Shown here: positions 1 through 64,000 of the stretch, piece by piece | Layout: each line of letters starts with the position of its first letter | Numbering within the stretch: the first letter of the stretch is position 1 | Assembly: GCF_021869535.1 (NCBI RefSeq) | Contig: NW_026262668.1 | Location: 28,644,001-28,708,000, forward strand | Direction: 5' to 3' | From: Mytilus californianus | Lineage: Eukaryota | Length of the DNA stretch: 64,000 nucleotides | Notes under the pieces: model-generated | Seen by the model: the letters and a program-made list of their open reading frames with translations, nothing else | The model's database searches: none | What the model was told of the DNA's origin: nothing | Made by a program: the position numbers and the translations under genes

Positions 1-576
1 TTCATTCATACTTATTCTTGTCACTCTTGCACCGTAATAGTCAATTATATAATCTGATCCGTCAGAAGGCATAACTACTTGAGCTGCAATTAGCAATATG
101 TCTACTAGCTGTCCAAGAAAGAAAAATCCAAGTGTTGAAAATTTCAGAAGTCCTATCGCTGGATATCCAAGATAAAATCTGTCTATTCCAAACATTCCTA
201 AAAAGACAGACAACAGAAGCGCTGTTTCAAATGAATGTCCATTTGTCCATCGACATGAGACATTCTTGTAAAATCCAGGAGTTGTTCCATTAAAAGTCAC
301 TTCAGCTCCACCATATTTTGATGATTTACAAGTCACATTCGCTGCTGGCATACATTCTACTGGAACAGTTTTTGTTGTTTTATCACAATTCTCTTCACTT
401 TGAGTTTCTATATCTACAATTGGCTCTTTGCATACATACTGACCCAGTTGCAAATTTTCACAAGGCAAAGCTTCCTCAAAAGATATTGCATATATCACAT
501 TTGTATAAAATAGAGTCAACATGTGAATTGTCAACACACTTGTCAAATACTTTAGGACATATTTTAGGTAGTTCAT
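1..576 (-). CDS. TM2D1: TM2 domain-containing protein 1 (beta-amyloid binding protein family); intronless CDS, 192 codons visible, 3' end beyond window edge
   Basis: Uninterrupted frame from ATG at 576 to base 1: MNYLKYVLKYLTSVLTIHMLTLFYTNVIYAISFEEALPCENLQLGQYVCKEP...CRWTNGHSFETALLLSVFLGMFGIDRFYLGYPAIGLLKFSTLGFFFLGQLVDILLIAAQVVMPSDGSDYIIDYYGARVTRISMNE. Signal peptide, Cys-rich luminal part and DRFYLG TM2 signature; CxxLxxGQYxC and PSDGSxYIIDYYG match TM2D1. Absent from the ORF track because no stop lies in the window. Confidence 0.95.
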   Translation of the reverse strand, partial: MNYLKYVLKYLTSVLTIHMLTLFYTNVIYAISFEEALPCENLQLGQYVCKEPIVDIETQSEENCDKTTKTVPVECMPAANVTCKSSKYGGAEVTFNGTTPGFYKNVSCRWTNGHSFETALLLSVFLGMFGIDRFYLGYPAIGLLKFSTLGFFFLGQLVDILLIAAQVVMPSDGSDYIIDYYGARVTRISMNE

Positions 577-958
577 CTTTATTTGTCACATAACTAGTAT
601 TACTATTAACTAGGCATACATAAGATATCACCATATGAGAAAGTACTTCCAATTTCGTTGTTGTTTGTTGACAAATTTCACAGGAAATGGTACAGAGTTG
701 TCTAACTTGGAAAATATTACGCAAAATAATCCTGTGTGTTTTATTCCTAAAAAAGATGATTTAAAATGCATTTTCTTTTGTCTGTATCTCGAGATTTAAG
801 GAAATGAATTTCAGGAATGCTTTTTTGCAAAACAGTCCTTTCTTCGCTATAAAATATTTATTCATTATTATTTAATCGGATATACCTACGCAGGTGTTGT
901 TGGTCACCTTTCTAAAACGTGCATAACCAACTTTTTTCTTCGAAAAAGCAAACAAATT
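577..958. promoter_or_regulatory. Probable bidirectional promoter / 5' UTR region shared by TM2D1 and DNTTIP2
   Basis: Divergent start codons only ~380 bp apart (576 minus; 959 or 1038 plus). Transcription start sites not identified. Confidence 0.5.
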
Positions 959-3900
959 ATGTCTTCAAGTTCAAGAAGATATTTCTTCGGATAATGATTC
1001 TGATCTTGATATACTAGCAATAGAAGCTTGTAATAAGATGAAGAAGTTGTTAGAAAAATCAAATAACACTGGGAAAAAGAAACAAATGACCCTAACTCGT
1101 GATAGGAAAATGAAATGTGACACTTTAAACGAAAGTGAGAAAGCAAAATCTAGTCAAAACCTTTTTGACTTTGTAATTGATAAAACACCTCTAAGGTATG
1201 AGAATGAAGAAGTCACCAAAACATTACAACCATCTACAGAGACTGATGACAAAACTGAAGAGAGTTCAAGTCTTGACTCAAACAAGGCAAAAAAGAAAGT
1301 GTAAGACATTTCATTACTTACCTTTAACACTTTTATTTCATTTCATTGTTAACCGAGATGCACATTGAAACGATGATATGTGACTGGATTGCTTCCCTTC
1401 AGTATTAGATACTTAGCTATATATACATGATATATATAGTCAGTCATACATGTAAGTGGTTAAGCTAAGGAAGTACTTCTTTAGCTCAGTCAGTTAAAGC
1501 ACTGCCTTGTAACACAGAAGTCCCAGGTTCGAGTCCCAGTGGAGACAATGTGATTTTCTCATAAGAATCATTGAGAATCATGCTCTCCGGTTATATTTGA
1601 CGCCCAACTAAAAACCCATGGTGGTTAGAGAGGTTTTCAAGCTAGGGTATGTGTTATTAGAGTCATTAATTGATAATGGTATGATGACTCTTGGGGTGGG
1701 GGAAGTTTGACAGGATTGCTTCCCTTCAGTAGTAGATACTTAGTCAGCCGTTGAGCTAAGGAAGTGCTACTTTAGCTCAGTCGGTTAAAGCGCTGCCTTG
1801 TAACACAGAAGTCCCGGTGGAGACAGTGTGATTTTCTCATAAGAATAATGCTCTCCGGATACAGATATATATGTAAATACTAAGTCTGATGTAAAAAAAG
1901 AAAAGTGGGAGATACATAATAATAATTTCACTTATTTGTTCTTCAATTTTTATCAAATTATCAGTTGTGGTTATCTGTTATTCATTTAGAAATGTTTGTG
2001 TGGTGGCTGCCAACTAAATTAATTATTATTGAACTGATCAAAACAATATTCATGACTGTCACTTTGTTTTTTAGTCAAATAGCAAACAAAAATTATATGT
2101 ACGTGTATAAAACCAGTTCTGAACTCTTAAAAAACTATCTTTTTTATACTGCTGTTAATCTCAGATTTGGTGACTGACTGTCAGGACTTTCAGCTGCAGG
2201 GTCCTATGCTAAAAATTTAAAGTGGACTAATCAGGGGGAGATAATTGTAAACTGGATATAACTTTCATTAAAATTTTAGGTATTCGTTATATTATTTTGT
2301 AAAGGGGCCTGGTGTACTTTTTTCTTTGTTTTTTATATATGTTTCATTTTAATAAAGTACATGTATGTTCTTTGATTAGGAAAAATTGTACAATGAATAT
2401 AGGGACATTGTCATGATTAAATGCTACTATATAGCTACATGTAATATTAATCAGTTATATTTAAATTTTAGGGGAAGTTTATCATCAAGTTTACAGACAA
2501 AAATACAAATATCTGATAATTATTTCCAAAAGACATCTGATAACAAATCAAAGAAGAAAACTAGATCCAATGTAGCAGATTTAGATGAGGTATGTATTTT
2601 ACAGGGTTTTAAAAACATTTATGTGTAGTTGACAGACAATGTAATGGATGTATTGTTTGTGATATCAGTGTTCTCCCCAGGATTTTTTTAAGGCGCAAAA
2701 TTCAAGGGCGCATAACTCTTTTTTTAGAGTGAACGTTTGTGATCTGAAGCAATAAGTCATAAATCATGACATGCAATATGAATTGCTTTGTGTTATGTGT
2801 TTAATAATGCAGAGTATTAATGAATTACAAGAATATATATATGAAATAAATTGATTTTAAACACAAGAGTTATTTATATTCAGTCAATTAAAGAAGTCTA
2901 AATATAAATATTCATCTCTACTCTCTGCTCCTTCTTGGGATATTGTTTCAAGATAGTGTTATTTTGTTGGACAGTCTGTTCCTCAACTTTGTCTTTATTC
3001 TCTTCAGGGTTAAAAATGAAACCCCAACTCACAATAACTTTTGCTTATACCCCATTTAACATTTCTAAGCCATGAAAACTCAGTCAGCCACTTGTCATTG
3101 AAACCAGAAACATGGTGCTTGCTTTTATCAATTGCTAAAACTTGAGCTTGGTTGGGATTAGGAGAAGCAACAAAATCTGCTCATACTGACAGTGTAGACG
3201 GAGGTGTATTCCCCTTTTCATTAGAAGTCATTGGTCTGATAAAAACTTCTACTTCCATCATCTACCTTTTGCTTATAATTCACCCCTTTGTTATTTGCAG
3301 AGAACATGTTCATTCAGAATTAATAAAATCGAATATGGTAAGATATTTGGTATACAACTTTTTAAAACAAATTTTTTTTATAAATGAACAGCTGACCAGT
3401 TTCCGTAGTTTCACATTACGCTTCCGTGCGTATTATTGTTTAATCCTATTTTTGGCAGATAGATATAAACAAAACTTTACAAATTCGTTAAAGTCAAAAC
3501 CATTGAAATTATTTACCAGTGACATTATACAGAAGCTGCAGCGATTCTGTACCCGTGTTGATTGTCACATATTTCCCGACGCACGGATTCACGATCGATG
3601 TTCAATGATCATTTTATTTCTAAAAATATGACAGTTTCAGATCTAGACGAATTTACCTTGCAAGCAACATTTTTTTCACTTTCTATTAAAGTTAATCACT
3701 CCTCGTTATCTTTAATCAAACTTTATTTTAATTTGTTCAACTACTAATACTTTCATTCATAGTTTCCATCGTAAATATCTTTAGCAATGTGTATTCAACA
3801 CGTTCATTGGTCGTGTTTAAATAGATTCTTCTTCTCGACCAATGAAAAAAATTTGTTATATAAATTGTCAAGTGATCACACACACGTTGCGTAAATACAA

Positions 3901-6900
3901 TGTATTTGCGATCTATTTCTTCAATTTCTGCACTGAAGTTTTTAAAATTTTTAATTTTCTTCAAAAAATATCTATCTTCTTGATGATCATTTACGCTATT
4001 ACCTGATAAGACTGAGATAAGCGTGGCTCAGGTAAAACTAATTATCAGTTATTGCGTAACACTGACCGACCCATCAGCGGTGATCAGTAACTTGACAATT
4101 TTAACCAACATTTATAATGAAAATGTGAAAATTAACTCGCTGCGGGATCAAGTATTAAGGGACAGCGGCCAATTAAGACGCTGCAGGATCTACAAAAATA
4201 TTATGAAGGTGCTGCGGCACCGCAGCGTCATATCGGCCTGGGGAGAACACTGGATATCCTGATTTATTGTTATAAGTATAATAATCCAAACAAAAGACCT
4301 ATTCAGATATATAGTGTTACATTTAAATACCTTCATTTTTTTAGGGAAACTTATGGATGTTGATTTCAAAATGTCTTGATTTTTAAATGCAGTTTCTTCT
4401 TTTATCATGTTTATCATGTTTATGCTAAATTCTGTTGGCCATATAATATATCAGCCAAGAAGCTTAATAACCTGATAATCAGTGTGTTTGATCTGTTTTT
4501 CATTGCTAATGCTATTTTTTGTTGTTTCATGTTAAATTCAGAGAATATATATGCTTGTATTTGTTGAAAACAATTTTATTTGATTGGACTATCCATTATT
4601 GCAGTATATGAATGGATTGAAGTTAAAACTTAACACCTTTAATAATACCTAAATGACTACCAGTCACAAAATATTGGGCACAGTGATCATGGTGATACAC
4701 AAAAGCTTTTAATAACAATTTGTGAAATACAACTTGCAAATTATTGTAAGTTCAGAAATTTATGCAATATTTTGATTAAATGATGGCAAAAATTGTGACA
4801 GACTAGATTTAGCAAAAACGAAAACTTGCGTTTAAAATTGTGATGGTATAATTTCTTAGAGCATTTCCTGAAATTGCAATAATGTATCTTGCATTTTTTT
4901 ATTGTTCAATAATGAGTCCTGTCGCATAGAAAAATTTAATCGAAAAAGGGGACACTTTACAAAGCAAAAAATAGAAATTTTAGAGGGTAATACAGGCCAA
5001 ATACTTATTCTAAAATGAGATTGGACTAGTATAAAAGGTATTTAACTCGCTAAAATGCAGGAAAAATGACACAATGTAAGATAATCAAAATCAAGTGTTT
5101 GCAAAGGCTTTTCCGTGCAATTACTTCAAATCATCACAGAAATCATTTTGAAACGATCGGTACATATCAAAACATACATAATAATATAAAAATAGCATAA
5201 CTTACAGTGTGGTGGACAATAATACGACAGAAATTGATCCAAAGTTCTCAAGCGAGCAAGCATGTGTTGTGTTAATAAAGGGAGATAATCACACAAAAAG
5301 TATCTATGGAAAGCATGTTAAAAATATGCCAGAACATGTACCAATATTCCCACAACATAATAAGTTTTTATACCCCTTTTATGGACACATTGATATTTTC
5401 ATAGTTACATAAAAGAAGAATTATAACAAGTTATTAGATTAATTTGATTTTGTAATTCTTCTCTGTTGTTACAGGTGATGAAGAAAAGTGTAATAACTCT
5501 AGATTTTGTAATTCTTTACTGTTACAGATTATGAAGAAAAGTGTTATAACTCCAGATTTTGTAATTCTTCACTGTTACAGGTGATGAAGAAAAGTGTAAT
5601 AACTCCAGATTTTGTAAATCTTCTCTGTTGTTACAGGTGATGAAGAAAAGTGTTATAACTCCAGATTTTGTAATTCTTCTCTGTTGTTGCAGGTGATGAA
5701 GAAAAGTGTAATAACTCAAGATTTTGTAAATCTTCTCTGTTGTTACAGGTGATGAAGAAAAGTGTAATAACTCCAGATTTTGTAATTCTTCTCTGTTGTT
5801 GCAGGTGATGAAGAAAAGTGTTTTAACTCCAGATTTTGTAATTCTTCTCTGTTGTATTAGGTGATGAAGAAAAGTGTTATAACTCCAGATTTTGTAAATC
5901 TTCTCTGTTGTCGCAGGTGATGAAGAAAAGTGTAATAACTCCAGATTTTGTAAATCTTCTCTGTTGTTACAGGTGATGAAGAAAAGTGTTATAACTCCAG
6001 ATTTTGTAATTCTTCTCTGTTGTTTCAGGTGAGGAAGAAAAGTGTAATAACTCCAGATTTTGTAATTCTTCTCTGTTGTTGCAGGTGATGAAGAAAAGTG
6101 TTTTAACTCCAGATTTTGTAATTCTTCTCTTTTGTATTAGGTGATGAAGAAAAGTGTAATAACTCCAGATTTTGTAAATCTTCTCTGTTGTTAGAGGTGA
6201 TGAAGAAAAGTGTTATAACTCCAGATTTTGTAATTCTTCTCTGTTGTTACAGGTGATGAAGAAAAGTGTTATAACTCCAGATTGTGTAATTCTTCTCTGT
6301 TGTTACAGGTGATGAAGAAAAGTGTTATAACTCCAGATTTTGTAATTCTTCTCTGTTGTTGCAGGTGATGAAGAAAAGTGTTATAACTCCAGATTTTGTA
6401 ATTCTTCTCTGTTGTTGCAGGTGATGAAGAAAAGTGTTATAACTCCAGATTTTGTAATTCTTCTCTGTTGTTGCAGGTGATGAAGAAAAGTGTCATAACT
6501 CCAGATTTTTTAATTCTTCTTTGTTGTTGCAGGTGATGAAGAAAAGTGTTTTAACTCCAGATTTTGTAATTCTTCTCTGTTGTTACAGGTGATGAAGAAA
6601 AGTGTTATAACTCCAGATTTTGTAATTCTTCTCTGTTGTTAGAGGTGATGAAGAAAAGTGTTATAACTCCAGATTTTGTAATTCTTCTCTGTTGTTACAG
6701 GTGATGAAGAAAAGTGTAATAACTCCAGATTTTGTAAATCTTCTCTGTTGTTACAGGTGATGAAGAAAAGTGTTATAACTCCAGATTTTGTAATTCTTCT
6801 CTGTTGTTGCAGGTGATGAAGAAAAGTGTTATAACTCCAGATTTTGTAATTCTTCTCTGTTGTTGCAGGTGATGAAGAAAAGTGTCATAACTCCAGATTT

Positions 6901-9634
6901 TTTAATTCTTCTTTGTTGTTGCAGGTGATGAAGAAAAGTGTTTTAACTCCAGATTTTGTAATTCTTCTCTGTTGTTACAGGTGATGAAGAAAAGTGTTAT
7001 AACTCCAGATTTTGTAATTCTTCTCTGTTGTTAGAGGTGATGAAGAAAAGTGTTATAACTCCAGATTGTGTAATTCTTCTCTGTTGTTACAGGTGATGAA
7101 GAAAAGTGTTATAACTCCAGATTTTGTAATTCTTCTCTGTTGTTGCAGGTGATGAAGAAAAGTGTTATAACTCAAGATTTTATAATTCTTCTCTGTTGTT
7201 GCAGGTGATGAAGAAAAGTGTTTTAACTCCAGATTTTGTAATTCTTCTCTGTTGTGTTAGGTGATGAAGAAAAGTGTTATAACTCCAGATTTTGTAAATC
7301 TTCTCTGTTGTTGCAGGTGATGAAGAAAAGTGTTTTAACCCCAGATTTTGAGAAACAGTTTTCACTGACACCTTATGAAGAAAGTGTTAGACAACAGAAA
7401 AAACAAAGACGGGTCAGTTTGTTTAATATGTATTGCAAAGACTTTAAATCACAGTTCTAGCCATTCAATATATAGTGATTGATAAAGTTCATAGAGTATC
7501 AGTCTTAAGGATGTACTTTAAAGGTGAAATTAAAAAAATCTAGAATTTAAATTTAATACTATAAGTCAGAAGAGCATTAGTTAAGGAACAAAATAAGCTA
7601 ACAATATTGATAGGTTATGGAGCTCCTTTTCGAGATATTTGATTTAAAAAAAATTGTGGGAAAAGGCTGACTCAGACTTTAACTGTATATTTGCATTGGT
7701 ATTATTTGGGTCTCAAATCGAAAGAAAAGAAATCTATAATCTGCTTAAATTTTGGTAAATGACCTTTTATGAGCTATTGAAGTCTTATATGAAAAAAAAA
7801 TGGGTGTTATGGTGCAAAATATTTTACCCTGTATCATGAGAAAACAACCAAGGAGTCCAAACATCTGACACAAATTCCTAAACCTGACCTAAGTACATCC
7901 TTAAGACAGAAGTTGAAATATAATACAAATGAAAAAAGAAGTTCCAATTTTTAAAAATGAAATTTAAAATAAAAAAAATCAGATTTAATTCTACTGAATG
8001 TACTTGGTATTTGTTGATGACTGCAAAATGAAAAATAATTAAAAAAAAAACAACACTGCAGCTAATGAGGACTCATGTTTCTACCAAACCATGGTAAGTA
8101 GTCAAACCAAGCTCACTCCGGATTGTATTACTTACTTGGTAGACATGATAAATACAGATAATTATCTCTTTATTATTAAATTATGATAAGATTATGATAC
8201 TTTTTAGGTTAATAACAATATAGGTAAACACTGTGCTCACTAAATAGAGTGGACTGGGTGGACAAAGCTAGCAGTTTCCTCCACTCTGTTCCAATTTCCA
8301 CTGAGGATGAATGAAAAAGAGCACATTCAATTTTAAGCAGTAGTGTAAAATGTTCAATTAATATGAATTGATTTTTGTTGCATTCATTCAACTTTTAAAG
8401 TAACAATGTTAATCTACAGTGAAGTGAAACATTAAAATATGAAAACTAGCAAATTGATATTATTTCTCAAGATTATATATCATATATTATATCATGTCTG
8501 CATGATTTCCAAACACAACCTTTACAAATCATGTTAAATTGTGTTTTTTTTTTATATCCTGTAAACTTTCGAAAAAACTGAAATAAATTTGAAATGAAAA
8601 TTAATTTGCAGAAGGAGAGAGAGAAGACAAAGGGAAAGAACTGGTATAACATGGAAGCACCTGAAATGACAGAAGAGAAAAAAAATGATTTGATGGTTGT
8701 CCATATGAGGAAAGCATTGGATCCTAAACGATTCTATAAAAATAATGATACAGTGTCAATACCTAAGTATTTCCAAGTAAGTGTAACATAATTTATTTAC
8801 CTTAATTTGTTAAATTACACTTTCTGTTATCATGTTTATGGAATGCAATAAAACAATGTAGTTTCCTGATAGAATTTTGGTATTAAACATATCAATGAAT
8901 TTGCTGCTTTATAGGGCTTGGGATAAATTGGAGCATGGTGGGTTTTTTAGACGGCTGTCTGCTTTTAGGGACCGTGTATAATCCTATTTTCTTCAAGATC
9001 TCTAATTTTTTGTGGCTTTACATTTCAGTCTTATCAAAATATGCTCTGCATCTACTATCATTCATATTCTTATCATATTTATCATGTCCGTCATTATAAA
9101 CAGAAAATGCTCAGCGTAGTTAATTTATTTAATTTACATTTTCAGCTTGGAACAGTAGTAGAAAGTTCTGCTGATTTCTACCACTCGAGGGTTCCCAAGA
9201 AACAGAGGAAATCTAATATGGTAGAAGAACTTCTAGCTGATGCTGAATTTAGAACGTAAGTGTTGAATTTAAAGTACTTTTATTTTCCAGACAAACAAGC
9301 AGACAGATTGGAGGAACCCCTATCACTATATGTCGCCACTATAGAAACAAATAGGGATAAGGTGTATTTAAACTGAAATGAAACACTTATTCTACAAATG
9401 TATACAAAACATATAAGACATGATTAATGAAACACAGACATTTATGGAGGAATGAAAATACAAATTTATCTGACAGTATAATTAACATTTTTTTAATTTT
9501 TATTTTATAACTGAATACATATTTGTTTTTCCAATAGGTACAACAAGAGGAAGTATGTTGAGATACAAGAACAGAAAAGAAAAGCACAAGGTCCTTACAA
9601 ACACATGAAAAGACTCAAGAAAAATAAAAGATGA
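959..9634 (+). CDS. DNTTIP2: DNTTIP2 / Fcf2-domain pre-rRNA processing protein. Exons 959(or 1038)-1300, 2472-2589, 7317-7412, 8612-8776, 9146-9255, 9538-9634
   Basis: GT-AG junctions with consistent phases (2,0,0,0,2); 849 nt = 282 aa + stop from ATG 1038. Spliced C-terminus VMKKSVLTPDFEKQFSLTPYEES...KEREKTKGKNWYNMEAPEMTEEKKNDLMVVHMRKALDPKRFYKNND...PKYFQLGTVVESSADFYHSRVPKKQRKSNMVEELLADAEFRTYNKRKYVEIQ is the Fcf2 domain. The start codon is ambiguous (see findings). Confidence 0.93.
1379..1863 (+). mobile_element. TRIM (miniature non-autonomous LTR retrotransposon) with tRNA-derived sequence in both LTRs; Helenus-like
   Basis: LTR1 1379-1595 (TG start), PBS-like TGACGCCCAAC 1598-1608, PPT GGGGTGGGGGAAG 1693-1705, LTR2 1706-1863 (CA end), perfect 4-bp TSD GATA at 1375-1378 and 1864-1867. 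Confidence 0.85.
1474..1547 (+). other. tRNA-Thr(TGT)-like Pol III cassette inside LTR1 (second copy ~1764-1825 lacks box B); probably not a functional tRNA gene
   Basis: Box A TAGCTCAGTCAG, anticodon arm CTGCC-TTGTAAC-ACAG, box B GGTTCGAGTCC; poor acceptor stem. Confidence 0.65.
2666..4252. mobile_element. Non-autonomous DNA transposon with 16-bp perfect TIRs (CAGTGTTCTCCCCAGG)
   Basis: TIRs at 2666-2681 and 4237-4252; GATAT directly flanks both ends; no transposase ORF. Confidence 0.8.
5446..7349 (+). repeat. 56-bp minisatellite, 34 copies; unit = 3' splice site + first 33 nt of DNTTIP2 exon 3
   Basis: Consensus GTGATGAAGAAAAGTGTTATAACTCCAGATTTTGTAATTCTTCTCTGTTGTT(A/G)CAG. Unit starts at 5475 and 5528 (53-bp variants), then 5581+56n up to 7317, which is the real exon. 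Confidence 0.97.
7509..7900. mobile_element. Kolobok-like non-autonomous element (TTAA TSD, GG termini)
   Basis: TTAA|GGATGTACTT ... AAGTACATCC|TTAA; 10-bp perfect TIR. Confidence 0.75.
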
Positions 9635-11367
9635 TCATTTTATATAATAGTTAAATTTTTATATGAAACTTATTGTAATATTATATATACTATGGTTATA
9701 TCTGTCATTGTCCCAAGTTTAACATGAAACACATTGATATCTAGGGAGAAAATAACAAAAAGTACAATTAGAAGCTTTCAGGCTGCACTATGATGTAATT
9801 TCGTTTATTTAGAATTTGTCACATTTCTTTAAATGGAGTTTGGTTCTGGTTATGTTTCACACATTCAGGGTGGGGGGGGGGGGGAGAAAGTTCATCAAAT
9901 CAGAGATCGGGTTGTCGAATCGTTTCCTTGCTCACAAATTGTTAATTATTTGCCTTACAAGTATTTGTCATATATAGCCAATTTGGAAAGGGGGTCTCAC
10001 ATACATTTTGTAGTTAGTCCTGTTAGTGGTCACCACACTTGTAGGAACATATTAAACAGGAAGAATTAACACCTAATGTGGCTTCCCAGATTGCAGGGAT
10101 ATTAAAGTGAGGGACCCACATATAATATTGCTTTTCATGTGATAAAGTATGCATTATATAATTTTATTATTTTAAAAAGCTTTCTGACCAATTTAGGTTT
10201 AATTTAAATTGTCTTATGGAAAACCACATGGTAAAACGATAAAAAGAAATTAATAATAATAAAACATATTTAGTCACAGAATTTCAAAGTCATTTCAACA
10301 AAATTAAGCCTATCTAGCAGTTCGATCATATTTGTTATGTAGAATTTTATTATATTGACTCCCCTCTTTTCCAATACAATTATGTAAAGGAATATATATA
10401 TATATATATCCAGTTTTACTTTTTACTGTTTTCATACTTTAAATGGGTTTTAAGATAATGACACTTCTATCCCAGCTGTTGATCTAATATCTGTCTAATA
10501 TAAATAACCAGACAATGTTGTCCGTTATTTAGGTGATCCCCAGTATTTTCCCGCGAAATGATCACATGTGTCATGGTTGTCAACAAAAGGAACATGTGGT
10601 CAGGGAATTCATTTGTTTTCTGGATTACTGCTTTTATTGATTTAGTTAGGATATAAACATTCCATTTAATGTACAGTCGAACATTTGCATTTATAGAATA
10701 CCGGTAGTTTGCAAACAATTTTTACTTTTCAAAGAAACTAGGTCATGATCGTTCATTGGTCCTTGTTCAACCATGCGAGACCATGTAAATAATGTAATCA
10801 GCTGTCAGTGTACATCCCTTGAGGCAATGTTCACACCAATTAACAATAATTAGATTTCTTAATTGCCACTGACATGATATTTGGATTAGGGATATCTGAA
10901 ATTTAACTTCAATCTATTGAATTTTCAAGTCTGGCGAACAGTAAAATAGGCGTGGCGCTGGGAATTTTAGTGTGGTGCTAGAAATTTAAGCGTGGTGAAC
11001 CGCCACGCTTAAATAGGTCATGGTGATCCCTGGAACTTCAAATCAGAGCTTCCTGAAATTTGTTATCAGGCTTTATGTGAACATGCTTTACTGTGTTTTT
11101 CTTTTTCAGATTTAAAGGCTTTCAAATGGAAAGCATTGTCAAGAACCTTATTCCATGGGACTTTTGCCTGGGGTCTTTTTTTTTTCTGAGAAACCAATAT
11201 TGTAGTAACCAACTAAAAACTGTAAGCTGCTACACCCTACACAAATGTGATGAACATTTCATATATGACCATTATGTGTTAGAATATATAAGTTTCAGAA
11301 AACAGGAGGTTGATGAGTGATGAATCATGATGACATGAAGCCTGATATTAAATTTCAGGAAGTTTTT

Positions 11368-12642
11368 ATACGACCACAAAAGTTTGCGTATTGGTATGAC
11401 ATTGGTGTCCTCGTCGTCGTCATCTTATGACACATTGGTTTTCGCACTCTAACTTTAGTTTAAGTGAATGGATCTCTATGAAACTTTACCATTAGGTTCA
11501 ATACCACAAAAGGAAGGTTGGGATTAATTTGGGGGTTATGGTACCAACAGTTAAGGAATAAGGGGCCAAAAGGGGCCAAAAATAAGCATTTTTGTAACTT
11601 CCAGACATAACTTGTGTGTTAGTGTATGGATCTCTCTGACATTGTACCACAAGGTTCCATATCACAAAGGGAATGCTGGGATTGATTTTGGGGGTCATTG
11701 CCTCAAAATTTTAGGAATTAGGGGCAAAAAAAAGGGTAAAAAAACAAGCATGTTTCTAGTTTCATGACAATAACTTGTGTGTAAGTGTATGGATCTTTCT
11801 GAAATTGTACTACGAGGTTCCATATCACAAAGGGAAAGCTGGGATTGAGTTTGGGGGTAATTGTCCAAAACATTTAGGAATAAGGGGCCAAAAATAAGCT
11901 TTTTTCTAGTTTCCAGACAATAACTTGTGTTCAAGTCTATGGATCTTTCTGAAATTGTACTGCAAGGTACCATACCACAAAGGGAAGGCTGGTATTGATT
12001 TTGGGGGTAATTGCCTCAAAATTTTAGGAATTAGGGGCCAACAAGGGGCAAAAAACAAGCATGTTTCTAGTTTCATGACAATAACTTGTGTGTAAGTGTA
12101 TGGATCTTTCTGAAATTGTACTACAAGGTTCCATATCACAAAGGGAAAGCAGGGTTTGAGTTTGGGGGTAATTGCCTTAAACGTTTATGAATTTGGGGCC
12201 AAAAAACAAGCATTTTTACAGTTTCCAGACAATGACTTGTGTTCAAGTGTATGGATCTCTCTGAATTTGTACTGCAAGGTACCATACCACAAAGGGAAGG
12301 CTGGGATTGAGTTTGGGGTGATGAATCATAAGGGGGTTCAAAAAATTGGGGGGGGATTTTTGTTTCCTTTTTTTCCTTTTTTTTTTTAAATTTTCCATTT
12401 TAAATTGTTTTTTTCTGATTTATATATAAAAGCAAATAATAATGATATGGTTTGAATAGGTTAATTAAAAAAAATTAAGTTCTAAGACCACATTCATTCC
12501 GTGTCAGAAACCTATGCTGTGTCAAATATTTAATCACAATCCAAATTCAGTTCTGTATCAAGCTTGAATGTTGTGTCCATACTTGCCCTTACTGTTCAGG
12601 GTTCGACCTCTGTGATCATATCAAGCTTCGCCCAACGGAGCA
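11368..12642 (+). mobile_element. Helentron-associated non-autonomous element (HINE; CvA/DTC84-like architecture) with ~150-160 bp core tandem repeats
   Basis: 5' ATACGACC subterminal motif, (GTC)n microsatellite, ~5.5 core repeats (spacing ~150-163 bp), 3' hairpin end ...CGCCCAACGGAGCA. Inserted in a T-run with no TSD; empty site at ~28030 (inverted copy). Confidence 0.85.
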
Positions 12643-13200
12643 TTTTATTATTTGTAGTTCGGAAGAAACATGTAACAAAAATTTCCTACTTGACCATTAT
12701 GTATAAGACTATATGAATAATCAGTAAACAGGAAGCTGACAAGCCATAAATCTGAAAACGCATCATACAGTAAAGCATGTTCACATGAAGCCTCATAACA
12801 AATTTCAGGATCCCAAAAAACAAATGAGAAGAAAAATGGCCATTTTGAGTTAGAATAAATAAGTATTTGGTAAACAGGAAGTTGACATAGTCCAATAGCA
12901 CTAATTGCAAAAGTTTACAGGCTGTTTTTATTGTGAAGTATGGTTTTATTAAAATAATGCTCAAACTTAACTCTCAAGTTACATTCAGATCGTCAGTAGG
13001 TTACAATCAATAGACATTTTGATTAAAGGAAATGAAAGGTATACAGGCTCCTGACATAGGACAAGCACATAAAGAATATGGCAGGATTTAACATGTTCAG
13101 TTCACTGTTCAACTGAAAGTTCTAAAAATCAGTATACTAGTTGTTATTTTACCGCTAGCTATGAACCCTTGATAAGAAAAAGCAGGGGGTATATAGCTTT

Positions 13201-13920
13201 ATATGTCCTTTTACGGGACGTATTATGGTATACCGTTGTCCGTCCGTCTGTTCGTCTGTCCGTCATCAACATGTCGGACAATAACGAAAAAAGGCTTTAA
13301 TTAATTTGCATGAAACTTTGGTGAATTGTTTATATCTTTTGATGTGAGCTGCCTTTCGATTTTTATAAATTTTTGAATACGTTTCCGAGTTATGGGGTTT
13401 TATTCATTGAAAAATGGGGATTTTTCAGTTTTCGGACAAAAACTCGAAAAACTTTCACCAATTTGCAAGAGACTTTGATGAATTGTTTATATCTATTGAT
13501 GTGAGCTCCCTTTCGATTTTTATGAACTTAAGATTCCGAGTAATTGGGTTTTATTCATTAAAAAGGGGGATTTTCCAGTATCGGACAATAACTCAAAAAT
13601 GCTTTGAGCATTTTTTTATGAAACTTTGTTGAATTGTTTATATCTATTGACGTAAGCTCCCTTTCGATTTTTATAAATTTTAGATTTTACGTTTCCGAGT
13701 ATGGGATTTTATTCATAAAAAAGGGTGATTTTCTAGTTTTTAGACAATAACTCAAAAGTACTTTGAGCAGTTTTCATGAAACTTTGGTGACTGGTTTATA
13801 TCTATTGAAATAGCCTCCTTTTATTTTTTTTTTTATAAATTTCTGATATGACATTGAGGAGTTCTGGAACTTTATCCTTTGAAAAAGTGATGGGCGTAAC
13901 ATGCTCTCATGGCGCAGCTC
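13201..13920 (+). mobile_element. HINE-type non-autonomous element inserted into the 5' end of another HINE
   Basis: (GTCC)n microsatellite, ~155-bp core repeats, T-run insertion; empty site GGGAGTATATAGTTTTTGACCAG at ~29063-29085. Confidence 0.8.
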
Positions 13921-14769
13921 TTTATTGACCAGCCTGTCGGTCAGTCAGTCAGTTAATTTCATTTCAAGAAGACAACTTAATGTGTTTGAGCTTTTGATTT
14001 TGGCATTTGATAATGAACTTTCCGTTTTGAGTTTTCCTTGAAGTTCGGTATTTTTGTTTTTCCACTTTTTATATGACACAATCGATAAAATTAAAGACTG
14101 TGAAAACATGCCTCTAGTGAGTTGATACACAGCTAGACACATCGTATAGGTCATCCACAACTTGCGAGTTTACTGATATAGTGTCGATTTCACTTCCTCG
14201 TATCTTTTATAGAAGAGTTTTTTTTAAGGAGAATACCCCTGTGTGAATCTAGTCCATTTAGTGCGAACATGCACGAGCGTCACGTATATTGAAATATTTT
14301 AACACAATACGATGGAACAGAGGGTATTTAACTGCAAATAACATTCACGGTACCATTTGTTTTGCATCAGTTGCGCATAACGACAATTTTAGAAAGTCTC
14401 TTCTGTGATGTTTTATGCCAACATATTTGAGCTCAATTCCGAATACAAACGCTGAAGAGTTGATAAAACCAGAAAGACCTTACGAAAAAAGCCTGACCCG
14501 GATAAGGAAAAATTTTCACTAGTCTCATAAGGACAAGGAGTGTGTATAATGATGAAAATACAAGTCGACATCAGTTCTAGACAACATCGATACATTATGT
14601 CATACATGCATAGTCGTGTAAGTAGGGGTTCACTTTAAGATGAAATTAAACCATAAACTCTACACGCATAAGCAGTTTTCATAAGGGGTAACAGTTTAAA
14701 AAAAAAAAGCGGAAGATACCAAGGGAGCCTTCAAAACTCATAAGACGAACTCGCTAGCCAATATAAAAA

Positions 14770-14960
14770 TAATGAGATGTGGCTTGATTGTCAATGAGAT
14801 AACTATCCACCAAAGTTCAAATGACCATGATGTTAGTAATTATAGGTCACCATACGGCCTTTACCAATGTGTAAAACCCATTCCATATACCGAACTATAA
14901 AAGGCCTTGACATTTAAAATGTGAAACAATTCAATCGAGAAAACTAACTGTCTAATTCAA
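14770..14960 (+). repeat. Abundant dispersed repeat (…GATGTGG…ATTGCCAATGAGACAACT… family); other copies ~22110-22200, 23480-23810(-), 34715-34900, 41180-41280, 42580-42890(-), 56100-56145(-)
   Basis: Recurrent near-identical sequence in both orientations; family assignment not made. Confidence 0.7.
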
Positions 14961-15149
14961 AGCAATTTATTATAAGTAAACCAAATAGGACAGACATGCA
15001 TGAACGATAAACACTGATTTACATGCTCCTGACTTTGGACAGACAAATAAAGAATGTGGCGGGGTTAAACATGTTATGAGCGCTTAATCCTCCACATAAG
15101 CTGGGCAGTGGTGTAACAGAACAAAATAAGAGCAAACTGGAAAAATCAG

Positions 15150-15845
15150 CTGCATATTGCTTAACTCAATAGATCGGTCCGAAGAACAAAAACAAGTTAC
15201 ATAAAAACAATAAATCCCACCAAAGAAGCCAGTTTTATTATTTTGTAAGCCAGGCGCTTAATTCGTCTACAAAAGACGTCCCAGTGACGCTCGAATAAAA
15301 AGTTAAAAGAACAAATAAAGTACGAAAGTAAAGAGCATTGAAGACTAACGATTCCGAAAAGTTTAGCCAAATATAGCTAAGGTAATATATTCTTGGGGAA
15401 GAAAATCCTAAGTATTCAAACAATTCAATGTCTGGTAAACACTTAATTTATTAATATTACCATAGACACAAAACACCGATATAAGAGTCCTCGCAGTTAC
15501 TGAAATCTAGTTCAAAGTCAATTGCACCTTATAAACCATGTTCTCCCAGTCTCAAGTTTAATATTCACCTAAGCATATACAATTTACAGGTAGTGTTAAT
15601 TTAGATCAATGGAGGGTCAGTTTATTTTTAAATCTTTTTAAAGTTTCAACATTTCACAACAACACAAAAATTAAAGGTTAATCCCGTCACTAAAAATAGA
15701 AGAGATTTTCCAGTAAACAAATGGGTATTGCATGTAGCAATTAGGAGGACAAAACACGAATACGTGTTTTAATTATACTGGCTTAGGAACGAAATAAAAA
15801 TGTAGACAGAGACAGACCGATTGATTTTTTTTACAGAAACGAAAA
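15150..15845 (+). repeat. ~0.7-kb direct repeat, partner ~17555-18207 (and ~35105-35800 / ~37495-38140 in copy B)
   Basis: Shared long motifs, e.g. GGTTAATCCCGTCACTAAAAATAG...GGACAAAACACGAATACGTG...AAAAATGTAGACAG; more diverged than the large duplication. Confidence 0.8.
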
Positions 15846-16083
15846 AGACTAGGGACGAAATATAGAGTACCATCAGGAAAGTGAAGAGCAAATATTTGAT
15901 ATCAATGGAATAAGCTTATAAACAGAACAAAAAGGTCGACTCTGACGTGAAGAGGAAATATTTGTTAGAGAGTGGATAGACACAAGGGCGAAACAAAACG
16001 TACAGAACAGTTTTGTTGTAGAATGTGAAACAGTTTAGGTACGAAACAAAAAATTTGATAGGAACGCAAAAAGTCAATATTTG

Positions 16084-19000
16084 ATGGAAATGGAAAAAAT
16101 GAGCAGGTCTTCGAGTTTAATGTCAAAAGAGAGTTTTGAATCAGCGATTGAACTAATGCCAACTGACAGAAGCACAGATGGAAATGGTCGATGTTTTTCA
16201 GATGAGAACCAGGATTGTAAAATTAACAAAAAATCTGGTGGAAAGAATAGTCATGTATTCAAAGACCACAAATGTTGTTTGTTAATTGCTACTATCGTAT
16301 TTATCATGTTTATAGTGTTTCTGAGTATCTTCATCATCATAAATTACAATCGCTGTGAGGTATATATAATTGACTACAATACAGATAATTTATTATTGTG
16401 TTTCAAATTAAATGATTCGGTAATAGCAATAGTTATATTTGTTTGTTTCAAGTAAATAAGAATATTCTTTTTTGTTTGTTTAATACTTTTTGCCAATGAT
16501 TCTATTCGTGAAAATTGTAGTTTTGCAATATATATATATGAATATTTGTACTGTATATCTACGATAATCATTATTTACACTAAATTGAAATATGACAAAG
16601 CTATTTAAAACGTGGTTAAAGTATGATTCTATCCGTTTAATGAGATATTAATTTTCACATTACAGCCAACTCGTGAATATTCTTTTGTTTCCGGAAACTG
16701 CACTAACTGTACAAAAGAAAATAAAACAGAGGAAAAAGGTATTTGATTTAAAACTAAAAGCACTACTACAACATTTTTGAATTATGATGTGTATACCCCG
16801 TTTATCGATGTGTACGCATGACATAAAACATGGCATGGCCAAACAAAATATTTGGAAAAGAGAATACAAAGATTTCCTTTTACTAGTTTTACAACTTTAT
16901 TTTTCATCAGATTGTATGGGTTTTGTTTCGAGTTCTTATAAAAATCACCTTAACAAGGAATATAAGATATACAGAGCGCACTTTGGATTAACCTAACATT
17001 CGAGCTTTTTAATTCTATTTCAACTTAAACGCGTTCTTATAAAAACTTCAATCTACAGCTTTGAATTAGATTTTTGTTTACTGTAAATTCAGAAATTTTT
17101 GCGATGCTTTATTTTTGCACAAATTGTGACGGAATTGGAATTGTCAAAATGTAATTTCGTATTTTAAACTTTGATACAATTATTTGTATTCTTCATTTAC
17201 TGAATTGAAACAAGTTATCTCGGAATTTTGTCCAATCTTCAAAAACCGCAATAATAATTGCACGCAAAAGTTCTGAATTTCAAGGTACCTTTTGTTTTTT
17301 TATGTTTCCATCTACGATAAAGCGTCCAACAAGTCGCAATTTAACAAGTAGCAATTCTGTTTTTAAAGTCAGTTTGAAGGGATGGTTTTCATTCTGATTT
17401 ATGAGAGGTTTACATTGTATGCTGTTGTAGAAAAAAGTAGCCGACAATCGCTCAATTGCATGTAAATTTGTCATTTCCCCGTCGATTTTTCACATTTAAT
17501 GGATTCAAAGCTAAAAGCTATAGAAATTCAGATACACATTTGGTTGGTGTCAAATAACTCAAAAGATCGGTCCAATGCAAAAAACCAACTAACATAAAAA
17601 ACAATAAAACCTATCAAAGATGTCACATTGATGAATTTGTACGCCAGACGCGCGCTTCGTCTACAAAAGACATTTCAGTGACGCTCGAATAAAAAAATGT
17701 TAAAAGACCAAATCTAGTACGACGTCAAAGAGCATTGAAAACAATGATTCCAAAATGTTTAACGAATTGTAGCTAAGGTGATCTATTCCTGGGGTAGGAT
17801 ATCTTAAGTATTCAAACAATTCAAAGTTTTGTAAACAGTTAACTTATTTATATTACCATAAACACAAAGAACCGATATAAGTGTCCTCGCAGTTATTGAA
17901 ATCAAGTTCAAAGCCAATTACACCTAATAAATCCAAGCATACAAAATATACAGGTAGTGTTGATTTAGACCAATAAAAAGGTTCATTCTATTTTTAAATC
18001 ATTTTTAAAGTTCCAACATTTCATCAGACAAAAATTAAAAGGTTAATCCCGTCACTAAAAATAGAAAAGATTTTCCAGTAAACTAATGGTATTGCATGTA
18101 GCAATCAGGAGGACAAAACACGAATACGTGTTTTGATTATACTGGCTTAGGAACGAAATAAAAATGTAGACAGAAACAGACATATTGATTTTTTTACAGA
18201 AACGAATAAGATTAAAAAAATGATTAAACATGCAAATATCCCCGAGAGGGACAAAAACTAGTTACAATTGATTGAAAAGTAACAAAGAGTGAAATAGATT
18301 TTATTAGATTGCATTTCATCAGAAATTCACACTGAGATCACCCCATTGATTGATAGAGTATTTGATCTTTTATTAACTGCTGATGGGTAACTGCCACTTT
18401 TTTGCCGCACAATGAAATCATCTATTCACGGTCTTCCATGTCATTTCATTCTTTGCTTGAATATATGTGTTACTTGTTAATAAATCAATGTATTCCATTG
18501 TTATGTTCTTTATCTTATGTTCTCTTCAGAATCACCTAGCAAAGAAGTCAAAGATACAGAATTTCAAGTTACACTTTGGGACTCATCGATGACAGTTATT
18601 ATAAAAACCCATGAAACGCTATCTCTCCAACTCAGTCGATATGACGACGACACCACAATGATGATATGTAGAAATAACAGAACGTCGTATGAGCTCTTCT
18701 GTAACTCCCAAGCGAAACGTAATTGCCAGTCTGTTCCTGTTCCTGTCAATAAATCAGTTACCATCAGAAATGAAACACAAGATGAACAGATCATATTTAA
18801 TATTGTGGCAAAATGTATAAATCAAAAAGTTGGTATCAAATGGATAAATATTTAGCCTGTAATTGGCATGTATTTTCAAAAACGTTATTAGGTTTCGTCA
18901 TCTTTCTGATTTGAAAAGAACTAAGCAATGTTACTTTAGAATAGTTTTTAATGATGCATGAATAGGTGAAGATGTTAAACTTCTCGGAAAATCTATTTTA

Positions 19001-19963
19001 CTTAATATTGAACTAGTTGTGGGATCCCAATTTAGATCACTCCATACTTGTCTGTCTTTACCCAAACTTGTGAGTTTATCATATACGCATGCTTGCTTTT
19101 CCCTGTGTGGATGAATAAAACCAACCAAGAGGGGAGGAATTCATTAAGAAGACACATGCGTCTAGTTAGTTGTACGAAGATATTTTCATAAAACATGTTT
19201 TCGAGGTTCGGATATTTTTTTGTGAATTAATCTCGGAGTACATTTGTTTTTGAATTGTAAACATCCTATCTGATACTACTACTTAGTTTATAACTGCATG
19301 CAGCTGGTGGTATATTTGTAATTTCCAGCTTATATCAATTGGCCAGTATCCAGTGTTTTCGTCGAGACATTATGAAAATTCTAAGTTTTTATTAAAACTT
19401 TTAATTTAGAAATTTATTATTTTTACTATAACCAGAGTTACAAATGTTTGCAGTGTTTAGTCCCTGTTCCTTAAATGTTTTGTTTCACAGAAATGTTTTG
19501 TATCGAGCGTACCTGTCGGAGGTAATCTGAGAAAAATTTTCATGCGCATGAAATTCAATATGATACTTTTTTGATTTTCTTTGACATGTTGTTCTAAGGG
19601 AGTTTTCCTGATTGTGTGACCGTTTACAAATTAAAAAAATAATTAAATCATTCTTCTATCCTGTATTCTTTTCTTTTTTCATTGAGAATTTCGTTGGAAA
19701 AACTCCAATTCGTACTTATACTAAATTTGTTTTGCTGTTTCACAAAAAAAAAATCACCTAAATCGTGTTGATAATTTATATCACAACTGCTTAAATTAAA
19801 AGGTTTACTTAACTAAAGTGTGTCTAGCGAATTATTGCGTGAATCTTTATTAACTATAACAGGAGTATATGACACTAGATATAGTGATGAAGTTTCAGTG
19901 ACCGGATCAATTCACTTTCAAACTGATAAACATCAAATTGTTATAAATTTGGTTCACGCCTAG
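16084..19963 (+). CDS. Gene A: uncharacterised type II membrane glycoprotein, ~250 aa. Exons 16084-16359, 16666-16738, 18530-18832, 19863-19963
   Basis: GT-AG junctions with phases 0,1,1; total 753 nt in frame. ~63-aa cytoplasmic tail, KCC, one TM (LLIATIVFIMFIVFLSIFIII), ectodomain with sequons NCT, NKT, NRT, NKS, NET. All exons open and junctions conserved in copy B. The last exon is the least certain. Confidence 0.8.
17081..17285. mobile_element. ~205-bp MITE with TA TSD (copy at 37021-37225; degenerate relative ~4745-4890)
   Basis: TA|CTGTAAATTCAGAA ... TTCTGAATTTCAAGG|TA imperfect TIRs. Confidence 0.7.
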
Positions 19964-21679
19964 ACAGATTGAACAAACATTCGAAAAAAGGAATTATTGC
20001 CAGAGTGCAAAGCAAATGCATGAACGGATTGATAGTGTTGTTAGCCTAACACATTTGAAAATATTTGATCAGAGACACTTAAAGACAACAACACATTGAA
20101 AGAGTATATACATCCAAGTATTCATACCAAATCTGAAGGATTGGTTATACTTGGATGATGTATGTCATTTTATATTATCGTCTCATATGTTAATTTAAAA
20201 CTATATTTAAAATAGTTTGAAACGGAATCTAATCAAAGGGATGAAGGTGTAAAAAAATGCTAGAAACAAAAATCATCGAAGGTATAAAAGAAATGTGTTG
20301 TTGCTTGTCGTTTTCAAATGAAACAAAAGACGAATATTAATATTTTTGTAGTCTTTGACTACACTGTTACCTTATTTGCAAGTAGAAGACCGTTACACTT
20401 TTTCGTGAATATATTACTTTTATTTTCCTTCACAAATTATGCTATAATGTGGAAACAACTTTTAATGCCCAATTTATTTCACAGGGTCATTGAAATGTAA
20501 ATATAATGTAAAACTGTCAACACTAATTTTGCAAATTATAAACCTATCTGTATTAGTATTTTCTTTTTGTGTTTTGTACATCTGTCATGTTGCTTTTGCT
20601 TAGTATCGGCTGAAAACTGTTGTAATGTTTTAAAAGATAAATTTGGTATTTTTTTCTAAAATCAAGCTTAAAATCCTTCAGGCAAACCGACCTTAGATGA
20701 ATTTTGCAACCTTTTTAATGCTCTTCTAAGTGTGAACCTCTTAAATATTTTGTTTTGTTTTTAATCTGGCGCCCCAAATTTAAATATCCTAGGTTATTGA
20801 AGTAACACGTTACGTTTAAGTTTACATAGTTGTTTTGTTATCTTCTATCCAGAATTTTGTTAGCACTTTTTGTCTTGAACATGCACATATACAGATACGT
20901 TTATTCCTTGAATTGAAATCTATCGTTTGAACTTGAAGTATAGATAATACAGGATGAAAGGTCTGCTTCATCTTTTGTTTATATTCCTCTTTATTCGAAC
21001 GAACTGTCAAAGCATATGGTTTTACCTACCTTTATTAAAAATATAAAAATCTACTAACGGAAGCTTTATCCTACCAAAACACTACTACAGAAGGTTACGA
21101 GGACGAACGACATAATTCTCGAATACTGTAACATCATAAATTGTTGGATCGCTACAATATCTACAATATCTATATATCAACCTATAAGTAACATTTTAGC
21201 TCTGTAATATCAATCTGACATGATTAACGGTTTTGTAGTGTTCCTGGCTTAGACAATTGCTTTACCTATTCCAAGATAGTTCTGATAAATAACGGCTTTT
21301 GGGGGATTTGCTTGGACCATGGAAATTGCCGATCCAGACTTCGGCAAGTTAAAGTCTCCGAATTGTAATACATCCAAGTCAAACACATAAATCAAACACC
21401 ATTTAATTCCTTATCAAATTTCCATACCTTTTATTCACAATTATGAAAAACAAAACAATCGAGGGTTCGATGAAATTAGCTTTTGTTACGGAAACGAATG
21501 TTGTATGATTTATCTGCTTGCTAATGGATTTGTAACGATTTAGACAGGAACATGCGGACCCAGGTTTATGGTAGGCAAGTTTGATGTTTTCTATGAGCAA
21601 TGCGTTCAAAGGCTGCGTCAGAAGTCAGACCAAATTTGATGATGCATATATAAAAGGAAATGATTACCTCCACATTACC

Positions 21680-21855
21680 CTTCCGGAGTACTTGAGATCA
21701 ATTCGGATTTTTGTGGTGTTCCTTTTGCTCTTTAGTTTTCTGTGTTGTGTTTTGTGTATTGTTGTATGTCTTTTTGTCTTTTTTTATTTTTTGCCATGGA
21801 TTGTCGGTTTGTCTTCAACTTATGAGTTTGAATGTCCCTTTTGTATCTTTCGCCT
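21680..21855 (+). repeat. Truncated SINE/LINE-tail-like dispersed repeat (copies ~40760-40935, and 46085-46235 on minus strand)
   Basis: CCGGAGTACTTGAG...TTTAGTTTTCTGTGTTG...GCCATGG...GAGTTTGAATGTCCC pattern recurs in both orientations. Confidence 0.6.
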
Positions 21856-24513
21856 ATTTTTTAGACATACCAGTTTTATAACTAAGTATTTGTAATACAA
21901 CAACTACCTCTTCTTATATTTCATGGAAAAATATCTAGGAAAAATACTAGACTGCAAAGTTGGATAGAAACCATACACAGTGAGGACTTTATTAACTTTT
22001 GTATCTCAGCTTGTGTTATTATAATGCACATAGGTGCGTGTGGATTAAATCATATACTAAAATTTTTGTACTTGCATATTACTTAATACTAGCCTCACCT
22101 GAATATATAGAAAAAGAAGATGTTGTATGATTACCAATGAGACAACTCTCCATAATAGACCAAATCACACAGAAATTAACAACTATAGGTCACCGTACGG
22201 CTTTAGCATAGTATAATAGTATGAATACATTGAAAATTGAAATTGAACAAATGAAACGATATCAGGTTCATGTTTATGAAACATCAACATAGGGCGAATA
22301 TATCAAGGGTAATAAAACGCAGTAGTAGGGAATAGGTTATATCACCATGACCAAAGGAGAAAAGTAGAACAATAGTTAGCTGAACACTAGATAGAAAACA
22401 AGAGATGAAGAAACATGGAGGTTAAATCAACCGCCCGTGAAGGAACTTCTAGTAATGACAGCAATCGTATAACTCGTCTTAAAATTCGAAAATATTCCAT
22501 GTGCCATAACAAAGATAGATGACAGGTCTCTTGTCTAACCGTTATATATTTCCTAATTTATAAACTATCGGTAGATGCAAGTTTTGTAACCCTTTTACAT
22601 GTTTGAAATAAAAATAACCTTTTTTTGGACAAATGTTAAACAAGACCAATACATATAGAAACAACATATACATTGAAAAATAAAGTAGCCCAAATGCTAT
22701 ACAGAAAACTAAAGCAAAAGCAACAAAACCCCTTTAAGTGGGATCAGGCTTCCCCTAATAAGTTTTGGCTCCACCAGTTGTGAAGATCGGTATCTATGAT
22801 GCGTTTGCTTGCTCATTTCAAGAAAAATCCGTCTAAAAGTCTCATTCGGTGATGTTACAATCAAAGAAAAGAGGCCTGGATGGCTTTTGAAAAATATCAG
22901 TGTTCAGCTGTGACATATCAAACAGAAATCCTGAAATATCGTAACAACTGATAATTATTACTCCATATGCTGGGTTTCTTGAATGTGAGTACCCAACAAG
23001 TAAACTTCGAGATGGAAAATCAAAGTCATCTCTTTTATATCAACCGACCTTTATTTTCGACTTTTAGATTCAAGTCAATGTATGAAGCTGACTGAAGATT
23101 TCTGATTTCTTTATTTTAAGTTCATTTAAATAGATGCGATTAACCTTAATATACAAAGTAAATTAAAATTACATTTTATAGATTTGGTGCGTCCGAAGCG
23201 CATTTCTAAATATACCTTCATCAAGAACGTAAAAGCTTACATAATTAAAAGCAAAGGCTATATTGCAAAACAAAAGATAGCAACATTAAGATCAACATTG
23301 AGGGAGTCCTAACCAAAGATTTTTAATAATTTCTCAATTTTCAAATTTCTGATTTTGAGAAAGGTATGTTAAAAAATCATTTCAGAACCGAAGCACAGAC
23401 TAATAAGCTGACGATGTCATTTGTGACTTGGAGGACTAAAGAGCTGAATCAGCAGCGGTATCGACCCGGTAATAGAAAATGAAAATAAACACCACTGTCC
23501 AAAGTGTAGGGCGCCCACTAACATGTTTAACCCCGCCACATTCTCTATGTGCCTGGCCCATGTCAGGAACCTGTAATTCAGTGGTTGTCATTTGTTGCTG
23601 TGTTACATATTTGTTTTTCGTCATTATTTTGTACATAAGTTAGGCTGTCAGTTTTCTTGTATGATTTTTTTTACATTTGTCATTTCGGGGCCTTGTATAG
23701 CTGACTATGCGGTATGGGCTTTGCTCATTGTTGAAGACCGTACAGTGACCTATAGTTGTTAATTTCTGTGTCATTTGGTCTTATCATTGGCAATCATACC
23801 ACATCTTCTTTTGATGCGTCCGATGCTTTCTTCTTGATAAACTGTGAACAAAAAAAACCCGCTCCATTGCAAGAATTTGAAATTCAAGAAAGTACAAGTA
23901 CTTGAATACATTAGGAGCTTTGTGACCAAAAGTGACATATAATGATTTGAAAAAAGTTAATCAACCGTAAAGTTCATGCTCTTTACCTGTATCGTTTCAA
24001 TATGTAATTGACGTACACCTAAAATATCATCCCCATGATATTTTTGACCCCAAATTATAGCTGATTTTATATCCACTTTTTTAGCCGACCTTCATTTCAG
24101 AATAAAGAAGTACATGTCATATTTTTGAGGCAATAGGTTTGTTAAATTGGTTATGTACAATTCATCTTCAAGTTCTTAATAAAGGCTTCATAGCTATTTG
24201 AAAATCTGCGACACTTGACCTGAGAATTTGGGAGACTGGAACCATTAAAGTCTTAAAACAGTCAATTATCTTTATGGCATCAACAATTTTATTTATTGTG
24301 ACTTCAACATTTTACTGGAACCTTTGTAATCTCTAGTAATGGCGGACAAATATCAATAAGGTATATTCAAACTGAGATGAAACACACATTCTATAGTTGT
24401 GTACAAAACATATAAAACATAATAAATGAAGCACAGACATTTATGGTGGAATGAAAATACAATTTTATCAGCATAACATTTTTTTCACTGAAAACATATT
24501 TGTTTCTTAACAG

Positions 24514-24610
24514 GTACAACAAGAGGAAGTATGTTGAAATACAAGAACAGAAAAGGAAAGCTAAAGGTCTATACAAACACATGAAAAGACTGAAGAAAAA
24601 TAAAAGATGA
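24514..24610 (+). other. Duplicated DNTTIP2 terminal exon with intact acceptor, frame and stop (alternative last exon or pseudo-exon)
   Basis: TTTCTTAACAG|G TAC AAC... encodes YNKRKYVEIQEQKRKAKGLYKHMKRLKKNKR* versus ...KAQGPYK... at 9538-9634; the 3' UTR is also duplicated to ~24845. Confidence 0.9.
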
Positions 24611-25102
24611 TCATTTTATATAATAGTTAAATTTTTATATGAAACTTATTGTAATATTAAATGTACTATGGTTATATCTGTCATTGTCCCAAGTTTAACA
24701 TGAAGCACATTGATATATAAGGAGAAAATAACAAACAGTACAATTAAATTTATAGCTTTCAGGCTGCACCGTTATGTGATTTCATTATTTAGAATTTGTC
24801 ACATTCCTTTAAATGGAGTTTGGTTCTGGTCATGTTACAGACATTCAAAATTGTCTGTCATTTATATTTCACTCTCATATCCATTCAGTAATGTAGAACA
24901 TGGTTTGTAAAACCCGGTTTGAGAATATCTGTTCTATGCTTGAGTGACTAAAGATAGAAAAACATAGATGAAAATTATCATAGGATACCCTACTGCCTTC
25001 GACAATGAGCTAAACCTATGCTATATAGTAAGCAATAAAAGATCCCTGTATGCACAATGTAAAACAATTAAAAAGAGAAAACCAACATCTTGATTTTTAT
25101 AT

Positions 25103-25465
25103 CCCTGTCTGGTGGAGGGGTATACTGTTTTACCTCTGTCCATCTGTCCTTATGTCAATCTGTCCCTTGAATTTAGTCACATTTTTCTGAGTAACTATAA
25201 ATTATAGTTTTCTTCAAATTGATATCAGTCTTCATTGGAACATACTTTACAGTATGATGTGATTTCAGATTCATCGATCCTAAATTTCCTGTTTTCCAAA
25301 TACTTCTATATTCTAACACATAATGACCATGAAATTTTACCACCCTCATTAGAGCGTCCTGAAATGTGTTATGAGGATTCATGCGAACATTTGCTTCACT
25401 GTAAGATGCGTTTTCAGATTTATGGCTCATCAACTTCTGTTTACCGATTATTCATATAGTCTTAT
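25103..25465 (+). mobile_element. HINE fragment (5' end and core repeats); inverted core fragments at ~11050-11120 and ~12720-12890
   Basis: GGGGTATACTGTTTT + (GTCC)-like microsatellite + core CTGAAAT..TTATGAGG..CATG.GAACAT..TTT.ACTGT..GATG.GTTTTCAGATT. Confidence 0.6.
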
Positions 25466-27972
25466 TGTCGAGCCTGCAACTTCTGTTGCAGATAGCTTGG
25501 CATAGGGATAGTGATCTGGCAGCGTCAACAGCGGCGTTAACTAACTATTTAAAAGCTTTATATTTTAGAAGGTGGAAGACCTGGATGCTTCATACTTTGT
25601 ATATAGATGCCTTATGTTATGGAGTTTCCGTCTGTCATATGTCCAATGTCCTTTACCTCATTTTCATGGTTCATGACTACTTGAAAGATTTTTTTTAATG
25701 TTAATTTCTCTCTTATTATGAGTAATACGATAACTATATTTACAATATGCGTACCTTGCAAGGTCCTTCTGCCCGTCAGACAGTTTTCATCTGACCTCAA
25801 CCTCATTTCATGGATCAGTGAACAAGGTTAAGTTTTCGTGGTCAAGTCCATATCTCAGATTCTATAAGCAATAGGTCTACTATATTAGGTGTATGGAATG
25901 ATTGTAAGCTGTATATGTCCAACTGGCAGGTGTCACCTGACCTTGACCTCATTTTCATGGTTCAGTGGTTAAAGTTAAGTTTTTGTGTTTTGGTCTTTTT
26001 TTTTAATACTATATGCAATAGATCAACTATATTTGGTGTATGGAAATATTTGATGATGTACATGTCAGTCTGGCAGGTTTTATTTGACCTTGACCTCATT
26101 TTCACGGTTCATTGCTCAGTGTTAAGTTTTTATATGACCGCAAAAATATTTTGCAGTCGTATATTGGTATGAAGATGGCGTCATTGTCGTTGTCGTCGTC
26201 GTCGTCGTCCGAAGACACATTAGTTTTCCCACTCTAACTTTAGTTTAAGTGAATGGATCTCTATGAAATTTTACCATAAGGTTCAATACCACAAAAGGAA
26301 GGTTGGGATTGATTTTGGGGGTTATGGTACTAACAGTTAAGGAATGAGGGTCCAAAAAGGGGCCAAAAATAAGCATTTTTGTAACTTCCAGACATAACTT
26401 GTGTGTTAGTGTATGGATCTCTCTGACATTGTACCTCAAGGTTCCATATCACAAAGGGAATGCTAGGATTGATTTTGGAGGGTATTTGCCTCAAAATTTT
26501 AGGAATTAGAGGCCAAAAAAGGGGCAAAAAACAAGCATTTTTCTAGTTTCATGACAATAACTTGTGTGTTAGTGTATGGATCTTTCTGAAATTGTACTAC
26601 AAGGTTCCATATCACAAAGGGAAAGCTGGAATTGAGTTTGGGAGTAATTGCCCCAAACGTTTAGGAAAAAGGGGCCAAAAATAAGCATTTTTCTAGTTTT
26701 CAGACAATAACTTGTGTTCAAGTGTATGGATCTCTCTGAAATTGTACTGCAAGGTATCATACCACAAAGGGAAGGCTGGGATTGATTTTGGGGGTAATTG
26801 CCTCAAAATTTTAGGAATTTGGCTCCAAAAAGGGGCAAAAAACAAGCATTTTTCTAGTTTCATGACAATAACTTGTGTGTAAGTGTATGGATCTTTATGA
26901 AATTGTACTACAAGGTTCCATATCACAAAGGGAAAGCTGGGTTAGAGTTTGGGGTAATTGCCCTAAACGTTTAGGAATTTGGGCCAAAAAGGGGCAAAAA
27001 AAACCAAGCATTTTTCTAGTTTCCAGACAATAACTTGTGTTCAAGTGTATGGATCTCTCTGAAATTGTACTGCAAGGTACCATACCACAAAGGGAAGGCT
27101 GGGATTGAGTTTGGGGGTGATGAATCATAAGGGAGTTCAAAAAATTTGGGGGTGATTTTTTTTTTCCCCTTTTTTTTTCTTTAAAATTTTCCATTTTAAA
27201 TTGGCTATTTCTGATTTATATATAAAAGCAAATAATAATGATATGGTTTGAATAGGTAAATTAAAATTTTTTAAGTTCTTAGACCACCTTTATTCTGTGC
27301 CAGAAACCTATGCTGTGTCAAATATTTAATCACAATCCAAATTCAGAGCTGTTTCAAGCTTGAATGTTGTGTCCATACTTGCCCCAACTGTTCATGGTTC
27401 AACCTCTGCGGTCGTATCAAGCTGCGCCCAGCGGAGCATTTTATATGTTTTGGTATGTTTTTCTTAAACTATAAGCAATAGGTCAACTATATTTGGTGTA
27501 TGGAACGATTGTAATGTGTATATGTCTGTATGGCAGGTATCATTTGACCTTGACCTCATTTTCATGGTTCATTGGTCAATGTTAAGTTTTCATGGTTAAG
27601 TTTGTTTCTTAGATACTATAAGCAATATATTTCAACTATATTTAATGCATAGATTGATTGTAAGGTGTACATGTCTGTCTGGCCTGGTTCACCTGACCTT
27701 GACCTCATTTTCATGGTTCATTTATCAATGTTAAGTTTTCCAGGTTAAGTTCTTTTCTAAGAAACTATAAGCAATAGGTCAACTATATTTGGTGTATGGA
27801 ATGATTGTAAGGTGTACATGTATTTCCGGTTTGGTTTATCTGACCTTGACCTCATTTTCTTGGATCATGTTAAGTTTATGCGATCTTGTAGTAAAGCTTT
27901 ATATTTAGGACTATCAACATAAAATCAATGGCCAGTAAAGCAGGCAAGACATTTCAGCGTATGCACTCTTGT
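25466..27972 (+). mobile_element. HINE with ~120-140 bp core repeats (CTATAAGCAATAGGTCAACTATATTTGG...GACCTTGACCTCATTTTCATGG), host of a nested HINE
   Basis: 5' TGTCGAGCCTGCAAC...GTTGCAG hairpin, ~6 core repeats, 3' ...GCGTATGCACTCTTGT; empty site TAGTCTTATACATAAT on the minus strand at ~12705. Confidence 0.8.
26132..27438 (+). mobile_element. HINE of the same family as 11368-12642, nested in a core repeat of the host HINE
   Basis: Same termini, (GTC)n and core repeats; inserted in the host T-run GTTAAGTTTTT. Confidence 0.85.
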
Positions 27973-28398
27973 ACATAATACATAATGCTCAAGAGTGAAA
28001 TTTTTGTCACATGTTTCTACAAATAAAAACTTCTTGAAATTTAATATTAGGCTTCATGTCATCATGATTCATCACTCATCAACTTCCTGTTTTCTGACTT
28101 CTTATATATTCTAACACATAATGGTCATATATGAAATGTTCGTCACATTTGTCTAGAGGGTAGCAGATTACTGTTTTTAGTTGGTCACTACAATATTGGT
28201 TTTTGGGAAAAAAAGACCGCAGGCAAAAATCCCATAGAGAAAAGCTCCTAGACAAGCTAGACAAAAGCTCTCCGTTTGAAAGCTGGTCTTTTTATTTAGT
28301 AACATAGTCCTATAGCACTAATAAACTGCAAAAGTTTACAGGGTGTTTTTATTGTTAAATATGGTTTTATTAAAATAATGCTCAAATTTTACTCTTAA

Positions 28399-28847
28399 GG
28401 TTGCACTTTGTAAATACAGCTGTTTCTCAAACCACGCCTCTTTTGTGGAGATATATAATATATATAGATATTTTGGTTTTGTTTACTTACTTGTTCCCAG
28501 ATATGATCTCTATTTTTCATCTCATAGAGACATAACTTGGAATGTTACCAGTATAAATACACAAGGATAGCGGCTAAATTAAATTCTGAGGAAGACCCAA
28601 AGTGAAGGGAAGGGGTAGTACAGAATTTTAGTATAAGTTTAAACTCTTGGAAGTTTGGGGAATATAAATGTTGAAAATATGCCGCACAGCCCTATGTTTT
28701 GACCTTTGAAAAAAATAGTAGTGCATATGAACTTTCCATTCTAGGATATAATTTTTTACGAAATGTCATAGTAAAAGTGGCACAGTTTTAGCTGTACAAG
28801 GAGTTCCTTTGGGAAATTGCATTGTCTATATTTACAGAAGTGCAACC
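28399..28847. mobile_element. Kolobok-like non-autonomous element, specific to copy B
   Basis: TTAA|GGTTGCACTT ... AAGTGCAACC|TTTA; empty site CTCTCAAGTTACATTCAG at ~12971-12988. Confidence 0.75.
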
Positions 28848-29047
28848 TTTAGTTATATTCAGTTTTTCAGTTCAGTAGGTTACAAGCAATTGAAATATTT
28901 ATTTAAAGAAATGAAAGGTATACAGGCTTCTGACATAGAACAAGCACATACAGAATATAGCAGGTTTAAACATGGTCAGTTCACTGTTCAACTGAAAGTT
29001 CTAAAAATCAGTTATCTAGTTGTTATTTTTCCCCTAGATATGAACCC

Positions 29048-29640
29048 TTGATAAGAAGAAGCAGGGAGTATATAGTTTTTGACCAGTCTGTCAGTCAGTC
29101 ATTCAGTCATTTTCGTTTCTGCATGCCAACTCAGATGCTTTATGTAAGATAGGAATCTTATATGAATGTTTTGTCACATATAATGAAAGTAAGTTCTCTA
29201 TAAATTTTGGTCAATATGTCAAAGGTCAAGGTAATAGTTACTAAAAATAGACTGAATTTTTTGAAAAATTGGTTTCTGGATGCTTAATCAAATAATGGAA
29301 TTGCAGCCTAACTTTGATATGTTGTCACATATAATGAAAGGAAAATCCCTTTGGATTTTATGATACAATGTATACTATGGTGAAGTCAAAGATGCTAAAA
29401 AACCCTAAAAAAAGTGGATTTAAGATGTATTATATGGGATTGCATCCTTACTAAGATGTAGACACATATACTTAGAAGAATGAAGAGAAAGCTCCCTTCG
29501 GATTTTCAATTACCTTAGTCTAAGGTCAAGGTCATACAAAAAAAAGATTTGTATGAGACAATATTGATGTCTAAAATCATGATTTATATTAGGGTGAGGG
29601 CTACATGTATGTGAACTGCCTGAAATACTGGTAATTCTTT
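29048..29640 (+). mobile_element. Degenerate HINE-like element with (TCAG)n microsatellite
   Basis: GGGAGTATATAG + (GTCA)n + AAGGTCAAGGTCA core motifs; 3' boundary uncertain. Confidence 0.5.
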
Positions 29641-29727
29641 GAATTTCTTTAGACTTATTTTTTCTTTGTTGACTGCATAGTAAATAAGAAAAAAGATATG
29701 AATTAATGAAGTTCTTTATTTGTTTTT

Positions 29728-30752
29728 AGCTCACCGGGCCAGAAGGGCCCCATGTGAGCTTATGCAATCACTTGGCGTCCGTCGTATGTTTCGTCGTCGT
29801 TGTCGTAAACTAATTCAAGAATCTTCTCCTCTGAAACTACTAGACCAAATACCTTCAAACTTTAACTGAATGTTTCTTAGGGTATTAGTTTATAAATTGT
29901 AACCGAAGTTTTGATCCATCAACAAACATGGCCACCATGGCTGAAAATAGAACATAGGGGACAAAAGCAGTTTTTGGCTTATATCTCAAAAACTACAGCA
30001 GCTAGCGCAAAAGTGAAAGGGAGTTAAAGAGATAAATGGGTCATGATCTATATGTTATGAAATTTTCAGACAAGTTCGACAACCCATTGTTGGGTTATTG
30101 TTGGACATTTTAATTAAATTTTACTGTTTTTTGTTATTTTCTTTAATATTATAATAGATAGAGAGAAAGTATAAATGGCAATAAATGTCAGCTAAGTAAG
30201 ATCTACAAATAAGTCAACATGATCAAAATAGTCAATTGACCCCTTAAGGAGTTATTGCCCTTTTACATTTTTTGTGAAAGTCTAATTACTTCGTTTTTCA
30301 AAAATCTTCTCTTTAACTACTTTGCCAAATACTGAAAAAAACTTTAATTGAATGTTCCTAGTTATAGATTGTATTCGGGAATTGATCCATTCAAAAACAT
30401 GGCGGCAGCTTCTAAAATAGAACATAAGGGTCAAATGAAGTTATTGGCTTTCATCTCAAAAACTAAAGCAGTAAAAGCAAAACTGACATGGGTGAAAGTG
30501 TTAAAGAGGTTTAGATCTACCTATCAAGTAATATTCAGACCAACAGGACAACTTGTTGTTGGGTTACTGTCCAGAAATAGTTAATTTTTCGGAAATTTTA
30601 CAGTTTTGGGTTATGTATTATCTTTAATATTATTATAGAAAGAGAGAAATTGTAAATGGCAAAATTGTTCAGCAAAGTAAGATCTTCAAATAAGTTTATG
30701 CCTGAAACTGAAATTTCAGGTGAGCGATATCAGGCTCTCATGAGCCTCTTGT
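29728..30752 (+). mobile_element. HINE-type element (AGCTCACC...GGTGAGC subterminal inverted repeat)
   Basis: TTTTT|AGCTCACCGGGCC...GCCC..GTGAGC 5' hairpin, (CGT)n, internal duplicated core, 3' AGGTGAGCG...GGCTCTCATGAGCC hairpin. Confidence 0.8.
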
Positions 30753-31098
30753 CTTGTTTATCGTCATGTTAATATACATATTTGATTTACCATCCTTAAA
30801 CAACTTTTTTTCAAAACGTTTGCTCTCCTTTTAGTAATTCTGATTTTGACCTTAGATGAAATGACCTGAAGCAATTGAGAAAGTCCTATAATTAAATGTA
30901 AGATAACCGTCTCTTATATAGTATTGTATTTGGCATTTGGAAAACCCTTTATGCACAAAGAAAAATATCAAGTGTGTTGGAATGTTGATAACATGAGACT
31001 TCCAAAGGCCATATCACTACATGATCCTACATAACGCAGATGTTCGCAACATTTTACTGCATAATAGGATTTTCCATGCTTTATCTTTTATCTTTTTT

Positions 31099-32391
31099 AG
31101 CTCACTTGGCCCTAAGCCAAGTGAGCTTTTCTCATCACTTGGCGTCCGTCGTAGTTGTCCGTTAACTTTTACAATAATTTTCTGCTCTGAAACTACTGGG
31201 CCAAATTTAACCAAACTTGGCAACAATCATCATTAGGGTATCTAGTTTAAAAAATGTGTCCGATGACCCGGCTTTGTGCCAAGATGGTCGCCATGGCTAA
31301 AACTAGAACATAGGGGTAAAATGTAGATTTTGGCTTATTTCTCTGAAACTAAAGCATTTCGAGCAAATCTGACTTGGTAAAATTGTTTATCAGGTCAAGA
31401 TCTATCTGCCTTGAAATTTTCAGACAAATCAGACAACCCGTTGTTGGGTTGCTGCCCTTGAATTGGTAATTTTAAGAAAATTTTGCAGTTTTTGGTTATT
31501 ATCTTCAATATTATTATAGATAGCGATAAACTGTAAACAGCAAAAATGTACAGCAAAGTAAGATCTACAAATAAGTCAACATGGTCAATTGACCCCTTAA
31601 GGAGTTATTGCCCTTTATAGTCAATTTTTAACATTTTTTTGTAAATTTAATTAAATTTTTTATAAAAATCTTCTTCTCTAAAACTACTGATACAAATTTA
31701 ACCAAACTTGGCCATAATCATCATTAGAGTATCTATTTAACAAAAATATGTCCGATGACCCCGCCTACCAACCAACATGGCCGACATGGCTAGAAATAGA
31801 ACATAGGTGTAAAATGCAAGTTTTGTCTATTATTTTTTGAACCGTTATGAATAGAGAAAATCTGCAAGGAGCAAAAATGATCAGAAAAATGAGCTCTACT
31901 AATTGTCCATATACGTCAAAACTGTTAGACAAATTCTTATAGGAGTTATTGCCCATAAATGACAAATTTTACCATTTCTTTTTCATTTCTGCCTATTATG
32001 AAAACTATGATATTTAGAGAGAAACATTTTTTTCCGTTATGCCTTATATGATTTAAATTATAATAGATAAATAAACACTTTAAATCACAAAAATGATCAG
32101 CAAGGCAAGATCTATTAAAAAGTCAAATTTTGCCGATATAGTTAGTAGACTGTCACTCTTCATAGGAGTGATTGCCCTTAAATGAGGATTTTTTTTAACC
32201 TCTTTTGTGTTTTCAGCAAAAACTAAAGGAGATAGAGAGAAACTAAACAAACTAAAAGATCAGTAATACAAGATCAACAAAATAGAGATTTTTGTCATGA
32301 AGTCTATTCTCGTCTACAATGTTGGAGAGTGTCCTTTGTTTGATATGAACATAGACCAAGGTGAGCGACACAGGTTCTTTAGATCTTCTGG
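31099..32391 (+). mobile_element. HINE-type element related to 29728-30752
   Basis: TTTTTT|AGCTCACTTGGC..GCCAAGTGAGCT, CGTCCGTCGT, repeated cores, 3' CAAGGTGAGCGACACAGG. Confidence 0.8.
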
Positions 32392-33071
32392 TTTTTATTA
32401 TTATCATCATTTAATGCTGAGGTTGCTAATAGCCATAATACTACCAAGCAAATTCGTAGATTGTGATCTTCATGCTGGGGATGAGACCCATATGCATATC
32501 CTTCGATGCAAACTTTTATAAAGAATGTTTAATTCAACATATTGTATTGATAATATTAATCAATTTACTGCACATGATGCGTATTTCGACAAATCTTGTC
32601 TCTGAAGTAATGCTAGAGGCAAACATTTTTGAAAATCCGAAACTTAATGCAAAAGTTGAAGAGCTATTTAAACAAAACAAAAAATACGAAGAGTAATGCC
32701 AAACCAGCAGCAATTCAAAGCGATGAATACCATTCTGATAATATAGATATGTGTAAAGGGCATGAAGTATATAAATAAAGGCAACAGTAGTATACCGCTG
32801 TTCAATAGTCATAAATCGATTAAGCGAAAACAAATTCAGGTCACAAACCAAAACCGAGGGAAACACATCAACTATAAGAGGAAAACAACGGAATAACAGA
32901 AACATTGAACTTCTACAAAAACAATTTAAACGCCAACAAACATAGAAACGGACTCTTCAATATTTAAATTCCATTAGGTTTAACCAACGTTTATTTGTTT
33001 TTGAAAAAAATAAAACATATCCTGATATATATTGCTTTATATGAACTGTTGTGCGTTCTCATAATCATACA

Positions 33072-33328
33072 GGGGCCTCGGTCGCCGAGTGGTCTAAGTA
33101 GTTACTACTGTAATCACTAGCCAGTCAACACTGAGGTTGTGAGTTCGAACCCCGCTCGTGCGGATGCACTCGACTCCAATCTTAATTGACTAGGATTGTC
33201 AGTTGTCCTATCGAATGTCGGTGGTTTTCTCCGGGCACTCCGTCTTCCTCCACCAATAAAAACTGGCCGCCACGAAATAGCACAAAAGCGGTGCTTAAAA
33301 GTGGCGTTAAAACACCAAAAATCAAAAA
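33072..33328 (+). mobile_element. Full-length tRNA-derived SINE with V/Meta-type central domain and 13-bp TSD
   Basis: Box A (GCCGAGTGG) and box B (GAGTTCGAACC), GGTTTTCTCCGGGCACTCCG..TTCCTCCACCAATAAAA domain, ATCAAAA tail; TSD TCATAATCATACA at 33059-33071 and 33329-33341. Confidence 0.9.
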
Positions 33329-36040
33329 TCATAATCATACATCCTGTCGATACTGTTTATTTATATTTTGGCATTGTACAAGGTCATGCATGTGGTTCTA
33401 AGACTGTTCATGACGTCTTTACACTAAATCTGTGAGATGTCTACTGAACGTAATTTACGCAAAGAAATGAGAAAAGTAGTTTTCCGAAGTTCAAAATATA
33501 AATCGGCTAAAAAGATATTAATCAAGGTAATACACAAAAACTGAGGGAATGGCATACATTTCCAAATAGGAAGGAGATCGAATGCGTCGACATGATAAAC
33601 GTCTCTTGATATGCATGCTCCCAAACTCAGTCAGAATAAATGTCACAATCGGGAATATTTGTATTCTTTTCTTTCATTTTTGCTTATGTGCTTTGTCTAT
33701 TTAGTGTCTATATGCCTTTTTAGTTTTCTTTGTGACTGCTGTACCACAATTTGTGACTTTTTCACCAATTATGTTTGTTTTTTTTTGCTTACACATTGTT
33801 GCTTATATAAAGGAAATCTATGCGACTGTCATACATGTAAGAGGTTTAGCTAGCTATAAAACCAGGTTTAATCCACCATTTTCGACATAAGGAATGCATG
33901 TACCAAGTCAGGAATATGACAGTTGTTTTCCATTCGTTTGATGTGTTTGAGCTTATGAATTTGCCATTCGATAAGGGACTTTCCGTTTTGAATTTTCCTT
34001 CGAGTTTGTTATTTTTGTTAATTTACTTTTTTTGACACAATCGATAAATTTAAAGACTGCGAAAACATAACGCTAATGAGTTGAGACGCAAACACGTCGT
34101 ATTGATCATCCAAAACTTACGAGTTTACTGCTTTAGTATCGATTTTACTCGCGCTTCCTCGCATCGTTTTTAGAACAATTTTTTTTTAAGGAGAACACCC
34201 TGTGAATGTAGTCCATTTAGTGTGAACATGCACGAGTGTCACGTATATTGAAATATTTTATCCCAAAACGATGGGACAGAGAGTATATAACTGCAAATAA
34301 GATTCACGGTACCAATTTTGTTTCATCAGTTGCGCATTTCGACAATTAATGTCTCTTCTGTGATGTTTTATGCCAACATATTTGAGATCAATTCCGAATA
34401 CAGACGCTGAAGAGTTGATAAAACCAAAACGACCTTACGAAAAAAGCCTGACCCGGACAAGGACAAAATTTCACTATTCCCATAAGGACTAGGAGTGTGT
34501 AGAAGGATGAAAATACAAATTGTCATCAGTTCTAGACTAGATCGCTACATACATGCATAGTCGTGTAAGCAGGTGTTCACTATAAGATATAAAATTAAAC
34601 CATATTCTCTACACGCATAAGCAGTTTTCATCAGGGGTAACAGTTTAAAAAACAGGCGGAAGATACCAAGGGAGCCTTCAAAACTCATAAGACGAACTCG
34701 CGAGCCAATATAAAAATAAGGAGATGTGGCTTGATTGTCAATGAGATAACTATCCACCAGAGTTCAAATGACCATGATGTAAGCAATTATAGGTCACTAC
34801 ACGGCCTTTACCAATGTGTAAAACCCATTCCATATATCGAACTATAAAAGGCCTTGACATTTAAAATGTAAAACAATTCAATCAAGAAAACTAACTGTCT
34901 AATTCAAAGCAATTTTTTATAAGTAAACCAAATAGGACAGACATGCATGAACGATAAACACTGATTTACATGCTCCTGATTTGGGACAGACAAATAAAAA
35001 ATGTGGCGGGGTTAAACATGCTATGAGCGCTTAACCCTCCACATAAGCTGGGCAGTGGTGTAGTAGAACAAAATAAGAGCAAACTGTAAAAATCAGCTGC
35101 AAGTTGCTTAACTCAATAGATCGGTCCGCAGAACAAAAACAAGTTACATAAAAACAATAAATCCCATCAAAGAAACCAGTTTTATTATTTGTAAGCCAGG
35201 CGCTCAATTCGTCTACAAAAGACGTCCCAGTGACGCTCGAATAAAAAGTTAAAAGAACAAATAAAGTACGAAAGTAAAGAGCATTGAAGACTAACGATTC
35301 CGAAAAGTTTAGCTAAATATAGCTAAGGTAATATATTCCCGGGGAAGAAAATCCTAAGTATTCAAACAATTCAAAGTCTGGTAAACTCTTAGTTTATTAA
35401 TATTACCATAGACACAAAACACCGATATAAGAGTCCTCGCAGTTACTGAAATCTAGTTCAAAGTCAATTGCACCTATTAGATAAACCATGTTCTCCCAGC
35501 CTCAAGTTTAATATTCACCTAAGCATATGAAATATACAGGTAGTGTTAATTTAGATCAATAGAGGGTCAGTTTATTTTTAAATCTTTTTTTTTAAAGTTG
35601 CAACATTTCACAACAACACAAAAATTAAAGGTTAATCCCGTCACTAAAAATAGAGGAGATTTTCCAGTTAACAAATGGGTATTGCATGTAGCAATCAGGA
35701 GGACAAAACACGAATACGTGTTTTAATTATACTGGCTTAGGGACGAAATAAAAATGTAGACAGAAACAGACCGATTGATATTTTTACAGAAACGAAAAAG
35801 ACTAGGGACGAAATATAGAGTAACATCAGAAAAGTGAAGAGCAAATATTTGATGTTAATGGAAAAAGCTTATAAACAGAACAAAAAGGTCGACTCCGAGT
35901 GACGTGAAGAGAAAATATTTGTTAGAGAGTGGATAGACACAAGGGCGAAACAAAACGTACAGAACAGTTTTGTTATAGAATGTGAAACAGTTTAGGTACG
36001 AAACAAAAAAGTTGATAGGAACGCAAAAAGTCAATATTTG

Positions 36041-39000
36041 ATGGAAACGAAAAACATAAGCAGGTCTTCTAGTTTAACGTCAAAAGAGAGTTTTGAATCA
36101 GCGATTGAACTAATAACAACTGACAGAAGCACAGATGGAAATGGTCGACATTTTTTAGATGAGAACCAGGATATTAAAGTTAAACAAAAATCTGATGGAA
36201 AGAATAGTAATGTATTCAAAGACCACAAATGTTGTTTGTTAATTGCTACTATCGTATTTATAGTGTTTCTGAGTATCTTCATCATCACAAATTACAATCG
36301 CTGTGAGGTATATATAATTGACTACAATACAGATAATTTATTATTGTGTTTCAAATTAAATGATGCGGTAATAGCAATAGTTATATTTGTTTGTTTCAAG
36401 TAAATAAGAATATTCCTTTTTTTTTTTTTATACTTTTTGCCAATGATTCTATTCGTAAAAATGATAGTTTTGCAATATTCAATATTTGTACTGTATATCT
36501 ACGATAATCATTATTTACACTAAATTGAAATATGACAAAGCTATTTAAAACGTGGCTAAAGTATGATTCTATCCGTTTAATGAGATATAAATTTTCACAT
36601 TACAGCCAACTCGTGAATATTCTTTTGTTTCCGGAAACTGCGCTAACTGTACAAAAGAAAATAAAACAGAGGAAAAAGGTATTTGATTTAAAACTAAAAG
36701 CACGACTACAACATTTCTGTATTATGATGTGTATACACCGTTTATCGATGTGTACGCATGACATAAAACATGACATGGTCAAACAAAATATTTGGAAAAG
36801 AGAATACAAACATTTCTTTTTACTAGTTTTACAACTTTATTTTTCATCAGATTGTGTGGTTTTTGTTTCGAGTTTTTATAAAAATCACCTTAACAAGGAA
36901 TATAAGATATACAGAGCGCACTTTGGATCAACCTAACATTCGAGCTTTTTAGATCTATTTCAACTTAAAAGCGTTCTTATGAAAACTTCAATCTTCAGCT
37001 TTGAATTAGAGTTTTGTTTACTGTAAATTCAGAAATATTTGCGATGCTTTATTTTTGCACAAATTGTAACGGAATTGGAATTGTCAAAATGTAATTTCGC
37101 ATTTTAAACTTTGATACAATTATTTGTATTCTTCATTTACTGAATTGAAACAACTTATCTCGGAATTTTTTCCAATCTTCAAAAACCGCAATAATAATTG
37201 CACGCGAAAGTTCTGAATTTCAAGGTACCTTTTGTTTTTTTTATGTTTCAATCTACGATAAAGCGGCCAACAAGTCGCAATTTAACAAGTAGCAATTCTG
37301 TTTTTAAAGTCAGTTTGAAGGGATGGTTTTCATTCCGAATAATAAGAGGTTTACATTGTATGCTGTTGTAGACAAAAGTAGTCGACAATCGCTCAATGAC
37401 ATGTAAATTTGTCGTTTCCCGTCGATTTTTTCACATTTGATGGATTCAAAGCTAAAAGCTATAGAAATTTAGATACACATTTGGTTGGTGTCAAATAACT
37501 CAAAAGATCGGTCCAATGCAAAAAACCAACTAACATAAAAGACAATAAAACCTATCAAAGATATCACATTGATGAATTTTTACACCAGACTCGCGCTTCG
37601 TCTACAAAAGACGTCTCAGTAGCGCTCGAATAAAAAAATGTTAAAAGACCAAATCTAGTACGACGTCAAAGAGCATTGAAAACCAGGATTCCGAAATGTT
37701 TAACTAATTGTAGCTAAGGTGATCTATTCCTGGTGTAGGAAATCTTAAGTATTCAAAGTTAAGATATTGTAAACAGTTAACTTATTAATAATATTACCAT
37801 AAACACAAAGCACGGATATAAGTGTCCTCGCAGTTACTGAAGTCAAGTTCGAAGCCAATTACACCTAATAAATCCAAGCATACAAAATATACAGGTAGTG
37901 TTGATTTAGACCATCGAAGGTTCATTCTATTTTTAAATCATTTTTAAAGTTCCAACATTTCATCAGACAAAAATTAAAAGGTTAATCCCGTTACTAAAAA
38001 TAGAAAAGATTTTCCAGTAAACTAATGATATTGCATGTAGCAATTAGGAGTACAAAACACGAATAAGAATACGTGTTTTGATTATACTGGCTTAGGGACG
38101 TAATAAGAATGTAGACAGATTTTTTTTAAGAAACGAATAAGATTAAAAAAATGATTAAAAATGCAAATATCTCCGAGAGGGACAAAAAACTAGTTACAAT
38201 TGATTGAAAAGTAACAAAGAGTGAAATAGATTTTATAAGATTGCATTTCATCAGAAATTCACACTGAGATCACCCCGTTGATTGATAGAGTATTTGATCT
38301 TTTATCCACTGCTGATGGATAACTCCACTTTTTTTGCCGCACAATGAAATCATCTATTCACGGTCTTCCATGTCATTTCATTCTTAGCTTGAATATATGT
38401 GTTACTTGTTAATAAATCAATGTATTCCATTGTTATGTTCTTTATATGTTCTCTTCAGAATATCCTAGCAAAGAAGTCAAAGATACAGAATTTCAAGTTA
38501 CACTTTGGGACACATCGATGACAGTTATTATACAAACCCATGAAACGCTATCTCTCCACCTCAGTCGATATGACGACAACACTACAATGATGATATGTAG
38601 AAATAACAGAACGTCGTATGAGCTCTTCTGTAACTCCCAAGCAAAACGTAATTGCCAGTCTGTTCCTGTTCCTGTCAATAAATCAGTTACCATCAGAAAT
38701 GAAACACAAGATGAACAGATCATATTTAACATTGTGGCAAAATGTATAAATCAAAAAGTTGGTATCAAATGGATAAATATTTAGCCTGTAATTTGCATGT
38801 ATTTTCAAAAACTTTATTAGGTTTCGTCATCTTTCTGATTTGAAAAGAACTAAGCAATGTTACTTTAGAATAGTTTTTAATGATGCATGAATAGGTGAAG
38901 ATGTTAAACTTCTCGGAAAATCTATTTTACTTAATATTGAACTAGTTGTGGGATCCCAATTTAGATCACTCCAAACTTGTCTGTCTTTACCCAAACTTGT

Positions 39001-39842
39001 GAGTTTATCATATACGCATGCTTGCTTTTCCCTGTGTGGATGAATAAAACCAACCAAGAGGGGAGGAATTCACTAAGAAGACACATGCGTCTAGTTAGTT
39101 GTACGAAGATATTTTCATAAAACATGTTTTCGAGGTTCGGATATATTTTTGTGAATTAATCTCGGAGTAGATTTTTTTTTAATTGTAAACATCCTATCTG
39201 ATACTACTACTTAGTTTATAACTGCAGCTGGTGGTATATTTGTAATTTCCAGCTTATATAAATTGGCCAGTATCCAGTGTTTTCGTCGAGACAGTATGAA
39301 AATTCTAAGTTTTTATGAAAACTTTTAATTTAGAAATTTATTATTTTTACTATAACCAGAGTAAAAAATGTTTGCAGTGTTTAGTCCCTGGTCCTTAAAT
39401 CTGAGAAAAATTTTCATGCGCATGAAATTCAATATGATACTTTTTTGATTTTCTTTGACATGTTGTTCTAAGGGAGTTTTCCTGATTGTGTGACCGTTTA
39501 CAAATTAAAAAAATAATTAAATCATTCTTCTATCCTGTATTCTCTTCTTTTTTCATTGAGAATTTCGTTGGAAAAACTCCAATTCGTACTTATACTAAAT
39601 TTGTTTTGCTGTTTCACAAAAGTTTGTAAAAATTACCTAAATCGTGTTGATAATTTATATCACAACTGCTTTAATTAAAAGGTTTACTTAACTAAAGTGT
39701 GTCTAGCGAATTATTGCGTGAATCTTTATTAACTATAACAGGAGTATATGACACTAGATATAGTGTTGAAGTTTCAGTGACCGGATCAATTCACTTTCAA
39801 ACTGATAAACATCAAATTGTTATAAATTTGGTTCACGCCTAG
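36041..39842 (+). CDS. Gene B: paralog of gene A, ~247 aa. Exons 36041-36307, 36606-36678, 38459-38761, 39742-39842
   Basis: Same splice sites and phases as gene A; 744 nt open frame; TM 3 aa shorter. Confidence 0.8.
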
Positions 39843-42800
39843 ACAGATTGAACAAACATTCGAAAAAAGGAATTATTGCCAGAGTGCAAAGCAAATGCAT
39901 AAACGGATTGATAGTGTTGTTAGCCTAACACATTTGAAAATACTTGATCAGAGACACTTAATGCCAACAACACACTGAAAGAGTATATACATCCAAGTAT
40001 TCATATCAAATCTGAAGGATTGTTTATGCTTGGATGATGTATGTCATTTTATATTATCGTCTCATATGTTAATCTAAAACTATATTTAAAATAGTTTGAA
40101 ACGGAATCTATAGAAATGTACTAACGGAAGCTTTATCCTACCAAAACACTACTACAGAAGGTTACGAGGACGAACGACATAATTCTCGAATATTGCAACA
40201 TCATAAATTGTTGGATCGCTACAATATCTACAATATCTATATATCAACCTATAAGTAACATTTTAGCTCTGTAATATCAATCTGACATGATTAACGGTTT
40301 TGTAGTGTTCCTGGCTTAGACAATTGCTTTACCTATTCCAAGATAGTTCTAATATATAACGGCTTTTGGGGGATTTGCTTGGACCATGGAAATTGCCGAT
40401 CCAGACTTCGGAAAGTTTAAGTCTCCGAATTGTAATACATCCAAGTCAAATACATAAATCAAACACCATTTAATTCCTTATCAAATTCCCATACCTTTTA
40501 TTCACAATTATGAAAAACAAAACAATCGATGGTTCGATGAAATTAGCTTTTGTTACGGAAACGAATGTTGTATGATTTATCTGTTTGCTAATGGATTTGT
40601 AAAGATTTAGACAGAAACATGCGGACCCAGGTTTATTGACGGCAAGTTTTATGTTTTCTATGAGCAAAGCGTTCAACGGTCTGCGTCAGAAGTCAGACCA
40701 AATTTGATGATGCATATATAAAAGGAAATGATTACCTCCACATTACCCTTCCGGAGTACTTGAGATCAATTCGGATTTTTGTGGTGTTCCTTTTGCTCTT
40801 TAGTTTTCTGTGTTTTGTTTTGTGTATTGTTGTATGTCTTTTCGTCTTTTTTTATTTTTTGCCATGGATTGTCGGTTTGTCTTCAACTTATGAGTTTGAA
40901 TGTCCCTTTTGTATCTTTTGCCTATTTTTTTTAGACATACTAGTTTTATAACTAAGTATTTGTAATACAACAACTACCTCTTCTTATGTTTCATGGAAAA
41001 ATATCTAGGAAAAATACTAGACTGCCAAGTTGGATAGAAACCATACACAGTGAGGACTTTATTAACTTTCGTATCTCAGCTTATGTTATTATAATGTACA
41101 TAGGTGCGTGTGTATTAAATCATATACTAAATTTTTTTTACTTGCATATTACTTAATACTAGCCTCACCTGAATATATAGAAAAAGAAGATGTTGTATGA
41201 TTGCCAATGAGACAACTCTCTCTCTCCATAATAGACCAAATCACACAGAAATTAACACCTATAGGTCACCGTACGGCTTTAGAATAGTATAATAGTATGA
41301 ATACATTGAAAATTGAAATTGAACAAATGAAACGATATCAGGTTCATGTTTATGAAACATCAACATAGGGCGAATATATCAAGGGTAATAAAAACGCATT
41401 AGTCGGGAATAGGTTGATATCACCATGACCAAAGGAGAAAAGTAGAACAATAGTTAGCTGAACACTAGATAGAAAACAAGAGATGAAGAAACATGGAGGT
41501 TAAATCAACCGCCCGTGAAGGAACTTTTAGTAATGACAGCAATCGTATAACTCGTCTTAAAATTCGAAAATATTCCATGTGCCATAACAAAGATAGATGA
41601 CAGGTCTCTTGTCTAACCGTTAAACATTTCCTAATTTATAAACTATCGGTAGATGCAAGTTTTGTAACCCTTTTACATGTTTGAAATAAAAATAACCTTT
41701 TTTTAGACAAATGTTAAACAAGACAAATACATATGGAAGCAACATATACATTGAAAAATAAAGTAGCCCAAATGCTATACAGAAAACTAAAGCAAAAGCA
41801 ACAAAACCCCTTTAAGTTGAATCAGACTTCCCCTAATAAGTTTTGGCTCCACCAGTTGTGACGATCGGTATCTATGATGCGTTTGCTTGCTCATTTCAAG
41901 AAAAATCCGTCTAAAAGTCTCATTTGGTGATATTACAATCAAAGAAAAGAGGCCTGGATGGCTTTTGAAAAATATCAGTGTTCAGCTGTGACATATCAAA
42001 CAGAAATCCTGAAATATCGTAACAACTGGGAATTATTACTCCATATGCTGGGTTTCTTGAATGTGAGTACCCAACAAGTAAACTTCGAGATGGAAAATCA
42101 AAATCATCTCTTTTATATCAACCGACCTTTATTTTCGACTTTTAGATTCAAGTCAATGTATGAAGCTGACTGAAGATTTCTGATTTCTTTATTTTAAGTT
42201 CATTTAAATAGATGCGATTAACCTAAATATGCAAAGTAAATTAAAATTACATTTTATAGATTTTGTGCGTCCGAAGCGCATTTCTAAATATACCTTCATC
42301 AAGAACGTAAAAGCTTACATAATTGAAAGCAAAGGCTATATTGCAAAAAAAAGATAGCAACATTAAGATCAACATTGAGGGAGTCCTATCCAAAGAGTTT
42401 TAATAATCTCTCAATTTTTTTGATTTTGAGAAAGGCATGTTAAAAAATCATTTCAGAACCGAAGCACAGACTAATAAGCTGACGATGTCATATGTGACTT
42501 GGAGGACTAAAGAGCTGAATCAGCAGCGGTATCGACCCAGTGATAGAAAATGAAAATAAACACCACTGTCTAAAGTGTAGGTTGCCCACTAACATGTTTA
42601 ACCCCGCCACATTCTGTATGTGCCTGTCCCATGTCAGGAACCTGTAATTCAGTGGTTGTCATTTGTTGCTGTGTTACATATTTGTTTTTCGTTTATTATT
42701 TTGTTCATAAATTAGGCCGTTAGTTTTCTTGTTTGAATTGTTTTATATTTGTCATTTCGGGGCCTTGTATAGCTGACTATGCGGTATGGGCTTTGCTCAT

Positions 42801-43584
42801 TGTTGAAGACCGTACAGTGACCTATAGTTGTTAATTTCTGTGTCATTTGGTCTTATCATTGGCAATCATACCAGATCTTCTTTTTTATATTTATCAATAT
42901 GATGCGTCCGATGCTTTCTTCTTGATAAACTGTTAACAAAAAAAAAAAACCGCTCCATTGCAAGAATTTGAAATTCAAGAAAGTACAAGTACTTGAATAC
43001 ATTAGGAGCTTTGTGACCAAAAGTGACATATAATAATTTGAAAAAATTAATCAACCGTAAAGTTCATGCTCTTTACCTGTATCGTTACAATATGTAATTG
43101 ACGTACGCCTAAAATATCATCCCCATTTGGCAGTTTTGGCTTAGACCACTTATATAGCGTATAAGTATGATTCATTAAACTAGCGAATTGAGTATTGTGT
43201 TTTCATGACCAAGTCTAAATACGTCAAGAGCAAATTGTTCTATGAGAAAGTAAATGACACTATCCTGATTTGCAACGTTTAAGTTGTATTTTGCCAAAAT
43301 GTATTGCTAAGCTCTTCATGTGTATCCTTTCAAACATTTTAAAGTATACATGTATCCATGATTTTTATTTCAGGCGTTTCTGATGAGGATTATATCACAA
43401 ACTATAAAGATTATCATAACACACGTTTTTATATTCCCTTTGGATAGTTTTATATGTTTACATTAGTAAGACCACAAAAACAGCACAATCTACTTTATTT
43501 TTATCATTATCAATACTATAACTATGATTATATTATTCATCATCATCATTGTTATCATAATTATCATGATACAGAATGAAATAA

Positions 43585-44182
43585 TAAATGGGGAATGTGT
43601 CCATGGGACATAGATGTTGATGCCCCCTGGCCCAATTGCATATAACTTTATAAAGGGACATACCTTATGAACAGTAAAAGTGACGCTAGCCAAATTCGTA
43701 CTTGGTCTGAGTTTTTTGGTAATAAGCATTGTGTATAAGTTTCATAGCATTTGGTTGAGACAAACTTAAGTAAGAAAACAGAAACGAAAAATTCAGCATT
43801 TTTTCCATTTGTAAAGGGCATAACTCTAGAACGGCAACAGTGACGCCACCAAAATTTATACTTGATCTGTGTTTTGTGGTTATTAGCATCGTGTATAAGT
43901 TTCATAACATTTGGTTGAGGCAAACTTAAGTTAGAGAACGGAAACGAAACATTCAGCAATTTTTCCATTTTTAAAGGGGCATAACTCTAGAAAGTTAGAA
44001 GTGACGCACCCAAATTCAAACTTGATCTGTTTTTTTGTGATAATAAGCATTGTGTATAAGTTTCATAGCATTTGATTGAAGCAAACTAAATAGAGAACGT
44101 AAACCAATTTCGGGACGTACGGACGTACAGACGGACAAGGGTAAAAATTAATGCCCCCTCTGCTACGGTGAGGGCATAAAAA
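43585..44182 (-). mobile_element. HINE on minus strand with three ~162-bp core repeats; (ATC/ATT)n microsatellite at ~43495-43570
   Basis: (GGAC)n microsatellite, terminal GCCCCCTC...GAGGGC hairpin before an A-run; repeat starts ~43646, 43809, 43970. Confidence 0.8.
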
Positions 44183-46756
44183 ACATCAACGATAATTAAG
44201 TAACTATTCACTTTAAAAATAATCTCGTTTTTGGTAAGCGATGCAATTACTTTAGAAGATCGTGATTTTCATTCGCATGAAATGTAATGATAACAAAGGT
44301 AAGAAACATAATATTACCAACAATAAGTATCTTGAAGTTCTACCAAGGGTAAATGGCAAAACATTGTGTCTCAGTCTCATTTTCTAATAAAGTTGATTTT
44401 ACCTGTTTTCGTTGTAGTTAAGTTTTTTCCTGGTTATATTTTATTTTTAGCTATTGGAGTCATTAAAAAACTCATCATAGAGACTTTCAAATGAGATCAT
44501 GATAAGTCCTCTTTGAAATACGATTATATACCTATATGGAGTCATTTTCTTTCAGAAAGATATGTCTTTCTTTTGGAGAAACAACCCGAATAATACCAAT
44601 TTTCACTTAAATGTGCTTCAATGACTACTTATGTAGGATATTATTTTTCCTGATAAGATGCAAACTAAAGATTACTGAAACATTAAAATAATTTGATACT
44701 TATCGCGTGTTGTTGACAATTGAGTATTACTTTTTAATTTTCCATCTCTAAAACAGGCTTTAGACAAAAACAATCTTTCCACTGAAATACTTGAAAACGC
44801 AACGTCAACGCACATTTTAACTTTGGAAACAATATAATGTGAAGTTTTGTTAAATTATTGCTACAATTAAGGGACATTATGTGAGATAATAACGCAAAAC
44901 TTTTCATAACACTTTTCAACAATCCAAATTTTATTACATTCGGGTGTAGGATTTTTAAAACTTATCGATTCATAATGTATTGGAAATTGTACTTTGATAT
45001 ATGGATGTCCGTTTTTCCTGTTACATGCCTTTTACGATTTTGTGACCTCTTCATGCCAGTTTTTGATTTTTTTACTTTTATACATACACTTTTTTCTCCA
45101 TCAAATGACCAAATATTCTTATTTTCAATAGTGAAACAGCCACGTACTTTATAATGGGGGTAATAATATTTTATCCGGATTCTCTATTTTTGACGAGAAA
45201 AAAATGTATGGCCGGACAAAACAGGAAAAAAAATACTTAGAAAAGTTCTTTAGAAATTGTTGAAACATTAATTTCCACCTTTTCATGTGCCTGTCCAAAG
45301 CCAGAATCATCGTCCGTAGAACGTTATAATACGTCATAACTCAAAGGCACATATATCCTCGAATTCGTTCCGTAAACACATCATTCAAAAACTACCAGTA
45401 CAATATGATGTCGTACATATACAAATAAATAAAGATTAAAAAAAACCGTCCTAATTTGTCTGTTTGTTAGCTGGTATTTTGACGGATATATTTGTCATCT
45501 GTAGGAGATTATTAATCAACTTTATATCTTCTAGTGAATATTGCTAATAGCCGACGCCATTGTTCGTCAGGGCATTTTGGAAATAACATTAACTGTACTT
45601 TCGTGAGGAATGCAGGTTTGTTTTCCAATGCATCAAACTGGAATAAAAAAAATAAATAAAAGATAAATAAAAGAGAATTGGGAACAGTTTTGAATCTTTG
45701 TGTATTAATTACAATTTTCAGTTTTTAAGTTCAATTATGAAGCAGATTTCGTAAGATTAGATAGTATACTTTAGCCGTAATATCCATATGCAAACAATTT
45801 AACGAATTAGTTCTTCATCAAATGCACTATGACTGCTAGTATCTATACTTGAGACAGATAAATACAGCTGAAAAAGTCAGTACAACCATGTTTACTGTTC
45901 TTATGTTCTAGTAGATAGATGAAGGCATATATACAATTTATCTGTACATTATAAGAGAGAATGAGTGATAAATCATATTTGGTAAAATTCTTGCATTTAA
46001 AGATTTTTCTTTGCCTAAAGACTAAGAAATAGAAACATATGATACCAAGCGTTTACTTAATAGAATAACAGTCACAGAAAAGCAGTCAATGCCATGGACC
46101 GAAAAAAAAGATGAAAAGACAAAAAACAGTTCAATACACAACATAGAAAACTAACGACTGAGCAACACTATCCCAACCAAATACCGGATTTAATTTCAGG
46201 TACTCCGCAGGAGTAAGCCAAAAAAATGCTGAACGAGAGAAACTTTTGTCTTGCTATAACAGCCCACTCTGTTAAGTTTTAACATTTTTATCAATTTATT
46301 TACATTCTGCTCAAACAATTTTGAAGGCAATGCTAAACTTTCTGTTTGATTTTATGGCGAGTTACAAAATTTTGGAAGTTATTTTAAAATTAGGAATACA
46401 TCTCCCTCATGCAAAGTTCTGATTCCTTGCCCGACTTTGGCTATACTTTTTTGTCCTTTTTAGTTTATAGCTCTTCATCTTTTAATAAGCTTTGGATTTT
46501 CATATACGTTGGCCTCGAGCATTACCGAAGAGACATTGTTTGTCAAAATGCGCATCTGGTGCAGAAAAATTGGTACCGTTTATGTTATTAGTGAACCTGA
46601 ACTGCTAGATGTGGTCATTGGGCGTAATTTTAAAAGTAGAAAGCAAGTCAAATAAAAGAAAGTTTAATTAGATATTTGATATTAACATATTCATAAAATC
46701 TCAATCATATCCGTATTAAATTACAATCATGTCGAAATATATTTATGGGTTCAAAT

Positions 46757-49653
46757 CAGATATGAGGTCAATTACTTTTGAAAGTAATTAATTACATTCA
46801 ATTACAATTCAAAATCTTCATTTAAATTACACATTACATTTGACTTTTTTTACCAATGTAATTAATTACTTTCCAATTTGTTGTAATGTAATACATATCA
46901 TACATTGCTTAATAGTAATAACAAATGAGATCTACAGTGAGTATTTTCAAATTCAGCCAGTATCAAAGAGGAGTAAAAGTTAGATACCTGGTGTGTTATG
47001 GGAAGAAAGAAAAAACATTCATTAAATGACATTAATCTAAAGTGCACATAATACTTTGTTCATTAGGACTAGAGGTATGGTTTAGCTTAATTCTCAAAAT
47101 GATAAAAAGCCTTACTTAATATTTTGAAAATATAGAAAATTTTGTTTTAATTACCTATTGAAATTTTATATTTTAATGTATTCATTGAAAATGATACAAA
47201 AAGAGAGCCATAATTTTAATATTTTGAAATGATTTTTTATCTTGATCACAACTTATTAAAATTATTTATTCTAAAGAAATGATTTAGAGAGCCTGACTTT
47301 TAAAAAAAATATACACTAGTTTTAATCACAATTAATTAATTTAAAAAAATCATGTACCAAGAGGTAAATTTATCTCTCTGTAATTGGCTTAGCACCTGTT
47401 TGACATGCAAACATAACTGTTGTAAAAACAGTCATTATATAGTTTATAATAAAACAAATAGCCAGAGGTTATATTTATTGATTAACTGTGTCTGAATATA
47501 CATTCAGAATATAGCAAAATGCTCTCGACCAATGAAATTGTAGGAATTGATGCTTCTTGATTGTAAGGAATGAATGTAAATCATTTTCTTAGTAAGGGAT
47601 TATCCTATTGTTTAGGCCTATTTACAGTTCAAATCAAAGAGTTTCTATAAATAAGTTACAACTGCCTCGAAGCACATTTATCAGCTTGAAAGGATTTGTG
47701 ATTGAAACTGATTAATAAAACATTAATTATGAAAAAAAAATAACAAAATAAATAATTAAGAATATTTTAAAATAACTTTATATTACTAAAAAATAAACTA
47801 TACCAGAGCAATGCAAAAAAAGTAAAAAAAAAATTTGGAAATTAAATAGAACTAAATATTTAGCTAATATGCTTGCCAGAACTCAGATTTCTGGATCCGC
47901 GTTTGGTAAAAAAAGTAATTTCAAGTATTCTGATAAAAAAGTAGATAATCTCTTTCTTTATGATTAAGGACGAGCGTTAGTGTTTTGTTTTCACGAAGAA
48001 AGGGATAATCAGTCTCTTATAAACTTAGAACTTAGAATATTGTAAAGTGCTCAAGGCTCAAATGATCTCTTGATTGGTTTTATTCAATAATTTGTTTCAT
48101 TGTCAGTGCAATGTTTATAATTAATGGATGACTCCCTTTGTAGGTATTTCAATTATATATTAGTCTTACTGATGTGAGGACTAACTTTTAGTTTTTGAAA
48201 TTCAAATAAATTGTGTTTTAGACTTAAGTTGACAAAACAGTACAATGAAATGGTAGAAATTTTCGTCATTGTGAGTATAAGTGTAAATTATGTTTTGAAA
48301 TTTTCCTCGGAGTTCGGTAATTTTGTTATTCTACTTTTTAATTAGGAATAATTGTTTAGTTTATTTACAGTTCTATTTAATTAATTCAAAATTAGAGTTA
48401 CAACTAAGTTCCATTCCACAAACAATTTTATTCCAGCGTTTTACATCAAATACAACTTAATTAACTAAAATTTAACAATTATAAGAAAATGTTTTTTTTT
48501 TAGAAATTTAAAAGTTACATTTGTTATTCGATTTCATGTATGTACCGGTATACTGGAAATGACTATTCCTACTAACTGCGGATACAGTAATCTGATTTTT
48601 GGGAAGCGTATCAGCTAAAGATTTAGGTTAAATCTAGTTTTAAAAGTTTTTTGTTTTCCTTTTCTTCTTTCACACTCCTTTTTTAATGTTTTGTTTTGTA
48701 ACTTCGAAGTTCTAAATATTCACATACTAACACAAACGATACCAATTATACTGCACACGCAAACTTCAAACGTATTTTGATTCTTTTTGTTTGTTTCAAA
48801 ATTCGCTTTTCAATTGATCATTCTGTAATTTTGATAAATGTGCTTAAGGCAGTTGTGACTGATCTATATACATTCTTTGTTTTGAACTGTAAGTAGGCCT
48901 AAACAATAGGATAATCCCTTACTAAGAACATGTTTACATTCATTCTTCACAATTAAGAAACACAAAATTCAACACTTTCATTGGTCGAGAGCACTTTGCT
49001 ATATTCTAACATCAACTAATTCATAAATGAAATAAACAAAAAATAAGTCATGCATTTCTCATAAACATTGCACTAACGATGGAACTAATTCTTGAATACA
49101 ACCAATCAATATTCTAAGTTTGTAAGAGAATAAGTATCCCTTTCATCATCTCGCTAACGCTCGTACTTAATCATAAAGAAAGGGATTATCATTCTCTTAC
49201 ATATACGTAGCTAACAAGCTAATTAAGGTATAAGACAGTGAATTACTAATGGTTTCTTTTAAACACAAATTATGGCATGTTTCTACAATCTTTTTTTCCT
49301 TCTTTTTTTGTTGTTCATTCAATACAAAATAAATAATCTCCCATGGTTGTGTAATTACAGAAAGTATACTGTGTAGGCTTTGCTTAGTCAGCTAACTACA
49401 TTTACTAAGGTCATGGCTTTTCATCATTTTTTGAGAAAACACAAGATTCAATCTTTCTGATCCAAAATTTCAAATGTAATTGAGTTGTAATTGAGTTGTA
49501 ATTGTCAATTACAGACAATTTTGGTTTTGTAATTCATTTCTTTCTATTACTTGTAATTGGAAAATGCTCAGTTACACATTACATTCAATTACTTGAGAAA
49601 TTGTAATTAATTACGGTCAATTACAATTACATATTTCAATTACCCCATGTCTG
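46757..49653. mobile_element. 2.9-kb non-autonomous hAT-like element with 8-bp TSD
   Basis: Imperfect TIR CAGA(T/C)ATG(A/G)GGT, AATTAC-rich subterminal repeats at both ends, perfect TSD GTTCAAAT at 46749-46756 and 49654-49661. The right end is duplicated at 60724. Confidence 0.85.
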
Positions 49654-52600
49654 GTTCAAATTTACGGGTATTATATCATAGTTAAATGAGAAATATTCCC
49701 AGAAGATGTATAAAGTATTCCTTGTTTGTTGAGCGAATTTAACCGTAGAGCATGTTTTTGTTTCGAAGTTATTTTTGTGTTTTAATATGATTTATTGAAT
49801 CTTTGAAATTAATCGGTGTTTTGTTTCGACGTTATTTTTGTGTTTTAATATAATTCCTTTAGTCTTTGAAATGAATCGCTCTTTTGCCTTTCTTTATATG
49901 AAACTGTAGTGCGTTAAAAATGATTTTTTTCTCCAACTCCATAATGCATTTTATTTGAAAAGAAGTAAATGTCTGCATTATTTATAAATAATGGAAGTCG
50001 AAAGTTTTATGAGAATCGTATTCTAGTCCCAAATTAGGTATAGAGTCTCGCTTAAGTCAAATATTGATATTATATATAAAATATATAAATAAACATATAA
50101 ATAACCGATAACCATCAAATACCCCATTTCTAAAAATAGCTTTTATATTATGTAAACTTTCACTTTTATATAGCACCCGGAATTAAACTGGTAAGCAAAT
50201 TCTTCTTGACAAATCTGGAATTTATTGTACAGATTAGTTTCAAAATTGATTCAGTACCATTTAAAAAGAAGTAAAAAGGAGCGATTGACAAAGACCATAT
50301 ACAAGAAATTATTAACTTGCGTGTGATGGCTTCTCCTTTGGACGATATGACAGATCAACCGAAAGAGGATGATGAACATTCGTTAGAAAATTATACGACA
50401 GAACCCGAAAGTCATATTTCACAGAAAGGATATGATGTATTATCAAGTGATATAGCAGAAAACAATAAACTTCTACCACAAACTGAACCGGACAAAGAAG
50501 CAGAAGTTGAAAAACATACAAGCTTTCTCTGGAAATACATGAATAACCATGCAACCCATGATCGAAGTAATGAACCACAACCAGAAAATAATTCAGAGTC
50601 AGATATTTGTAGCAAACCTTTGCGGATTGTTAATAGGAGCGAAGCCAGTTCTGTTACTGTTCAAAAGAACTTGGAACCTGAAAAAACACGACCTTATATG
50701 AAATACTTTATTTGGTCAATCATCTGTGTCTTTGTAGTAGTGGTATTGGTAATAGCAACGGTCTTTATAACAATTTTAATTTATAAAGAGGTAGGACTTT
50801 ACCTTTATGTATAAACTAACTGTATGACAAAGCAACATAGTCAGCGACAGTCAGACATTCATTATTTTCTTTTTTAATGATACCCCGTTACAAAAAAAAA
50901 GATAATTGAAACTGTGGACATGTAGAAAACTATCATAGTGCTTGCTTTTATGATTAACAATGATGTGATGATTGGTTGTACACCCCGTTACAAATATTTA
51001 TAAATGGAAAAATTTCAATAGCTAATACTTTCACTTTAATGATATTGGGATAATTAGATGGTTTGTTATTGTTTTCTATTTATTTTGCTTCATTTATTTA
51101 TTGTTTTATAATTTTTATTATTATCATATATATTTTTCTACTAAATGTGATATAATTTTTTTTTATTTATCTTTTTTTTTAAACAAAATGAAAACTTCGT
51201 TTGATTGGAACATTTGTCTGTAAATATGAGAAATTGCTCGTACTTTTTCAGTGTTGTCAGGAAACGCACTTAGCGGAAGGTACTCGGGAAGGACCAGTTT
51301 GCCAAGACCTAAATAGTACGTATATATATATGGTTTATCGGTTTCGCGTTTTATTTAAAAACATATATGTCTGAATGAATCTTAAAACATTTTACATAGA
51401 AAGAGATACAAGGAAAATTTTTAAAAAGTTCATTCATATTGTAATGTAAATCAAAATCTTATGAATGAAACAAAAATATTGAAAATGTATTGATTATGGC
51501 CAGAGCGTCTTTTTCCATTATTTTCCATTCCAAAACTAATATTTTTTGTCGCTGTTGGACGAAATCGTTTTTTTTTATGTTCATATGAACAAATGCAAGA
51601 TCAACGAAAATAGCACTCTAAGATTTGGTGTGCCCGAAATGCTTTACTGGATTCAACTTCACCAGGAACACTAAAACCAAATAGAATGAAAGCCAATTAT
51701 GTATAAGCGTTAAATACTTGAGGTGCTGAAAGACAAAAAGAGACCAGGAAGATAGGTTGTTCATGATAATACTTCTCTATCTATTTTTTGACTGGGAAAT
51801 TGAAACTTCAAAGGTGGTGAATCCTGTAAAATAAGAATAACAAACAGTACGAATAATATTCATAAACGATTTATAATTTTTAACACATACATTCATAAAA
51901 TGTTTTAAAAAACTACAAATTGCTCAGTAAACGTTTCCTTTCTCTTTTGTCTAAGACTAGAATGTTAATCGGTGCACACCCAACAGATTTCGCACAAGTT
52001 TGAATTCTAAGTTCACAAATTCAAACCTTTTGAGAAGAATTTTAAGAATTAAACAGATAACACACAATTCTGAATCTTGTGTTCACAATAGTTATTGAAA
52101 TACGTATACATCAAACATTTAAAATTCATGTGGAAGATAGATTTTGACAGTACAATCTATTAATCATAAAATGATGGCGATAACATGGGAGATATTCAGT
52201 TTTGATTTTTTTTAATAATCTTTGGAGAAAATCTTTTAATCTTATGTACACTAAAATATGTTATAATTTTTCTGTTGCAGTCCGTTTTTAGTTCCTCAAC
52301 AAAATCTGATTGGAATGAATGTGTGATGAAAATAAATGTTTTTTGACTTTTACCCGCTTTTTGTTACTTTTTGTGGTCATATGAGCTAAATGTATCCCCT
52401 GTTACATATCGTCCGTTAACTTTCACGTTTCCGTCTTTTGCACAATTTAAGCTTGACAGGATTTGCTAGTAGTGTTCGTAGCCAATGCATTGAAAATATT
52501 AAGTTAAAAAGTTCTATTATGCTTTATTACTATTTTTGTGACAATATGTTTGGACAAACAACGTTTTGCATCGAACGATGTATTGTGAGAAATAACGTCA

Positions 52601-53080
52601 CCTACAGATTTATGAATTGCATATGCATTCCAATTAAACTACTGTGATGTTATAATAAATAGTTATTCACCTAAAGCGCTGTATTTTTTAAGTGACCATG
52701 TGTGGTTCTTTTCGGCGTACCGGTCATCAGCTGACTGTGTCAATTCGCTTTTATATTACTACACCGATGCCTCATAGATATAAAACAAACAAATTACATG
52801 TATATTTTAAAAAGCGAAAATATCTGTAATTAATATTAATTGTTTAAACAATACCGTTGCACACAATAAATTGCAGGATAAAGACAATAAGTGTATAGTG
52901 TCTTTAAATATCAGATGTATTTGTACTCAGCTCAATTCTATCCACACATAAAGATACGGCTCACTTTAACATGGAACATATAACACAGGCTGGCTGATAT
53001 CTTCCGTGATTCTTTTTTCTAGTATAATAGACAAATATGGTTAAGAAAAATAACTAGAATTTATGAAGATTGTGAAGTCA
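47940..53080 (+). repeat. Second tandem duplication, copy C (partner ~57770-64000, continuing beyond the window)
   Basis: Colinear similarity up to the last base of the window (…GATTGTGAAGTCA at 53080 and 64000). Confidence 0.92.
50156..50167 (-). promoter_or_regulatory. IRF-E/ISRE-like motif AAAAGTGAAAGT upstream of gene C (identical copy at 61166-61177 for gene D)
   Basis: Exact match to the IRF consensus; next to a TATATAG and a 5' UTR donor CTG|GTAAG (50191). Confidence 0.45.
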
Positions 53081-56000
53081 TATCGCGTGCATATGTGTAA
53101 CCAATGAAAATGGGTTAAGAGCTAGAATGACTCGATTGACGAATTATCTTGGGCCTGTAGCTTTTTGAGATAGGGCGATGCATAAGATGTACGGAAGGCA
53201 TACTTTTGATAAAAACATATCTATATACATGTATCTCGAAATTGAGAAAAATACATTTGTCTATGCAGCAACAATATTCTCGACAATTGTATGTAAACCG
53301 GGAGGAAACCAAGCTCGTGCAATAACTTATAAGAATATTTGGGTAGGCGTTCCAGATATAGGTAATCCAATTAAGCGCTTCAGACGCCTGCAGTTTATAG
53401 AGTGTTTTCCTTTAAGGTGGCTGAAGCGTCTTTATTAAAATCCATAGAATTTTTTAATAATTTGTCAAAATGAAGTTTTTGTCATGCTTTTTTCAAAAAT
53501 AATATAAAAAATTATGGGTCACCGGACTTTTTTTCACGCTACAGGTTGTGCAAAACTGTCAGATTTGTATAGATTATGCATGGAAAATCCAATTTTGTGT
53601 GATAAAAAGAAAACTACATGATAGAATTTTAAGATAAAATGTGAGAAGATAGCTCTTGTAACATGCTTTCAGATAAGAAAAAGAAAGAATGGGGTCACCG
53701 AACTTGTTTTCTTGCTACATATTAAAATAGGTAGATTCACAACACTTTGTATTATAAAATTACTGTATCTGAGTTATCTCCCCTATTTTGGCAAAGTTGA
53801 AAAAAAATGAATCAAACACAAATATGGTGTTTTTTTTTAAATTACAGCCGTAAATATGATGAAACACAGAATTTTCTAAATTTACATCAAAAGTCTTACA
53901 CATGATTTACAAACTACTCTCAAAATTTGCACATTTCATTTAAGATCTAGACCATCTGTTATCTGCTAATTCAAAATCAAAGATGGAAGAAGACACCCGA
54001 GCCACCTTAAAGAACACATTATATGAAAATAGTAGACAATGTTTATGACATAGTATACGACGGTCTTGAAGGATCATACAATCGATGTATAATGAATAAA
54101 AGTTCAACGTTATTAAAATTGACAATTTAAAGACGATATTACCTTGCTTTCACTTGCACTAATAATTCTTATCAAATGAAGGGCCTCAGTAATCGATTAT
54201 AATGATCATTAGTTTGTCAACCCAGAGGTTTTGAGTTTGAACCCCGCTCGTGGCAGGTGCGTCCGAATTCAATCTTAATTGACTCGAATTGTCATTTTTC
54301 CTGCCGTCGGTCAACACTTCTCTCCATGTACTCTGACTTCCTCCACAAGTTGAAAAACAATCCACAGCATAGCCAAGAGTGCGGAAAGTTGCGTCAAACA
54401 CCGACAATATATTAATTGGCGATTTTTTCAAATATAATTAGATTCGTTTAAATCCCTTAATCATAGTTTGAATCAATAGTTTATTCCTGTCAATTAAATT
54501 CTTATTAACGAATACATTGAAAAGCAAAATTGAGGATATACTCATTTTTATCGTACAACGTGGCACTACAACGGTACAAGTAGTAACGTCACTGAGGATA
54601 CAAGTATCGTCAGTAAAAAGTTTGACGTTTTTCGAACTTGAACAAGATTCAGCATGTTATCAAGCACGTTTGCTTAGGACTTTTTATGTATCAGTAGGTT
54701 GGTCTTTCATTTTTCAATCATATATCAATTTAAAGAAAAACTATGTAACTAATGAACAAGAAGAATCTAATGTCGTAAAATTCTTTTTTTATTTTTATGA
54801 TTTTTATTAACAAATTTAGTTTTGTTTTAAGCATCATGTTAAAAATGTCTTGTATCTAAAAAAAATTAACAACTATCCTCATTTAAAAAAAGTGATCTAT
54901 CAACAAGCAGTATTCACATTTGAAATGAAAACAATCTGTTGAGTAGTTTATAATGTACAGTTTGCCTGAATAATTGTTACCCCAAACAAGAGCATATTTC
55001 TTGCTATATTTCTGCATTACCTTGATGTTTAAAAAAATCAATAATAAAATGTTATCATTTTGAAGTTTACCGCGAATATCCCGACAATCCTTAAAACGGA
55101 AATTGTTGTGTAAATTAATTAAACTGCCCGTTAAAAGTGAGATTAAATTTGTTTTCTCTTTTATAGTTGTTTTATCATTTTGGAACGACAAATTGAATAT
55201 AAGTTTTCAAGGGAAGAATGAAATATCAGTCTACCAGATTGACTATGAAGGAAATGGAGCCAGCAAAAAAAAAGTATTGTGTAAACATGGAAAAAGAGCC
55301 TTTAGTATCTCGTGTGGTGAAGAGGAAAACAATTCATGTGTTTCGATCCCTGAATTTCCTGAAGAAAATTCAACAACATTTTTTTGCACATTATATTTAC
55401 GGCATCGATATGCAATGCATACAGAAGAAAGCGGATTTAAGATTTAACATCCCAAAAAAAAATTTCACCCAGACAACATCGAAAAAGGCGCAAATGAAAT
55501 AGTTACAGTATTGGCTTGTGTGTGACTTTCTGCAATTTGTGATTATATTATCACTTTTCGTAAACAATGCAATAATCAGAAAATCATATGTAATAGGTAT
55601 ATCAAAGATGGCTAATCGAAAATAACTTAAACTTACTCGATCGCTAGTAGCGCTAACAGAAATCAATCATAAAGGTAACTGTTTGAATTGTTCATGTACT
55701 CTGTGGATCCATTACTAATTGAAAATGTTCAGTGTTATAAGGTGAGGTAAAATTTTAATTGTATCAGTATTAATTGTAAATATTTCGAAATAGAAAAAAA
55801 TGTCTGCATAGGATTAAAAGATGTGAGTTATTTTCGTTTGGGCACAACTTTTGCATTATACTGTGAAGTGATTAAAAGTATCACCCATAACCTATTGCAG
55901 TTCCATTGACCAAAAATTCTTCCAAATTTCCATAGAAGAACCAGAGACAAGTCATAATTGTTAGAGGTGCAAAGCGGAAAAATAGATCATACTTACAATC

Positions 56001-56474
56001 CTTCTAACATTTTAAGTCTAATTATCCATACGTTTTCTTTTAAAATGTCTTCTATATTAGCGAAAAACAGAAACCAATTAAATGTTCAGTAATATATATG
56101 TGGAGTTGTCTCATTGGCAATCATACCACATCTTCATTTTTATATTGGTATATGTTGTCAATAAGTTTCGATAGGAGATAATCTTATATCATCAAACTCT
56201 CATTTCATATGAGAAAGATTGGAGATAGATAAGACTGTCTCTGTAAAAATGTACAGATATTTGTAATCAGCGCTTAAATAATAACAGCGTTCCATTCAAA
56301 CCTATTAGGATTGTAAGTATGCTTTAGTTATAACATTCCGCAACTAACATTGATGGTTTGACTGTTGTTCTTCTACAGCAGTATGGTGAAAGTTCTGACC
56401 AGTTTCCAATTACATTCAGCGTTTCAAACTTCAATAAATGGAGAGGAACACTTATAATCAAGTCACTGCAATAA
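50326..56474 (+). CDS. Gene C: type II membrane glycoprotein of the same family, possibly disrupted. Exons 50326-50790, 51252-51315, 53269-53361, 55167-~55434 (frameshift near 55379-55385), 56257/56271-56312, 56379-56474
   Basis: Exons 1-4 join in frame (phases 0,1,1). Acidic ~128-aa tail, one TM. Exon 4 aligns to gene A exon 3 (W-x20-Y; C-x10-C-x7-C-x-S-I-P). The last exon QYGESSDQFPITFSVSNFNKWRGTLIIKSLQ* resembles the gene A last exon. The exon 4 donor is unresolved; unshifted, the frame stops at 55447. Confidence 0.68.
53416..54006. mobile_element. Kolobok-like non-autonomous element in an intron of gene C
   Basis: TTAA|GGTGGCT ... AGCCACC|TTAA. Confidence 0.75.
54181..54410 (+). mobile_element. 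Degenerate copy of the SINE family at 33072-33328
   Basis: GAGGTTTTGAGTTTGAACCCCGCTCGTG...AATCTTAATTGACT...CTTCCTCCAC...AAACACC. Confidence 0.75.
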
Positions 56475-56989
56475 CAAATTGACAAAGAGGTAAGAGGTAC
56501 AGGTAAAAATGTTTAAGCCAGAGTCAAAATTGACAAGCTGCTTATTCCCTCTAGACTGATAAGAATATACCCAAAAATGAAATAATATTCTATAAAGGTT
56601 TTTCAATGATTTGAAATGTATCCATTACATCGAAAGGCTATTAAGTTCTAAATAATGTTGTAAAAGACAATCTGAATAAATTGAAACTTGTAATTTGTGT
56701 AATTTTTAGCTTGCATGTGTAAAAACTAGTTTTATCCGACATATGTTCATAATTAGTAACATCGTCAGAGGGTGTCGGTTGTCAAATTCTAATTTTGTTT
56801 TGTGGCTTCATATTGCGTCACTCAATAGATATAGATATACCAACAAGAATGGATAGTTTTTGGTTAAGGGTTATTTGCTGTAATCAACCAAAAACTCTAA
56901 TAATATGAATTTTTGACAGCCAAGGTTCCTCAAGATGATGTTCAACAAACCTATAGGGAGGCTGAGCTAAGTTTGCTGTTAATATAAAA

Positions 56990-57420
56990 CTCAAGTTGAG
57001 CAAAATGTCATTTATTCAAAATTGATCATTAATTAAGAATGACATATTGACAATAGCAATAGTAGCAAATAAATGACAATGACTTTAAAAAGCAAAGGTG
57101 GGGTTTAGAAAAATGCCCCAACCAGTATATCATATATTACAGTAACAAATAGTTAGAAATGGTATACCGACTTTGGAACATCCAGAAGAGAAACCGACTA
57201 TTAGATCTTTTAAACGAATATATAAAAAAAAAGAAGTTCATTGTCTTTGATTTTCAAAATTGTGTGAGATTCTTTTCATTTAGAACAACAAATACACAGC
57301 TGCTGATAGAACGTGGATTGTGGGCAAATATAGAAAGGTACAACCAATTATGTAACTTATGTACTAAAATACAAAGTTTGTGATGAGCCTACTACATATT
57401 TTAATGCATAGCTTTCGGTA
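56990..57420 (+). mobile_element. Decayed 3' end of a non-LTR retrotransposon ORF2
   Basis: FRTTNTQLLIERGLWANIERYNQLCNLCTK..CDE resembles the C-terminal RxxNHxLxIExGRW...RxCxxC...DExH motif of LINE ORF2; stops and frameshifts present. Confidence 0.6.
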
Positions 57421-58350
57421 AAGAACAAAAGATACACATCAATAATTATTTTACTAACAGATAGAACGCAATTGAATTTCTAGAAATAATGTCATGTAAT
57501 CAACTATCAATTTTAAAGGAAATTTGTATGTATTTCAAATAGTAAAATAACAAAAATACTGAACTCCAAGAAAAATTCAAAACAGAAAGTCCCTTAACAA
57601 ATGGCAAAATCAAAAGCTCAAATACATCAAACGAATGGAAAACAACTTGCATATTCCTGACTTGGTACATGCATGTCCTTTTGTAGCAAATGGTGGATTA
57701 AAAAATACACTAATCTTTTTTTTCTCAAAAAAATGATGAAAAGCCATGACCTTAGTAAATGTATTATTATATATCTTAATATATGTGAGAGAATTATAAT
57801 CCCTTTCTTCATGATTAAGTACGAGCGTTAGCGAGTACTTATCAGGAAGAAAAGGATAATCATTCTCTTACAAACTTAGAATATTTTAAAGTGCTCAAGG
57901 CTCAAATGATCTCTTGATTGGTTTTATTCAAGAATTTGTTTCATTGTCAGTGGAATGTTAATAGTTAATGGATGACTCCCTTTGTAGGTATTTCAATTAT
58001 ATATTAGTCTTATTCATGTGAGGACTTACTTTTAGTTTTTGAAATTCAAATAAATTGTGTTTTAGACTTAAGTTGACACAACAGTCCAATGAAATGGTAG
58101 AAATTTTCGTAATGCGAGTATAAGTGTAAATTATGTAATAATTTAATTAGGAATTATTGTTTTGTTTATTTAACAGTTCAATTTAATTAATTCAAAATCA
58201 GAGTTACAACTAAGTTCCATTCCACAAACAATTTTATTCCAGCGTTTTGCATCAAATACTATTTAATTAACTAGAATTTAACAATTATAAGAAAATGTTT
58301 TTTTTTTTATGAAATTCAAAAGTTACATTTGTAATTCGATTTCATGTATT

Positions 58351-59571
58351 CAGGGGTTCAAATTAACATTTAGTACTGGAAGGTCCAAGACCTTTGAAAC
58401 TCCAAACTGAAAGGTCCACAACATAAATCCCAGGTCCTACTTTATTTGAAATATTTCATAACTCAGTAAGATTAATGTGTTTTGGTCTTAGGTTACCTTG
58501 TTTAATTATATTTGAACTGCATGCAATATGTTGTTAAGTTTACAAATATATTGCCAGGCAACCATATAAATGTAGCACTAAACTGTCAGTGTCACTGTGG
58601 TATAACATGTATAATAATAAATGATGTAATTGTCTTACAAGTATATTATGAATTCAAATAATTTTTTTTTTTTTGGTATTGGGGAGGGTGTCACTGTGGG
58701 TGGGTGTGTTGTTTCAATTATTGGTAATTATACCATTATCTCAGGGCTTAGACTACTTCAGAATCATAGGGGGAAGTGACTGATAGGGAGAAGTGATGAG
58801 ATTTGAAAGAGAAGTGCTCACTCAAGGCGCTACAATGTTTGATGTTTACTATAATATAAAGGGCTATGTGTATCTTTTTGTATATTGTTCAATTCATAAC
58901 CGAGTATTCAATTAAAGTAACAGTTCAAATTCAAAGCTGTTTAAGTTCATCATATGTTGCACAATTATATTAGTTCCTCTCTTGTTAGAAACTACCAACT
59001 AAATATCTAGCACTAATAAAGAAAGAACTTTTTTTACATCAAAAAAGAAAAGAAAGTGTGGAATGCTTAATTTTTCCCTTTGGGATCAATATTCTGCTGT
59101 CAGATGTGCCATTCATTGGTCCGTAGTCATTATCCTTAGAATCCGGATTTCTTTCATAGCTGGTCCGTTTCCCGACTCCAATCAGTAGTTTGTACAAATA
59201 TTTCAATGGCTGACGAAAAAATGTACAAAAATAAACGATGTTTGAAACGCTATTTGGAAGGGAATATTACGTTTTTAATGAAACGAATGGATTACAAATT
59301 TACTTAAGGCAACTTTCATCACTTCTAATGGGTTAACAAACTTATTTTGCCGACAGTTAAAATGGTTCAAGGTACGGTCTTAAGGGGTATACCATGACAA
59401 TAGTAATATGGCTTTGAAATGACGATACTGATGGTTCAAAAGGTCGGCAAAGTTAATTTTTATTTTCTTTCAAATCGAAGGTCCGTCGGGCGTAGCAAGT
59501 AACCAAAATGAAAGTCCGATTGCAATAGTGGAAGGTCACGGACCTCGGACCACCGCTAATTTGAACCCCTG
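58351..59571. mobile_element. 1.2-kb non-autonomous TIR element (15-bp perfect TIR CAGGGGTTCAAATTA) nested in copy D of the hAT-like element
   Basis: TIRs at both ends; empty site TTTCATGTATGTACCGG at ~48533-48549 in copy C; no clean TSD. Confidence 0.85.
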
Positions 59572-61340
59572 ATACCGTATGCACCGGTTTATTGGAAATT
59601 ACTATTCCTACTTACTGCGGATACAGTAATCTGATTTTTGGGAAGCGTATGAGCTAAAAATTAAGGTTAAATCTAATTTTAAAAGTTTTTTTTTCTTCTT
59701 TTTCTTCTTTCACACTCATTTTTAATGCTTTTTGTTTGGTAATTTCGAAGTTCTAAATATTCACATACTAACACAAACGATACCAATTATACTGCACACG
59801 TAAATTTCAAACGTATTTTGATTCTTTTGTTTGTTTCAAAATTCGACTTTCAATTAATCATCCTGTCATTTTGATAAATGTGCTTATGGCAGTTGTGACT
59901 GATCTATATACATTCTTTGTTTTGAACTGTAAATAGGCCTAAACAATAGGATAATCCCTTACTAAGAACATGTTTACATTCATTCTTCATAATTAAGAAA
60001 CACCAAATTCAACACTTTCATTGGTCGAGAGCACTTTGCTATATTCTAACATCAACTAATTCATAAATGAAATACACAAAAATGACGTCATGCATTTCAC
60101 ATAAACATTGCACTAACAATGGAACTAATTCTTGAATACAACCATTCAAGAGATCATTTGAGCCTTCAGCACTTTACAATATTCTAAGTTTGTAAGAGAA
60201 TGATAATCCCTTTCATCATGATAAGTACTCGCTAACGCTCGTACTTAATCATGAAGAAAGGGATTATCATTCTCTTACATATACATAACAAGCTAATTAA
60301 GGTATAAGATACAAGATTACTAATGGTTTCTTTTAAACACAAATTATTGCATGTTTCTACAATCTTTTTTTCCTTCTTTTTTTGTTGTTCATTCAATACA
60401 AAATAAAGAATCTCCCATGGTTGTGTTATTACAGAATTACTGTGTATGCTTTGCTTAGTCAGCTTACTACATTTACTAAGGTCATGGTTTTTCTTCATTT
60501 TTTCAGAAAACACAAGATTCAATCTTTCTGATCCAAAATTTTAAATTTAATTGAGTGGTAATTGAAAAGTAATTGTCAATTACAGACAATTTTTGCTTTG
60601 TAATTCATTTCTTTCTATTAATTGTAATTAAAAAATGCTCAGTTACACATTACATTCAATTACTTGAGAAATTGTAATTAATTACGGTCAATTACAATTA
60701 CATATTTCAATTACCCCATGTCTGGTTCAAATTTACGGGTATTATATCATAGTTAAATGAAAAATATTCCAAGAAGATGTATAAAGTATTCCTTGTTTGT
60801 TGAGCGAATTTAACCGTAGAGCATGTTTTTGTTTCGATGTACTTTTTGTGTTTTAATATTATTCCTTCAGTCTTTGAAATGAATCGGTGTTTTGTTTTTT
60901 TTATTTTATATGAAATTGTAGTGCGTTAAAAATGTTTATTTTCTTCATCTCCATAATGCATTTTATTTAAAAAGAAGTAAATGTCTGCATTATTTATAAA
61001 TAATGGAAGTCGAAAGTTTTATGAGTCTCGTATTCTGGTTCCAAAGTAGGAATAGAGTCTCGCTTTAGTCAAATATTGATATTATTTATTAATATATAAA
61101 TAGACATATAAATAACGATAACCATCAAATACCCCATTTCTAAAAATAGCTTTTATATTATGTAAACTTTCACTTTTATATAGCACCCGGAATTAAACTG
61201 GTAAGAAAATTCTTCTTGACAAATTCTGGAATTAATTGTACAGATTTGTTTAAACATTGATTCAGTACCATTTAAAAAGAAGTAAAAAGGAGCGATTGAC
61301 AAGGATCATATACAAGAAATTATATATTAACTTGCGTGTG

Positions 61341-62393
61341 ATGGCTTCTCCTTTGGACGAAATGACAGATCAACCGAAAGAGGATGAACATTCGTTACAA
61401 AATGATACGACAGAACCCGAAAGTCATATGTCACAGAAAGGATATGATGTATTTTCAAGTGATACAGCAGAAAACGATCAACTTCTACCACAAACTGAAC
61501 CGGACAAAGAAGCCGAAGTTGAAAAACCGACTGCAAAAAGCTTTCTCTGGAATTACATGTATAACCATGCTACCCATGATCGAAGTATTGAACCACAACC
61601 AGAAAATAATTCAGAGTCAGATATTTGTAACAAATCTTTGCGGAATGTTAATGAGAGCGAAGCCAGTCTGGTTACTGTTCACAACAGCAGTCAGTCAAGT
61701 ATTTCTAAGAAATCTTTGCAAAACGATAATTGGAGCCAATCCAGTTCGGTTGCTGTTCAAAACAACTTGGTACCTGAAAAAACACGACCTTATATGAAAT
61801 ACTTTATTGGGTTAGTAGTGGCATTGGTAATAGCGACGGTCATAATAACAATTTCAGTTTGTAAAAAGGTAGGGCTTTACCTTTATGTATAAACTAACTG
61901 TATGACAAAGCAACATAAGGCGACAGTCAGAAATTCATTATTTTCTTTTTGATTGATACCCCGTTACAAAAAAAAGATAATTAAAACTGTGGACATGTAG
62001 AATATCATAGTGCTTTGATGATTAACAATGATGTGATGATTGGTTGTACACCCCGTTACAAATATATAAAAATGGAAAAATTTCAATAGCTAATACTTTC
62101 ACTTGAATGATATTGGAATAATTAGATGGTTTGTTATTGTTTTGTATTTCTTTTGCTTCATTTATATATTGTTTTTTAATTTTTATTATTATCACATATA
62201 TTTTTCTACTAAATTTAATATGATTTATTTTATGCATGTATTTTATTTGTCCTTTTTTAAACAAAATGAAAACTTCGTTTGATTGGAACATTTGTCTGTT
62301 AATATGAGGAATTGCTCGTACTTTTTCAGTATTGCCAGGAAGCGCACTTAGCGGAAGGGACTCGAGAAGGACCAGTTTGCCAAGACCTAAATA
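61341..62393 (+). CDS. Gene D: paralog of gene C, 5' part only (exons 61341-61868 and 62330-62393; later exons predicted beyond the window)
   Basis: Open frames and conserved splice sites; exon 2 differs from gene C by 3 synonymous and 2 non-synonymous changes, supporting its coding status. Confidence 0.8.
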
Positions 62394-64000
62394 GTACGTA
62401 TATATATATGGTTTATCGGTGTCTAACATTTTTAGATTTTGCGGCTTCGCGTTTTATTTAGAAACATATATGTCTGAATGAATCTTAACACATGTTACAT
62501 AGAAAGAGATACAAGGAAATTTTTTAAAAAGTTCATGCGTATTGTAATGATAATCACAATCTAAGGAATGAAACAAAAATATTGGAAATGTATTGATTAT
62601 GGCCAGAGCGTCTTTTTCCATTATTTTCCATTCCAAAACTTATATTTTTTGTCGCTGGCGGATGAAATCGTTTTTTTTTATGTTTATATGAACAAATGCA
62701 AGATCAACGAAAAATAGCACTCTAAGATTTGGTGTGCCCGAAATGCTTTACTGGATTCAACTTCACCAGGAACACTAAAACCAAATAAAATGAAAGCCAA
62801 TTATGTATAAGCGTTAAATACTTGAGGTGCTGAAAGAAAAAAAGAGACTAAGAAGATAGGTTGTTCATGATAATACTTCTCTATCTATTTTTTGACTGGA
62901 AAATTGCAAGGTGGTGCATCCTTGTAAAATAAGAATAACAAACACAACGAATAATATTCATAAACGATTTTTTAACACATACACAAATTGCTCAGTAAAC
63001 GTTTCCTTTCTCTTTTGTCTAAGATTAGAATGTTAATCGGTAAATTCATGTGGAAGATCGTTTTTGACAGTACAATCTTTTAATCATAAAATGATGGCGA
63101 TAACATGGGAGATATTCAGTTTTGATTTCTTTTTAATATTTCTTTGGAGAAAATCATTAAATCTTATGTACACTAAAATATATAATAATTTTTCTGTTGC
63201 AGTCAGTTGTTAGTTCCTCAACAAAATCTGATTGGAATGAATGTGTGATGAAAATAAATGTTTCTTTGACTTTTACCCGCTTTTTGTTACTTTTTGTGGT
63301 CATGTGAACTAAATGTATCCCTTGTTACATATCGTCCGTTAACTTTCACATTTCCGTCTTCTGCACAATTTAAGCTTGACATGATTTGCTAGTAGCGTTC
63401 GTAGCCAATGCATTGAAAATATTAAGTTAAAAAGTTCTATTATGCTTTATTACGATTTTTGTGACAATTTGTTTGGACAAACAACGTTTTGCATCGAACG
63501 ATGTATTGCGAGAAATAACGTCACCTACATATTTATGAATTGCATATGCATTCTAATTAAACTACTTGGGATGTTATAATAAATAGTTATTCACCTAAAG
63601 CGCTGTATTTTTTACGTGACCATCTGTGGTTCTTTTCGACGTACCGGTCATCAGTTGACTGTGTCAATTCCCTTTTATATCACTACACCGATGCTTTATA
63701 GATATAAAAACAAACACATTATATTTAAAAAGCGAAAATATCTGTATTTAATATTAATTGTTTAAGCAATACCGTTGCACAAAATAAATTGCAGGTTAAA
63801 GACAATAAGTGTATAGTGTCTTTAAATATCAGATGTATTTGTACTCAGCTCAATTCTATCCACACATAGAGATACGGCTCGATTTAACATGGAACATATA
63901 ACACAGGCTGACTGATATCTTCCGTGATTCTTTTTTTTATAGTATAATAGACAAATATGGTTAAGAAAAATAACTAGAATTTATGAAGATTGTGAAGTCA

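What the first reader, a model, noticed from the sequence alone, without database searches (positions are those of the whole stretch)
5446..7412. A minisatellite built from a splice acceptor: 33 decoy 3' splice sites in front of an essential exon
Seen: the 56-bp unit is the exon-3 polypyrimidine tract + YAG + the first 11 codons (VMKKSV[I/L]TPDF, the conserved KKSVITPDF motif of DNTTIP2). It is amplified to 34 copies and only the last continues into the real exon. Reading on from an upstream acceptor hits a stop about 20 codons later (…VILLCCYR*), so only the most distal, nearly identical acceptor gives protein. Inference: the correct site must be chosen by exon definition from the 7413 donor, and array length could tune productive splicing/NMD of a ribosome-biogenesis gene. 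The array is likely length-polymorphic.
Basis: partly seen in the sequence, partly recalled or inferred. Interest (0 to 1): 0.85.

Follow-up and report, generated by a model that had tools for sequence, protein, structure and literature searches.

The report
Splice-acceptor minisatellite in mussel DNTTIP2
In the California mussel, the end of an intron plus the start of a conserved exon of the ribosome-assembly gene DNTTIP2/Fcf2 is copied 34 times in a row; this is a real but already known kind of repeat ("mirage" minisatellite), and the mRNA seen uses only the last copy.

Summary
A 56-bp unit (29 nt of intron end plus the first 27 nt of exon 3) stands 34 times at 5446-7350. Thirty upstream copies keep a YAG acceptor and three have GAG. 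Every upstream copy reads into a stop within 20 codons.

The window is Mytilus californianus. The annotated 282-aa protein and a 974-nt transcript contig fit use of the last acceptor (7317) only. No sampled RNA reads were laid on the array.

The same array, with the same 5' junction, has 4, 9 and 10 copies at three M. coruscus loci. It is single-copy in M. trossulus, another Mytilus of that group, an unidentified bivalve and Pinctada. The single-copy species already carry GATTTTG on both sides of the acceptor, so the array most likely began by slippage or unequal exchange between these short repeats.

This is a boundary-spanning "mirage" minisatellite, known from amphioxus and mirrored by the human F7 intron-7 repeat. 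This scan has already reported at least ten others on other DNA of the same genome.

Choice of the last site by exon definition is plausible but untested. Tuning of splicing or NMD by copy number has no support. It is a new member of a known kind, of modest interest.

The parts
5446..7350 (+). 56-bp x 34 minisatellite. Each unit holds 29 nt of intron 2 end (polypyrimidine tract plus YAG) and the first 27 nt of exon 3.
   Evidence: TRF; units in register.
5446..5452 (+). Intronic copy of the 7-bp direct repeat GATTTTG that marks the 5' edge of the array.
   Evidence: Read from the sequence. The same junction TTAATTT|GATTTTG is present at all M. coruscus loci, and the repeat is present in single-copy species.
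7344..7350 (+). Exonic copy of GATTTTG (exon 3 nt 28-34) that marks the 3' edge of the array.
7288..7316 (+). Authentic polypyrimidine tract and CAG acceptor, inside the last unit.
   Evidence: Junction DLDE|VMKKSVL in P0154; register.
7317..7412 (+). Exon 3 (96 nt, phase 0), encoding the conserved KKSV[I/L]TPDFEK motif. Its donor GTCAGT starts at 7413.
2472..2589 (+). Exon 2. The donor GAG|GTATGT has its GT at 2590.
   Evidence: X1 transcript contig piece 2472-2587.
6362..6675 (+). 314-bp stretch repeated without any mismatch 7 units (392 bp) downstream at 6754-7067. This points to a recent multi-unit duplication inside the array.
   Evidence: unit-type string with OPQMR occurring twice.
1038..1300 (+). 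Coding part of exon 1 as annotated. The upstream ATG at 959 is out of frame because of a 2-nt deletion.
8612..8776 (+). Exon 4, first half of the Fcf2 domain.
   Evidence: Pfam PF08698, E = 4.4e-19.
9146..9255 (+). Exon 5, second half of the Fcf2 domain.
   Evidence: Pfam PF08698, E = 9.5e-10.
9538..9634 (+). Coding part of exon 6, up to and including the stop codon.

Best explanation
This is a boundary-spanning ('mirage'-type) minisatellite in intron 2 of the Mytilus californianus DNTTIP2/Fcf2 gene.

Origin. It arose in the common lineage of M. californianus and M. coruscus. The ancestral acceptor region was already flanked by a short direct repeat (GATTTTG), once about 29 nt before the AG and once at exon nt 28-34. 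Replication slippage or unequal exchange between the two copies duplicated the 56 bp between them.

Growth. In-register unequal exchange then expanded and reshuffled the array, to 4-10 copies in M. coruscus and 34 in M. californianus. Because the last unit is also the start of the real exon, this turnover can change the coding copy. That fits the Ile/Leu difference in the conserved motif between loci.

Effect on the gene. The gene still works because splicing joins exon 2 to the last, exon-attached copy. The upstream copies are silent, or are used so rarely, giving stop-containing and probably NMD-degraded RNA, that they do not show.

How the last copy is chosen (inferred). Most likely, only the last acceptor is backed by the full 96-nt purine-rich exon and its own donor (exon definition). 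A decoy would define only a 56-nt pseudo-exon, and the donor of that pseudo-exon overlaps the next acceptor.

Shown here: anatomy, gene identity, species distribution, the microhomology, and the main splice form.
Inferred: the mechanism of origin, the way the site is chosen, and neutrality.
For: - Array and unit anatomy.
- Source and gene model: the window is identical to M. californianus GCA_021869535.1. Protein P0154 equals the gene model with junction 2589|7317.
- Transcript contig: the 974-nt contig of run X1 lies on 2472-2587. The exon-3 bin depth of 6.41 equals that contig's depth (13.1) times 98/200, and the flanking array bin is 0.
- RNA raw reads of run X21: depth is about 5.2 and 3.5 in the exon-2 and exon-3 bins, against 0 in eight of nine array bins and 0.13 in the ninth.
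- Species series: single copy in M. trossulus L001 and in another Mytilus, L006; 4, 9 and 10 copies in M. coruscus L002, L003 and L004; single copy in L007 and in Pinctada L008.
- Origin: all array-bearing loci share the same 5' junction, and GATTTTG (TGATTTTGAA in L001) is present on both sides of the acceptor in the single-copy species.
- Age: unit variants are shared between the two species at -4, -3, +18 and +19.
- Recent turnover: a perfect 314-bp internal duplication.
- Coding copy: the Ile/Leu state of the coding copy differs between loci, and outgroups have Ile.
- Published precedents with silent pseudo-sites: amphioxus mirages (PMC3087553, PMC3902484) and the human F7 intron-7 repeat (PMC1557585).
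- Earlier notes of this scan report the same kind of array in at least ten other genes of this genome.
Against: - RNA evidence is thin. Exon depth is only about 8x in a 6% sample of one run. The exon 2-exon 3 joint was not among the joint rows printed (36 rows were hidden). How the tool treats reads that fit many places in the array is not stated.
- NMD would hide decoy use in steady-state RNA.
- The copy number of 34 rests on one assembly. Short-read contigs of other individuals do not span the array.
- The three M. coruscus loci are only 90-94% alike outside the array, so whether they are alleles or paralogues is open.
- The real donor is no closer to the consensus than the pseudo-donors, so exon definition alone may not explain the choice.
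- Neutrality is assumed, not measured.
Confidence: 0.78

Rival explanations
1. One reading: the 33 decoy acceptors compete with the real one, part of the transcripts is lost to NMD, and array length therefore sets the output of a ribosome-biogenesis gene.
For: - Thirty decoys are as good as the real site over positions -29 to +27. Several are identical to the unit consensus.
- They are transcribed first.
- Every decoy product has a premature stop.
- Copy number differs widely between species and loci.
Against: - No RNA reads were laid on the array, and the transcript contig and annotated protein fit the last site only.
- No truncated decoy-type protein is on record in the 5.8-billion-protein collection.
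- Published analogues report silent pseudo-sites (PMC3087553, PMC3902484, PMC1557585).
- The same kind of array sits in many unrelated genes of this genome, which fits a mutational process better than gene-specific regulation.
Confidence: 0.1
2. A recursive-splicing chain. Every unit is a juxtaposed 3' and 5' splice site (Y-tract, CAG|GTGATG). Joining exon 2 (…GAG) to any decoy would rebuild a 5' splice site, GAG|GTGATG, that can splice on to a later unit. Decoy use would then correct itself and leave no trace in the mRNA.
For: The motif is present in 32 of the 33 upstream units and in the real one; unit 2 has CAG|ATTATG instead. Exon 2 ends in GAG. Absence of decoy products in mRNA is compatible with this.
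Against: - Positions +5 and +6 (TG) depart from the GTRAGT consensus.
- The intron is only 4.7 kb.
- The same rebuilt site at the real junction would predict exon-3 skipping, which the annotated protein does not show.
- No intron reads show a sawtooth pattern or intermediates.
- L007 and Pinctada (L008) have AG|AT at this junction, so the motif is not a conserved device.
- An earlier follow-up on a similar PSMA4 array judged the ratchet idea unsupported (not checked here).
Confidence: 0.05
3. Assembly artefact: the array, or its length of 34 units, is an error of the reference assembly.
For: Only one M. californianus assembly was available. Short-read contigs of another run of the same organism label leave most of the array uncovered.
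Against: - The same unit with the same 5' junction occurs at three independent M. coruscus loci.
- Contigs of a sister-species run (93-96% alike) run from the 5' flank into the first unit and lie on units at both ends of the array.
- The 23 distinct unit types are arranged in an ordered higher-order pattern, not as a collapsed or stuttered repeat.
Confidence: 0.03

Closest known systems
'Mirage' minisatellites of amphioxus (Adh3, globins BflGb6 and BflGb9, troponin C, PGBD5), as described in PMC3087553 and PMC3902484
   Same: Tandem copies of a short unit that spans an exon-intron boundary and carries the splice signal. Units are of similar size (10-160 bp there, 56 bp here). Normal splicing to the exon-attached copy persists. 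Copy number differs between haplotypes. Unit turnover resembles concerted evolution.
   Different: This one is in a mollusc, not a cephalochordate. It has far more copies (34 against 3-6 for the globin array). A dated species series (1, then 4-10, then 34 copies) and the founding microhomology can be read here. Somatic instability, reported for Adh3, was not tested.
Human F7 intron-7 37-bp VNTR (PMC1557585)
   Same: A polymorphic minisatellite (5-9 copies) whose boundary unit contains the authentic splice site, followed by identical pseudo-sites that stay silent. Only the exon-attached site is used.
   Different: F7 multiplies the donor, and the first copy is used. Here the acceptor is multiplied, and the last copy is used. 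The 5'-to-3' scanning explanation given for F7 cannot be carried over directly, because here the chosen site is the one transcribed last.
Recursive splice sites (ratchet points) of long Drosophila and vertebrate introns (own knowledge)
   Same: A polypyrimidine tract and AG directly followed by GT, so that a 5' splice site is rebuilt after the first ligation.
   Different: Here the motif is a by-product of an exon that happens to begin with GTGATG. The sites are 56 nt apart in a 4.7-kb intron, the match to the donor consensus is partial, and there is no evidence of stepwise splicing.
Other junction-anchored arrays noted by this scan in the same genome (NPHP4, ANKS3, MRPS15, RIMOC1, PSMA4, WDR7, WDR44, UPB1, an adenylate cyclase, GM130)
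   Same: Same genome, and the same architecture of an exon edge plus splice signal in tandem. Where followed up, the same outcome was reported: only the exon-attached copy is used (AI notes, not checked here).
   Different: Different genes and unit sequences. For this locus the founding direct repeat and the copy numbers in related species were worked out.

Membership tests
Mirage (exon-intron boundary-spanning) minisatellite | Head-to-tail tandem array with a minisatellite-sized unit. | tested here: met
   Period 56, 34.1 copies, 93% matches.
Mirage (exon-intron boundary-spanning) minisatellite | The unit spans an exon-intron boundary and includes the splice signal, and the terminal unit is the authentic junction. 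| tested here: met
   The unit is 29 nt of intron with YAG plus 27 nt of exon 3. The last unit continues into exon 3, as in protein P0154.
Mirage (exon-intron boundary-spanning) minisatellite | Regular splicing persists and the extra copies are not seen in mRNA. | tested here: met
   Annotated protein. A 974-nt transcript contig and raw RNA reads cover exons 2 and 3 but not the array. Depth is low, so rare use cannot be excluded.
Mirage (exon-intron boundary-spanning) minisatellite | Length instability or polymorphism. | tested here: inconclusive
   There are 4, 9 and 10 copies at three M. coruscus loci and 34 in M. californianus, and a perfect 314-bp internal duplication. Variation among M. 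californianus individuals could not be measured.
Recursive splice site | Polypyrimidine tract and AG directly followed by a consensus 5' splice site. | tested here: inconclusive
   CAG|GTGATG stands in 32 of 33 upstream units. It matches the consensus from -3 to +4 but not at +5 and +6 (consensus from own knowledge).
Recursive splice site | Stepwise intron removal seen in RNA (sawtooth read profile, lariats, intermediates). | tested here: not met
   There is no sense-strand read depth over the array or a gradient in intron 2 in run X21. Depth is too low to be final.
Recursive splice site | The motif is conserved in related species. | tested here: not met
   AG|GT stands at this junction in Mytilus only. 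L007 and Pinctada have AG|AT.
Fcf2 / DNTTIP2 protein family (the host gene) | Fcf2 domain above Pfam's cut-off. | tested here: met
   PF08698 scores 69 bits on exon 4 and 39 bits on exon 5, against a cut-off of 27. Homologues are named DNTTIP2-like.

The most novel reading that the evidence does not exclude
The array is not inert. Its 33 acceptor-plus-donor units would act as a copy-number-dependent sink or ratchet for the spliceosome, so that the growth from 1 to 34 units changed the yield or timing of DNTTIP2 mRNA in M. californianus. Array turnover would also feed new variants into a conserved coding motif.
Probability: 0.07. Interest if true: 0.7.

Novelty: new member of a known kind. Interest (0 to 1): 0.3.

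Why it matters
By itself this is one more silent splice-junction minisatellite.

Its use is as a clean natural series. The same acceptor is present once (M. edulis group), 4-10 times (M. coruscus) and 34 times (M. californianus), with the founding 7-bp direct repeat still readable. That makes it a ready test case for two questions:
- How does a spliceosome pick one of many equal 3' splice sites when the right one is transcribed last?
- Does such an array cost the gene anything?

It also shows a concrete side effect. The coding start of a conserved exon takes part in array turnover, so variants that arose in unselected copies can move into the protein (Ile/Leu here).

Together with the many similar arrays noted in this genome, it raises a genome-wide question: are mussel minisatellites really enriched at splice junctions, and if so, why?

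Tried and rejected
1. RNA structure hiding the decoys. The last three units plus exon 3 fold no better than shuffles (z = +1.25; 183 of 200 shuffles fold at least as well). Rejected.

2. Search for truncated proteins that would come from decoy use, with the first 150 residues of P0154 as query. The one hit found (P0264), like the cluster-5 members P0262 and P0263, is an exon-1 product ending KKKV or NKKV, as expected from read-through into intron 1. None comes from a decoy.

3. That donor matches the consensus at about 5 of 9 positions, the next acceptor is 23 nt away, and no reads support it. Set aside.

4. The long ORFs on the minus strand of the array (up to 204 aa) simply follow from a stop-free repeat unit. 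They are not a gene.

5. Conservation of the AG in all 34 units as a sign of selection. Only 13 of 56 columns vary at all, and most variants are spread by multi-unit duplications. An untouched AG is therefore expected by chance (rough estimate about 0.6). No inference drawn.

6. The read-laying run did not print the exon 2-exon 3 joint (36 joint rows hidden), and the tool is capped at one call. Junction counts per acceptor could therefore not be obtained.

7. No paper in the searched library combines Mytilus, minisatellite, intron and splice site. The second outgroup assembly, GCA_965363235, is named in no paper, and its species name was cut off in the output.

Full report
**The array**

Tandem Repeats Finder reports a single array at 5446-7350 with period 56, 34.1 copies, 93% matches and no indels. 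In register there are 34 junction positions from 5475 to 7317. All are spaced 56 bp except the first two steps, which are 53 bp.

Each unit consists of 29 nt of intron end (GATTTTGTAATTCTTCTCTGTTGTTRCAG) and the first 27 nt of exon 3 (GTGATGAAGAAAAGTGTTATAACTCCA). The triplet before the junction is CAG in 28 units, TAG in 3 and GAG in 3. The AG itself is never lost.

Reading on from any of the 33 upstream junctions gives VMKKSV[I/L]TPDF, then 6-9 further residues, then a stop. Only unit 34 continues into the exon.

**Gene and organism**

The plus-strand gene has six coding exons:

| Exon | Coordinates |
|---|---|
| 1 (coding part) | 1038-1300 |
| 2 | 2472-2589 |
| 3 | 7317-7412 |
| 4 | 8612-8776 |
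| 5 | 9146-9255 |
| 6 (coding part, with stop) | 9538-9634 |

These were read. Exons 4 and 5 match Pfam Fcf2 (PF08698) at 4.4e-19 and 9.5e-10.

A search with exon 4, followed by a search with the best hit, led to a 282-aa protein. Its source names it 'deoxynucleotidyltransferase terminal-interacting protein 2-like [Mytilus californianus]' (P0154). Its sequence equals this exon model residue for residue, including the junction DLDE|VMKKSVLTPDFEKQ. The locus that encodes it (GCA_021869535.1, JAKFGE010000002.1) is identical to the window over 9597 of 9597 bases.

The motif at the start of exon 3 is conserved in other bivalves, a nemertean and a hemichordate.

**RNA evidence**

- *Raw RNA reads of run X21* (about 6% of the run sampled). 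Depth is 5.2 in the exon-2 bin and 3.5 in the exon-3 bin, all with the first mate on the minus strand, as expected for a plus-strand gene in a stranded library. Eight of the nine array bins have depth 0 and the ninth has 0.13.
- *Other reads in intron 2.* The reads at 2672-4271 lie in the other orientation and are mostly 90-95% alike. I take them for repeat copies from elsewhere.
- *Transcript contig of run X1.* A 974-nt contig (depth 13.1) lies on 2472-2587 without a mismatch. The X1 depth in the exon-3 bin (6.41) is what that contig would give over 98 bases, and the array bin next to it is 0. I take this as the contig joining exon 2 to 7315/7317. The two-base ambiguity arises because AG stands on both sides.

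The joint itself was not among the rows printed (36 were hidden), so I have no count per acceptor.

A search for truncated proteins that decoy use would give found only exon-1 read-through products.

In sum, the main mRNA uses the last acceptor. Decoy use above roughly a tenth of steady-state mRNA is unlikely. Rarer use, or use hidden by NMD, cannot be excluded.

**Related species**

| Locus | Species or assembly | Copies of the unit |
|---|---|---|
| L001 | M. trossulus | 1 |
| L006 | another Mytilus, GCA_965363235.1 (species name cut off) | 1 |
| L002 | M. coruscus, GCA_011752425.2 | 4 |
| L003 | M. coruscus, GCA_011752425.2 | 9 |
| L004 | M. coruscus, GCA_011752425.2 | 10 |
| L007 | unidentified bivalve | 1 |
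| L008 | Pinctada imbricata | 1 |
| window | M. californianus | 34 |

- L001 has a single acceptor: TTGTAG followed by GTGATGAAAAAAAGTG.
- GCA_011752425.2 is used as the M. coruscus genome in PMC12838483 and PMC9965057.
- All three M. coruscus loci share the window's 5' junction TTAATTT|GATTTTG.
- The annotated M. coruscus proteins also use the last copy.
- The three M. coruscus loci are only 90-94% alike outside the array. Whether they are divergent haplotigs or paralogues stays open.
- L007 and L008 keep the same intron position, with AG|AT at the junction.
- Contigs of a coded sister-species DNA run (93-96% alike) also run from the 5' flank into the first unit and lie on units at both ends of the array.

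The array is thus specific to the californianus/coruscus lineage and varies between 4 and 34 copies.

**Origin**

The array begins with GATTTTG (5446-5452) and ends with the same seven bases inside exon 3 (7344-7350). The single-copy species already have this direct repeat on both sides of the acceptor. It is GATTTTG in L006 and the longer TGATTTTGAA in L001, with its two copies 60 bp apart there because of four extra bases in the tract.

A first duplication by slippage or unequal exchange between these repeats gives exactly the unit seen. This step is inferred.

**Later turnover**

Later growth was by in-register exchange of several units at a time.

- The 34 units fall into 23 types arranged in recurring orders.
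- One stretch of 314 bp (6362-6675) recurs without a mismatch seven units further on.
- Unit variants at -4 (A/G), -3 (C/T), +18 (T/A) and +19 (A/T) are shared by the M. californianus and M. coruscus arrays. This suggests that an array of several units existed before the two species split.
- The codon for the fifth residue of the motif is Ile in all outgroups and in two M. coruscus coding copies. It is Leu in the third M. coruscus locus and in M. californianus, and Leu-type units are scattered through the arrays. The coding copy therefore seems to take part in the turnover.

**How the last site is chosen**

The decoys do not differ from the real site in tract, AG or the first 27 exon bases, so intrinsic 3' site strength cannot decide. 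What is unique to unit 34 is everything after exon base 34: the rest of a 96-nt purine-rich exon and its donor CGG|GTCAGT.

Two qualifications apply.

- Every decoy is followed 56 nt later by CAG|GTGATG. By my count this matches the donor consensus at 7 of 9 positions, the same number as the real donor. That pseudo-donor coincides with the next acceptor, so the two signals would compete for the same bases. The intron it would open to the next acceptor but one is only 56 nt.
I found no support for stepwise splicing, and the motif is not conserved outside Mytilus.

RNA folding offers no explanation either (z = +1.25).

**Comparison with what is known**

Tandem repeats that span an exon-intron boundary were named 'mirages' in amphioxus (Adh3, globins, troponin C, PGBD5). 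They are reported to vary in length and not to disturb splicing (PMC3087553, PMC3902484).

The human F7 gene has a polymorphic 37-bp repeat whose first unit holds the authentic donor of intron 7. Its identical pseudo-donors are functional but silent (PMC1557585).

The present array meets the defining features of this class (see membership test).

An earlier follow-up note of this scan first pointed me to the term and to the species. I checked both against the papers and the protein and locus data. The scan has already reported the same kind of array in at least ten other genes of this genome, so this is not a first sighting.

No paper in the searched library links Mytilus with such repeats. 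That shows only that none was found there.

**Verdict**

It is a new member of a known kind. What this follow-up adds is the copy-number series across species, the founding microhomology, and the involvement of the coding copy in array turnover.

Noticed in passing
window 959-1040: The M. californianus reference lacks two bases after 975 (…AGTTCAAG^AAGAT…) that all four other Mytilus loci have (…AGTTCAAGTGAAGAT…). The usual start MSSSSSEDISSDNDSD is therefore out of frame, and the annotated protein starts 27 residues later, at 1038. This may be a real lineage change or an assembly error.
   Followed up: partly
window 24346-24847: A second copy of the last DNTTIP2 exon with its flanks (85.6% like 9347-9867). 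Its reading frame is intact (YNKRKYVEIQEQKRKAKGLYKHMKRLKKNKR, then stop). In M. coruscus locus L003 the last two exons likewise lie about 10 kb further downstream than in L002.
   Followed up: partly
window 7472-8071 (intron 3): A very high-copy repeat. Contig depth is about 250,000-300,000 in DNA runs of two species, and RNA reads lie on both strands. It is probably a short interspersed element.
   Followed up: no
window 1-585, minus strand: A divergently oriented neighbour gene with a TM2 domain (PF05154, E = 3.2e-16). The same neighbour stands next to DNTTIP2 in M. trossulus, M. coruscus, L006 and L007, so the gene pair is conserved.
   Followed up: partly
window 1379-1863 (intron 1): Two tRNA-like stretches (…TAGCTCAGTCGGTTAAAGC…GTCCCAGGTTCGAGTCCC…) lie about 300 bp apart.
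   Followed up: no
window 14416-19226 and 34548-39155: Long stretches with near-identical open reading frames about 20 kb apart (for example 16039-16452 and 35996-36400; 18484-18852 and 38416-38781). This points to a large segmental duplication within the window.
   Followed up: no
L004 501-13455 (M. coruscus): The annotated protein P0157 fuses a CUB-domain N-terminus to the Fcf2 part. This looks like a merged gene model at the third M. coruscus locus.
   Followed up: no

What the first reader, a model, noticed from the sequence alone, without database searches (positions are those of the whole stretch)
16084..62393. Four-gene cluster of an unrecognised type II membrane glycoprotein family
Seen: A/B and C/D show no evident DNA similarity, yet their main ectodomain exons (both phase 1) align nearly gap-free. 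A: VTLWDSSMTVIIKTHETLSLQLSRYDDDTTMMICRNNRTSYELFCNSQAKRNCQSVP...IIFNIVAKCINQK. C: LSFWNDKLNISFQGKNEISVYQIDYEGNGASKKKVLCKHGKRAFSISCGEEENNSCVSIP...YIYGIDMQCIQKK. Shared signature: W-x20-Y, C-x10-C-x7-C-x-S-[VI]-P, C-I-x-x-K. Last exons are also alike (VYDTRYSDEVSVTGSI...IVINLVHA* vs QYGESSDQFPITFSV...LIIKSLQ*), and both subfamilies have a tail+TM exon followed by a short Cys-containing phase 0-1 exon. I do not recognise the domain as C-type lectin, TNF, C1q or Ig. Inference: a lineage-specific, tandemly expanding cell-surface receptor/ligand family, possibly immune. This is the best candidate for an undescribed system in the window.
Basis: partly seen in the sequence, partly recalled or inferred. 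Interest (0 to 1): 0.85.

Follow-up and report, generated by a model that had tools for sequence, protein, structure and literature searches.

The report
Mussel-only family of small membrane proteins

Summary
The window is Mytilus californianus. The core observation holds. Two gene types with no DNA similarity (A/B and C/D) encode single-pass membrane proteins whose roughly 100-residue C-terminal domains are homologous. Reciprocal profile searches give E of about 1e-6 to 1e-7, and W, Y, three Cys, two Ile and a terminal W are invariant. RNA contigs confirm A's splice joints. Both types lie side by side in M. trossulus and on one contig in M. coruscus.

Corrections:
- The genes have three coding exons, not four.
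- C is frame-shifted as assembled.
- D's main exon lies past the window's end.
- A fifth member (E) lies about 33 kb beyond D.

No known domain or fold was found with Pfam, a PDB profile search, the ESM Atlas, Foldseek or VIA. The AlphaFold2 models were poor (pLDDT 43), so the fold stays open. The outer domain shows moderate purifying selection (dN/dS 0.35-0.8). The N-terminal tail evolves about neutrally.

Best reading: a genus-restricted type II surface protein family that displays a small disulfide-stabilised beta-rich binding domain. The immune role is untested. This is a real orphan family of modest interest.

The parts
16084..16359 (+). Gene A (LOC127729640) coding exon 1: hydrophilic tail plus TM anchor (residues 64-86), ends in phase 0
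   Evidence: ATG and GT donor read directly. GT..AG joint 16359|16666 seen in RNA contigs X1 and X2. 100% match to P0005. TM mean hydropathy 3.24.
16666..16738 (+). Gene A coding exon 2: 73-nt stalk exon with Cys, phase 0->1
   Evidence: Joints 16359|16666 and 16738|18530 in RNA contigs X1, X2 and X5. Exon model rebuilt from P0005.
18530..18855 (+). Gene A coding exon 3: the conserved domain, CDS ending ...KVGIKWINI then stop
   Evidence: RNA contig X1 record 1 runs 18528-19595 with no joint at 18832. P0005 ends here. The terminal W is invariant in all 12 aligned members.
18856..19595 (+). Gene A 3' UTR, at least to 19595; lower-depth contigs continue past 20200
   Evidence: X1 record 1 (depth 40) ends at 19595. 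Records 5, 6 and X2 record 12 cover 19593-20200.
19863..19963 (+).
   Evidence: Contigs run straight across the proposed acceptor at 19862/3 (X1 record 6: 19744-20200; X2 record 12: 19659-20200) and no joint 18832->19863 is seen.
36041..36307 (+). Gene B coding exon 1 (paralogue of A, 9-nt shorter TM region), ORF intact
   Evidence: Translation. tblastn 79% identity to A exon 1. CDS intact.
36606..36678 (+). Gene B coding exon 2
   Evidence: Same boundaries as A by sequence identity. Translation.
38459..38784 (+). Gene B coding exon 3 with stop; domain 95% identical to A
   Evidence: A-type HMM E=4.5e-60.
50326..50790 (+). Locus C coding exon 1 (tail + TM), ORF open
   Evidence: 65% identity to D exon 1.
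51252..51315 (+). Locus C exon 2, 64 nt, phase 0->1
   Evidence: AG acceptor and GT donor read directly.
55167..55447 (+). Locus C main exon, frame-shifted relative to D. It has a +1 insertion in the T run 55379-55385 and a 2-nt deletion after 55443. The frame in use stops at 55445-55447 and loses the last conserved Cys, Ile, Lys and Trp.
   Evidence: DNA alignment C vs D. Frames. No C-derived protein was returned.
56379..56474 (+).
   Evidence: D-type proteins and mRNA contig L001 end in the main exon. The main exon has no GT donor between 55385 and 55480. The only acceptor here would be phase 0. A4 vs C4 p=0.07.
61341..61868 (+). Gene D (LOC127729645) coding exon 1 (tail + TM)
   Evidence: 100% match to P0011 residues 1-176.
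62330..62393 (+). Gene D coding exon 2. Exon 3 lies outside the window (L003 10173-10507, equivalent to window 65513-65847).
13977..24036 (.). First copy of the ~20-kb tandem duplication carrying A; second copy 33938-43126 carries B (93-97% identity)
   Evidence: Self-blastn.
47945..53080 (.). First copy of the ~11-kb duplication carrying the 5' part of C; second copy 57796-64000 carries D (88-94% identity) and runs off the window
   Evidence: Self-blastn.

Best explanation
This is a real, transcribed gene family, so far seen only in Mytilus, of small (about 200-310 aa) single-pass membrane proteins. Each gene has three coding exons. The first encodes a hydrophilic, fast-evolving N-terminal tail plus one hydrophobic anchor. 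The second is a short stalk exon with one or two Cys. The third encodes a ~100-residue beta-rich domain with a conserved W..Y..C..C..C-x-P..C..K..W signature that ends the protein. Two old subfamilies, A-type and D-type, share this architecture and its intron phases and sit next to each other. In M. californianus, recent segmental duplications made A/B and C/D, C has decayed, and a further D-type gene (E) lies downstream. Shown here: homology of the two subfamilies, splicing and transcription of A, mRNA for both types, synteny in three species, purifying selection on the C-terminal domain only, and no detectable known domain. Inferred: the proteins insert N-in/C-out (type II signal anchor) and display a disulfide-stabilised, probably N-glycosylated binding module on the cell surface or in the secretory lumen. 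The juxtamembrane CC of the A-type may be palmitoylated, and the odd stalk Cys may link chains. The function is most likely recognition or binding through the outer domain, with the tail acting as a loosely constrained spacer. The partner and the biological role (immune or other) are unknown.
For: Identity and models: P0005 (XP_052093455, M. californianus) equals A exons 1-3 and P0011 equals D. Splicing and expression: GT..AG joints 16359|16666 and 16738|18530 appear in contigs of three runs at depth 40-182. Intronless full-CDS mRNA contigs exist for both types (L001, L007). Homology of the subfamilies. Two clades have 100/100 support. Synteny: M. trossulus has an A-type gene at L005 10001-13356 and a D-type gene at 16912-22477. 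M. coruscus P0006/P0014 and P0013 lie on one 193-kb contig. Selection: dN/dS of the C-terminal domain is 0.35-0.79, significantly below 1 in three pairs (p=0.006-0.03), while the tail is at 0.9-1.3. Topology: there is one TM with mean hydropathy 2.9-3.5 and no N-terminal hydrophobic signal. In the A-type the N-side flank carries +1 to +4 and the C-side flank 0 to -3, with 4-7 sequons and 5-7 Cys on the C-terminal side. No known family.
Against: The fold is unresolved (AlphaFold2 pLDDT 43, pTM 0.38 for both subfamilies), so a very diverged known fold cannot be excluded. In the D-type the charge rule is ambiguous (N-flank +2, C-flank 0 to +3) and most NxS/T sequons sit in the N-terminal tail. 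Constraint is weak overall: whole-gene dN/dS is 0.5-1.2, and several pairs are not significantly below 1. Expression is patchy. One deep RNA run gave no exon reads, and eight same-species runs held next to none of the sampled words. Tissue and condition are unknown. Surface location, glycosylation, disulfides and any binding activity were not tested.
Confidence: 0.6

Rival explanations
1. The proteins are membrane-anchored precursors of a shed soluble factor. As with TNF- or EDA-type ligands, the type II protein would be cleaved in the stalk or at basic sites, and the small domain would act as a secreted signal or effector.
For: Type II layout with a ~30-residue stalk between the TM and the domain. 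D-type proteins end in a polybasic tail (...RHHRKRRK / ...RHRKRPK). Selection acts on the domain and not on the tail.
Against: No conserved dibasic or furin-type site in the stalk of either subfamily (alignment). The polybasic stretch is C-terminal to the domain and absent from the A-type. No TNF homology domain was found. Shedding was not tested.
Confidence: 0.15
2. These are young orphan genes drifting almost neutrally, transcribed but with little or no organismal function. Duplication and decay, as in C, would be the main dynamics.
For: Whole-gene dN/dS is 0.5-1.2 and the tail is at about 1. C carries two frameshifts. Expression is absent in many runs. No homologue was found outside Mytilus among 1.84 billion representatives.
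Against: Open reading frames, TM, intron phases and the W/Y/Cys signature are kept in both subfamilies. These are about 3 substitutions per site apart and present in at least three species each. Domain dN/dS is significantly below 1 in three independent pairs. Transcripts reach good depth.
Confidence: 0.15
3. The proteins reside on internal membranes (ER, Golgi or endolysosome) rather than at the cell surface. Their luminal domain would then have a housekeeping or cargo-related role.
For: Type II topology with a single anchor is typical of Golgi residents (general knowledge). Three of four D-type tails (D, C and the E type) contain an acidic-dileucine-like string: ENDQLL, ENNKLL, EKEKLL.
Against: The motif is not kept in M. 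trossulus (DDNLL) or in the A-type. The luminal domain is far smaller than any glycosyltransferase. Fast evolution and copy-number change are unusual for housekeeping residents.
Confidence: 0.1

Closest known systems
TNF-superfamily ligands (type II membrane proteins with a C-terminal TNF homology domain)
   Same: N-terminal cytoplasmic tail, signal anchor, stalk, and a compact all-beta C-terminal domain that ends the protein. Members are often tandemly duplicated and expanded in bivalves (general knowledge).
   Different: No match to the TNF Pfam model at E<=10 in any of 12 members. The domain is ~100 aa rather than ~150. There are no THD motifs. The fold searches give no TNF hit.
C-type lectin-like type II receptors (CD69/NKG2/Ly49 type)
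   Same: Small type II proteins with a stalk Cys that could link chains and a Cys-stabilised C-terminal domain. They occur in gene clusters with rapid turnover.
   Different: No Lectin_C match. The predicted secondary structure is almost all strand with no long CTLD helices. The Cys spacing is different.
CS / p23 / alpha-crystallin-type seven-strand beta sandwiches
   Same: These are the best, but weak, structural matches of the low-confidence D model (Z 4.5-3.6, 62-78 residues aligned). They are similar in size and strand count.
   Different: Z is below the tool's stated background (typical best Z is 7-8). The model has pLDDT 43. CS and HSP20 domains are cytosolic and lack disulfides. There is no sequence signal.
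Taxonomically restricted ('orphan') gene families of Mytilus with copy-number variation
   Same: Genus-restricted, uncharacterised in all databases, tandemly duplicated, with decayed copies and fast evolution.
   Different: This is a category rather than a family. Here both subfamilies are syntenic and conserved across several species, which argues for a kept function.

Membership tests
TNF ligand superfamily | TNF homology domain detectable by profile (Pfam PF00229) | tested here: not met
   hmmscan of exon translations and of 12 ectodomains at E<=10 lists no TNF model. The PDB profile search gives 0 hits at E<=10.
TNF ligand superfamily | Ten-strand jelly-roll fold of ~150 aa forming trimers | tested here: inconclusive
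   The domain is only ~100 aa. The models are poor (pLDDT 43) and give no TNF match. Oligomeric state cannot be tested here.
C-type lectin-like domain receptors | CTLD profile match and alpha/beta fold with WIGL-type core | tested here: not met
   No Lectin_C hit. The predicted structure is 7-8 strands and one short helix.
C1q domain proteins | C1q globular domain profile | tested here: not met
   No C1q hit at E<=10.
Immunoglobulin-like domains | Ig/FN3 profile match or Ig fold with the canonical Cys-Trp-Cys core | tested here: inconclusive
   No Pfam Ig model hit. The order W..Y..C..C..C..C..W differs from the Ig core. Foldseek lists Ig-like chains only at E about 1 and TM<0.3.
BRICHOS type II proteins | BRICHOS domain profile | tested here: not met
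   No BRICHOS hit at E<=10.
Type II (N-in) single-pass membrane proteins, as a topological class | No cleavable signal peptide, one TM, more positive charge on the N-terminal flank | tested here: met
   The N termini are hydrophilic. There is one segment with mean hydropathy 2.9-3.5. A-type flanks are +1..+4 versus 0..-3. The D-type is ambiguous at +2 versus 0..+3. This is a prediction only, with no experiment.
Beta-propeller repeat proteins (P0003/P0004-type hits) | Homology of the domain to the repeat unit | tested here: not met
   The library hits arise from one 38-residue, ~28-bit match summed over 5-11 repeats. With the family profile, the match falls to E=0.5, probability 0.1%.

The most novel reading that the evidence does not exclude
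The C-terminal module is a new extracellular protein fold confined to Mytilus. The adjacent A-type/D-type genes encode a fast-evolving recognition pair or receptor set (immune, gamete or self/non-self) whose copy number and integrity vary between individuals.
Probability: 0.12. Interest if true: 0.6.

Novelty: new variant of a known kind. Interest (0 to 1): 0.3.

Why it matters
Mussel genomes hold many uncharacterised genes, some present in only part of the individuals. This cluster is a clean, small example of such a family. It has two old subfamilies kept side by side in several species, recent duplication and decay, real transcripts, and selection focused on one small domain with no known relative. 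If the domain proves to be a binding module, it would add a mussel-specific surface recognition family and possibly a new fold. As it stands, it is a well-delimited target for structure and expression work rather than a surprise.

Tried and rejected
1. RNA contigs do not splice there, all public models and mRNA contigs end in the main exon, and the two peptides are not significantly alike.
2. A donor at 18832/18833 that would remove the conserved GIKW is rejected. The W is invariant across both subfamilies.
3. The library hits P0003 (4112-aa NACHT repeat protein) and P0004 (634-aa repeat protein) are rejected as repeat-summed chance matches.
4. Weak Pfam hits (Glce_b_sandwich, PdaC, ESCRT-II and others, E 0.02-0.2) occur in at most 1-2 of 12 members and are inconsistent, so they are rejected.
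5. AlphaFold2 on 12-sequence alignments of both subfamilies gave pLDDT 43. Foldseek against PDB gave nothing at E<=0.001. The VIA wide search gave a best Z of 4.5, below background. The ESM Atlas's own models are poor (pLDDT 0.40-0.50) with TM<0.5 matches. None of these are used as evidence of a fold.
6. Literature searches for locus names, protein accessions and run ids found no paper.
7. Earlier notes of this scan hold nothing on this family.
8. Exon 2 of A and of C show no significant sequence similarity (p=0.65). Only position, size and phase are shared.
Full report
**What the window is.** The 64-kb window has 32% G+C and no N runs.

**Checking the observation.**
- Self-comparison shows a ~20-kb tandem duplication (13977-24036 against 33938-43126, 93-97% identity) that carries A and B. 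A ~11-kb duplication (47945-53080 against 57796-64000, 88-94%) carries the 5' parts of C and D.
- There is no DNA similarity between the A/B and C/D loci (0 HSPs).
- The protein similarity of the main exons is real. Smith-Waterman score is 61 against 24.1+-4.3 in 2000 shuffles. BLASTP of A against D gives E=4e-5 over 103 residues. hhalign gives E=2e-5 and 2e-6.
- An unbiased test agrees. An A-type HMM built only from other species' proteins ranks C's main exon as the best non-A/B ORF among all 1134 six-frame ORFs of the window (E=0.002, next 0.45). It hits five intact D-type proteins at 2e-7 to 1e-6 and the M. trossulus D-type at 1.5e-4. A D-type HMM hits the B and A exons at 3e-7 and 8e-6, with the next hit at 0.6.
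- Invariant columns across 12 sequences are W, Y, three Cys, two Ile and a C-terminal W. A fourth Cys, V-P, T and two Lys are nearly invariant.

For A, the sequence gives these coding exons:

| Exon | Coordinates | Content | Phase |
|---|---|---|---|
| 1 | 16084-16359 | tail + TM | ends in phase 0 |
| 2 | 16666-16738 | 73-nt stalk exon | 0->1 |
| 3 | starts 18530 | conserved domain | starts in phase 1 |

- RNA-derived contigs from three runs show exactly the joints 16359|16666 and 16738|18530 (GT..AG).
- One 1671-nt contig then runs unbroken from 18528 to 19595. Other contigs cross 19862/19863 without a joint.
- The CDS therefore ends ...KVGIKWINI* at 18852-18855, as in RefSeq.
- The same holds for the D-type. 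P0011 ends in the main exon (L003 10173-10507). Intronless mRNA contigs carry the full CDS of a D-type (L001, 299 aa) and of an A-type (L007, 229 aa).
- The terminal motif K-[VA]-[GDE]-[IL]-[KR]-W is shared by both subfamilies. This would not be so if a donor were used at 18832.
- The two 'last exon' peptides are not significantly alike (p=0.07).

**C and D.**
- D has only exons 1 (61341-61868) and 2 (62330-62393) in the window. Its main exon lies about 1.5 kb past the end.
- Against D, C has an in-frame 3-nt loss in an A run, a +1 insertion in a run of seven T (55379-55385) and a 2-nt deletion after 55443.
- In the frame set by exons 1-2, C ends ...SGFKI* at 55447. It loses the last conserved Cys, Ile, Lys and Trp.
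- No C-derived protein came back from the searches.
- The first indel sits in a homopolymer and could be an assembly error. The second does not.

**The family beyond the window.**
- A-type proteins exist in M. coruscus, M. trossulus, M. edulis and M. galloprovincialis.
- D-type proteins exist in M. coruscus and M. trossulus. A further M. californianus gene, E (P0016, LOC127729649, 299 aa), starts about 33 kb beyond the end of D.
- In M. trossulus, an A-type gene is followed 3.5 kb later by a D-type gene with the same three-exon, same-phase structure.
- In M. coruscus, both types lie on one 193-kb contig.
- A tree of the domains gives two clades with 100/100 support, about 3 substitutions per site apart. 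A/B and C/D are young species-specific pairs.
- A search of the A-type domain against 1.84 billion representative proteins found only two true relatives, both with Mytilus A-type sequence. Both repeat-protein hits there are artefacts of summing one short match over many repeats.

**What the proteins look like.**
- Each has a hydrophilic N-terminal tail of 55-155 residues. The tail is near neutral in the A-type and strongly acidic in the D-type. There is one strongly hydrophobic segment and no N-terminal signal.
- In the A-type, the N-side flank is more positive (+1..+4 against 0..-3). The C-terminal part carries 5-7 Cys and 4-7 N-x-S/T sequons, which points to N-in/C-out.
- In the D-type, the charge rule is ambiguous and most sequons lie in the Asn/Ser-rich tail.
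- A-type proteins have a conserved CC at the cytosolic edge of the anchor.
- AlphaFold2 predicts matching strand positions in both subfamilies (five strands from the W to the second Cys, then two or three more). Confidence is low, at pLDDT 43.

**Selection.** Nei-Gojobori estimates give dN/dS of 0.35-0.79 for the C-terminal domain. This is significantly below 1 in three pairs (p=0.009, 0.03, 0.006). The tail plus anchor is at 0.9-1.3. A and B differ by 18 non-synonymous and 1 synonymous change in the tail, which is not significant. The functional part is therefore the C-terminal domain.

**Comparison with known families.**
- Pfam gives nothing consistent at E<=10 for 12 members.
- A family profile finds no PDB sequence at E<=10.
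- The ESM Atlas gives no feature hit and only TM<0.5 matches of its own poor models.
- Foldseek finds nothing at E<=0.001.
- The exhaustive VIA search peaks at Z 4.5 (CS/p23-type sandwiches), below that tool's stated background.
For Ig the tests are inconclusive. The fold remains open because the models are poor.

**Verdict.** The finding is a real, expressed, genus-restricted family with two syntenic subfamilies and an unassigned small domain under purifying selection. It is not a four-gene, four-exon cluster. In the window there are two intact genes (A, B), one decayed copy (C) and the first two exons of a fourth (D), with at least one more member outside. The function is unknown, and a surface binding role is the most economical inference. 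The immune idea is untested. Expression is uneven between runs, but the coded run labels give no tissue. No paper names these loci.

Noticed in passing
window 16146-16258 and 18582-19467: RNA contigs of run X2 (same sample as X1) carry a second A-like form. It has several substitutions and a 6-nt insertion (TCATGA) after 16258 and is spliced at the same joints. It does not match B, so it is a divergent allele or an unassembled copy.
   Followed up: partly
window 17079-17110, 17636-17705 and 17811-17842 (intron 2 of A): Short stretches have very high RNA depth (up to ~1400) and loose ends on both sides in all runs. They look like pieces of an abundant dispersed repeat rather than part of gene A.
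   Followed up: no
window 9347-9867 vs 24346-24847: The A/B duplication region also holds a second copy (85.6% identity) of sequence that earlier notes call the DNTTIP2 terminal exon. The upstream neighbour was therefore partly copied along with gene A.
   Followed up: partly
window 5446-7350: A long minisatellite with a ~56-nt period and about 34 units at 92-95% identity dominates the self-comparison.
   Followed up: no
window 11406-12648 and 26191-27444: A second tandem array with a ~160-nt period is present in both copies of the 20-kb duplication.
   Followed up: no
P0006 (M. coruscus CAC-series protein, 224 aa): An A-type family member is named 'SLC6A4' in the M. coruscus annotation. It has no transporter domain and the name looks like an annotation error. 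It also has Ser in place of the fourth conserved Cys.
   Followed up: partly
L006 10001-12062 (M. californianus contig, about 33 kb beyond D): A fifth family member, E (LOC127729649, 299 aa), is 77% identical to D in the domain and 45% in the tail. It is nearly identical to an mRNA contig from run SRR13891816. About 17 kb between D and E was not seen and could hold more copies.
   Followed up: partly
P0013 (M. coruscus, 307 aa) and P0010 (M. edulis, 198 aa): These public gene models lack all or part of the membrane anchor that their relatives have. They are probably mis-predicted exon boundaries rather than soluble isoforms.
   Followed up: no
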